DNA of 64,000 nt, from NCBI GenBank assembly GCA_037379345.1, contig CM074518.1, positions 24,428,001 through 24,492,000 on the forward strand. The letters are read 5' to 3'. Shown here piece by piece: positions 1 through 64,000 of the stretch; the first letter of the stretch is position 1, and every line of letters begins with the position of its first letter. The notes beneath the pieces are model-generated. The model searched no databases. It had not been told where the DNA came from and saw only the letters and a list, made by a program, of their open reading frames with translations. Both the position numbers and the translations under genes were made by a program. Origin of the DNA: Perna viridis (taxonomy: Eukaryota).

Positions 1-572
1 GTAGATATTTATGTTGCTTTAGTTAAAATATATGTTAAAATTAACTTTTAGAAGTTTAAATTAATAACCATGGGTCGTTTTATTTATGCATTCAGGTGGA
101 AAGCGATCTTACCCGACACTACATCTAATCTACTACGTAAAAGCTCATAAAAATAATAATGAAATACATAGCAGTTAAGTCGCTTTATTCAATATATTCA
201 ATTAACCAGTTTTTACTAAGGTTTCACTACTAATCTCTTTATAAATTTAATATTCATACACATGCGATGAACAAGATGGTACATACATCTTATATACAAC
301 AGTTTAATCTCCAAGTAGTAGTATTAGAATGGAAAATAGCAATAAGAGAACGCACCGTGTTTGGGTGTTGTTTTTCTTTTAGAAAAAAAAAACATGCACA
401 GAGTTCTACACTGTCACGCTTTAATGACGGATAATAAATCCTTGAATGTTTAGGGAGTACAGAATGTTAGTGTGACATATACGGTTCATTATGTAGAAAT
501 GGTTCGGGGATTTCATATCTTGTTGCCAATTGCCCGAAAAAGCAAAATATATCAGTATCACTGCTTTAATAG

Positions 573-781
573 TTAGTTCGTTGCAAGTTTGGGTTTTTTA
601 TATATCTTGTTGGCTATGGTCGAACGTGGCACATTAAAATGCCTTGCTGCCTGGTAAGTATTCATCTTTCCTTCTCGAACACAATCGACAGCCCTCTGAA
701 GGTTTTCTTGGCTATACGAATACTTTTGGTAATATCGCCCTGTATTGGTTGGTTTGGTAAAGAACTGCAAGGCTTTGTTTC
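573..781 (-). CDS. Alternative terminal exon psq-8
   Basis: Acceptor atcttgtag|GA, phase 1; YSQENLQRAVDCVREGKMNTYQAARHFNVPRSTIANKI. Confidence 0.88.
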
Positions 782-2593
782 CTACAAGATATAACAGTGT
801 CTGCTCAGTGTTCAGAAACATTTCTTCAATAAAAAGGATGCAACATAAAAATTAAAAATAAGTCCAGAACATGTGAGCAGTACAACAACAAAATAATCCC
901 GCATTACACAATCCGGAAATACATTATGAGATACACTAGCTGGGTCAAGTTAAGTTATGGAAACAAATATTCAAATAAAAATGTGTTTACTGAGCAGCAA
1001 CAAAATCACAATACATTTGTCAAAAGACCGTAGATGTAATAAGTACTTCACGCAGTTCCAGTTCTCTGATCTGCATGATTGCAGAAAATATTGAGTTCGT
1101 TTGAAAAACACTTTGAAAGAGCTTTTTTCTTGTTGCCAGATTTCAAATATATATTCGCAAGAAAGAAAGGAGATCATATCCTTATGCTATGTTCCTTAAA
1201 TGTATAATTGGTTAAGACACGGTTAACTTAAAACATGTTGAAATTTTTATTGACAAAAAAAATGTTTCCAGGTATTACACCTATTTCATACAAAAATTAT
1301 TGCATATACAATGATTCAGAAACCAGATTACAACCAATGAAAATCAGAACTGAGAGTGTCCCAATTTAGGGACATATCCACTAGCAACATAAAACACAGT
1401 TAAAAATACATTACATCTCCCTTTGCTAAAATTCGGCTTCTTGTGCATCAACTTTCTCACAGAAATGCTGCAAAACCTTGACATATTGTTTCATCAAAAG
1501 CCATTAACCGATTAAGGGATAACTTCACAATGAATATGAATGAGTGAACTATGGGGTTCTTATATAAACCTCAACTTAGTTTGGCATGTGTACACTGGTG
1601 ATATATTCTAACATGAAACAAACATTATAAGCGTATTTTGTTTCGCAGATGACGTGGATACAGGCAATGGGTTTTCCAGTCGGATCAACGTTGACTCTGA
1701 TTCATCAGCAAATATTAATTGTTTATATTAATATGCACTAAATATTACAATAGGGTATGTAAGTCTCGTCATGTGACCCCGTGATTTCACGAAATTCAAT
1801 GGGTTTTAATCTACTATTCAAAAGCATAGAGATTTGTCATTTAGAGAGCGATGAGTTCAGTGTTATTGGCAAAAATCTTCCTGTGTAAAAAAAATACCGA
1901 TAAAATGACAAATAACTATTTCCACATGATAAATGTAGTAAGAAAAAAAAACAAACTTAAAGATTTTGCATTGTTATACGTTTCCAGTACCCGGAAGTAA
2001 ACAATAAAATCCAGGTCGGTCTTCGGTTTTCAATATGTTTTACATCGGAAATTCCGGTAAAGAAAATGAAACTAAAACGAGACTTACATACCCTACAGTC
2101 AAATATATTTCAAGTATATTCAATGTTGACATCAGCAAAATACACTTGAGACGTCGGAAATATAATCAACTTGCATTAAAGGTAACAGACGTTGACATTG
2201 ACGTAGTCGAGTGGGCTGCATCGCTTTAATGTTCATTGTAGAAATTATCTACTTTTAACATTTAGTCAAATGCACTAAAAACTTAAAGGTTCATTTTAGT
2301 AAAATTATCTTTAATCGGCAAATGCTGATATTAGTCAAATGACTAAAATTCTGTTCATACTTGACGGCGAACGTGCAAGTCAAATGAACAAATGAACAGC
2401 TCGGTTCAATACTGATATGCTTGTAAGATAAATCAATGCAATGTCGACAATCCACTTTAAGTATAATCATGTGCGTTACTACGATGAAATTGCACGTCAC
2501 TTCCGTTTAATGTAGACGCACATGTAAGCCATGAACACTATACTGTACGTATGCGTACATTAATATTACATTTTTTAATGTATAAGGAATGAT

Positions 2594-2796
2594 TCAGCGT
2601 AAGTGTTGAAGATGCATGTTCTTTCTAACATATATTTTGTTGGAAATGGTCCCTCTAGGAACGTTGAAATATCTAGCAGCTTGATAAGTATTCATAACAC
2701 CAGCCCTTACTGCTTGGACTGCTCTTTGTAGGTTTTCCGGGTCATAGTGGTGTCTCTTTCGGTCTTTCTTTAGCACTGGCTTAGTTTGCAACTGTC
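2594..2796 (-). CDS. Alternative terminal exon psq-7
   Basis: Acceptor acttttcag|GA, phase 1; YDPENLQRAVQAVRAGVMNTYQAARYFNVPRGTISNKI. Confidence 0.88.
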
Positions 2797-3389
2797 CTGA
2801 AAAGTAGTTAAAACTTTTGATATCCAATGTCTTCGTATTACTTTTAGTGTTTATTTTACATAATACATGTAACACGACATTTGAAAGCACCAGTATATAG
2901 AAGTAGCAAGTGTTCAGGTGATAAAAAATGTCTCGGTATAATATCACCATTCGGAACAAACAATGCCGCACTTTTTATCCATTGAAATGGGAAAGTTAAC
3001 AATGTCAGTAACAAACGTATGGATTGTAATATCTAACAGAACAAGTAAACAACAAAACATCCAGTTACACTGAGGCTGTCCTTAGCATTAGAGTGAAAGA
3101 ACGTAATTATTAAGTCGTACGGTTTCTATCAGTAAATGAAAGGGTCGAACTTCAATTTACGGGTGGATCAACCACAGCATGATTTGCAGTCCAATGTATG
3201 ATGCACATCTGCAATTTTCGGGAGAAAATTCATAAAAAATTATCAATCACAACTTTTTAACTGTCAACCCACTTTTCTCCTATCAAATCACTCTACGAAC
3301 TTATAATCGACTTCATTTCATTTAGGGCCTGAAAAGGTTCAACACCGCTAAAATGCAAGTTCAACAAAAACTTCTAAAGCATTTCCATT

Positions 3390-3595
3390 CTATGCATCTA
3401 ATACATTTTCTAACATTGTAAATTTCCTAAATTTCTTCGCCTTCCTGTATACAGTCATCCGAGGAACATTATAAACATCAGCGACGGAGTCTAAGCTTAT
3501 TCGCCCTTCCACGTACGCTTTTACGGCACGGTCCATGTCATAAGAACTGTAGTTTTTGTAACCCTTGCTCCGATCCCCTTTTCTGGTTATTTGGT
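3390..3595 (-). CDS. Alternative terminal exon psq-6 (not in ORF track): DQITRKGDRSKGYKNYSSYDMDRAVKAYVEGRISLDSVADVYNVPRMTVYRKAKKFRKFTMLENVLDA*
   Basis: Hand translation; acceptor ttcattgcag|AC, phase 1; psq HTH pattern. Confidence 0.85.
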
Positions 3596-3772
3596 CTGCA
3601 ATGAACAGAAAAAATATTGAAAGTCGTTTTTAATAAAAATGATAATTTAAGAAAATTCCTGTAACACTTAAGAATTTACAAGAAGTCTTGTTAAGAGTTT
3701 TTGTTAGATTACGGAAGATTCACTCGTTGAATTTCTTCCGAAAACTCTTCTTTTTTTATTCACATACATGTA

Positions 3773-3881
3773 CTAATTAACTGTTCGGCTTGATACGTCG
3801 TAGTATTGGGCAGCTTTATTAGAAGTCATTTTGTCTTCCAACACGACCAAAACCGCTTGTTCTAGAACTTTCCTATCCTGT
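3773..3881 (-). pseudogene. Decayed psq exon (DRKVLEQAVLVVLEDKMTSNKAAQYYDVSSRTVN*)
   Basis: psq-like helix pattern, but the tttcag acceptor read in phase 1 gives DRIGKF* (out of frame with the psq reading), and a TAG falls within the recognition helix. Confidence 0.6.
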
Positions 3882-5699
3882 CTGAAACTATAAGAAATGT
3901 CGTTGAAATGAGTATATAATAAGACCTTGATTCTAAGTGTCAATTTATCAACAACAAAAAACAGTCCATGACATTCAAAGCGCTTTTCTTTCTTAAGTAT
4001 ACATGTACCTACTTGTATGTTATAAAAGTCGTTATACTATTAATTATCTGTAAATTGACATAAATAGAATATTACGACAAAACTCCAAAGGTCAACACGA
4101 ACATTTCCCACAGGATGAACCAACTCTTTCTTTAAAAGAAACAACGCCAAAGTCAAAACACACACTTGCTTGAATGAAAACGCTCAGCTCTAGAAAATTA
4201 CAATGATAGTCTAGCAATACAATGTATATAGCAAATATTTACAGTCAAATATCATTTCAGGGTCGTTCTTAATTGAGAGGTGCACCAACAGCACATGAAA
4301 TTTCTGATGATTGCCCATCTAGTGATGACCTTGCACCTAAATTACAATTTATGATCAAAATATTATAATAAACCGTCATCCAAAACTCGAAATCAACGTC
4401 CATAAAAATGGCAAACCTAATATGAAGCCTTTATCAACATAGACTGTGTCAAGTATATGTAGCAGCAGAGGAAAAAGTCACGAAAAAGGTCTAACAGACA
4501 AGTAGACGGACTATAGGGTAATATAGTTCACCCCTCACTCGAAGACGGAGACCAAGTTCATAGAAATTGTTTGAAGCGTGTTTAACTTACTGTCCGTATG
4601 CATGGAAATCCCCAATTTTCAGAGATTGTCTGACTCTCATAAGTATGCAAGTTAGAAATTCGAAAGGTAACTATAAGACAAAAAAGAGCTTTGGGAGCAC
4701 AGCATGATATGACCGCAGCAAGTTGACCTCTGTTCACTTGAGGGCAAGTGTGGATACAATATTAGTTTTTGACACAATTAAGCATAGGGACAAACAGTTC
4801 AATTAAAGGCGAAAAAGTGTTGCAATGCATGAAAGTGTGCTAATCAAGAACCTTTGACTCTGATCCTTGTAACCAAAAAAGCATAAATCTGATATAAAAA
4901 CTCAGGCAGAAATTTTCACAAGGAATTCATTAAAAACATTTCAAAATCAGACCATATATGAAAAAGAAAATGTTTTGCCCCTTACAACTCGATAATCGTG
5001 AAAGATATCAGAAATCTAATTGAAAAACGCAGGGAAGATTTCGTACCCCTTTAACTCCAAAATGGGTAAACATATGTCTATCGCGTAAACTTAAACATTA
5101 TTTAAAACAAGAACACAGTGACATCTTAATCATTAAAATCGGATCAACTATTGACTTTTTTAGCAATTCTAACGATAACACCTATTTTCCCCCTTTTAAT
5201 GCATCAATTTCAAAGGGGCGGGTCAAAAACCTCTAGAAACTATAGGGCCCTCAGAATTGATCTTATAATGAACATGTCAAGTCTTGATTCCATTTAGCTT
5301 GAATAAACTAAAGTTAACGGACGCCAACGACGACAGTGTATTACGATTATTCCGCCGCAGTTGGTATTGAGTTCGCTTTGACATCATCTGATATCCATGA
5401 TGCTTCACCATGGCAACCTAACAGATGTAGCTTACAACCTCGCATTTCATTGGACAACTGTGTGATTTCAACCGTAAAATGTAAGGCTCTATTGGAGGCA
5501 TTGGTGTCCGGAATATTTTCGATCACTATCATTTATTGAAAAATCTTTTATAAATTGAATATTTGGAAAGAGTTTACTTGTTGAACCAATAAAATAATTA
5601 AAATGCGAATTAGCACAGTGGTCATACAGTCCACCTTATAAATTCTTAATCAGTTTTGTGTATGGAAGTGAGAACATGCGTCGGCTATCTTTTTTAAAG

Positions 5700-5990
5700 A
5701 TAGTACTCGTTCTTTTTTGCGGTCGTATTAAAAATGCTATACCGAGCATCTGAACTGTTGATCAGGTATGTTGAAGTTTCTCCTTAAAATTATATTCGTC
5801 ACTTTTCTCAGCAAATTATCGACATACCAATGGGCACTGACTGTGTCCCTCTTGTAGGCGATTTGTTTCTTTATCCATATCAAACTTCATTTCTTCAAAA
5901 TTTTGGAATGAATTTAGGTAGTGCTTCTAAATTCAAACTATCTTTGATGTTCGGGAAATTTATATTTAATTCATATTTAAGTATAAACTT
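5700..5990 (+). mobile_element. Penelope-like retroelement RT remnant
   Basis: IPMGTDCVPLVGDLFLYPY resembles the GIPMGTNCAPLLADLFLYSYE RT motif; frame broken; boundaries approximate. Confidence 0.55.
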
Positions 5991-6571
5991 CTCAGCTACA
6001 TGTTTCATCATCTGTACAAAGAACACATACACATTTGTTCTGAGTTTAGGGCACACCATGCCACAGACCAACAGTATTATAAACAGCAAAGCATGTATAA
6101 TTTAAGTATTTTTTTATTTAGACTTTGGATTAAGATTCACGCTTTTATAATGACTCAAAAATAGACAAAGAAGTCCCTTTCTAAGTTCTTGCACATCGTC
6201 CACATTATTTCATCAACATGTTCAATTTAAAAAGCAGTCTGAGTCAGATAAGGTTGTCTATTGCAATGAATACAAACATACTACTACCCACTGCTACATT
6301 AGTATATATGTGTGTATATACATCCGCTTAAACCTTTGGCTTTAAATCCATCAAATGAAAATGTTTTTCATTTGTTTCTTGTTTGTTTTATTATCTGTTT
6401 CTGTTTTCTTCTATTCTTTTCTTTTCTTCTTGATTTCGTCATTTTTTGCAGGTTGTGTTTTTGCTGCAAACGAAGTTTCAATACCTTAAATTCAAAACAT
6501 ATCAAAATTATTCAATCGAAGCTTTCCTGTAACTATTATTTCTATCTGGAAAACTCCTTCAAACTGCCAAT

Positions 6572-6810
6572 TTACTGAATTGTTTCCAATTTAACTTCTT
6601 CATGGGTTTTAACGCATACTTTGTTTAACCGTTTCTTCAAACGGTATCTAAGAGTCGGGCGAGGAACACCGAACATATTTGCAGCCTTTAATTCTTTCAT
6701 TTCTCCCGAGGTAACTGCAGCAACTGCTTTCTCTAAAGTTTCTTTGTCATACTTTCTATATCTCCGAGGTCGGTTAGTCTGAGGCATATTCTTTAAATTC
6801 ACTATAATAC
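6572..6810 (-). CDS. Alternative terminal exon psq-5
   Basis: Acceptor ttttttttcag|GT, phase 1; YDKETLEKAVAAVTSGEMKELKAANMFGVPRPTLRYRL. Confidence 0.88.
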
Positions 6811-7910
6811 CTGAAAAAAAACACACATGACATGAAGTCCATGGCAACCTTTCATCCCAAAGAAACACCTTTTATATGTTCAATTCCAGTTTTAGTTTTT
6901 CTCTACCTTTCATACCACATGCATTAGTCAGCTTTTCACACTCAGCTAATGATAAATATCTAGACAAACTAGTGCACCTTGCATATCACCTGAACAAAAC
7001 TAGGCTATGAACGAGCAAGCTACATGCAACTATATACAACGACATACCACCCTAGTTGCCAGCCAATACCATTTCCAAAATATCAAAACACGAAACCATT
7101 CATCACTAGTTCGCAAGGTCCTAGATTTTCACAAAATTGAAGTGAAAAATACAGGATCTAACCAACATTTCCATACAGGTCATTTACTAGGGTTCTTCAT
7201 CTACAAACATTTCACACTCCAAAAACAGTTTCATATATATAACTGAACTGGAAAGATATATTCTAGTATAAAAAAAGAAAACATTCGCACACTAGAAACC
7301 AAATCGACTTTTTAAAATCATAACAACCATTTAGAGAAAACGGCAGATCTCAAAATGTAGTAGTGAACAGAGAGAAAGAAATCTTTTCAAATTTAATAAT
7401 AGTGTTTTTTTTTAACTTCAAAATGGTTAATATACATATTATATACAATGAACATTACAGACCTTCTAAACTGTTCATGTAACTTATATCCAAAATAAAT
7501 GAAAAGTCTGTTCATTGTCAGATCAAATAACTCATTGAGAGAATATTTGTATTCCATATCTAATAATTCAAATCCTACTGGGTTTGAATGAATATACTTA
7601 TATATGTAAGTTCAAGCTGTCCTATATCAAAGTGATGATCATGTAGGTAAACCTAACAAAAAGAACATAAAACCTAGTATTACTGGAATGTGATATTGAG
7701 TGTTCTTCTGTTTCGTTCAACAAAAATTCAATCCATTTCAATTCATCAATACGTTTCTCCCAGCAATCTGATATTTATTCTTTGACCGAAACTTTCCAAA
7801 ATGACTAAACTATCCAGTCGTGAAACACAATAAACGTCGGTATGCCAGTAATATATCGTCATATCCAATCTCTTTTCAGTCAACTCAAAAGCTTGAAATG
7901 TTCTAAGACG

Positions 7911-8107
7911 TCAGTTTTGATTATTCATTGACCGAATCTTCTTTAGTCTACTGAAAATTGTCTGTTGCGGCACTCCATACACTTTAGCTGCCCGACACTG
8001 AGATAATTCTCCTGATAAAACCGCTGCTATTGCTTTCAACAGCGAGTCCTCGTCGTACTTTTTTCGTGTGTTCCATCCGTGTCTTGGTGGAAATACTGGA
8101 CGATAAC
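7911..8107 (-). CDS. Alternative terminal exon psq-4
   Basis: Acceptor aatttcag|GT, phase 1; YDEDSLLKAIAAVLSGELSQCRAAKVYGVPQQTIFSRL. Confidence 0.88.
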
Positions 8108-8540
8108 CTGAAATTACATGATGAATTTTTACTGTTTCCATATTTTGTAGAATCAAGCATATCAAGTGTTTCCAAATATATTATGTTAACACTGACCTGT
8201 TCATTGAACAACGAACCTCAACACAAGCAACTAATACTACGTACTACGTATACTGAATGTAAGAACACTTCAAAATATCTATATCTTTCAACAATTATCT
8301 GACAAATTTGCCAACTTTAAAACTTGGGACAATGGTTCAAAAGTCATTTAAAAATATTGTAATACGACGGACGCATGCAACCAATCGGTGGATGCATATA
8401 TGCTACCAAAGCCTTGTCAAGAAAAGACTGTACTATTTTACTTGAAGGTAATCATCTTGCAATGATTAAGTATACTTCAAAGAAAAAGTAATAGCACTCA
8501 ATTATAAAATCACATCAAACCATTATTTATAGCACACTTA

Positions 8541-8870
8541 ATACCAAAACAACTTCAAACGAACAATTACAGCACTATATACCAAAAACACTACAAAACA
8601 AATATTTGTAGCACTAACTACTAAAACCACTGCAAAACAAATAACTATAGCACTAAATATCAAAACCACTTCATACGAATACTTGTAGCACGAACTACAA
8701 AACCACTTCAAACGAACGATTGTAGCAATAACTACCAAAATCGCTTCAATCGAATATTTGTAGCACCAAGTACCAAAACCACTTCAAACAAAAATTTGTA
8801 GCACTGACTACTATAACCACTTCAAACGAATATTTGTAGCACTAAATACCAAAATATACTTACTTCAAAC
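8541..8870. repeat. Minisatellite, about 39-bp unit, about 8 degenerate copies
   Basis: Recurring (a/c)aaaaccacttcaaacgaatatttgtagcacta..tac unit. Confidence 0.8.
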
Positions 8871-9434
8871 GAGCAGTAATTTTGTAGATATTCAACTTCA
8901 CACAACGTTATGATCAGGATTTTTAATTGATATTGCAATCATTTATAAAGTCTATTCAACTAGGTTGTTTTAACATATTGCAGTGAAGATGACATGTTTA
9001 AATGGAGTAATTCATTTATTCTAAAAGTACATGAATCCAAAGCCCGCCCCAAGATTGCAATCCGAGATAATGCATGATTCCATGGCAATCAAAAAAAGAT
9101 GAGAGTATGGTTCTCCTCTTACAGCAATCATTAACACAAATAAAATCTTTAATACCAAGCACATATATTTTATATATTCAACAAACAAATATATTTTTAT
9201 GCATCACACATGGGAAAAATCAGTCAAGTTTCCGACATCACAATACACTATCAAATGCATACCGGTATCTCATTTTTGACGTAAAAATCAGCTCAACAGC
9301 AGTTCACACTATATTATCACAAGCAATAATCTATTTGACACAATATTTACAAAGATACTAGAGCGCATGACATCTGATTTTTATGTCTTTTAAACCAGTC
9401 TTCGTGCCGAATTTTTTAAAATACCTATGAAACA

Positions 9435-9889
9435 TTAATAAGTAGTTTTCGCCTTGCTTATAGTTTCCTCGACTCCACTAGCGTTGCGATTTTTATCGGT
9501 GATGAACATTTTTAAGTTGGAATGTCCTGCCTCGTTTCCATTTTCACTTTCTTCGCGATGTAAATTTTCGCTTTCGTCATCAATAAGCAAATATACTTGT
9601 TCGTCAGTGTTGCCTTCATAGCTCAAGAAATCCGCGGAGTGTTTCTCTGGTTTAATTTTTTTGTTTGAAACTTCCATCATGTCTAAACTCCTCAGAAACT
9701 TTTCCCGGGCCTTCTTAACGCGATAACTTATCGTCCTTCTGGGTACGCCAAAGGTATTGGAAGCCTGATAAGCATTCATGCTACCGTCTTGGACGGCCTT
9801 CACCGCAGTCGTGAGATCATTTGGACTGTAAGTCTTTTTATTTTTCCCTCGTCTACTCGTCATGGTAGAAAAATTCTTTGTATAACAGT
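9435..9889 (-). CDS. Alternative terminal exon psq-3 with about 80-aa acidic C-terminal tail
   Basis: Acceptor gtctttcag|AC, phase 1; YSPNDLTTAVKAVQDGSMNAYQASNTFGVPRRTISYRV. Confidence 0.88.
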
Positions 9890-10985
9890 CTGAAAGACAT
9901 ACAACATTTAAGTACACGACAATCATGCAAGATCTGTGTTATTGTTTACTAAACACACAAATAACAACATGTATATACTAAACATCGACATAAGCAGATC
10001 TCAAGATGCAATACAAAGTACATTATAAACTAAGCTACAGGTTAAGTTATGAAAGAAATCTAGTTTCTTCGAGATCAACAAACGTGAAGAATTCACCTTA
10101 TTTAATAAAGAAATATTAATCAAGCAGTCAAAATAGTCAAACAAGCTTCGATTCTGAACATTCTTTACCTGATGGCAAAGAATAAACTTTTTTCCAAAAT
10201 ACTACGAAACGGAGTGTATCACATAAAGACAACATCCATGCAAACACCACCAACAACAGACACATGGAGGACACCGATAACCCAACAAAACTACGCTCAT
10301 TATTAACCATCAGATACAAAGGCTTCAAGCATGTCCTGATCTGATTCAACAATGGACCCCCAGAATACATGTACGCAACCAAGATAAAGGCTACAAATAT
10401 TACAGTCTCCAGAAGTCCCGGAATTCCTCGCATGTTTCTTATCAATAATTCTAAGGTTCGGTTTGGTTGAACCATCAAGTTGCATCAGAAGTCAACCCTC
10501 AAATTTCTTAGAGCAATTCTGAAAAAAACTGTTTCAAAGTAAACATTTTACAACATTTAAGATTTTATTTTAAGTAATCTTTCTGTACAGCAATTTTAAA
10601 TTATTTAGAGCTATAATGAACATTAAGCAGTACCTCTTGTTTCTATATAAACTAATTTTCTCATTTTTTTTTAACAAATATTTTAATAATTACTGTAGCA
10701 ACTTAATAGAATATTCTAGCATAGTATTGAACTCTGTTAATAAAAGCGTGACAACATAATAATAATAACATTAAATTCATCGTTATCTAGAAACAACACA
10801 AATGGTTCCAAAAAGGTGCCTCCATACCAGGATGCACAAGCAGATATTGACCTTATCTGAATAAAAAGGTAACGGTAAAAAGCGTAGGTAAATAAGGTAT
10901 GAGGGATTAATGTCATCAAAATCCAACTGTAAGTTTGCAGAATTTAGGGTGTTAATATGTTTAAAGTCCAAATTTCGGTCAAATT

Positions 10986-11170
10986 TCACACGTCGTGCTC
11001 CTTTTTCACGAACTTTTTCACATGAAACAGTAAGGTAGTTTTCGGTACACCAAACATATTTGCAGCTCTTATAAATGTAAACTGATGATTAACAACAGCG
11101 TCTATAGCCCGTTGCATTTGTTCTCGACTATACTGCTTGCGTTTCACCTTCTGTTTCATTGTGTTGGGCC
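10986..11170 (-). CDS. Alternative terminal exon psq-2 (GPNTMKQ...YSREQMQRAIDAVV...AANMFGVPKTTLLFHVKK...)
   Basis: Acceptor atgtttcag|GG, phase 1; psq HTH; own stop. Confidence 0.87.
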
Positions 11171-12099
11171 CTGAAACATAGGTTAAATCGATCAATAATC
11201 TAAAAACTTTACAATTCCAAACTAAAGTAAAAAAAAGAGAAAAGGCTCAAATTTTATACTTCCTTTTTCATTTTTATTTTTTGGTAACATCAGTCGAATG
11301 AATACGTCCTTAAACACCGATATAATGCTATACATTTACTAACAACATATAATGAGGCGAAGTAATATGTATTCCCAACCTCAACTTCCGAAACTCCTAT
11401 GAACAATTAACAAATTGAAATTCAAACTAAGTAGGAATTAAAACACATTTAAACAGTGGCGTGCAATCATATTACCAAGTGATCAACAACCTCTTATCAT
11501 GGAGTTTGTCGATCATTTGTTTAACATTTCAGACAATTACTTTAACCAAAAGAATGGGTTAAAACATGTTTAAATCTACTCAATAACTCGCACCAAAATA
11601 GCAGAGAAGAAAATATTATATAATCAGTATACATGTAATTCAGAAAGTGAGTTTCAAAAGAGAAATCTATACTTTTTATATTTTTAAGCAATGCAAGGTT
11701 CAAAGGTCAATAAAACAAAGGAGCGTTTTGTTTGACTTTCTGGCAAAGTATTTTATTCAAAATAATTCATTACAAAGTACTCTCTCCAAAATGAAGTTCA
11801 GTATTACATGTAAACACATTGAAGATTTTAAATGCTCTTGGTTAACAATATCGACTTGTTCAGTTTACTCTGATTTAAGATTTAGTCAATAAAAATGTCC
11901 GGAGTTGTATTTCTTTGTTCAGAGAACATTCCACTGAAGTTCTTCAGAGTTCAACACTGTACCAAATTCTCATCCACAGGTTCAACTGAAGATGCTTCTC
12001 TAACCGACTTTCTACAACCTTTTCACGGACTTTCGATAGAAACAGGGGATTATAAACTGGACGCTAGTTGTTTAGAACTTACTTGTCGAGGCCAGGTTT

Positions 12100-12850
12100 A
12101 TTTAGTGGAGGTCGTATAACTGCTTCCTTAAATGCCTTCGGAATATACCATTCATGTAATGACTTGATCACTATTTTCTAGAGGTTATTATTGGTGCTAG
12201 GCTGTTTAAACACCGATTAAGTAACGAAGCTGGCAGCGGGTCGAGTTCACTAGATTTCGAACAAGCCTTTGAAATAATCTTCCGAATTTCATCAACAGAC
12301 GTAGGTGTTAAGACATAAAGTACATGACCGTCAAATATAATGTCCGCACAAAAGGCATCACTTCCGTTCGGAGAGGAATCATTTGCACTTGCAGTTGATA
12401 GATTTTTCCTGGTTTCAATCTTATTGAAGTAGAAGTCACCGAACGTATTCGACAGCAGATCTTTGTCACACTCATGAGATGGTAAAACTACGGTCTTCGG
12501 GTTATCCATTCATTTGTTTGTTAAATGGAACACTTTCTTTTGATCACATCTGACTTCCAACATTTTATTTAAAAAATAGTCAAGTCTTGTTTTTCAAAAG
12601 TAGCTTTTGTGTTTCTATCAATTGTTCCTTGTACAGATGTTTATGAACCTCGGACTTCGTCTTCCGCATTATACACTCTGCTTTACGGCGATCTGTTGTA
12701 GTGCTACGAGGCTGGGTTGAGTGCCATTCTGTATTCGTTATCGTTTATATTGAAGTGGAGCATGCTTCTCGATGATTGAACTAAGCACCGAGTTTTACGT
12801 TTAAACTACTTCGTCAAACGAAGCTGTATGGTTCGGCGTGATATTCGAAC
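12100..12850 (-). mobile_element. Non-LTR retrotransposon ORF2 remnant (region between endonuclease and RT)
   Basis: LEKHAP..., PT.VDEIRKII...SKSSELDPLP..LL..CL..LAPIIT typical of CR1/L2-type ORF2; stops and frameshifts. Confidence 0.7.
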
Positions 12851-12885
12851 AACTGATGCCGGTTTCAAAATCGTGTTATGAATTA

Positions 12886-13067
12886 TCACATATTCTTGTT
12901 TTTTGCTTTGGTCTTCGTGACCCAGTCATAAATGGTTGAACGTGGTATTCCAAATTTTTCTGCCGCTTTATATGAACTCAGTTTGCCCTGAATGACCATA
13001 TGGACCGCTTCCATGAGTGTTGCAGAATCGTAATACTGCTTCCTTCTATTAAACCTTGGAAGCAAAT
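12886..13067 (-). CDS. Alternative terminal exon psq-1 (not in ORF track): DLLPRFNRRKQYYDSATLMEAVHMVIQGKLSSYKAAEKFGIPRSTIYDWVTKTKAKNKNM*
   Basis: Hand translation; acceptor atgtttcag|AT, phase 1; psq pattern Y....L..AV..V..G..S..KAA..FGIPRSTI. Confidence 0.88.
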
Positions 13068-16000
13068 CTGAAACATGAATAACATAAGTTTTGTACTTCC
13101 GTCGAACAGAGCACCGATAAGTTCACATGTCAAACACAGCATTGATATTTACAGGTATCAAATACAGCATGATATTTGCACGCAAAGTCCATCAGTTTTA
13201 ATTGCAATAGTCAATCGGCTGATAAAATAAAATTCTAAAATTCTCGCAGTCCATTTGTGAAAACGATAGATGATTAAATCAAACACTGCTGCAGCAACAG
13301 CACGTATTTAAAACCATAACTATACATAAAAAATCGTAAAAGACCTAATATAACTCGTTTGTTCATCAAGAAAAATCATAGGGTTCAAACAGAGGTACAT
13401 TATAATAATTGGTCATTTCTATAATGACTACCAAAACAATACAATATTCTCTATCAAAGAGTTGCAAAATGCACCCCACGAAGGTTTCAATTCTATAAGT
13501 GAATATTATATTTCCAGTACATATAACAAGTAACACCTATTTGAGGACTTTTTTTTCTAGCTTTCACTGATAACTTTACATGTACTGTGGTATAGCAACC
13601 AATTTGTCACGATTTCTCAGCAAGATATTAAGACATAATGGAGAATGAACTTTTTGAATGCTGTCAACAATTGCAGCCTTGCAGGGATTAAGCATCCCAA
13701 CAGAGTTAACAGTTACATGTACTAGTTTACTACATGAAACGATACAATACCATTACACAAGCTGATCTGCCCGCAAAAAAAAACATTAGATGAATTTCCC
13801 TGAACATAAAACATTGAAACGATACACATACATTTTAGTACCAAACCTTTTACAATACCACTTTAAAATCAGTCTTCATGACGATTCTTTATAAAGAAGT
13901 AAAATAGGCTGCTAAAGTCCGGTTTCGTAGGTTTTACTCAGTGAAAAGGCAATAGTCATATAGATGACAGACCATATTTTGTCTTTATTCATTACTTTCT
14001 TATCTTGTATACATGCCTTTAGCTCACTTGTGGATCGTATATATATTCCACAGCACAGAAGAAGAGGAGTGGATGAGATGAGGATTTTCTCTTGTAGTCT
14101 AATCGGGCAAGCAATAATTTTAGTCCGAAAATTCACTTTTCTGGGCATCAAACTGGAGGCAAACGTCCTTGACTACCACTTGTATGTGGTTTAGTCATTA
14201 TTGCAAGGGTATCAGATTGATGGTAAACGTCTCAGATTTCTACTTGTGCATAAGAATATTTGCTAGAGAAGTTGTGTCATGTACATTTTGCCCACTACTA
14301 CATGTATAAATGTATGTAATTGCCTCTGTCATGACATTGTTCTATGAATTGTGATAGGCAAGAAGTTATAACTAACTTTAAATACTGCCATCTAATCTGG
14401 CATTTATTGAAGTCATTTCTAACACAAGACTACACAAATTTTCAATACAAGCTTAACAGACATAAGATAAAATAAGGCAGTAATCTTCCAATCAACTTCA
14501 ATAGGATTATTTCATTTTCAAATTAATTCTATCCAAGTCAAGTCAACCCACCCAAACTCTTCAAATGTAATCAAACTATTTCAGTTTTCAAATCAATCAT
14601 TTTCTTTTCATTTTCGGTATTTTATGGAATATTTCTATATGCCGTTTCCGTGGAGCTTTCAAGTTACTTCTACTAGTCATAATTGCTTAACCACCAGACA
14701 ACAGTTATCTTAAGGTACCAGAAATAAAGGCACTATTTAACATAATAATAAAGAATACTTCATGCTCTACCGTGGATTAATACAATACTGGTGTCAGTGA
14801 TATTCACAATAAAAAACAATATTCTGGGATTCTAATACTTGGTACTGTCCAGCAATGAGTTATTATAAGTAGTAGACAACAGTCATTAGACATGAATTGT
14901 GTAAATTTCATGATTTCTGTATTTTCATACCATGTAAGTTAATGTGGCTAAATTCTGATTACATGTATATAGTGTCATTTCTTCTAGGCTTTCCTGTTAT
15001 GAATGTACAAAAATGTTGATTTTTCAATGTTGGGTGTCTCTCCTCATTTTTAAGTTTATAGTTTCATCCACAATAAATTTTGTTTTCATAGTATTGTTGT
15101 CTCTGTACAGTTTACCCAGCATTTAAAACAAGAACTAACAAATCACCAACACCAGTATATAAGGAATAGAACTGAACAGAAGGAACAGCACTAAATACTA
15201 CCAATATGGTTTTTTTTTAATTATTTATTTTCATTTGTTTACCAAACATACCAAAATAAAAAATTCTTTGAGCATCTTATCATAACTTAACATTGTGGAT
15301 TTCCTATTCAGAGTTTCAATAAAAAAACATTGCCTTATAGGTAAGTTCATGTACCAACAAATATACATGTAGAGTACTGTATCAGAAGTATCTAACATTA
15401 AATATGTCTAAATAATGACAACCTGTGTACCAGTACATGTCACTAAGACTTAAAGACTGGTTTTTTTGTTGCACCTTCTGTGCAATAACTTTTTGATCAA
15501 TTTAGAAATTATGGAAACCCACAATTGAATGAAGAAGCATGAAATATCCTTGTAATATTGTATGTATAAATACAATTCAAAAGTATATAATTTACTTTAC
15601 TCAAGGTTGATTCACAAAAGCAAAGGATATAAAATCCACCAATAACACTGTATCCCCTTACAAAATAGTACATGTATTACCGGTATTCTCACACAAATTC
15701 TACATGTATCTCTGTTTTTAAATTATACTGTGTACTAAACAGTAGAAGTCCAAATCATTATTATGATATGAATCTCTAAAATTCAATTTTCAACAGCACA
15801 AGAAAGAAGACAAGATCCAAGTGGATTTTACTTTTTAGCCCAGTGAGTCTTGAGTAAAGTCAGTAGAACATAGAAATACCCAGTTATCACATGTACAGAC
15901 TCAATGATGATGAATGAGTTTATGGTGAGTACAATACAACAAATAACCTACCTTGTGGAGCTTCTTCATTGTCAATAGAGCAGTAGGTTTTATATTAACT

Positions 16001-19000
16001 GAACCATTTCTCTGGGGATTAAAATATTTTATGTTTGCAAAGCCATGGGTTATTTCCAAAGATGCAAATTTTAGTGATCTCATTTATAAGCAATATATCT
16101 CTGTATAGTTGAGAACATTTCTATAAACATTACTAAATGTGTGTAATTTAATATCTTTGTTTTATGATATAAGTACAAAAGTAAATATGAATTAGCTTCA
16201 GTTTTGACACAAGCTACACAATATAACAAATTTGACTTCAATGCTGGACAGTAAGCCTACCAGGATATTAGATTTCAAAAACCTTTTGTTTTCCTTTTTT
16301 ATATAAAATTGGCCATAAGCAGCTATCTTGCTTAACAAAGCCCCTTAACCAGTATTGCATTGATTTTTATAACCTAAAGTGACTTTAATATATTGTTTTC
16401 ATGTTCAGTTGATATATAAAAAAGCAATCCCACATTTTGTACAAAAATTCTTCAGTGCATGACTTACATGTACTTAGGTTTACATAGGGGTCTTATTAAA
16501 ATCAGTTAGCTCCATTGATCAGACATTTCTCAAGTTCTAAATAGCACTAACTATTTTACAAATATCTTATTCATAAGACTACTCCAAAAATAATGATACA
16601 CTGTTCCCTTCTTTCAGTGACAATGAAAAAGCTCCTAAAATCAGCTGCACACTGCTATCTGGTCTGTTTCTTTGTCTTCTTGGGCAAATGGACATGGGGA
16701 CAATAGAAGAATCTGCTCTATTTTCATTTTAAACTTTCAACTAAACTTTTACAATAAATTGCTTTTTTTTGGTCCTATTTTTGTTGAAAACAGTATTATT
16801 CCATTTTTTCTGATTAATCTATCTAAAATGATTTGTAATTTATTGTATTACAAAAGCATTTTACATTGTACCATACCTAATAGAGCAGATTCTAACTTTA
16901 ATATACAAACTATTTTTATCTAGAATATCTACTGAATTGACATCTGGACATCAGATTGCAACTAGAAAAACTGTGAGCAATGCTCACTAAAGGATACCCC
17001 CGCTCTCCAACCTAGTAGGCAATTAGGTCAAAATATAAACAGTTGTCAACATGAAGTTGATGTTACTTAAGTCAGAAATCTAATCCAACCTACATGTACA
17101 TGTATATACAGCTTCTGTCAAAAATGTTGTGGCTGTAATAATAGTTGCAGAGAAAAATTGCAATGAAAAAGTAGAAGACAGACACACAGACAGGATGATC
17201 ACTACAAGTGTATTAACTGAACAGTCTCTTACGAACACAGATGCCTCAACTTTATTTGATACCAATGAGCTACTTATAACAGTTATTACATGGATCCCAA
17301 CCAACAACTGATTTGTGATAGAACATTCATTCATCTTTAAACATAATTGGTGTGTGATAAGGACAAATGCATGTACTGCACATGCAGAACATCCCATAAT
17401 ACTAAATCTGCTGCACTTTACCAAATGTCTAATCAATATCTAACCTAGTTTTAACTGACGACAAATTGAACAGAACCCTCATCAGAGCAGTGTGAAAATG
17501 GCAGAAGTTGACTACATTGTAAAAATCATCATGACAAAGTTTCATACTAGATTCCAAATCAATTCCTGAATTTAAGTTCAAGTAAATGCATATGACACAC
17601 TAACAGATAGTAGCAGGACTATATATCTCTGATGCCTCAGGTTGTAGACATGCAGTTAGCAATATACCCCCTGTCACAAGAAATGCTAACCTTACAACAG
17701 AAAGGACAGATATCTAGATGACCTTAGGCATACATATATGTACCTCCACTTAACTAGCCATAAAACTCGTAATTTACAAAACTTATTACATGTATCTGTA
17801 AAGTTTACTATTTTAGATGAAACAGTGGAAATTGGCAAGATTTTTATTCAAAATATATGTGCATCAAATTAAACTGAACATTTTCTAGGGGCACTAAGGC
17901 CCTTGATATTGATCACAAGAGATATGGGAAAGTTGTGAAAACTACATTGATACCGATGGTTTATGCATTTATTCAAAAGGTGGCAAAGGTTCAAAATATA
18001 TAAGAATTGTCATCACTTGTACTTTAAAACTGAACTTTCACATGTACATGTATAAATGTACATTTAGCTGCATAAATTTGAAAAAAGTGAAATATCTTCA
18101 AGTGTATATTTTATCTTCGCCAATACTTAAGTGCACTGATTTTAAAATATAAGACAATTCAAAGGAATCTTACTAGAAAGGAAGATTAGGATTAATTATT
18201 GAAGCTGTTTTCACAACTAGACCATTTATTGTTTTGAGTAAAATTGAATGCTTCATTGTACACTAGCTTCTCTATAAAGCTAATTTTGTCATTCGAACTT
18301 ACAAGTTGTAAAGCTGGCTCATTTTGTCATTGTGGAAGGAATATTGTTCATCGAAACCAAATTTCATGGTTTTCACTGTTCAGTCAAATCACAAACTAAA
18401 ATTCCCAACGACAATTTAAAATTTCCATTATAAAATTTAATGCCCTATATAATTATCTAATTAAAGAACCCAAGATCCATAAGGTTTTGACACACCATGA
18501 AAATTGGATACCAAAAATAATGTAAGTGTACAATGAAATCTGGCTTAAAACAAAACTACTTACATGTAAGTGATTCAAAACACACAAGTGTTCAGTTTAC
18601 CAAGGTTCAAACACTTTTCAACTGATATACATGTAAATGGACTTTAAAAAGGGTCTTATTAAAAGATTTTTAGGACTTTTCAGTGTTTGATTTAGACATG
18701 TTTCATTGCACCTATACTGTTAATTGTACAATTGTTCTGAACAAATAAATGACACCAATATTACATTGTACCTTTAGCAATTGAAAATAGACTTACATAT
18801 GTACATGTACTACATGTATTGTAGAATTTCATGATACATGTACATGCACTGAAGGGATTAATGAAAAAAAATAGAAATTCTTTTTAATGACCTCAAACTG
18901 AAAGTTCTTTTTCATTTACTGTAGTAAGTTTTCTTTCTTTACCTCTTCGAAAGCATTAAGCATTGTTGAGAATTTTCGGAGATTGCACATATGCAAAAAA

Positions 19001-19807
19001 CTATATTCATTTGAAATATTAATATTGATGTCATGTCATTACAAGGGCTGGGCCACTTACCTTTCAACATGTTGAGCTGAAATCTAATTCAATAACAGGA
19101 ATTTACAAGTACTTGTGCATTTATCTTTTAAAAAAGTAATATTTTTTAAAAGTTGTTTCAAATTCTTATTGAATATTTACATCAATGAAACAAACTTGAT
19201 CTTTCCATCAATTGGCCTAATAAGACCAGCTTTCATGATTTTGCTAACTCAAATTTTAAATACATGTACATGTAGGTAAAGCATGTAGTTGGGTGATTCA
19301 TTGGTTATAAATAAATTTACATAAATGTTACACAAAAGCTTCATGTAAAATAAAATGAATTTCAAAAAGTTTTAGACATAAAAAAAAATCACAAGAAATG
19401 AGTATGTCTCCAATTTAACCAAATGACCTCAACAAGTTTGCTTGTAAATTCCTTTGTATAATATACTAGGTGAAATACATGGTGATGAGTCTGTACCCCT
19501 TACAACCAACCTTGAAAAAGCATTTTAAGGCACTGGCTTCCATGAACATCAAGTATTCATAAAAAATAAAGATAATACTCAAATGGAAAAGATATGAACT
19601 CATAAGTTTGAAATGTGTTACCTCAAAATGTTATATGTCCATCCTATCAATTTAGAAAAAAAAAATGAAAATCCTAATAATGATCATGATCAAGCTAACT
19701 TAATGCCTTTAAAAATATATTGCACATAAGTCAAGGTTGCTTCCAAGAATGTGATAACTAAGTATTTACATAACTATCAATATGAAAACCAAGAAGTTGA
19801 TCCCTAC

Positions 19808-20121
19808 CTGAAGTTGGCCCAATAAACATAGGTCCACCTGCAGTCTGATCCCCAAACGTCATATTGCCATCACCCGATAAATTTGATAAGTTGGATATAT
19901 CTTCTTGTGACCAATCAACAGGGAGATCACTCTCGTCATAGTCTTGTTCATCATCTCCGTGATATAATCCAGTCCTTTGTCCGTCACCTTGTTCGTTGTC
20001 CACATGCATCACAAGTCCGCCAGTTTCCTCCTCAACCTTTTCTATTTTCACTATTGCCAGATCTGCAGCATCTTCTGAACTTTCAGATGGACCTGGGTCA
20101 TGACCTTCTTGTGGCCTAGAA
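19808..20121 (-). CDS. BTB/POZ protein, constant exon 3 (acidic linker) ending in the shared phase-1 donor
   Basis: Acceptor tgctttcag|T completes the phase-2 codon; open frame SRPQEG...IGPTS; donor TCA G|gtaggg, phase 1. Confidence 0.88.
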
Positions 20122-20430
20122 CTGAAAGCAGAATTGATAACATATAAAAACAATATCCTGTCATTCAACATAATCAGAGATGATTTTACGAGGTCAACAA
20201 ACAAAGCAAAAATTGGCAAAATCAAAAGTATATAAACAGTAAAAAAAAGAATCATAACGGTAAAATTCAGATTTGAAATCCAGATTTGAAATAGTGAAAA
20301 TCCGCTAAAAACAGAAGAAAATCATTCCTGCATAATGAATTACTCATTTAACTTACATATACAAAATGTACATGATAAATGTACAAAATTGTACGTGAGT
20401 ATATAGTGACTTGAAATAAAAAATTGACAA

Positions 20431-21107
20431 TAAGGCCAAAAAAAAAAAAATGTGTGTTTCCTATCACCTAAAAATTTTGACTGAAGGTACGTTTAGGTTC
20501 CCCGATCCTCTAATGTTTGGATAGCAAATGATCAGCAGTGTCCAAAGACATCTTGATACAATCTTATACATGTATGTTTTGAAGTCTTCAATAAAAGACA
20601 AACACCTTGTCTTAGACAATTTTTATGACTCTCTAGACTTGGCATCCTTTCCGCACTTGATTGTCAAATTATGTTCCTTCAGCCATTCGGATGAGTTTGG
20701 GTGGTAGCTGGTATAAACATCTGTTAATGTTGTCTTGTCAGGAAAGCACGATAATATGTATTCTGCATCCATGTGATGACATTTCGCTATTTCAAAAGCG
20801 ATGACCGAGCTTGCCGCTGTTAAGCAGGCCATCATGGTTTTTATATTCAAGATTCTCTTGACTTTACCAGCGCAATGATGTAAAAATCGTTCAGAGTATA
20901 TCAGGATCGCTCTTCGGCTTTACAAAAATGATATAAAGTCTGCTTCTATAAAGCGCATTAGGAATTACGTTTTAAGATCCAACAAATAACCATGACATAA
21001 TTACAATCGCAAGGAGTAAAACATACCAAAAATTTAAAATATCGCTTTTTTTTGGTGAAAAAATGTTTGGTTGGTGACCGGAAACACACAATATTTTTTT
21101 TGGCTTA
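20431..21107. mobile_element. Non-autonomous TIR element (MITE-like) in BTB intron 2
   Basis: Ends taaggcc(a)n tgtgtgtttcc ... ggaaacacacaatattttttttggctta are imperfect inverted repeats; interior richer in CpG than the flanks. Confidence 0.65.
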
Positions 21108-21200
21108 GGCCTTTTACCCATGCAGTTAGAATTTTAACGGGCCATTTTCATATTTTTTTGTTAAATACATGTATAAATATGTACATGTATGTACTATTAC

Positions 21201-22447
21201 CTTTCTCCATCCCGTTTTTCTGTTTTCTCCACTACACTGGAGTCTTGTGGTTGCTGACTAGAGGACTGTATCTGGAATGATGATATTTGGGACTGATGAC
21301 TTGCTTGTGTAGCACTGCCAGCTGCAAATGTAGGCTTTCCAGTAGAAGGAAGGAAAGATGGGTGAGAGCGTTGAGGAGTACTAGTCATGAAAGGAGGTTT
21401 CAAACTTTCACTGAAGTTATCTGTGGACATTTGTGATAAGCGAGATAGACTTGAAGGTTGTTCTTGTGGTCGTGACTGAAAACCTTGAGAAAGAGGTGCG
21501 ATGTTTAATGTTCCTGCTTGCTGCAGGGGAGGTGGAGGCGGTTGGGTTGAGAAATTATTTGGATTTGATGGAATTCTTGACATGACTGATGTAGGCACTG
21601 GTTGATTAATGTTTTGGGATTGATGAGTATCACGGAATGGTAATTTTGGTGAGATGGGCATCTGTGATGGTTGCTGCAAAGGGTCACTTGTACGAGTGCG
21701 TCCCCCACCACCATCATCAGCAATGCTAACAACACGAGTATCTTTTGTATTAGAAACATGTGATGCTACAGATATAGATGTTTTCTGTTGTGACAATCTT
21801 GCTGGTTCTGGTTGTCCAGGTACTGGTTTTTCTCTTTGTATCAATTCTAAACTATCCTCAATGATTTCAATAACACCTGGTGAATCTGATCGACTTGATT
21901 GACTTGATGCACCTGAACGAACACTACCTGTGCCACCACCAGGCATATAACTTTGAGTCATTGAAAGTGCATCATCAGCTCTTTGTGAATTTACATCTGA
22001 GGTCGGACTTGATTGACGCTGCATTCTTTGTCTTTTTCCTGTAGTTGGGCTACCTGGACGAGGTGATTCTGACATTCTTTTCATTAGTCTATCATGATAT
22101 GTTTTTTGTAAGCCAGTGGCACGCACATGACGGAATTCAAGAAGATCATATTTGTCAAATTTGTAGTTAGCATTATGCATTTTTCCTGTGGATTTTTCAA
22201 GGCATTTGAAGAAGTCTGAGCAACATTTGATCACACTGTCTACTTGTAAAAGTCGAGCTACTTTTTCAACATGTTTAACATTATCCTCTGTAAGTAACAT
22301 AAATCCTTCATATAAATACTGTAGGAATGTGTTTACAGCCTCCTGTTTAATATCTGCAGCAAGACGAACCTCCAACTCAGTTCCAACAGATGCATTTTCC
22401 ATTGACTGTAACATTGGACATGCTGCCAAGAGCACAACTCTGTGCGC
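21201..22447 (-). CDS. BTB/POZ protein, constant exon 2 (rest of BTB plus long S/Q/P-rich region)
   Basis: Acceptor tttgttttag|GCG gives TK|AHRVVLLAAC..., FLQYLYEG, VARLLQV...CC (BTB hallmarks); donor AG|gtaata, phase 2. Confidence 0.93.
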
Positions 22448-23097
22448 CTAAAACAAACAAAAAGTTAATCTTCAATTTAACATTTTGAAACAAAAATCTC
22501 AAACTGTACATTGAAACCACCAAGATGATTAAGTACAGATTACACTAAAAAATCGATAATCAAATTCATAAAATTACCAGAAAAATTCAATGGCAAAATA
22601 TTATTTTCCCAATTCCACTTTATTCTTCAAAGGAATCAAAAACAACTCTTCAGTCGCATTCAGTTACATGTACATGATTTTGTACATCATCTGACCGTGG
22701 TTGTATCATGCTGCACTCAGTAAAGTTTTTTATTTCATGAAATTACTTGTGTAATTGTTTGTAAATTTGTACACTACAATGTACATGTACATATGTACAT
22801 GCATGATTTTTCTTAATTCTTTATCTTGGTTTTCACATACAATGTACCAACTATAGCAATTATTATAATTCAAGATCAACAAGCCTGTCTGCCGGTACTA
22901 CAAATGTACAGCTACATGAACATGTAGCATTTAATACCAGTGTCTAGAAATACATGTATGAGTACAATGTACATCATTAATCAATACAGGTCTCTTGTCC
23001 TCATAAATGTATCTTCATGATCTTGGTGATACACATGCATTGTACATGTGTATGTACAATTCATGTACAAAATGTACATACTTAGCATATTTATTAC

Positions 23098-23223
23098 CTT
23101 TGTGACAACATTTCCAGTGCAGATTAATGCATCACACAGAAGCTGACTTCTCCACATCTGGGCAAGCTGACAGAGCAACGAGCTCGAATGGATATGATTC
23201 ATATACACTTTCTGATAATTCAT
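23098..23223 (-). CDS. BTB/POZ protein, constant coding exon 1 (MNYQKVY...DALICTGNVVTK)
   Basis: Acceptor ttttttcag| with exon starting at 23233; ATG at 23223; 42 codons typical of a BTB N-terminus (H..SLL.QL..M....LLCD..I); donor AAG|gtaata, phase 0. Confidence 0.9.
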
Positions 23224-26200
23224 ACTTGCTTTCCTGAAAAAAAAATAGAAGTTTTTTTTTCAACAATGCACATACATTTGTGCATGTACAAGTCCTGCTG
23301 CTACCATATCTGTGCATTTTTGCAATCTACATGTAACATGACACATCATAAATGGACCTGCATCACCTTCATACTTTTGTCAGCACATATTTTTAATATA
23401 TCCATGTATGCACTTACCATTATGCAAGCATGCAGTATACACTGCTAAATGTTCAATGCCTTAAAACTATCCACAACATACAAGTTCATGTACAAACACG
23501 TACATTGTATGTTAAGTTACAAAGAATGACCAAGCTCAACATGCTTAAAAAACATGTACAGAATATCTCCATCATACCAGGTACAAATCTTCAATATGTA
23601 TTAAAACACTTTTCTCATTTTCTGCTGGATATTAAATTTTGTTTTGATTAGTCAATTGAAGGAATTTAATTTGTATCTACCAAGTCCATCTGCAGAGATG
23701 TAAACAATCATATTTTTCAATCTTAAATATCTTCAAATACAGAAATTAATAATAAAAATGCTTTGGATATCATTTAAAAAGAAGATTTTATATCATTAAA
23801 CTGACACAGGTAGCTGCTTTCAGAGTTCTATTTATGTTAACCAGGTAAACCAAAGGCACCAATGAAGCATCACTTCACTACACCTCCAAGACCTTGAAGT
23901 GCCCAGATGTCCGGAAAAGTGAATGTAAACTTTGATTCTAATATGACATCCTACTAACATCAAACCATATCCAATGTATAATTTGTTTAAACATGTATTA
24001 ACCTGATACATCTACCCTTTCGCATTCCAGATACAGATATATTTTCTATTTAATTTAGAATATAAATAACTGATTTTAGATAAGGTGTTGTACTCATGCT
24101 TTCACACATGGGCTGGGTCTTTATATTCAATTATTTTATACCAAGCGTTAGTGAGGTAACGTATCAAATAGGAATACCATATACTTTCTAAAATACAATG
24201 TAATATTAGTTCTATACTCCAAGAGTTACAGATTAAACAAAGTACACATGTAGGTACTATCAACAAGACAACAACTTAAAAAAAAATGCCAAGTTAAACA
24301 TGCTGAAAATATAGGAAAAATGATCAGATTTCTCCATAATAGGAGGCATATACATGTACATGTACCACATCACACTTCACATGCATTAATATTCAAAATG
24401 CCAACAAAGCAGGGTCTCTCTTGAAAAATGATCAAAACTTCAATACAAAATGTAATTTTTGTAGCAAATATGGTATCAGTACAAAGGAAATGATTTCAGA
24501 ATTAACCTAGTTAAGTGTGACATGCACGATTTCTAAGTCGTTCAAAGCAGTAGAAGGTATGTACTCAATGTAATGCTGATCTCCAATTGTTCATATGGCA
24601 CATTGTCCTGACCCTAACCCAACATATCAATATCCAAATTAAATATGAAAAGGGTTGCAGGGTCAGAGGAAATTTATCACATTCCTGCTGAAAATGACTC
24701 ATAAAAACAGAAATTTTTATCAAGTGAGTAAAAAAATGCCTGATTGAAATTCTGAAGATTATTAAGAAAAAGGCCCATTCTAAAAAATTTAATCCAAAAT
24801 TACCGACATATTCATGAAAAATTGCTGATTGAATAGACCATAATAAAAAAAAACTTCCTAGATTCCCATCCTTTCCTTAGCCACATTTTCACACCCGCCC
24901 CAATATTTTTTGTAATTTCTCAAAACGTGCTTTGAAAAATAACTCAAATTTCCATAAATACAATGTATGTCATGTCATGACCTGACTTTAAATAATCATT
25001 ATTTTGTAACTTCCAGCTGCTATTTCTTTCAAAAATGGTTCCAAATAGATGAAAACTGGTTATGGGTGTAGCAGTAGAGACATATAAACTTTGACCATAG
25101 AGCTGTTTCAAAAGGTTTGTGCTGGTAGAATACATGTAGATCACTAATGCTGAACATACATGTACATGTAGATGATAACAACATCAACACTAGTCATTCT
25201 TCATGTATGACAATTACTGTATGCAAAATAAAAGATGCAACCCAGTTTTGCTTAAGAATTTAGTCTTTCAAGTAAATTAATAGTCTGTTTACAGGAAGGC
25301 TTTTTTTGCTGAGAATACAAGGACAAATAGTATATCAAATTTGCAGGAGTTTCTTTTATTAAAACAGACTACCCGAGTATCTTGGGAGGTACATGTAATA
25401 ATGAATATACATGTAGATTCTCTTCTTTGGTTTATATAATTTCTCCGCTCGAGATGGTAAAATCAAGGTTTTCAACATGCAAACTTTAACCATAGAGAGT
25501 GCAGTGAAAAATATTAGCAGTAGACCTACACATACATGTGAACCTATCGGCGGTAGTTCAATTCTACCGGAATTGGAACCTTCCTACTGTTCTACCGTTG
25601 AAACAGAAAAACTACTGGTTTCCAAAAATTTTACCATAAACAAATTTAGAACACTATTTTTTTTTAATTTACTGAAGAGAAAAACCTGAGAGGATCGAAT
25701 AACGACATTTACAGTTGATCTCGGGTAGACAGATGAACATGTTAATTAGGGTCATAAACAGTAATTAAGAGCTTTAGTGGTTATCAACAAGTAATTTAAA
25801 AGGTGTGATGATTATATAACAACAGGAGATGATTGACAATTATCCCAAGTTTTTGTGGCACATGCTTAAATGATCAAACGATTTTATTACGGACTATTGG
25901 GACTCACTGTGTAAACATTGATGCAGGATATTTGATCTTTTGATGGTTATGGAAACAATGACCATCATCCTCTGAAAATGAAATTGATTCAAAGTATGGC
26001 TTGTGTTTTCTTTATCCAAGTCAATGGAGGAACCATGTGAATTTTTCAATTTGGAGCACTCTCCCCAACCGTCAAAATGCTGAAACGTAATATTTCATCT
26101 TCTGCACCTCCAGCCAAGTAAGCAAAGTAGTTAGTACTATTCCAAATTCAATGCTGCATGGATGTCAAAGTTAAAGAGGTGCCAAGCCAGTAATGACTAT

Positions 26201-27210
26201 TGGAAATGAAATCATTTTGATGCATATTTATGCAATAGTAGCTATTGTAGTGACAATTTTTAAATGAAAATTATTTAATTATCAGTAGCTATATAGTAAT
26301 GCTGACACTTTTAAATTGAAAGTCATATAAATTCATGCTGTTCTTGTTATGTAAATATTGTCAATAATAAATAAAATCATTAAAATGTTCAAGTGTTACT
26401 CCATCAAAAGGGTCATACCAACTATTCAAATAGAGCAATCAGCATTTTTCTCATAGAACAGACAATGTAAGATTTTCCATAAGTTTCACACATATTTGAC
26501 TTGTTATGCCGTGAAACTCCAGTTTTCAAACCAAATCTACAGCTGAAAAATGACAAATCTCCAGTTTTGAAGGAATGACTTTATCACATGTATGTCTACA
26601 GAAGAAGCCTATGTAAAATCAAGCAGGTCTATGATGAAATTGGCTCAAGTTGCTTTAAAATGTACAGTATTCGTGAAATTATGATGTGTCTATGTTGACA
26701 AAAAATTCAGTTTCTAACACTGAGACTGGAGAATTTAAATCAAGATAAGACTGAAGGAGAATCTCTTTCTCCCATGAAAACTGTAGGAAACTTGGAAAAT
26801 GTAAAAAGTCAGAAACCTCACACAGAAATTTAATGTGGTTCAAAGACACGTACAATTTTTAACCATCAGCTTAGAATTGGAAGAAAAAAATCATTCTTTA
26901 CGGTAAATTGACATCCTGGTCAGAGAGCAGATCTCAACATTTTCAAGACAGAGGTATTTCTCTGTAAATCTGCTTACCTAAATTTTATTCCTCAATAAAA
27001 TCATTGAATGATTAGCTCACTTTAAAGAGCAAAAATATCAGGAATCTGTTAAGACGACCTTTTTTTTTTTGGTAAATTTTAGGCATTAAAATTGTTTCCA
27101 AAGAGTATGAAAAATCGCTTGACGAGAATTACTTGATGGCAAGTACTCCTTGACCAGTATCTGGTAACACAAAACCCCAAAATGGTAACTTTTTTTAGGA
27201 GTTAAGATTA

Positions 27211-27863
27211 TTTACCTATACTCGGCGTCACATAAATAACATACTGTTAAAATTTGAATAAAAATATTTTCTACGACTTTATTGACACCTACCGTTGTTA
27301 AAATTGTCTTAAATGACTTGCTCATTCGTTTAGCCAAACGGCTTCTCCCTAAACATTGAATCGTTAAATTCCGGTCAGATTTTAATTCTCGGTGCCAATA
27401 TTTACATTGTAAAAAGTCGGCCATGTTTACAGTGATCGAGTTGCTAGGAGATATTGTTTACGTTTAAATGGTTTGTCCAAAAACCGAAGAACCCAGAATG
27501 CATTTCGGCGTTATTTCGGATATCTCGGATTTATTTTACGCGAACAACGTACAATACCGAGAAGTTAACCTACCAGACGATTGTCACCAGAGTTCAACAG
27601 GAACTTACGAACTTCATTTGTAAACAAATCGTCCCGTAGAAACCAACATGGCGGATATTAGTATGGGATTTTCCCGTAAGGATTTGTTACGCATGATTTA
27701 AGCTAAAAGCGACTTGTTCAGGGAGAAGCTGTTTGGCTAAACGAATGAGCAAGTCATTTAAGACAATTTAAACGACGGTAGGTGTCAATAAAGTCGTAGA
27801 AAATATTTTTATTCAAATTTTAACAGTATGTTATTTATGTGACGCCGAGTATAGTTAGGTAAA
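27211..27863. repeat. About 145-bp near-perfect inverted repeat (27211-27355 / 27715-27863) around a 360-bp CpG-rich spacer; likely promoter/first-exon region of the BTB gene
   Basis: ctatactcggcgtcacataaataac...gcttctccct is mirrored by agggagaagc...gtgacgccgagtatag; YY1-like AACATGGC motifs on both strands in the spacer. Confidence 0.85.
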
Positions 27864-28754
27864 CATTTTAATGACTTAATAAAATCGTACATGCATAATG
27901 CAGCATTAATGGTTTTGTCAACAAAAAATATTGTGGTTAGATATAGAGATACACTAGAAAATCAAGGCCAACGCCCACGGTATATGTAACTATAGTAAAT
28001 AGTCCCCCCTTTTTACTGCTTGTAATGAAAAGAGGAAACAGTATACAAGTCTTGACTTTCTGTTCGCTATATCAAATTTATTATTACGAAACTGACGAGT
28101 TATCAAAGACACCGATTTCACCACGTGCTTTAATTTGCCTAATTTCAAACATAAAAGGCAAGATGGCGGAAAATGATTTTAGCCGGGCAATAAAAATAAT
28201 ACGTAGATTTCAACGAAAAACAAGGGGATTCCTGCAAATTTGTACCCGCAGTTGTTTCATAAATATACCTCAATATTTGTATATATAAAGTAACAGATGA
28301 CAGTTGGCTCAAATGTTACAACAGGCTTCTTCTTTTGAGCACATCGACCACAGCACTCGAACAATGGATTCCGCAAATTTAATTTTAGCCACTTCGCGGA
28401 AATTCAGTTCAGAACGAGGCTTGGCGGGTATTTCAATTTGATTAAAAAATCATGTCTTTCATTTAGTTTAAACATACTTTATTTATGAATATCAAACATA
28501 TATGTACAAAATAGATCAAACAAAGTTGACAAATAGGATTCGGAAACAATCACTAAGCTCATATTAATCCGTCTCCTTATCAATACCGACAATTTATACA
28601 TTTAAACATACAACAAGCATGCTTAGGAAATAAGAAACATCATGTACATGTACTACTATGTAATGCAATATAGATATTGGTAATGAAAAGAAATCAATAA
28701 ATAAATAAATATATTCAACTCTTGAATCGATGCAGGGTTGCAAATTTGGTCGCT

Positions 28755-28848
28755 CCCTCAGCGGGATTCGAACCCCTTCCTTTCTCTGACATCTATGGCA
28801 ACACCGCCTGCACTGAAGTTCAACGCTCTAGACCACCCGGCCAACTAT
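28755..28848 (-). mobile_element. tRNA-derived SINE head / tRNA pseudogene
   Basis: A-box-like TGGCCGGGTGGTCTAGAGCG and B-box GGTTCGAATCCC on the minus strand; no convincing cloverleaf. Confidence 0.55.
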
Positions 28849-28957
28849 GCTTATCAAAATATAGCTTCCGTTAACCGACTGATACTTCCTCGTAAGTAAA
28901 TCTAGAACGCAAACATTAGCACATGATGTAACTGAATAGGTATCGACTAAGACAATA

Positions 28958-29121
28958 GTATGGCAAGCCAAAGTGGACAAAAATGCCTACTTATAAATAT
29001 TTATAAATAATTATAAATATTAATAAATGAACTATAAATATTAATAACGCAATAATGAATATTTATAATTATTTATAAATATTTATAAATAGGCATTTTT
29101 GTCCACTTTGGCTTGCCATAC
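28958..29121. mobile_element. 164-bp foldback MITE with AATA target-site duplication
   Basis: GTATGGCAAGCCAAAGTGGACAAAAATGCCTA... / ...TAGGCATTTTTGTCCACTTTGGCTTGCCATAC; AATA on both sides. Confidence 0.9.
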
Positions 29122-31019
29122 AATAGAAGATCTGCAACAGTACACAAATACAGCCACAGTCTAATGGGGTGAGGCAACTCTACCATTTTATTTGCTAGTA
29201 CATTAATATGTAGATACATAGCATGCACGGCGAGGATCAACATAGAATGTTAATACAGGGATGCATACAAAATGTACATATATATAATCAAGTCTAAACT
29301 ACACCCCAACTCTAGAATCGATGCAAGGCTGCAAAATTGCATCCGATGCAAATTTGGTCGCTCCCTCAGCGGGATTATATATATAATTACGTTGGGAAGA
29401 ATGAAAGGAGTATTGAAATGCAGTTCAACAGAAGCGTTTGCTCTGAACAATGTATTTTTAACAAGTTTTAATACATAAATATTTTCATCAAATGTTAGAA
29501 TATCTGACTCATACAATAACAAGTTTATATCGATAGATAATTAAGTGTCTTTCATTTGACATAATTATTATCAAGGAGCATCTGCTGGCACACCTTGAAA
29601 GACCTGCAATACTGTAGGTCACACATAAAACTTCGCTGCTACTGGTCGTTAAGAAATTCGACATTTTTTCGTTATCTTTATAATAAAAACCCAGATTTTT
29701 TTATAGTACATGTACTTAGCCTATACTGTATGTTTTATTTTTTTTTTTAAATCCAGGGACTTTTACCGGGAAGGGGGATGGGCTGGTCATTTAAAAAACA
29801 TATAAAGCATTTGTTTTCTAGATTCGTTCTTGTATAATTGTTAAAAAATACAAAAGCCTAGTACATGATAAGAAAACATATTGACATTACCCTGCGCATG
29901 GTAAATTATATATATATATGTATATGACGCGCGGTACATTTCGCAGTTCCAAGGCGGAATTTCTCAACTTCCAAGTTGACATTTATCAGTTCCAAGTTGT
30001 CATAACTATGATTTTGCATGTATTATTATATCAAATTTTATCATTATTTCAGCCATTTTATTGTGTTATCCTTACCTTTCCAATGGTAATTTCTACAGGA
30101 AATTTGAAATGCTTCTGTTGACATTTTAGATTTAGTCAGACTTCATCTGTGCTTATTTCGGTCATAATGCTATAGCTTAGAACTAGAATATCTCCTGGTG
30201 CAATTTGTTAAGATTAAGGGCCAAAAAAATTTTTGCTAGATTGACTGCACCGTAGCAAAATGTAACTATATAGTGGACATTGGTGAACTTAAGCTGTGAG
30301 GTTCAACGTAAGAAGTTACAAAAATTATCATGATACTGTACAAAATCCACAAAGGTCTGGTGCCAAGATCACTGAAAATATTTTATTAAAAACTGACTTA
30401 TTATCAACTGAAAGTATAATAAAGTTAAACCTCAATTGATCTACTATCAATGGAGAAACTGTTTTTCTCTTAATTTCAAGCTATTAACGAAAACTTAGTA
30501 TTTTCCCCACTTCGACCTGACATACACTGTCAATACTCGTTTTTTACATACTTAAACTTGGATTTATATTGAAACTGAAAGTAATTACTATCATACAAAA
30601 GAAAAATATTATTTGCACTCCATGGTATAATAATCGATTTAAAGGGGGCGTCGGACGGATTGTCATGATACACACGTACTACTACTATACACTTTAATTA
30701 AAATCCATAACCGATCACCGTTACAAATCTCGATAAGTCCGTTACCATTCCACAACGTAATGCATGCACCCGAGAGGGAGCAACACTGTAGGCGAATCCA
30801 ATGAGGTATGAGACCCCCCTTTTATCAATTTGCAAAATTTATGAAAATAGCGTATTTTTGTGTATGTATGCATTAAAATGTGTTTATCAAGTTTTTTTTT
30901 CTCGATGGACCTCTGTATCCACCACTCATACTACAGATTCTAGACAGGGGTGTAAACAATATAATTGAATGTTTTTAGTTTATTACTTGTGATAGCTAAG
31001 ATTTCATGCGGAAATTTCA

Positions 31020-31830
31020 ATTAAGGGTGTGATACGTCCGGCTCTGGGACCCATATTGGGGCCTGTCATGTGTAATATTTTTATCAATGACATTTCTGAT
31101 TTTGTTATTCAGCCAACCTTATACATGAATAATTATGCTGGTGACAATTCTGAATCTTATACTGACAGTAATCCAACTACTTTAAAATCTGTAGTAGGAA
31201 ATGGCAGTAATTATAAATCAATGAAAAATTGATTTCATATAAAAAAGATAAAAGCAAACCCTTACAAGTTTCAGGCCATGACTCTGTGTTTAAAAAAAAA
31301 CAAAAAAAAAACAGTCTAATTACAAATATGTAAAAAGAGCTGATAGACAGCTTAAACGTTCTCAAGCGCGTTGGTCATCATTTACACCGTCTGAGCAATA
31401 TTACAATTTATTACTCGTTTATAGTGTTTTACTTTACTTTTGTAGACTCACATGTCATTTCTTCATCAAAGGTAATAGAGCGGACTTTACGATTTATTTA
31501 CAGTGACAAATTTTTTTAATGAAAAATTATCAGAAAAATTGATGTTGCACTCATTGAAAATAAGACGCCTGAGAACGATGGCAATAAAAACTTATAAAAG
31601 TATTAAGGACAGTCCTGTATTTTCACCAAATCTGGTCGGTATGAACAATATAATTCCTATAACTTCAGGTATACCAGCACTGTAGATATACCCGGAGTAC
31701 AAACTGTACCAGGTACGGTCTTTAATCATTAAGGTTTTCAGCCCTTAGAATAGTCTCCCAAATGAGCTGAGGAACCAATCTCAGTTCAAGACCCTCGTTA
31801 CTACTGGACAGGTTCTTCCTGTCCATGTGT
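31020..31830 (+). mobile_element. Degraded LINE RT fragment
   Basis: GPILGPVMCNIFINDI...YAGD (decayed QGSILGP/YADD motifs); LHSLKIRR. Confidence 0.65.
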
Positions 31831-31994
31831 TAGCTGTAAATCTGAAGTGCTAAATATTACATGTATATAGAGTTTGCTTCTGCTGTTTTATGCTTTTAGA
31901 TTCATGCATGTCTTGTTTTTAGATTTATGGTGCTCTACTGTGTGCTTCTTACCTGCTTAGTCTTAATTTATATTCCTTCAGCTTGCTTATTAAA

Positions 31995-32390
31995 TACCAG
32001 TCCGCATAAAATTCAGACACTACCAATGGTAAAGTGATTTATGGTCAAGAAAACCCGACTAACAAACGATGCTTTTTAGTCTACATATGCTATACTTTCA
32101 CACAACAACAGGCTTTTCTGCATTCAGATTTGCACTTTTTAGAAAATCATACATTTATCTCCCACTAAAAGCAACCAAATCAAGCCAAATCAAGAACGAT
32201 AACTCTTGCAAAGTGCAAATTTCATGTACAATCTATATAATTTTTATCTCAAAAGCGCAACAATCAAATGAAAAACTAAGACTGGTTACATGATCAGTTA
32301 CTGTGTCTGAACAAGAAATATAACTGAATTCGGTGTGTTTTTGACATGCATGAATCACCTTCTGTCTGATTTTTAGAAAGACTGATACTT
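31995..32390. repeat. Dispersed repeat, second copy at about 47745-48185
   Basis: Shared agtcc..ataaaattcagacact.ccaatggtaaag...acaaacgatgctttt...tcatgtacaatctatataatttt...catgaatcacct. Confidence 0.75.
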
Positions 32391-32549
32391 AATTATAGGT
32401 TGTTTTGTATTGTGTGTCTTATTTCATTTATGTATTTCTGCTTCAGTGTTGTAATATTTGTATGTTTTGTGTCTATTTTATGTATAAGTCCTTATGAAAA
32501 CTCATGAGAGCTTATGTTATTAATACGAAACACGACTATATGTAAAAAT

Positions 32550-33720
32550 TCTTGGTTCTTGGGATGACCACATTGACTGCATAGTTCAATAGGCTTATAG
32601 TAGGATTAATATTTTACGAAAGATGCGTTTCATTCTTGACAGAATCACCTTAGAGAAAATGTATTTTTCATTTATTCGGCCAATTTTAGAATATGGTGTT
32701 ATTTGGGACAATTCGACAATGTCCTTAATTAACAAGCTAGAAAATGTTCAGATAGAAGCTATGCGAATTGTGACGGGAGGGACCAAATTAACATCTATCC
32801 AGGAACTGTATAAGGAAACGGGATGGGAAAAACTTTCGGACAGAAGGGAAAAACATAGACTCATATTATTATATAAGATTATCAACAAGGAAACTCCAGA
32901 GTATTTGCAATCGTTAATTCCAAACTCGGTTGATTCCTTGCATGGACATTATACTAGACAATCACAAAATATTTTAGAAATTCGCACGAGAACTTACTCC
33001 TATTCTGAATACTGTCTGCCATCAATAGTTAAACTGTGGAACAAACTTCCTTATATTACCAGGAGTTCTAGTTCCACTCACATTTTTAGAAATAAGATTA
33101 AGGAACATTTGATAAAATGTCCGAATCTTTACTTTATTAGTACACGACTAGGGCAAATATTACATGCCAGACTGCGAATGAACAAACAGTGCTTCACTCA
33201 ACGAACATCTGTTCAGTCGTAAACTTGTAAATTCCCCTAATTGCACCTGTGGTCATGTCGAATCAACTTCCCATTTTTTGCTCCTTTGTCCCAAATATAC
33301 TTTATTACGAAATGAAATCATATTTTCTATGGTACTTGCTGTACCTATTACTGTAAATGTATTGTATGGCTCAAATATTCTAAATGCTGAACAAAACGTA
33401 GAAGTTTTTCTTAAAGTTCAGAAGTTCATTATCAAAAGTAAAATGTCTATGAATGCATGACTTCCATGCACTGCATCTCTACACTAATTTTGTAATTCCA
33501 TTTTTGTTTTTCTCTTTGTTTGTCTTATTTACTAGTCAATTATGAAAATCATTCCACATGCATCTTATTTATAAGAATATTCTTGCAAGTCTACTCTTAA
33601 GGACACGGAACATTGTATAAGCTATCTAGCTTCTTTCCGAATCCTACCATGAGTTTGTATGTAAATGTGTATACTGTATTTGCTTGTGCTTATATTTGAA
33701 TAAATATGTTTAAACTAAAT
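32550..33720 (+). mobile_element. 5'-truncated CR1-like LINE (RT C-terminus and 3' tail)
   Basis: YFSFIRPILEYG..WD...LENVQ...RIVTG, WNKLP, CTCGHVESTSHF.L.CP; tail ending aataaatatgtttaaactaaat. Confidence 0.85.
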
Positions 33721-33915
33721 AAAAATTACTTTCTTACTTACTAGTGTCTTTATATAAACATATACACAAAAAGAGACCGATCTAAATGCCCCCGGTGATA
33801 CTGAACTAAAATAATGTTAATATGTTTATAGTTTCAATATAACAAGTATGAATTATGTTGTAAATTACATCAGACTTTACTCAATTTATGATGTCAAATA
33901 TTGAAATGTGGTGTT

Positions 33916-34091
33916 CAGTGGCGGATCTGGTGGGGATGCAGGGGTTTGGCACCCCTCCTATTTATTGGAAAAATTGTCATTTTCATGTGTAAAATAGTAT
34001 AAAATGGAATTGTTTCCTAGCACCTTTCCCTTTTCTAAGGAACCCCGACTGGCACCCTCTTTAATTTTCAAAGTGTCTGGATCCACCCCTG
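33916..34091. mobile_element. Short MITE
   Basis: Termini CAGTGGCGGATC ... GGATCCACCCCTG form imperfect inverted repeats. Confidence 0.65.
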
Positions 34092-35979
34092 CTGCTTATG
34101 TTGACTTTGCTTAATGGCGACGCACCGGTGGCGACGATAGAGTTACAAGTCCAAGTGTTCAAGTTTCTCGGTTATTAGAAATTATATTAATTACAAATAT
34201 GAGATTTTTTGTATGACTAACTGACCATACTGAATTTTTTTATAGCAGGAATTTATAAATAAATACATGTAGTCTTATACAGATTTTATGAAAGTTGATT
34301 CATATATTTAATTGTACCAGGGTCTATATAATACCGAATAGTCTGTACATGTAACACAAAGTCCGCCTAAATACTTGGATTATTACCAATTTATCTAAAT
34401 GATTGTGTGTGATTCGGTACTTGAACTAAAATTGATCACCAACATGAGAATATCCACTTCGTAATCAGTAAATTCCCATATTGTCAAAATAAATTCATGA
34501 TTTTTTATACCAGCTAACATTTTACCATACTTATGTAATATTGATTCATTATTATATTTGTAGTTAGTAAGAATAGAATTAAGATTTTCCGATGATTACA
34601 AATGCACGTGACTGTTTACACACCGGGCGGTGATTAAATTTCTGCGAGAGATTTCCCGCAATTTTACATTTTCGAGTTTTCTACAGATTTCATGGGAGAA
34701 ACAGATTCTCCTCCAATGCTGTCGGGAATTACAAGATTTCTCCTATCTCGATAGTTAAAGCTGAAGCTCAACGGTTGAAATCTATAATTTAACTCTCCTC
34801 GATACTGAAGGAGAATCTAGTATTATATATACTTCACGGACACCTGTAGTATTCTTACAGTAGTGACCGGTGTTCCTTTGAAACTGTGCGTATATTTCCA
34901 ATATTCTTTATATTCTTTGAATTGTGCTTCCAGGGACAATAATGGGGGTTCGGGCTATTATTTGCTCATTTGTTCAAATCTTTGCACGAAATTATCATAA
35001 TTCCAGCAAAATGACGAATTATAGTTCCCAGAACCCCTCTCTGCTTGCATCCTCCATTTGTACTTCGAAGAACCTAGCCAATTAGAAAAAGAAAACAGAC
35101 AGACAGTAAATAACGCGTATAGTGATTGCACAACGATAACAACTGTTCATTTTTTTCTTTTATGATTCCAATATGTTATTATTGTATCTAATATGTTCAT
35201 GATACGTATATAGTTTGTCTAAGTTAAATTGAATAAATCTTGAAATCTTGTGAACGGAAATGGCGCTAAAAAAGCTGATAGCGGTACGCGCTTTCCATGA
35301 CGTCAAACTGAATCAATATGTCGTCCGATGTGATTTGAAATCCTTTCAACTCAAAGAAAAGTTGTTAGACCAGAAGAAGGTAAAATTTAAACTTTAATAC
35401 AACTGGGATCGTTTTACTTATTAGCAATTTCCCAAAACGATGTTTTATTTCATGCTGACACCCACTAGTCAACGTGCAAATATTTCATTTTCCCGCCATT
35501 TTAACAGCCAAATACTCATTATAGAAAATTATTTGCACTCGCCAACAAATTTTATATAAATACTAGTAGTCGTAATCTAAGACTAAATACAGATGTCATC
35601 TTTTAGAAGTAGAAATAACAGTTCTTCATTTGTCTTTAAATAGATAATGTCCGAGGAAATATGTTATAATTACCCTGTCCCTTCATCCGTTTAAGTTTTC
35701 ATAAAAAAACATTAAAACATTGTCGAAATACTCAGCAAGACAATTCAATGATTTATTATTTGCACATCAAGTGAATTAAGTTTTTCTTTCACATTTTCCT
35801 TGAGAAAAAAATCGTTTGCCGGGTTTGGTCCCCACCTTTTCTACCAGTACTCATTCATTAAGATTAGTATGAAACATATCACAACAATTGCAAATTAATA
35901 CCAATTTTTATTTTCGTACTGCAAAACAGTTTTTAACAGTGATTTTCCCCCTTTATTTTTTGGTAGTTCTAGAACTTTG

Positions 35980-38653
35980 ATGATGGATAATTTACAAGAC
36001 TTAGCTAATATTGAAGACAAGACAGAAAGTCAAGACAGTGTAAGTCGCTTTTATATTTAAAACTGTGAAAGAATGGAAACTAATTGATACTTTGACAGTG
36101 ATGAAATGTCTATAATATACATATGTACTTGCAAATTTGGAGGCATCAATTATTGATTTGATGATTGCAAAATGTGTTAACCTGCGGCGCGTCAACGTAG
36201 CAAGTTGAAGGATTGTATTTGTTTTTGTTATTTTTAATTCTAGTAGTTATTGTGTTTTGCTTTGATTTCTTGTTGTTGTTTTGTGTAATTATTATATACA
36301 CGAAAAAGTACTTGAGGTACATGTATGAATGGTTCCGACTACTACCGCTTTTTCATCGACAATCATGAAAATATTTTTTGTTTCTATGCTTAGTCATTGC
36401 AATACCTCAAATAAAATACATTACAAACCATCCTCTTTCGCGTATTTACAATATTGTTTTATCAAAACTAACATAATTTCCAAGTACATGTGAATGTATC
36501 TAGATTTAAATTCTTCGCAATTGTGTCTGGAGAAGTTGAATCTATATATTTCATGAAATATTCATAGATATTTTCATACTTTTTTTTAGTTTGCCAGTGC
36601 AAGAGATGTAAAGTTATTTTATATAGGGAGCTCACCACACAACCATGAGCATGTTTCACGGAGACAGGTTTACACACAGAATGAGCTGGACAACCACTTC
36701 AAAAAAGACAAAGAGAAACTATCAATCAAGTCAAGAGTTCGACGATCTGTATGCTGTCGAAAGGAAAAAATTCTTGAATATATTGCAAAATTTTTTCCAA
36801 TTTTTTTGGTCATAAAATCGTACAAGATAAGCTATATACTGAATGATTTAGTTTCTGGAATTACCATCGGCTGTTTGAGTTTTCCGCTTGGAATAGCATT
36901 CGGAGTGCTCGCGTCTTTAAAACCCGAGTATGGGCTTTATTCGTCCTTCTCAAATGTGCTGGTTTACATGCTATTTGGAACTTCCCGTCATGTATCATTC
37001 GGAACGAATGGAATAATCAGTTTGTTCACTTCAGAACTAGTTCATTCGCACCTACAGGAGGCAGCAGACCCTGGAGCGACGAATCCAGAGGATGACATTG
37101 AGCTAAAGTCATCGATCGCATCCGGTGCTACATGCATCATAGGTTTAATTTTACTACTGATGGGACTATTTCGACTCGGATTTGTAGTATCTTATGTATC
37201 TTCGTCGTTCGTCTGCGGGTTTACAACTGCTGGAGGGGTACACATTGTTACTAGCATGCTACCCGGTGCCCTTGGGCTAAATGTGAGCAGGCATACAGGT
37301 CCAGGAAACCAAATTTTTGCCTACAAGGAAATTTTTGAAAATATTCAAGATGTTCACACAAGCTCTCTCGTTGCATCATTGATAACCATATCCGTACTAC
37401 TGTTTTTCAAAGATTTCATCAACATAAAGTATAAGAACAAATTAAGAACACCAATACCTATCGATTTCATTGTTATCATAACTGCAAATATCATATCACT
37501 TTTCTCTAAATTATCCGAAAACTATGGTATGGAAGTTATCGGAGACATACCAGCAGGGCTCCCATCGCCAAAGATTCCGTATCTCTCCTTCAGTCTTGTT
37601 TTAGACTCGTTTGTCGTTGCTATTATGATCTTCATGTTGTCAGTATCAATGTCGCGACTGTGTGAGGCTGCACACAACTACAGAGTAGATGACAATCAAG
37701 AACTGGTGGCTTATGGACTATCAAACTTTGTCAGCTCATTCTTTCTTTGCTTCCCGTCCTGTGCTGGTCCAGCAAGAACAATAACACTATGCATCATGGG
37801 TCCTAAGTCAACGTTACATGCATTGGTATCGACAGCTTTCATACTCTTTATTTTGTTGTTAATTGGACCCCTGTTTAGAACCCTTCCCAAACCAGTTCTT
37901 GCAGCAATGGTGATAATTGCTGTGAAAAACCTAGTAACCCAGCTTAAAGAGCTCCCAGAAATGTGGAGACTCAACCGGTACGACTTCTTTATCGCTGCAG
38001 GTACCATTCTCAGTGGCGTGTTGATCGACTTCCCCTATGCGCTTTACGTCGGTTCCGTTTTATGTCTGTTTACTGTTGTTCTGCAGAGTCAACACCCAAA
38101 AGCATACCTCATGGCGAAGCTTCTGAATGAGGATAGATTCTTGAATACTAATGTGTATCATGATTTACTGATTCATCCAAGGATTAAAATATTCAAGTTT
38201 GAGTCGTCGCTGTATTTTGCAACTGCTGAAAGATTCCGCCGGAAATTACACCAGTTAACCGATGACAAGCTACAAAATCATATGCAAACTAGTATTCGCA
38301 AAGAAATGTATGTTGTGGCGAGCAAAGACGAAGATAGAAATTTGGATCACATAAATAGAGAAAGCGTCCTGTCTTTCACTCGTTTACCATGGGACGGACT
38401 CCATGACAAAACACTGCATAACAAGGACTATATCATCGTAGACTGCTCATCAATAAATTATATCGATATCAACGGATTACGTATCTTGATCCAGGTTATC
38501 TGTGATATGGAAAACGATGGTATTACAATCGTGTTTGCAAACTGTAACCGGTATGTGAAGAATTTCTTCAAGAAATCAGAATTATCGACGAAAATATCAG
38601 AGGAACACATTTTCCCTGATGTTCTAGACGCGTATAATGCTTTGATTATGTAG
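35980..38653 (+). CDS. SLC26/SulP anion transporter with STAS domain; exons 35980-36039 and 36590-38653
   Basis: DLVSGITIG, PEYGLYSSF...FGTSRHVSFG, NQELVAYGLSN, STAS IIVDCSSINYIDING; frame open upstream to acceptor ttttttttag|TTT (phase 0), matching donor AGT|gtaagt of a 20-codon ATG exon. Confidence 0.92.
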
Positions 38654-39027
38654 AAAAATTTAAAGATTAACATTAAACTCTTATTTCCTCTTCTAATACT
38701 TCCAATGTTTGGATTTCTTTCCTGCTGTCCTGCATTTTCCTTAGCACCCTTTTGATTGTTCCAGTATATATTGATAGGGAATAATTTAATATCAAGAGTG
38801 TGTTCTTTGATAGGTCATCTGAAGACAAGTTATGTGTTTAAATTAGCAAGGTGATTCATGAAGTAACACGTTGAACAAAAAAAAAAACAAAACAAAAACA
38901 AAACAAAAACAAAAAAAAACTGATGAACTAAACTATTCTCTATGATTTGGTCATCTTATCTGCTTCTTTGATGGTTAGAACTAGTGATATTATAATTGGT
39001 TGTTGTGAGACTGTGTATTACTCTATA

Positions 39028-39550
39028 TTTGTTTGTTTGTTTGTTTGTTGGGGTTTAACGTCCGAGCAGCAATATTTCAGCTATATTCAGACGATGAACA
39101 TGAAATTGATGATAAAATGAACATGAAATGATGATGAAAAGAAAAAGGGATGGGACACAAGGACAATGGGGTCGACAAATTTTGATTACCACTGGAAATA
39201 GGGAGAGGTGGGTATGGTCGGGCAATTTAGCCTCCTGTGGCGGAGCCCTATGGTTCCTACTCCGGGAGAATACCACAGTAGGGTTCTTTAACGTGCGAGG
39301 AACGTGGCATCTTTCCCAACACGGTGCACCACTATGGTTTGCGGTCAGGTTTTCCGTATTATTGCCTGACAACCCCAGCATGTAACACACCAGGGGTACC
39401 CCATTCCACCACCTGCGGCACACATCCCAGTTGCTCTGTGGACAGAGCGCCCTAGCCCCAGGCTAGGGTTCTGAGCACTATTTAGTCGCCTTTTACGACA
39501 AGCTTAGCGCTGCTGCAGGCCTATTCTTTTAACACCCGGACCTGCACGGG
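39028..39550 (-). mobile_element. SINE-like retroposon with structured 5' head and (CAAA)n tail
   Basis: Head CCCGTGCAGGTCCGGG...GCTTGTCGTAAAAGGCGACTAA; tail GCTGAAATATTGCT...GACGTTAAAC..(CAAA)n; degenerate 14-bp TSD gtattactctatat / gcattactttatgt. Confidence 0.8.
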
Positions 39551-41789
39551 GCATTACTTTATGTACAAGTACGTCAAAAGGAAGTAATTTGTAGCCCGAA
39601 TAACCTAAGCTGATGCTGACACTACTAACATAAAATCAAAATATCCCGACATCGCCACCATCAAAGATATTCAATGGAAGTCTTATCAATGCATTATATT
39701 TGCCGGTCTGAAATAAGGATATTAAACGAAGACGAAGTCCGAGGGTGCAGATCTAATGTATGGAACGGATAAATCACTTTGTCATGTTACATGTTATTAT
39801 GAAAAAAAAAAATCATTTCTATTTTGTTAAGTGATGTCAGTTGTTCGTGCTCTCTTATATGATTTATAGATCTCTTACTTTTTGGTACGGACCTGCTGGT
39901 CTATATGTGCGAAGTAAATACGATCTGCTAACTCTCTTTTAAGGAACAAGAGGTCCGTTGTGCTTTTTTACTTTAAGAAGAAATCATATCAGTAATAAAT
40001 TTTATTTTCGCCATCATGTGTAATAAAATCCGCTAAAATAAAGAAAATCAAAGACTGAAGTCTTCAAAGTCGCCAATTCAATGCTAACCGATTATTTCAG
40101 CTTTTAATGTAAACTTCCCATTGTCACACAAGCAAAAAAAACATAGACATGTGTATGTAATTTAAAAAAAATAGATATTTAAGAGGTACATTTTTGTAAC
40201 GTATGGATCTAGAACTGCATGTATGACGCTATGGCGATAAACACGACATAGACCTGCAGCATTACGTGGAGTATAAATATATAATTATGCAAATCATATG
40301 CGAATATAAAGAACTGAAATTACAAGTGCAAGAAGTCGCTAACAAAAAAGTTATAATAAATTGAAAACCGTTTCGTCAAGAAAAAATACGGTATGAAAGG
40401 TAATGAATTCAACAAAAAATAAAATATATATGTACGGTCTCCCGGTATTCCTAAGCTAAACTAAGAAAACCCACAATTAGGGATCGGGATATAGTTCAAA
40501 TATTCTAAAGCATAATTAGGTCAGTGATATTCTATTTGGAAGAATACGCTCAACAAGGCATTTATTGTCATATCCTTTACATGTATGAAAGCGACCATTT
40601 CCTGCGGTTTTGATTTTGCCAATATACACGGAAGGAAATGTAAAATAATAATGGTTTTCTAAATTTTAATACAGTCATGCACAATATACATACCACTATT
40701 GCTTTAGAAAGAATCTGGCGGCATTTTAGAAGTATTCCGTGTTACTTGTATAAATGGGGATTACGGTCTTATTGATCGATATGCACAATTAAAGACAAAT
40801 ACAAGAAGAAATCAATAAGCAACCCAGAAAACCAACAAAAAACACACAAACACAAACGCAAACACGACCATAACCCCAGTAAGTATTCGCCTCTTTTTTT
40901 TTAACATACACTGACTTACCTGTTGTCAATACATACGTAATGAAAGTGGTTGATAAAAAATGTCGTTCTAAAAGATTTGGATTGTCAAATATTCTTATCT
41001 ACATGTTTGTCTCAAATGAATCCATACAGCCGTTCAGAATCCAATGAAAACATTTTCCTTTACAGCACAGTTCTGAGCTTTTCCACAAACTTTATTATGC
41101 TTTACGACATTTGCCAGAACTTTAGGAATGCTTGTAAATATAATATTGTCGATATATTTGCATTACAATTGACTAGATTTTAACCATGAACAGTTTTATT
41201 TGGATAATGGTTACCTGGCTACAACAAAAGATGTGAGATGATTGGTTTAATCTTTAGTTTTGGTGTACTTCTGTTATATACAGGTAAATATAACGATTGC
41301 CTCGACGGACGGAGTAAAAAAAAACTGTAACAAACCCACGTGGGGTCTGTGTAAGAGACACATCTACGCAGCCGCCAGTAAAATACATCGTGACCGAGGT
41401 TATCGGTAAAGTTTTTCGAAGATTGCATAACACTGCATGCGTGTACATATACTACAAACAGAATCCCCGTAATTGGCGCTCATGAGAAATCCTAAATAGG
41501 AAATCAAAACTTTCTGCGGCTTAACCACCCGAATATCTCCTTTTTCATGTATTACATATTAGCTTAAAATACATTGTGCTGAAGTATGAAACGGGAGTTA
41601 TGTTTGCAGTGTTTATTACAAGTATTTTGAACTTGAAAAGAAAATGTGGTCGACTTCGGTTCATTAGAAATTCATTATAATTAAAAATCAAACTGATTTT
41701 TTTGGGAGATTGAACTTGCGGTAAATTAATTGTACGTTTTTTAATTTACAAAATGCATGTATTTTCGGGATTTTTTATGCAATTACTCG

Positions 41790-42115
41790 TGGATCGTTAC
41801 GGTATATCCATCTGCACCACGAGAACTGATTTGTTCAACGTGTCGTAGTTTTCTTTTCTTCTTTCGTTTACTCCGGACTTGACTTTTTATGAGCAACTCG
41901 GTTGATGTTTCTTGAAAAGCAGAGGACGCTTACCCTACCGGTGCACCTGAGCCATGCTTTCAGTTTTTAGTGGGTCCGAGTTGCTTTTGTTTCTTTGTAC
42001 GTATTATTTTGGTTATGTTATGTTCTTTGTGATGTGTATCTGTTTTTGCTGGCTGGTTTTAGTCCCTGGATAGCGTTCTTTTGATTCCCGCTAGAATCTT
42101 GGTTCTCTTGATTAC
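41790..42115 (+). mobile_element. Penelope-like element 3' fragment (related copy at 54660-55020)
   Basis: gtggatcgttacggtatatccatctgca...gcagaggacgcttaccctaccggtgcacctg shared with the 54.7 kb copy, which also carries LARSFNLTFRYID. Confidence 0.65.
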
Positions 42116-42719
42116 ACTTATATATAACAATAGTGATGATGGATGGACTTAACTGTCTATTTCGTTGACCAATTATTGTAAATATACAGGCATATCCAGG
42201 CAGGTTAAAAAAATAAATATACATCGGTGTCAACGTACTACATTTACAAACCTATCAACAACAACAAATATAAATCGAATAAAATGAAGCCCCGATTTTA
42301 GAAAAGTTAACGTGGCTAATGCTGATGATGTTAATAATTAAAAGCCTCGAGCACCACCAACATAAACGCTCAAGTTTGGTCAAATACACTGTCAAAACTG
42401 GTCTAATATCCAGGATTTCCTCTTCAAAATTAGTATTTAGATAGCAGTGATAAATCGAGTGTTCCCTGTGTAAAAATTTTGATAAATAAAATTATATAAA
42501 TTCGGTAATTTCACTCTTGGACTTTCTCTTGCCAAACCGTCAAAATATGAATATTAATTCGCCGTTCACAAAATTTGAAACAAGGTCAACAATTTCGTTA
42601 AATCTAGTCTGTCTCCGGCACTTGTGATCATATTTTTTCTTATTCAATCTTTCCAAGTATTTCAAGTAAAAAAACCAATTTATTACTTTTGCGGATCACG
42701 CAAAGGTCAAATCCTACAT

Positions 42720-43310
42720 GCCAGACGTCGTCTTCAGTGTAGCAAGCTAAATAAAGATCTATTCGTCTAAGACATTATTCCATCCCCATTATGCCGGCGA
42801 AATAGAATCAGCGAACCACTTCTTACTCTTTCGTCCATTAAATCAATCACTTAGAAGACAACATATTTCAGCATTTCAACTTCCTGATCAACTGACTACA
42901 AATCTTCTCCTATTTGGATCAGATGAGATGTCTGATGAGTATAATGTTGAAATGTTTACCAAGGTTCAAAACTTTTTGCTGCAGAGCAGACGCTTCAAAT
43001 CAACAACCTAAATTACACAATTACTAGTTTGAATAATTTTAAGAATTCCTTACGTCCAGAGTAAATACATAGGGTATTAAGTATCAACCTCTTCTCTTTG
43101 CACCAAACTCACCAAATGCACGTTATAAGCACCTAACTACTACTTCCTTGAGCAATGCTATATGCTATAATTATTATTCTTGATTTCGGGAGACGGATTG
43201 ATATAAGACTTTAAGTCTTGTTTCTGAATCCTGCAATTGTTCGATTCATTCTATTGTTTTGGTTTGATGTTAAAATGTGCAAATTAGTTAATAAATATGT
43301 TTAAACTAAG
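42720..43310 (+). mobile_element. CR1-like LINE 3' fragment
   Basis: ESANHFLL, LLLFGS..MS.E.N..MF..VQ.FL..S.RF and the shared 3' tail. Confidence 0.7.
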
Positions 43311-43353
43311 TGAAATACATTTTAAATACTTAAACATGCCAATACTTTTGTAG

Positions 43354-46300
43354 CAAGCACTTATTCACTTAAGATTAACATCAGTGGTCCGGACATTGCT
43401 CAGAGACGTAACACTTTCATGGTTAATTGTACTACTGATGTCATACCAGCAGATGAAACTGTGGAGTTTATTGTCGACGGAAAGACGGAAGACACATTAA
43501 GGAGATACGAAGGTCGGTGTTTTTCAACAAGAATTAACGGTGTATGTATGATGGAAACCTGTTTGTGCTCTGGCGATGGATTGGTGTATTCCGTAACAAT
43601 TGATGCCAATACCATGAAGGAATCATTGAATGTTACCTGCTCTATGAAGTTCTCAACTACTTCCCCTGTGTTTACACTTGATTCTATTAAAGTTCAAATA
43701 ATTGGTAAGTTTATAGAAGATTATGATAGAACCTGCCTATTATACCGAAAGTAAGGTCAAGAAAGGGTAAAGCGAAAGTAGAAATTCGAAGTCGGGGAGA
43801 AAGGTCAAGAAAACAAAGAACATGTGCAGAAAAAAAATAACACAGAAACGGCTCAGGTGCATGAGCATTGGGGCTCAACAACAAGAACAAAAAAACAACT
43901 AATTGGGAATGTGGACCAGATGCACAGGTAGATTTATTCATGTACCCTACATGTGCAAATAAATCGGTCTCAACCAAAAAGGTTAGGGCAGGGTAAACTT
44001 TGTTAGTATTAAACAGAACATCGAGTTGCTCATTTCCGGTTCCGATGTATGGGAGGAAAACTACGACAAATCTAACTATAATAGATGACATACTATATCG
44101 ATTCACAAGCATATTGCTGCGTTCGTAGACTTATCTAATTGATTTAGCTTTGTGAACCAGTTACTAATTAGCACAGTTATTGAAGCAAAGGCAACACAAC
44201 ACAACAAAACCGCTGCATGGACATGAAATATGTTTGCACTGCAACCAAGAGAAACCATCTTAAGACTTTCTAACGCAAAGTAGAAATTCGATGATAAAAA
44301 AAGACAAGATTACGTTGTCAGGTACAGAAAATAATCAAGGAGGCAAAATATTATAGGTTATTAATGACGAAGTTCAAAGATGAAATGTTTAAAATGCAGT
44401 GAGACACAACAAAGTTCATCATAATCATATACTACCACTGGAAGAAACCACACATAAAACTTGGCTGCGTTTATGAAGAAAGGGGCAGTTTTGCATTCTA
44501 TTCTAGTATCGTGATTGAGTGCTACTCTTGTAAAACATTAAACCTGTGGAACATAGATAATCGTCCTGAATCTTTGAAATATATATTTTTTTAAATGATA
44601 CCCCTATTCCGCTAACATTTGCCTCAATATATACGAAAATTATCATTCATACCATACACAAACTGTAAATAATACTCGTTATGCATTTATGACAAATATG
44701 TATATAATATTTCTTCCTTGACAAGATTACGTCCTCAACAGGTAGAGAAACTTATCAAGGAGGCAAAAGATCAAATACTATAGATTATTAATGACAAAGT
44801 TCAAAGATGAAATATTCGAAACGCAGTCCGACACAACAAAGGGTGTATCACATACTACCACCTGACGAAATCACAAATAAAACTTTGCAGCGTTTACGAA
44901 GAAAGAGGCAGTTTTGCATTTAATTCTTTTCTAGTATAGTGATTTAGTGGTACTCTTGTAAAATATTAAACTTGTGGAGCATTGACAATCGCACTGAATC
45001 TTTGAAAACACATATATTTTTTAATGATTGCCTCTCGTATTTATATTTATGTCCTTGGACATTAAAAAAATATAGCATTCTAGCGTTCTAATTAGACAAA
45101 CTGATGAATGTTTGAACAAATTCAACGTCATTTGGTGAAAGAATGGTACCCCTATCACCCTATCCGCTAAACTTCGCCCAATATAAACGAAATTTATCTT
45201 TCATACCATACATAAAGTGTAATAATACTCTGTGCATTTATGACGAATATATATATATATATAATATTTCTTCCTGGACATGTGCTAACTCCACTTTCTG
45301 GTCACAATGATCATAAAATAATATAACAGACAGGGAAATGTTCAGGATTTTCCATATTTTAACCATTTTGTCAGTGATTTTTTTTCCATTATCATCGCTT
45401 TAACATAATTGTTTGTGCTAACGTTCGTATTGATAGTCTTTTAGATTACAGTAAACACATATGATGAATGATTGACATACATGTACCTATACGTCATTTA
45501 GACAGAGAAATGTTGCGACTGTCCCAGTTTAATTGTGAATTTTCATGGAAAAATTTTTTTTTTGTTTTAAGAGCAAATATAAAGTGAATAACTCATACAA
45601 TGGTAAGATTTCTTTGTTGGTTTTTTTTAAACGTCAGTAGCAGTGCATTTAGGAAATTAAACTTTAGTTATAAGACACAAAATGTTTATGAACTTTTAAA
45701 AATACCAATTTATAATTGTCGTTCAATTATTAAATACTTTCCATTAAAAGACTTATCTTATGGTTGTTATAACATTATGATTAGAGATAAAAGTTCCTCA
45801 TTAATTCATAAAGCTTACACCGGCTTCTCTATTGGCTAAATGAAAAAAAAATGGTTATAATTTCCTTGAAACCCGTGGATCTTATGTGGTAGGTTAGGAT
45901 TGTTCACCGGATAGGGGTATAACTAAGTCAATCATTCATAATAGCCGCTTTTTTAAACCTTTAAGGCTATCTAAACAATGATAGCAAACATATCGTATGA
46001 TGATATAACAGTTACTGTAATTACTATTCATTCTTAAAAGGAATGATAATCCGTAAATCTGAAATTTCCCTTTTTTAATCTTGTCGTTTCATGGGATATT
46101 CAAGCAGTGACATTAAGGATATATGCTATAATTTATACATAAATATTTTCATTAAAAATGCCAGAAAGCATAATGTTCAGTTTTGACATGCTATAAATGA
46201 TAGACAAATTGAGGCAAATTTTAGCGTGGAAGGCGAACAATTCTTTCATTTAAATGACCTTGAAGTAGTTCAAGTGTTCATTATTTTGACTCATTAGAAT

Positions 46301-49300
46301 TTAAGATACTAAATAAATGCACAAAAACTTGTTTAAGGTACAGTTATTACACATGAAATAAAAGAAAGTCTGAAATTCTGAAAATTCCCCGCCTTTAAGA
46401 TAAAGTCAATATTGCCACATTCTGTGAATTAACTTTGCATTAAGCGCTTGGAATGAGCAGATATATTGGATTTATCTATATCTAAAATATAAGTGTCCCA
46501 AATTTTTGTTTACAGTGATCATATGCTAAAAATTAGCATTTTGGTTCATGTTGAGGTGATTTCAGTGGTAGGGGCGGCAATTCTTCACCTAAATGGAGGT
46601 ATATTAGTTCAAATATTTACAATTTGGGCTAATTTAAAAGCTAAAATTTTAAAGTCTTTAAAGGTATAGGAGAGATGAGTTGTTTGGCTACATTATAATA
46701 CCTATATGAAGTTGATGAGGCGTGATGCACAGTGGACCCTCCAAGCCAATGGACCTTAGAATGTGTATAGATAATGGCAAAAAAGGAAAGGGTTATTTTA
46801 TTTGGTCATTCAGTCAAAGAATAGGAGACAGCTACGCGTTTTTCTGTCTGGATAATATAATTAGTCGTCGATTGGCCTTTTGGTGAAAAAAAACATTTTA
46901 CCCAACTGCCCATTTCCATATTTTTTGTACTCCGTTGAATTAGTAGGTTTGATTGCGGAAGCAGTTGCCTAAATTCATATTTTGGTTTTTAGGATTACAT
47001 TGTATTTGATAAATTGTGATTTCTTGATAAAATTCGCATTATGTTTGTTATTAATTTCAATCTAGTACAATTTTAATGTGTTTAGTAAGCACAGTTTTTT
47101 AAAGAAATTAATCTCAAACTATGCAGTTTGTATATCATGTACAGTACATATTTGTAACATCTATTTTGTACATGTTTTCACAGACATTTACATGTACATA
47201 AAATGCTTACTTTCAATTAATCAGTGTGTTTTCGATAGACACATTAAATTAAAATTGAAACATTTAAAACAAAATCACACAAAAAACCTATAGAATCTTC
47301 AGTTTTACACTTTGATAAATGAATAAAGAATAAAGATATGACTCGAGAATTAGAGATACAAAAGTCTGCATGATCTCTGTTTCTTTAAGTTATTATAAAT
47401 GTTGAACATTTTAGATATTTTGTCAACTGAAGGGACTCTTGCCCTGAATAGCTCTTATTTTCGTGAAAAGATGACCTACCCTGATAATCAAGGTAAGGAT
47501 AATATTCTGATAAAGAGGCTCATTGGATCAATATTGAAGAATACCAGTGGATATTGTCCAGAGTATCATTTTAGTTTGCACAAACTTGCTAGAAACAAGA
47601 AATCTGTGAGCCTCTAGTGAAATAGCTATACTCAACAACTAGAGTATATACATCAAACGCGAAGTTGATGAGATACAAGCCGGAAACCGAAACTACAGAT
47701 GACAAGGCATGCCTATATAAATCTTGAATTGAAATATTAATTATTATTAGTCCATATAAAATTCAGACACTGCCAATGGTAAAGAGATACATGATGTAAA
47801 AAACCCACAGAACAAACGATGCTTTTCAGACTGCATTAACTTTATTTTTATATACAGATTATCGTTTTGTTTTGTATTCTCATCTGTATTTTTGAGAGAA
47901 TCATGCATTCATCTCGCACTAAAACGAACCAAATCAACTAAAATCAGGAGTGATAATTCATGCACAGTGACAATTTCATGTTTCATGTACAATCTATATA
48001 ATTTTTTTTTCTCAAAGCGCTGCAACCAAATGATCATGAAAAACTAAGAGTGATTATGTGATGAGTGACTGTCTCTGAACAATAAATAAAAGTGATTTTT
48101 TTGTTGTTGTTTTGTTTTGTTTTGTTTTTTTTTTTGACATACATGAATCACCTAGTGTCTCATTTTTATAGAAACCGCTACTTTAGTAGATAAAGAGGAA
48201 AGGCTGTTATGAAACAATTCACAACCTCGCACACCAATTAATACAGCATGTCAAAATATCAAGTTGCTGTGAGCAGTAGTTAATAAAATTACACTGTTAC
48301 GAAAAAAAAAGATGACGAGTGTACAGAAAGACATTGACGGATAAGGGTAAAATGGTATTTGAGTATCTCTTTCTTGTGATTAGCGAAGATAAATCGAGCT
48401 GCAGACAAATCTCACACGTATATGTACTCTACAATGATGGTCTGGTCCAAAAATGTTCCATTAACTAAAACTATGGAAATTTTACCAAATGTAAATGTTG
48501 ACGGTTCTTGGTTCAAATATAGTTGTTTCACTTTAATATTGTCTGTTTTGTTTTCTTCGTAGAAACATCGTTCTCTAAAAATACCACATTACGAAATGAT
48601 GTTCCAATTAATAAAGAAGCAGGAGTTAAAGGTTTGTAATGGGTAGTCTACGTCTGATTTTATTCAAGGCGATTTCGAAAATGAGTATTATTCTTCTTTT
48701 GAATAATCTAAATACAAGATGGTATACAGCACATAGACAATATATAAATTACACAGACTTTGAAGAAAGAATTTGTGTATGCCTACTTTGTATTTTGACA
48801 TACCTTTTCAATTTTGATGTTATTCTTCCCTCTCCAACATGCAGCTGCATTTTGCTTTTATAATATTTTCAGGTTCCGAAAGTTTTGTAAATGCATATAC
48901 TATTGGAAGTCTTACTGTTGGAGTGTTTTTGCTTCTATTGATAAGTATCCTTGCGATCTCTGCCTACAAAAAACTTGTTTGTGAGATACACTCTTCAGGG
49001 AAAGAAACTAGCAGTCAAAACAAAGAAACGGATAATAAAGCGATAAATGACACGACAGAAAATACCGACACATATTCGCAATATGAATCAATAGATGAGA
49101 GGGAATTGATTGAAAACACGGACAATATACAAAGAAACCAGAACAACACGAACAGATCCGAATTGGTGCAACCTGCTTTCCAACCTGAAGCAGTATATTT
49201 AGATGTTTTGGATGATACGGAGTACGAAAGGCAACATGATATTTCCGATTTAAACAATATCAACCAGGGATATGAAATTCCGCTTTCAGATAAGCAAAAC

Positions 49301-49387
49301 CGTTTTTCTGTGTCCATTCAGAAAGAAAGTACTTTAAGGTATAAGAATAACACTGAATTGAAAAACCAATTTTCAATCTTCTTGTGA
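43354..49387 (+). CDS. Single-pass Ig-like-domain membrane protein; exons 43354-43704, 48563-48631, 48873-49387 (signal-peptide exon not located)
   Basis: All junctions phase 1 with GT-AG; Cys-rich Ig-like exon (VNCT...LNVTCSMKF); TM IGSLTVGVFLLLLISILAISAY; Tyr-rich tail. Confidence 0.7.
44302..45280. repeat. Tandem duplication, two diverged copies (44302-44719, 44720-45280)
   Basis: gacaagattacgt...aaggaggcaaaa...ggcagttttgcatt...catacca...taatatttcttcct present twice; second copy longer. Confidence 0.8.
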
Positions 49388-50149
49388 CGAGCATGAATTG
49401 GTGGTTTAGTTGAAAGTAGCTTGAACTACAACAAACAGAATTTTATTTTATCCATATTACAACCCTAAAATTAATGTAAATATAATAGCATTTTTTTTCT
49501 ATTTTAGAATATTGAAAATGCACAGTGCTGTACCTTGATGTTTGAGCAATATTTTGGTAACTGAATCTTTAATTTTATTGCAGTGTTCTAGATGTTCATA
49601 AAAAGTCGTATCGCGAAATGGCTCTGGAATCATATTGATATTTTCCATTCAACACATGCTGTCTAGAATAAAGTCATTCGAGAAGAGTGCATGTTATTGT
49701 TACGGCATAATCGAGTATGACTAAATGATGTCACTATCTTCTTGACATATCGGGTTGTTTGTTTGTCCACTTGTTCTTTCGGGAATTAATATAGCATTAC
49801 ATGTTTTAATTAAGGAATGAATTGTAAAAACTAGATAAGAATCCGAGTTTTCAAGTCAAAGACAACAGTCTAGACAAGCAAAGGAAAAAAATAGGAGAGT
49901 CAGCTTTCTGCACCGAGGTGTTGTTGGTTTTTGAAACCATTTCTTCTATTTTTGGGTCTTAACCTAACCTCTCTCTGCAAAGAAGTGCTGAAAGGGACTA
50001 CTACGAAAAGCATAGTGTTATGTATAGTAAATAGGCAGCGATTATGAGGCCTGATCAACACTGAGATTCATGATTGAATCTTTACAACAACAATAAAATA
50101 GCTGATGCTTTAAATTTGTGGTCTGTTAACTTATACTTTCTCATATATC

Positions 50150-50800
50150 TATTATTATTTGTATTCCTATAATCCCCTAGTGGGGCAAATGGCATCCACA
50201 TCGTATTCTTTGTTGTTCTCGTATAGCCCTTGAATGGTATTTACTTTTTTGTGAAGAATACCAAAATAACACAGTTTCTTACTGAGAGTCTGTCTATTAA
50301 CCATATCAAATGCCTTCTTGAAATCAACAAATGTAATTTATTCTGTTATTCTATTGGTTGTACGTTGATGTTGCGTAGTGTGCCCATTTGGTCTGTGCAT
50401 GATCTGCCTCACCGGAACCCTGCTTGCTCATCACTTGCTCATCACTTGCTCATTTGATACGTTCCAATATTACACCGGCTAATATTTTACTTGGTATGGA
50501 AAGTAACTAAATTCCCCTCCAATTCTGACATTGCCCAGTCTTTGGTAGTTTGATGATGTATCCTCTTTTTCTCATATGATTTCAAATAAATCTTTCAGAT
50601 TATCATGTGTGATTCTAAGTAAATCGTCAAGACCTCAGGTGGAATGTGATCTGGTCCTGGGGATTTTCCATCTCTTATCATTCTCAAAGCCTTTATAATC
50701 GCGTCTTTTGTAATACGATCTGTTTCAGTATCAAGTTTTTCTGCAGGTGAAAAGTCAGGAGTGTCGGGTATTTGCTTTCCATTCAGTAGTTCGGCAAAAT
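50150..50800 (-). mobile_element. RTE-like LINE RT remnant
   Basis: I..AL..I.DGKSPGPD.IPPE.L and a QAGFR motif. Confidence 0.65.
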
Positions 50801-51459
50801 GCTCCTTCTCTAATTGTTGTTCTAATATTGTTATAATGCTCAAAAAATAAATCATGCGTGGCATATAAATATTTGAAGAATTTGTTCAGAAACGAATTGA
50901 GAAGTTCAAATGATGAAATGGTAATAAGACAATGAAAAGTCTGTAGACGTCGATCAACAAATAACATGGTAAATTATAAATGGCCGTAGAGGTAAAAGGA
51001 CGAATGCCATTACACTAAAATCGAAAAAGAATGTGATAAGAGAATCCGACAAGGTATGTGAAGACTTAATTAAACATATTGAACACATTGCACAAATCAA
51101 AGGAGTAGAGGTCAATGACAGGAACAATGAGTGGCTACGGAATGTGCATAATATTGCACAAGAGGGTGAAGATAGAATATGTTCAGGGAGCGATGAACTA
51201 AAAGGTTAATAAACAGTCTACCAAAAGTAACAGCGTGTCATCATCATCTTCCGGTACGGAAGTAGACTCCGCTAGGAGTGTGGAACCTCCCGGAACTTGC
51301 CGTGGTATATACATAAAAATGGGGTCGAAAATTTAACGTTAAAAAACAAGTTCGCAATTCATTACATTAATATTAAAATACATAACAAATAAGTTGAACA
51401 TATTTACATTATGTATAGTGGTTAGGGTTGTTTTATTTTATTATTTAGCTAGATAACGT

Positions 51460-52785
51460 CCTTCAAATGTTAAAGTGAGATTCCACTTTTGAAGGACTCT
51501 AGGGAAGGTGACATACAAATAGTTTCTTGGAGATTATTCCAATCTGTTATAGTGTTTGGGTAGAAGGAATACCTATAGAAATCTTTGTTAGTATAAACTT
51601 GCCTAAATTTATGTTGGCCTCTAGTGCGCCTATCTGATTGTATGAGCATATCATTTGTAACTTCCACTAACCCCCAATTTATCTTATAAAGTAAAACAAA
51701 CCTGGCTTTTGTTCTGCGAGATTGAAGACTCTCATAATGAGAGTGTTTATCATGCCAGTCACTGCACCTGGTGTTTTATTTGTGTAGTCATTGAAGACAT
51801 ACCTTACGGTATTTCTCTGAATCTGCTCAAGTTGGATAATTTGGTTTTGTTTATATGGATCCCAAACTGGCGAGGAGTACTGTACGATCGGACGCACAAG
51901 TGATGTGTACGTAAGGCTTTTAATGTGTGCAGTGTTTCATATTTCTACGTAAAAAGCCTAAGGTTTTATTGGCTTTCGCCGTTATATTTTTAATATGTGG
52001 ACATCAGTCGAGATCACTACTTAAAGTGACACCTAGATATTTGCTGTCTGGTACAATCTCAAGTATGTGGTTATGCAGTTTATGTTGAAATGAATTTAGT
52101 TTAGCTTTTTTAGAAATATTTATCTGGATTAAATTTCCTGTGCTATTCTGATTCCCACAGTTCAAGATTTGTGAGATACTTTTGTAATTCATTAGATTAA
52201 CTTATTTTATTTGTTATCCTGTAAAATAAACAGTCGTCAGCAAAAAGACGAGCTTTACTGGATGCATGCTGTGGCAGATCGTTAGTAAATAATATAAATA
52301 GGGTAGGGCCAAATACGGTACCCTGTGGGACACCTGAATCTACAGATAATTTAGAAGATTGAATGTCGTTTAAGATGACCTGTTGTTGTCTGTTTGATAT
52401 TTTTTTTTATCCAATGAAGATTATTATTTCTAATTCCATAATGGTTTAGTTTGTTTATTAATCTTTCATGCGGCACTTTATCATAGGCCTTTGAGAAATC
52501 TAAACGAACTGCATCTACTTGGTTGCCTTCTGATAATGATTTGGCTATATCCTGAACACAAGTAATTAGTTGCGTTTAGCACGAGCGTTTACTTCTAAAG
52601 CCATGTTGACAATCACTTAAAATATTATTTATGTCTAGATGTTTCCTGATGTTACATGTACTTGTTAATACATGTTCAAGGATCTTATAACAAATAGCTG
52701 TTAAAGATACAGGCCTGTAGTTTATAGCGTTATGTTTGTCACCCTTTTTAAAAATATGTACTACACTAGCCTGTTTCCAGTATTA
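51460..52785 (-). mobile_element. LINE RT remnant
   Basis: SGVPQGTVFGP...NDLP, RLFADD, KYLGVTL, VRP.VQY.S.VWDP, SFYP.TI.DWN.L. Confidence 0.85.
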
Positions 52786-52789
52786 ACAT

Positions 52790-54420
52790 ATTTGTGCAAC
52801 CTTCCATAAAATGCATAAAACCAATGATTCCTTTGTACGAGAGTGGCAATAAACCAAAGAACAATATTGAATTATACCGTGGCATATCACTTATACTATG
52901 TATATGCAAACTTGAAAAACTGGTTGACTTTAGATTGAACGAACACCTTTATAATTTTCTTAATGTACAACAAATAGCATACCAGATACATTTAAGTAGC
53001 CTATATGTGTCCTCCATAATCAAAAGGCTGTACAGCAGTAAAAAGAACGTCATTCCGACGTCAGTGTCACCTTTTGTAATAGTATCAGGCGTTTGGCACT
53101 GTTGATAACGGCAGTTTTAACGTCAAACACAATAAATTGTGAATCGGTGGCAAATTATAGATGCTAATAGATTAAAAGTATGATTCCTTGTATAGTTGTA
53201 TTAGTTATAACATCCAGAAAATGTCATCTCGAAAGAGGAGTTAGACATGGTAGTGCATGTCAAGCTTTATCTCATCTACCTAAATGATTTGACGAACTAT
53301 CACAAACTGCCAAAACAGCAGTGATTTTTTACCTACAGTTTGGTAGTCCGGTGCAAGCTGAAACCCAAATTATGAAAAATATGTATTACGATTACAGTGA
53401 GAAGTGGACATTCGAATTCTGGCAATGCAAACGTTTAGTCCTAAATTTCTGCTCAAAACAAAGTAGTGTTACACCTGAACTGAGTCTTAATCAATCACTC
53501 ATTCACGTTGACAGTACGAAACATGTCGGCATTATTCTACATAATAAGTTCTACTCAATTGAGAAAAAAAATGTTTTAGCATGTTGGACGATATGTTCAG
53601 TTTGCATATCAGTCATTAAACTAGATATTCATCCGTCTTTACTTGATCCAGTTACATGCAGCACATTACTGCTTCAACTATGCTTCAGTAAATATTTATA
53701 TGGCTGTGAACTGTGGAACAATTTAACTAGCCATGAGATGATAGTATAAGAACAGACTATTTGGTATGTGTGTAAATACATTCAGTGTCTACCAAAACTA
53801 ACCAGAACTGACATATGCACATCATTCCGTGGATTGTAATCGGTCCAGCGTGTTATTGAAGAGAAAAAATCTTTTTTCTTTTTGGACGCATATGCAGTAT
53901 GGCCCCACACCACTTACAGAAAAAATACTTTTCTACTTAAACTGTTACTAAATCGCCAAAAAATGGACAACACATTTCTTCGACCTTGTACCTGATATCG
54001 TAAATATCCTTAAAGAATATGAACTACTGAGTTCCATGGTGAACTTCTGATAACATGCGAATTTCCTCGTGTGTGGAAAAAAACGTGTAAATAAAATTGA
54101 AGACGTGTGCCTAAAAGAAATATTTAACAACGATATAACATATTCTTATTTTAAAGATGACAGCTTTCGGTATCATAACAGCCAAATGTATAGTTGCATT
54201 GTGTGTTTAAATATAAACGGATGATCAAGGCATTCAGCTTTGTCACAAATGCGGGGTTTTCTATGGCACTATTGTGGTTTACACATAACACATTGCTCTT
54301 CTTTAACGTCCACGAGGGATATTTCTGGATAGACCTTATTAATGTTGCCCATTTCGAGTTTAATGCGACATTGCACCAAATTGGATACACCAAAATGACA
54401 CTAACGCTTTTGTCTTGATA
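52790..54420 (+). mobile_element. Second, oppositely oriented LINE RT remnant
   Basis: IPLY..G.K......YRGISL, KHVGI, LYGCELW; many stops. Confidence 0.7.
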
Positions 54421-55289
54421 TGTATGGAAGTACTTGATTGCGAAGTTGAAAAATCATATGTTCTTGTCTGACATACATACACAAATTTTGTTATAAATAT
54501 TACAGTTAGAGTTCTTTTCATATTTCTTTATTTATTCATTCAAGTACCTGCTTATTCAATATTATCATAAATAATAGACGATGAAATGAATTTCACTACC
54601 ATTTTTTACATGTATTTGATATTATTCAATATCTTCATTTTCATGTACAGTTGTTTACTGGAAAGCACATCGTTTAGCCAGATCCTTTAATCTCACTTTT
54701 CGCTATATAGATAACGTAATTACTATAGACGATTTATGGTCGTCACCATGAACTGGTGGATCATTACAGTATATCCATCTGCATCACGAGAACCGATTGT
54801 TTTACGTGTCATAGTTTTCCTTTCATCTTTCGTCTACCCCAGACTTGACTTTTTATGAGCGGCTCGGCAGATGTTTATAAAAATGCAGATGACATTTACC
54901 CTACCGGTGCATCTAGTTCATGCTCCCAGTTTTAGTGGATTCATTTACTTTTGATTGTTTGTACTTATTATTTTGGTTATTTTATGATTTCCGCTAGAAT
55001 CTTGGTTCCCTTGATTACTCTTTTCTAATTTGCTCTACATGCGGAGATAGTAGATAATATATATTGTGATAATTGCTTTTTTTATACTGTTATCTCACGT
55101 AAGTGTATTTTCAACCTAAACTGAATTTTTCCAGGATTTTATTGTTTTGATAATTACATATACAAAGACATATTTTTTAAAGAAAACAAATAGGCACAAT
55201 GAAAAAAACAATGTTATATTTGATATCACAAACATAATTTGTATTAAATACCTTACAAGTAAAATTTGAAATTTCGAGAATAAAATGTT

Positions 55290-58200
55290 TTACTTCAGTT
55301 GTTTATGGTCAACTGTTCTGCTTTGATAGCAGAAAGCGTAGCCATTGTCCCTGTTCACAATTAGCAACCATTTTCGTTTTTCGCAAAAGTAAATTGCAGT
55401 TGGGTGCAGCAATCGTTTATTTATTTTTCTCGTTAAAAGCACACTATAAGAACGTCCATCTGATGATATGTGATAAAGTGAACTAGAAACAAAATCAGTC
55501 GCAAAAACATTTCCATGGGAATCGGAAGTGACTGTTGTAGGATGCTTCAAAATATTAGTAATAGTCCATATGCTATTGCCTCCTATATCGTAGCAGTAAA
55601 GCGATCCTTCGGCACGACACGTATGAACGAGTCTCCCAGCACTGAAATACACTTCATCTGAAGGTGGAACGAAATATGGAATATCAATACCAAGTCCTTT
55701 TTTAACTTTGCTTTTGATATTGTATGAATATATCCCTACATTGTCTATCGATACTAAAACAGTATCATTGTCTCTCTTAGCCAAAGTGTAACATTTCCCG
55801 TCCATTTTCTCAATTTCGATACTCACGATTTTATTGTTTGAAATACGTAGTATTCGTATTTCTTCTTTCTTTGGAAATGACACCGCAATAATCTCTTCAT
55901 CCATTACAGCCATGCTAAATGGTGTTGGTGGAAGTTCACACATACTCATTGTGTCTTGTTTGAAATTATAGAAAATTAGGGAACTGCTATCACTGTCTAA
56001 AAACAAAAATTCTTCGTCGGACCAGACTGAACAACTTGTAAAGTGAACGGTTTTCCCCGTATTGATCCTAATAGTGGCAAAATGTTCCAACACAACAATA
56101 CTATGATCAAGGAGTTTACATTCTGCAAATTTAAGACAGAAGACAAACGTCAAATACATGAAGCCAATCTCAATAGTCACCATAGTTTCTTTCGAATACT
56201 ACGACAATAATAAAGTTTTAAGAATGGGAAAATACAAATACATACAAATCCACGTACACGGCTTGAATATGAAAACACGAAACAAAGATGAGATAGTTCT
56301 TGTATAGCCAGCTTTAATATAACATTTAAAGAACCGGCTCCGGTAGGATTGTCAGAAGAGCTTATTCTTGAACTGTTCTTTGAGATTTTTAGGACTGTCC
56401 TAAAGCCAGCTGTTTTAACCGTTTCCTTGAAGAGTTAAATCTTGTGTGTTAACCACTGAGAATTGTTGAAGTTTTATCAGTTTCGATTTATGCGGTTTTT
56501 GATACGACGCAGAACATCTTCATACACTATTACTGGGGTTATGAATTGAAGCATATAAAACAACCATCAAAATAATACCTATTTTAACTAAACTGGCAAT
56601 TGATAATGGATGTAGTGATTTAATTAAGCGAAATACTTATAGTTGGCTTTAATACATACCAATGTCATCATTATGTATATCTGCAGATGATTCGAATTTG
56701 TTGTTTGACCTTTGTTTGTTTCCTGAAACATGCACCAAGATACTTAAAACCCCTAAATCGCGTTTAACATAATCAGCAATGCGGCATGTTTTGAAAATAC
56801 GCCCAATGAATTTCTTAAATTCAGCTTCTAAATGGTTAAAAACGCTTGATGGAAAATTTCCAATTATACTGAATTCCTCTAAAGTAGTTTCTATTATTTG
56901 TAATTGATAGTCTTTGTTTATTGAGGACACATTTCTACGAAGTGTTTCAAGTATCTCGTCAATATTCCACTCCATTGGCACATCTACCTCAAGGAGAAAG
57001 TCGTAAATCGCCACATCTGATGCTAAAGAAAAGAAAAACAATGTTGCAAGGAACTGTACTATTAATGTAAGTTCAATATTAGGTATATAGTGAAATTGCA
57101 CATGATGTAAAGTTGATTGCAAATAAAGTTCAAATGTAATTTTGCAAACGACTAGTTGATTTTCCTTTTTGTTTTCTTTTATTTTTTTCTTGGGTTTCTT
57201 TTGAATTGTTGTTGTTGTTGTTTTTCTATTTTGATTTGTTTTGTTTCGTTTTGAATTTTTTTTTTTTTTTTTTTTTTTGGGGGGGGGGTGGTCTTTGGTT
57301 GGTAGTTTTCATGATTGGTGAATGACAAAACGATGTTCATTTGTGCCCACAACCTTAATCTTAACATGGTAATGCAGCAGCATAAATTGGTCATTACGAT
57401 TCTTGTAATGATTCACAAAATCTAACATTAATGTCTGCAATATTCACCCTGTATGAATTATATCAAATTTGCAATAGTGTATTTATTTAACTTACATTTA
57501 TGTGCCTTCTGCATTAAAACATCCATTTTTGTTTCAATTTTACCGTTGTCATCTAATCTAAGTAGTGACGTTTTTATTCAATATGTCGGGTCATTGTCGT
57601 AGTAGGGGAATATGCTTTTTGCATTTTAGTTTAACACCAAAGGCTTAGTAAGCAGTGTAACAATTGAAAAGACAGAGTCGAGCCCTTTGAAACATTCTAC
57701 TATTGCGGTAAAATGTTGTTGGTTTCAATTAACGCAAATACAAATACAAATACTTACTGACATTTTTGGAATCAGAAAATATTTCAGTCTTAATATCTAT
57801 TCCCTCTAATGAATCTGTGAATACCACTAACAACAATGGAAACAATATATATAAGACAATATTAACTGAGGACGAGATTGTTGTTGTATTGTCTTTAATT
57901 AATTTTATTCATTTATATTTGTACAGAACATAAGATGTGAGTTCCGAACTATGTACAATGGTTACCTTAGCCTTATCTTTAAAAAAACATCCATTCGATA
58001 TTAAAATAGGGTGAATGTAAAACGAAATTAGTTCGTAAAACACGTACCAAATACGAACAAAAATGCGAGTGATTTCAGACATTCTATACTTACTTATTTC
58101 TTTTTTCTCCTTCATTGACTCAAATTCGCTTCTGTGCCCCTTCAACGCTCTCAGTTTATCGAAAAACCTTTCTTCGTAAAGTTGCTGAAATTTTGCATGT

Positions 58201-61200
58201 ATTATTCAATGCTTTTATTCGGAAACAAATATTATAACTGTTGTTTAAATCTGACACTACCTCAATTATATTTATAATATAGATTTATATTTTCATTCTT
58301 AATAAGTCTTATTCGAACTTCATTTAACCTGTAGTTTTGTTAATTGAAGCTTTTATATACAAGTCAAATTGTTGCAAACTACTGCGTTGGTTTTTTTGCC
58401 AGTATATCGCCTAGCTGTTTTCTAACATATCACGCAACTTACAATCTGTCTATGGTTTAATATAGAGGATAGCCATTGTCAACTGTTTTAAATTACTTTT
58501 CGTTTTCAATTTCATAAAAGAAGCCAATTGTTATATTTTGTTTTAAAAGCATAAACATAAAATATCAGTTGACATTTCCTGCAAAGGAAGGTTTTAGTAA
58601 GATAACTTACGTTTTTCGACAATAGAAGGTCTTGTTCACATTCCTCTAACAATTTAGTGTAGTCGTATTTTGAGTCATCGGTCTTCAAATGGCGAATTTC
58701 GTGTTCTATTTCACTCCCAAATGTTTTATCTATAAATGCTGACATTCCAATTAGATTCGTTTCTATTTTTCTCCATGTTGCATTGTAGAAATCTGAGCAC
58801 ACTTCTTTTGTTCTTACCAAAGTCAATACTTTGTCCTGGCAATCTCGAACTTGTTCTGTTCCTTTTATGATTGAAGCCTTCATCTCCTTTTCTTTCTGGT
58901 CTGAGAATTTGATTGAAGTACACACCGCCATTATACATAATGCTATTGTAAAGTTCACAGTTTTCAAGGTTACATCATCATGGACACTTATGTTGCATAT
59001 ACAATGATGATTGTTTGAATTACATTTCATCAACGGCTTTGCTTCTATGCAGTACAACAACGAATACTGATCTCTTGTTAGACTGCATCGTTCGATTAGT
59101 TCAACATGGTCAGTATTACATTGACAACATCGCTTTTTGTTGTGCCAAGCATGGAAGAGTCGATGTTTGTTTTTATTTAAAAAAGATTTAAACTCCTCAT
59201 TTTTTTGCATGACATGATATTTGATATAGGTTTGCACAACTGTCATTCCAATTCCCATAATCAGTCTCATAAGTTTGTGAAAATTTCTTTCTTCGGTTAT
59301 CATAAACTGGAAAAAAAGATCCAAAAACCGAAGTGTAAAACAAGAGAAATTCCATGCACGAAACATTGCCGGAAACTTCAAAAGACGTGAAAAAAGACTA
59401 TTCAAGTGCAAATTAAATTAACTGAAATGTTCATATAGAAAAAAGCAGTACAAACCATACTGAAAACGCAGTAAGTAGTAGAATGTATATGGAACAGGCA
59501 GGAGGAGATTCATGCATGTCCAAAACCCATCAATTCCCTTTTATTTTTAATACATTTTTTCTGCCCCTAGAATCACATATACCATCGGCAGAGTCTGATT
59601 GTATATGAATTTGCAGCTAAGTATATTATTATTTCATTTTGCTGGTGACCCTAGTCGTCTAAGGTATAATATGTGACTGAAGATTTTTTACGTACCTCGC
59701 AATATGTCCTATTGTCTTTCATCAAACAATGTATTTTGTTCTTGACGTATTCATTTCGACTTCGCCCGACTCTTTCTAAAAAATGATTCAGCTTTTTACC
59801 AACATTACCAAGCTCGCCTTGAAATTCTTCTTGATCGAAAAGTGTATGACCTAAAAATATATATATGTACAAAAATATAAAATGTTTGAAAGGAAAGTTT
59901 TAATATATCTACTCTGCAAGATTTTATCAGAGTTGGCAATTGCTTGGTTTATATATATTCTCCTTGACTTAAACCGACTGAAATGTCTATTTTAACAAGT
60001 TTCCGATTTATTTTGATTCAGATAAGACAGGTATCTCTATATACATGCAACAGTATTTAATTTCACTTTCTACATTAAATTTTAATAAACTCAAATCTCA
60101 AACAAAACCTTGACATAATTTTATTTTTTTTCTTTCTCATTTTTATTGCAAAATTATCTTTTAAAGCATCCGATTGCTGACCGTTTCTCGCAAATCTCGT
60201 TTTGCTTTAATTTATTTGTTTATTATTTTTTTAATCTAGTTTATTTTTGTTCATCTTGGTTTTTTAGCGGGGAACTTATAAAAAAACAACCAATTTATGA
60301 CATCTTCTATTGCTGTACATTTGAAATTACCCTTGTTCTTCAACATTTTGATTTCTTCCGTTGATAAATATTTGCAGTGTTCTGCTATGCGATATACATT
60401 TTCAGCCAACGATTGAAATCTTTCTTCTGTCCACATTGTGTATTCGTCATTAACCCAGTCAATCCATTCTTTGTGAACCTACAATCATTTATCAGACATA
60501 TTTAGCTATAGCGTCACCTCTTTTTTGTTTGTTTTGTTCAAATATTTGTATTCAGGAGATATATCTTCCCTCCAGAATTTTCCCCAACATGACTGTGTCA
60601 AAAATATGTGACAGTAATTTTCGATTGCAAATTTTAAGGATAACTTTTAAAAGAGCTTTTTTAAGAAGGATTTAAAAAGAAAACTTTAAATTATTAATCT
60701 TAACCATCTTAAATATACAACACTTTTACAGTCAATAATGTGCTATCTATGATACAAAATCAGCTTACTTATTATGTCCACACAGTAAATTAAATGTAGA
60801 TATTATCAAACACAATGTAATGCACAACGAAGTGTCATTAAATCATCAAAACTGTCGACTTAGAATTTGTTCATTTTCATATTTTTTTCTAAAGTATCCT
60901 TTCCATTCTCACTATCACCGATACAAAGTAATCAAGAACATTAGAACTAAAACATCTTTAAAACACATACCATTGTGATGGCCTCTTTGAATGGTTGTGG
61001 TAAAATAAAAACATTTATATCCAATAGTTCGGTAATCGAATCAAAGCTGAAGAATATATCTGATGTGTCTGATGTGTCATAACTACTTGTGTATGATGAA
61101 AAAAACAACTTCGACAATGAAACATCGTCGATTATTTTGTAATCATATTTTTCTTCGTCGTCTCCGTAGTTGATATAGTTGTCGTTAACAGCTTTATAAT

Positions 61201-61375
61201 TCAATATTTTATCAAATAACTCTGTTATATGGTTTGAATAGTTCTGCGTATGGATTTGGGTTTCCTTTACTAAACGGTCGTATTGGATACTGAATTCGCT
61301 CCTAATTAACGCAGTAACGGTACTGTTTGCTCGTTGGCACAAATATCCTACTAAAAACCATAGTCTTTCCCTCAT
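55290..61375 (-). CDS. Multi-exon protein with degenerate DZIP3-like HEPN domain(s) and a C-terminal NHL-like beta-propeller; predicted exons 61375-60971, 60478-60331, 59850-59696, 59306-58611, 58184-58094, 57814-57758, 57552-57496, 57022-56660, 56122-55290
   Basis: All eight GT-AG introns phase-compatible (0,1,0,0,1,1,1,1); NF.KL..LI, HRLFH..CCQC..CIC, W..IE..L pattern; propeller motifs HPTTVTSDSHGNVFATD and HPTAI. Confidence 0.7.
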
Positions 61376-62587
61376 ATCTTTTGTGTCTAAAATGCAATCA
61401 TATATCATAAGTATGTCGGGTAAAAAACGAAAACTTGAAATAGTGTTAGCAACTATTTCTAAACATATAAGCACTAAAAGATGATCAGAAAGGTACAATT
61501 GATCAAAAAAGTATATATATAAATCATTATAAGGAAGTATTCTTGCCACAAAATTTAATCTGTGATAAATTTTTAGTCAGGAAGTAATGACGAAATAGGT
61601 TTTTTCAAAGTGCGTCCAATTCTAAATTTAAAAACTACATGGAATCTTCTGTGTATGGCTTCGTAACAGTAGCATTTACATTTCCTTGTCGTTATTATGG
61701 TACACTTAATCATATAAACACAGCTTTCCACATTTGTTTTAAACGTTTAGCAGATAAATTCAATAAAATTAAGTATTTCAATACTTAATTTTATTGAATT
61801 TATCTGCTACCCAAGAGAGAATGAATCTCATCTGAAAAGTGAAAAATAACAATACGATAAGTTTATTGAACAATTTAAATGCTTAAGTTCGTTAAATGTT
61901 AAATGTTTTTAGGAACGTAATTTGTTGATGTCAGTGAATGTAATTAAAAAGATAATTATCAATTTTTTTATGCGTTTTAATTATAGTCAATAACTGTTAT
62001 CAAACGTAAGAATTGAAATCATTTTCGCTGATATCGGATTTAAACAATAATATGATGTAAAAAATAAACAAATGAAATCAAATCTCACTAAAGAAAATCA
62101 CCGTTCTCCACCCAAGAAAATATTCGGTCAAAAGATCAACACCGTCGTAAAACAAGAAAATGAAGTTGCGCCAGTTTGAAATCGAATTGCACAAGATGGC
62201 ATGCCGACAAACAATCTTCTGTCAAGATATTATGTGGCTGTGATAAGTAGTTGCAGAAAAAATAGTATCCCTTTTGACTGCCAAATGACAAAATACATGC
62301 TCAACTTCAATACTCATTCATTTAAAAATACAAAATCAGAAGTTAAGAATGCGTGATAGTTTCATTGAATTCCAGAAACTGTTTCAGAAAAGATATAGAT
62401 TAGAAAATAGATAAAATCCATGTTTAGCTTCAAGAAACCCCAGAAGACATCTTGATGGATGTAAAAAATACAAGTTGCACAATAGCATAAGCTCATGACG
62501 AATGTCTGCAAGTTTCGTTCATCAAATTCCATTTAGCGGTTTTGGATATGTTGCAACTGGGAAACGAACGGACGAACAGTATGATCG

Positions 62588-63590
62588 TTATGTTCCTCCT
62601 GATGTCCAAATTGGGACTATGCAAAGAAAAATATTTCATATGAATCCTGATAAAAGTTTTTTTAAGTGTTTATATTCGGCATCAATGAACTCTAAATTTA
62701 CAGTTTCAACTTTGTTTTTTGAACTTTATATGTATAATAAATCAAGATAGTCATTTTATGGTTAAAATTCAAGTTATTTGTTATTTACAGTACTTATATT
62801 TTATATAATATGCCTACTGGTAAAGTACTTGCCGTTTTTGGTTTGTGACAACGAATACTCATATTGGTCCCGTTCAGTTGTACACAAGAGCAAAGATTCT
62901 TCTAAAAAGTAAAGAAGGGAATAAACATGTTGACCATGTAAATACGGAGAGTTTTCCTCTCAATAACTTCTATATAATGCAATGTTTTGAAAACTGAATT
63001 TACTAACGATGGCCATTTTGAGCTGTCTGTTTGCATTGCATATACACGGGCAGAACTAATCGTAATATTAGAAGATGTTTAGCGTTCTATAAAACCTTGT
63101 TTAAACTACTATTTCCATCCGAAATGCATGCACCAAGTCATAATCATTGTGTTTTTTTTTAAATTTCCGGTCATTGTCTTGTCAGACACTTTGTCTACCA
63201 GTTCAGTTTGTCATCACCCTTTATGTATCACGTGTTGTCACCTTTGTTCTTTTTATTGTTGTTGTTGTTGTAGTTTTTACAATAACTACTGTTGCTGTTT
63301 GTTATGTATATAGTTATATATAATGACGAGGATGAAGACGATAAATAGGAGGAGAAGCATGGGCATGTGACTTAGATCGTCATACTGTTTTTTCTATTCA
63401 TAGTGCTATATATTTGTGTCACAGGTCCATTTTAAGAATACTGATAAGTTTGAATAAAACTTGCCGTTTTCTTTTTTGACTTTACTTTTATTCTTCCAGT
63501 AGTTCTTCCGACAGTGTAATGCAACAACAGCGAGCAGACTAACGATCACTGTTAAAATTACAACTAACCCAACTGCTATAGGGACAGAAA
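62588..63590 (-). CDS. 3' end of a single-pass membrane protein (exons 63590-63465, 62901-62833, 62616-62588); gene continues beyond the window
   Basis: Phase-1 exons; TM VPIAVGLVVILTVIVSLLAVVAL followed by basic RKNYWKNKSK; not in ORF track. Confidence 0.55.
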
Positions 63591-64000
63591 CTGTGAGAAA
63601 TAATAAATAAGGATAAAAAACAACAAAACGCGGTCATGGTTTTGTTCTTGAATTACTGCATGCTTAAGCATTTCCATTGACCCTTTGAGTCTTAGATATT
63701 TGTTTAAGACCTTAATACGGCATAAGTATAAAATTTCAAAAACAACATTAAGATTAATGGTACTTTAAGTATATTTTGTTTTGGAGCCAGCTAAAATCTG
63801 CCCTGTGGTATGAGGGTTTCATCGTCGTTCATTGAAGACCAATGGGTGGCCTGACATTTTTATCCCGGTGGAGTTGTTATCTCTTTGATCTATTCTTGTT
63901 ATATTGTACTGATTTAATCAAGTACACTCTATACATACCAGATTATCAAACCAATAAATTGAGGCAATACAGTCGCCTGATAAAATATTATATACATGTA

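Follow-up and report, generated by a model that had tools for sequence, protein, structure and literature searches.

A 64,000-nucleotide stretch of the genome of the mussel Perna viridis (the window) carries a BTB gene on the minus strand, followed by a row of short open reading frames (ORFs) that each encode one pipsqueak (psq) helix-turn-helix (HTH). Are these ORFs separate genes, relics of transposases or alternative ends of the BTB gene? We conclude that one gene very probably gives rise to a family of BTB transcription factors by means of alternative last exons, and the original prediction, which had proposed a common BTB region joined to interchangeable psq exons, is supported overall. 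The layout is known mainly from insect genes such as lola and mod(mdg4); the mussel version is built on another type of BTB domain and for the most part uses psq modules.

Constant exons and the shared donor

Three constant exons encode the BTB domain and a linker. Exon 1 (23098..23223, minus strand) begins with the ATG at 23223, covers the strand and helix at the N terminus of the BTB domain and, by direct reading, ends in a phase-0 donor (AAG/GTAATA at 23098). It is 97.7% identical to residues 1–43 of Mytilus P0001 in tblastn. An acceptor at ~23233 predicts an additional upstream 5′ UTR exon. Exon 2 (21201..22447, minus strand) supplies the remainder of the BTB domain and a long Ser/Pro/Gln-rich linker between a phase-0 acceptor (TTTTAG/GCG) and a phase-2 donor (AAAG/GTAATA), both read directly; it matches the isoforms of Mytilus californianus LOC127704711 at 73% identity over 100% of its length. 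Exon 3 (19808..20121, minus strand) opens at a phase-2 acceptor (TTTCAG/T) and encodes an acidic linker, then reaches its only donor (TCAG/GTAGGG), whose final exonic base, 19808, is codon position 1, giving phase 1. The same three blocks were recovered by tblastn with the Mytilus orthologue, and every predicted coordinate of the constant region, including the single phase-1 donor, holds when the splice sites are read. The last 30 bases of exon 3 before the shared TTCAG (19813–19842) occur once in the 124-kb window-plus-flank and are absent from a further 40 kb downstream and from two paralogous loci that we fetched.

An array of terminal exons and its orthologues

The eight downstream acceptors (13067, 11170, 9889, 8107, 6810, 3595, 2796 and 781) share one phase: each falls on codon position 2 of the psq frame and is preceded by a pyrimidine-rich tract and Y-AG. 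Each of the eight exons scores 27.3–48.2 bits against HTH_psq (Pfam PF05225, 45 profile positions), above the gathering cut-off of 20.4 bits, and meets a stop codon 4 to ~90 codons past the HTH. Their predicted positions, phase and single psq domain thus stand throughout. When both strands of the 64 kb are searched with a profile built from these exons, nine psq ORFs emerge, every one of them between 576 and 13122 on the minus strand and none elsewhere; the confinement to one strand and one stretch is therefore not due to chance.

Four terminal exons, all on the minus strand, are covered by RNA. Exon A (11799..13067) runs from the acceptor at 13067 through a psq HTH of 41.9 bits to a stop at 12886–12888 and a 3′ UTR to ~11800, with RNA-covered blocks extending to 11799–11835. 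Exon B (10665..11170; acceptor 11170, HTH 40.3 bits, stop 10986–10988) has an RNA-covered block ending at 10665 and the poly(A)-signal variant ATTAAA at 10687. Exon C (9129..9889; acceptor 9889, HTH 34.3 bits, stop 9435–9437) encodes an acidic tail of ~90 residues after the HTH, and its RNA-covered block ends at ~9129 with ATTAAA at 9153; it forms a reciprocal best match with Mytilus isoform X8, which has a tail of like kind. Exon D (7363..8107; acceptor 8107, HTH 48.2 bits, stop 7911–7913) is 70% identical to Mytilus isoform X30, and its RNA-covered block ends at 7363–7401, with ATTAAA at 7397.

Four further candidate terminal exons follow on the same minus strand. Candidate E (6572..6810) has a phase-1 acceptor at 6810 after a run of eight T, an HTH of 37.2 bits and a stop at 6572–6574, and is a reciprocal best match of Mytilus isoform X29 at 56%. 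Candidate G (3390..3595; phase-1 acceptor 3595, stop 3390–3392) carries a divergent HTH of 27.3 bits, and no clear Mytilus orthologue was found for it among 55 tails sampled. Candidate H (2594..2796; phase-1 acceptor 2796, HTH 41.1 bits, stop 2594–2596) and candidate I (573..781; acceptor 781 or alternatively 823, HTH 40.6 bits, stop 573–575) are paralogues with 56% identity and non-synonymous differences of 0.34 versus synonymous differences of 0.87; candidate I is also a reciprocal best match of M. californianus isoform X21, at 79% identity. The ninth psq ORF, missing from the original list, is a decayed copy (3773..3881, minus strand; ORF 3776–4036) with a stop inside the third helix of the HTH. 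It scores 23.0 bits over a partial match (profile positions 5–32 of 45). No good acceptor lies nearer than 3881, and that one does not fit the psq frame; joined there in phase 1, translation would end after 6 codons.

The array runs on for ~40 kb past the window start. The whole locus spans ~64 kb and comprises 21 psq exons, then four C2H2 zinc-finger exons of 2–3 fingers apiece, all of the latter outside the window, plus the one decayed copy. The predicted minimum of eight psq exons is thus right for the window and well short of the real array, and, given the C2H2 exons, the variable domains are not solely psq. Within the 164 kb examined, no psq or zinc-finger exon lies on the plus strand. 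Judged from sequence consensus, the 21 psq exons share a core (an aromatic residue, L, AV, AV, G, M, AA, FGVP, TI) and vary most after GVP..TI.

RefSeq holds orthologues in three mussels: LOC127704711 in M. californianus, LOC134685251 in M. trossulus and LOC143083055 in M. galloprovincialis, with up to 50, 47 and 46 annotated isoforms, respectively. Besides the close agreement of exons 1 and 2, they share the split point: the isoforms diverge right after the residues encoded at donor 19808, and the variable part always opens with G, D, E, V or A, residues whose codons begin with the constant G. Their tails are likewise mostly single psq domains with some C2H2, although these are automatic, uncharacterised models in which one locus bears ~50 tails, whereas the best matches of Mytilus tails in the P. 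viridis genome spread over at least three paralogous loci. Two paralogous loci fetched from the same chromosome have an identical architecture, and a third, located only, appears to have the same layout. Nineteen of 26 exons are closer to a Mytilus tail than to any exon of their own array. We found no paper describing a psq-exon array at a mollusc BTB gene, in line with what had been supposed, but the isoforms themselves already exist as unnamed Mytilus RefSeq models.

One terminal exon per transcript

In RNA reads and contigs, the end of exon 3 is found joined to each of the four acceptors tested (13067, 11170, 9889 and 8107), as predicted. At each of them the sequence runs into one common 30-base segment, identical to 19813–19842 directly upstream of the donor. 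A stranded RNA-seq run provides 15 raw reads at 8107 (exon D) and 10 at 9889 (exon C), and contigs from three other studies back the junctions (X3 and X4 at exons A, B and C; X1, X3 and X4 at exon D). The exon A contigs (X3, X4) enter exon 3 sequence at 13072, which is 13067 plus five shared bases. A protein-database search for junction-spanning ORFs returned only ORFs that do not cross the junction.

Coverage over 7150–13149 falls into four distinct blocks of 0.5–1.3 kb, three of which end near ATTAAA (poly(A) sites here being taken from contig ends and ATTAAA motifs rather than from tails), and RNA in this interval contains no joint between one psq exon and another. The idea that the exons cannot be chained is thereby upheld for A–D, which have their own 3′ ends. 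A Pipsqueak-like protein with tandem psq domains was considered and rejected, as each exon carries one HTH and a stop and there are no exon-to-exon RNA joints. The splicing type is that of alternative last exons, with a choice of acceptor and a separate 3′ end for each, not a mutually exclusive internal cassette; the original prediction was correct that one exon is chosen per mRNA, and it is the mechanism that differs. The locus has constant BTB exons followed by one of many 3′ exons, each with a DNA-binding module and a stop.

In the mechanism that we propose, a minus-strand transcript contains the three constant exons (a ZBTB-type BTB domain and a disordered linker) up to the phase-1 donor at 19808, which is spliced to one of ~25 downstream candidate terminal exons on the same strand. 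Each terminal exon supplies one DNA-binding module and its own stop and, for the four RNA-covered exons, its own 3′ UTR. Because the variable exons all end the frame and the tested four also end the transcript, each mRNA has exactly one DNA-binding module. The choice of exon is probably governed by how each acceptor competes with its own poly(A) site; a conserved intronic selector element was looked for and none was found. The shared BTB domain is expected to dimerise, so that co-expressed isoforms could form homo- and heterodimers, and different psq or zinc-finger modules would each guide the common BTB scaffold to DNA sites of their own. The diverse DNA specificities and the heterodimer combinations of the original prediction may thus follow from this arrangement.

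Several other readings were weighed against alternative last exons. Transposases of the pogo type bind DNA through an N-terminal HTH_psq as well, the psq ORFs show weak Pfam side-matches to transposase HTH families, and a genome search found, on another contig, one psq match within a 490-aa open frame that is possibly a real transposase. On these grounds the ORFs might be small genes in their own right, or what is left of the N termini of pogo/Tigger transposases, and simply lie downstream of the BTB gene. Yet four are joined to the constant exon in RNA, and junction reads rule out this reading for exons A–D; moreover, the ORFs share one strand, even spacing and phase-1 acceptors, and individual exons are kept one-to-one among the Mytilus isoforms. 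As judged from the open frames themselves, no psq ORF leads on into a transposase, each being closed by a stop soon after the HTH. The pogo/Tigger order of an HTH, a second HTH and DDE in one ORF is not what these frames contain, the stop lying 4 to ~90 codons past the HTH; in the four RNA-covered exons the sequence after the stop is transcribed as 3′ UTR. We consider independent genes or relics extremely improbable. It is also very unlikely that separately transcribed variable exons are trans-spliced onto the constant transcript, as in Drosophila lola and mod(mdg4). Nothing specific favours such a process, beyond the fact that short reads look alike for cis- and trans-splicing between pre-mRNAs of the same locus, and the joined sequence is exon 3 of this locus, not that of the two paralogues fetched. 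With all variable exons downstream and on the same strand, ordinary cis-splicing is enough.

A different question is how much of the array is in use. The architecture could be real and yet include a sizeable share of pseudo-exons that are no longer functional or never used, among E, G, H and I as well as beyond the window, leaving a working repertoire far below 25. The array does include a decayed copy, exon G and, outside the window, exon S are divergent, and the Z3 zinc-finger exon lacks one cysteine of its third finger. Nevertheless, in all the doubtful exons the frame is open, the acceptor is in phase 1 and the HTH scores at Pfam level; E and I each find a reciprocal best match among Mytilus isoforms, the duplicate pairs N/O and Z2/Z3 are under purifying selection (Z3 itself being one of the doubtful exons) and every junction tested was positive. 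A repertoire so reduced seems to us unlikely, if conceivable. Read depth is low (1.8 Gb of RNA-seq gives a few reads for each base), as might be expected if the isoforms were mostly splicing or polyadenylation noise without distinct functions. Against noise, single exons are conserved with Mytilus despite a constant linker at just 73% identity, recent duplicate exon pairs have dN/dS of 0.30 and 0.34, and the same architecture recurs in paralogous loci and across bivalve families; we regard noise as quite improbable. Alternative last exons remain our preferred reading.

BTB type and relation to known loci

The making of many transcription factors from one BTB gene, by swapping its DNA-binding exon, has so far been viewed as peculiar to arthropods and bound up with the TTK-type BTB domain. 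The mod(mdg4) gene has one BTB constant region and ~30 alternative terminal exons with a transposon-related FLYWCH fold that binds DNA or protein. Our locus likewise joins a single BTB constant region to many alternative terminal exons. It differs in having a ZBTB-type BTB domain and mostly psq modules in place of TTK-type BTB and FLYWCH, and its exons are all on one strand, whereas mod(mdg4) has some variable exons on the opposite strand, which must be trans-spliced.

The BTB domain scores 28.6 bits against Pfam BTB on exon 2 alone, rising to 51.7 bits for the whole domain in the orthologue, and its nearest solved relatives are ZBTB17, BCL6, BACH1 and ZBTB8A. It has the BTB fold with N-terminal extension of the classical dimeric ZBTB type. 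TTK-type domains are marked by FxLRWN in the N-terminal extension and are restricted to Arthropoda, with no TTK motif in Mollusca (PMC11426971). Exon 1 lacks this motif, and we rejected membership of the TTK group (lola, mod(mdg4), psq, bab, ttk, fru, br). The predicted likeness to lola and mod(mdg4) consequently applies to locus architecture and not to BTB family. A homodimer model of residues 1–135 of the Mytilus orthologue, which is not the spliced product of this genome, scored 0.57 (best of three controls, 0.00), with runs agreeing in at least 92% of contacts and a partner pLDDT of at least 82. Of 30 proteins solved as same-chain pairs, 21 passed the homodimer mark, against none of 23 solved as single chains; for eukaryotes the figure was 17 of 29 and for animals 7 of 16. 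As BTB dimers have already been solved, the pass may reflect memorised structures.

In lola, common 5′ BTB exons precede ~20 alternative 3′ exons, each with 1–2 C2H2 fingers, a stop and a 3′ end (PMC11426971). Of the mussel exons, it is the distal C2H2 ones that come closest to this arrangement. The lola BTB domain, however, is the Arthropoda-specific, hexamer-forming TTK type with FxLRWN, whereas the mussel domain has no such motif and is nearest to dimeric ZBTB proteins; lola modules are zinc fingers rather than mostly psq HTHs, and some lola isoforms involve trans-splicing, which the mussel locus does not require. Pipsqueak, bric-a-brac and ribbon combine an N-terminal BTB with a C-terminal HTH_psq (Siegmund and Lehmann 2002, cited in PMC11426971). 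The domain pair is equal, but there the psq part is fixed in one product (four in tandem in Psq) with a TTK-type BTB, whereas each mussel isoform has one psq domain picked from 21 exons. HTH domains accompany TTK-type BTB in nearly all arthropods examined, and non-TTK Drosophila BTB-C2H2 proteins have one isoform each (PMC11426971).

Other bivalves have BTB loci that swap piggyBac-type zinc-ribbon, C2H2 or BEN exons at a like split. Transposase DNA-binding domains have become host 3′ exons through alternative splicing in vertebrates, as single captures (Cosby et al., bioRxiv 10.1101/2020.05.07.082677), whereas the mussel locus presents long arrays of old duplicated exons whose frames hold no transposase remnant; exon capture could plausibly account for the exons of psq, piggyBac-type zinc-ribbon and BEN type that bivalve BTB loci carry. 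Taken together, the chances seem to us evenly balanced that bivalves, independently of arthropods, evolved lola-like domain-swapping loci on a classical dimeric ZBTB-type BTB, and that these loci collect small DNA-binding exons, in many cases descended from transposases (psq, BEN, piggyBac-type zinc ribbon and short sets of C2H2 fingers). Under this joint reading, four paralogous loci on one P. viridis chromosome would hold at least 68 alternative DNA-binding exons, sharing the repertoire of the single 50-isoform Mytilus locus, and would allow a large combinatorial dimer code of transcription factors. A mollusc family with ZBTB-type BTB, psq HTH modules and 25–50 exons per locus points to convergent gene design, and would offer a second independent system for asking why such loci arise, how terminal exons are chosen and how transposase DNA-binding domains are recruited. 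In annotation, mollusc counts of ‘psq genes’ or ‘BTB genes’ may partly be counts of isoform exons.

Constant exons and psq terminal exons

Direct reading of the splice sites on the minus strand, and tblastn with the Mytilus orthologue, which retrieves exactly the same three blocks, bear out the original prediction of three constant exons that encode a BTB domain plus linker and end in a single donor at 19808. Coding exon 1 begins with the ATG at 23223 and ends at 23098 (donor AAG/GTAATA, phase 0); exon 2 extends from 22447 to 21201 (acceptor TTTTAG/GCG, phase 0; donor AAAG/GTAATA, phase 2) and exon 3 from 20121 to 19808 (acceptor TTTCAG/T, phase 2; donor TCAG/GTAGGG). The final base of exon 3 is codon position 1, which makes the 19808 donor phase 1. 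An acceptor at ~23233, just upstream of the ATG, indicates an untranslated exon farther upstream.

Exons were searched singly and database orthologues represent the whole protein; Pfam BTB scores 28.6 bits for exon 2 by itself and 51.7 bits for the complete domain of the orthologue. The nearest solved relatives of this domain are the dimeric domains of ZBTB17, BCL6 and BACH1. A homodimer model of residues 1–135 of the Mytilus orthologue scores 0.57, whereas none of three controls exceeds 0.00, with contact agreement of at least 92% between runs and partner pLDDT of at least 82; since BTB dimers have already been solved, this pass may be memory rather than evidence. Among proteins solved as pairs of one chain, 21 of 30 attain that mark (17/29 for eukaryotes and 7/16 for animals), as against none of 23 solved as single chains.

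Within the 64-kb window, a profile built from the psq open reading frames (ORFs) has nine matches. They all lie between 576 and 13122 on the minus strand; the rest of that strand and the whole of the other have none. Eight are the predicted terminal exons A–E and G–I, with acceptors at 13067, 11170, 9889, 8107, 6810, 3595, 2796 and 781, respectively. Each acceptor falls at the second codon position in the psq frame, and is therefore phase 1 like the 19808 donor; it follows a pyrimidine-rich tract and, in most cases, TTTCAG. All eight exons match Pfam HTH_psq (PF05225) at 27.3–48.2 bits (gathering score 20.4 bits), and each reaches a stop codon 4 to ~90 codons past the helix-turn-helix (HTH), as had been proposed. 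The ninth match, between exons E and G (ORF 3776–4036, minus strand), is a decayed copy with a stop inside helix 3. The sole good acceptor here, at 3881, does not match the psq phase, and a phase-1 join would end after six codons; if spliced, this copy would yield a BTB-only product.

Comparison of the psq exons shows conserved scaffold positions and the greatest variability after GVP..TI. Upstream of 23 acceptors, no conserved intronic motif was found beyond the ordinary tttcag consensus. Protein P0178, a public-assembly ORF, matches exon E without a difference from the HTH region on but diverges just upstream, around the acceptor (window ~6790–6830, minus strand), which suggests that an allele with an indel exists at the 6810 splice site or close by.

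Splicing of one donor to alternative last exons

The constant exon is present in RNA runs from the same organism. We mapped reads from one raw stranded RNA-seq run, and contigs from three other studies, to 7150–13149, which contains exons A–D. At 8112, 9894, 11175 and 13072, reads and contigs depart from the genome into one identical 30-base consensus, the reverse complement of 19813–19842, the bases directly upstream of the TTCAG at the exon 3 donor. Each departure point is 5 bases off its acceptor, since exon 3 and every intron alike end in TTCAG. This 30-base sequence occurs once in the 124 kb of window plus flank and nowhere in a further 40 kb downstream; it is also missing from two paralogous loci, where several bases at the end of exon 3 are different. 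The junction to 8107 is carried by 15 raw reads and that to 9889 by 10, and contigs of two or three studies back every one of the four junctions (8107, 9889, 11170 and 13067).

RNA coverage forms four separate blocks (7363–8107, 9129–9889, 10665–11170 and ~11800–13067), three of which end near ATTAAA. Nearly all first mates map to the plus strand, the pattern that the usual stranded libraries give for RNA transcribed from the minus strand. No exon-to-exon joints were found within 7150–13149. The four predicted junctions tested are thus real, and exons A–D are unchained, each terminating its own transcript. These are therefore alternative last exons rather than internal mutually exclusive cassettes. 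That the psq ORFs might instead be independent genes or transposase relics is refuted for exons A–D by the junction reads, which tie them to exon 3, and is very unlikely for the others, given their common strand, phase-1 acceptors and early stops. A protein-database search for junction-spanning ORFs from transcript contigs, with exons E, G, H and I aligned as the query, returned only ORFs of the window or of relatives, and none that spans a junction. The 3′ UTR of exon A, which is transcribed, contains a 112-aa ORF (12171–12509, minus strand) that has no Pfam match.

The locus as shown here has one promoter-proximal constant region with a single donor that serves many terminal acceptors, and one DNA-binding module in each mRNA. 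Family knowledge leads us to infer that the BTB domain dimerises, and as it is common to all isoforms, those that are co-expressed could pair freely. The conserved psq scaffold, with its variable positions after GVP..TI, fits different DNA specificities among the products.

Extent of the array and paralogous loci

The 60 kb below the window start hold further terminal exons on the same strand of contig CM074518.1 (G000:C8). The region G000:C8:24403431-24427295 holds 13 additional psq exons, including a strongly divergent one (~24411008-24411252), and distal to them lie four C2H2 exons of 2–3 fingers each at G000:C8:24387610-24400012, one with a finger lacking one cysteine. With few exceptions the acceptors of these exons are phase 1. 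In the 40 kb beyond these 60 kb there are retrotransposon-like ORFs only, which sets the locus at ~64 kb. Its predicted content, for which members beyond exons A–D are read from sequence, is 21 psq exons, four zinc-finger exons and one decayed copy; the original "at least 8" thus describes the part in the window of a larger array. Past the distal end of the array, G000:C8:24328001-24347000 (window-relative ~-100000 to -81000) carries long ORFs of up to 1137 aa that are retrotransposon-like by eye.

When four of the psq exons are used to search the whole genome, further same-strand arrays appear on this contig at 3.045–3.064, 24.916–24.933 and 48.453–48.478 Mb, with exon 2 copies, 74–79% identical, just upstream of each. 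The corresponding loci lie on the plus strand at G000:C8:24889220-24950277, 3029317-3093960 and 48429454-48478170. In the DNA of two of them (at 24.9 and 3.0 Mb) we find three constant exons with the same phase-1 donor; one locus continues with 8 psq exons and, distally, 2 zinc-finger exons, the other with 13 and 7. At the 48.4-Mb locus (locus 4), searches locate a copy of exon 2 together with no fewer than 13 psq matches; counting these, the four loci hold at least 68 variable exons.

Two other contigs carry psq-like sequence. Three matches with identical scores and ~2.6 kb spacing at G000:C15:14264662-14270039 (plus strand) look like a recent tandem repeat. A psq match at G000:C3:9849614-9849784 (minus strand) lies in a 490-aa open frame that could be an intact pogo-type transposase, hence a possible source of psq exons.

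Bivalve orthologues and comparison with arthropod BTB loci

Exon 2 aligns over its full length, at 73% identity, with isoforms from three Mytilus species, each of which has one such locus; RefSeq isoform numbering there reaches X50, X47 and X46 and every isoform is "uncharacterized". The isoforms are identical as far as the residues encoded at the donor (...MGPTS) and then split into tails, most with one psq domain, some with 2–5 C2H2 fingers and a few without a recognised domain. The first variable residue is invariably G, D, E, V or A, as for a codon beginning with a constant G. Three tails with neither psq domain nor zinc finger (P0123, P0126 and P0172) have no counterpart by tblastn within 164 kb. 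Among the 55 Mytilus tails retrieved, clear one-to-one partners are found for several exons, for example I (79%) and D (70%) and, outside the window, for psq exon U (80%) and C2H2 exon Z1 (71%); exon C and its partner share a long acidic tail. For 19 of 26 exons a Mytilus tail is closer than any exon of the same array, which with these partners indicates that most of the diversification predates the divergence from Mytilus. For younger pairs of duplicates dN/dS is 0.30 and 0.34. At ≥55% identity, the tails encoded by the one Mytilus locus are matched best by exons of loci 1, 2 and 3 (11, 6 and 9 tails), a spread that suggests, without proof, an ancestral array that was duplicated and then partitioned.

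Homologous loci in oysters, scallops and other mussels follow the same plan: the isoforms have 510–580 residues in common, the first variable residue is G, D, E or A, and alternative tails with C2H2 fingers, a BEN domain or a piggyBac-type zinc ribbon (PF13842) come after it. The psq tail of Mytilus isoform X11 returned itself alone as a query, and is uninformative on other phyla. A language-model look-alike search, as a lead only, places the orthologue in a 102-member mollusc cluster of BTB-plus-psq proteins neighbouring arthropod BTB-psq clusters.

The predicted likeness to Drosophila lola and mod(mdg4) holds for architecture, which works alike, but not for family: those genes have a TTK-type BTB with FxLRWN, a motif that mussel exon 1 lacks. 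TTK-type BTB is Arthropoda-specific, with no match when sought in Mollusca; HTH domains pair with it in nearly all arthropods surveyed, and Drosophila non-TTK BTB-C2H2 proteins have one isoform each (PMC11426971). The mussel loci break the association of HTH with TTK-type BTB. Drosophila Psq, Bab and Ribbon also have BTB together with psq, but each as a fixed protein, and nothing at the mussel locus needs the trans-splicing of lola and mod(mdg4). We found no description of such loci in the mollusc literature. A 2025 oyster transcription-factor survey notes no prior publication on oyster BTB genes, and the design is absent from its text (PMC12111275); a survey of transposon-derived factors tallies each mollusc psq gene on its own, with no report of isoform arrays (PMC10027918). 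The isoforms are, however, already visible as automatic RefSeq models. The locus is real, RNA-supported and larger than predicted, and is not a new category.

Elsewhere in the window, 36806–38653 (plus strand) holds a single 615-aa open frame whose product is a sulfate permease of SLC26 type (Pfam Sulfate_transp, E 1.5e-93) that includes a STAS domain (E 3e-16); it is apparently without introns in an otherwise intron-rich genome.
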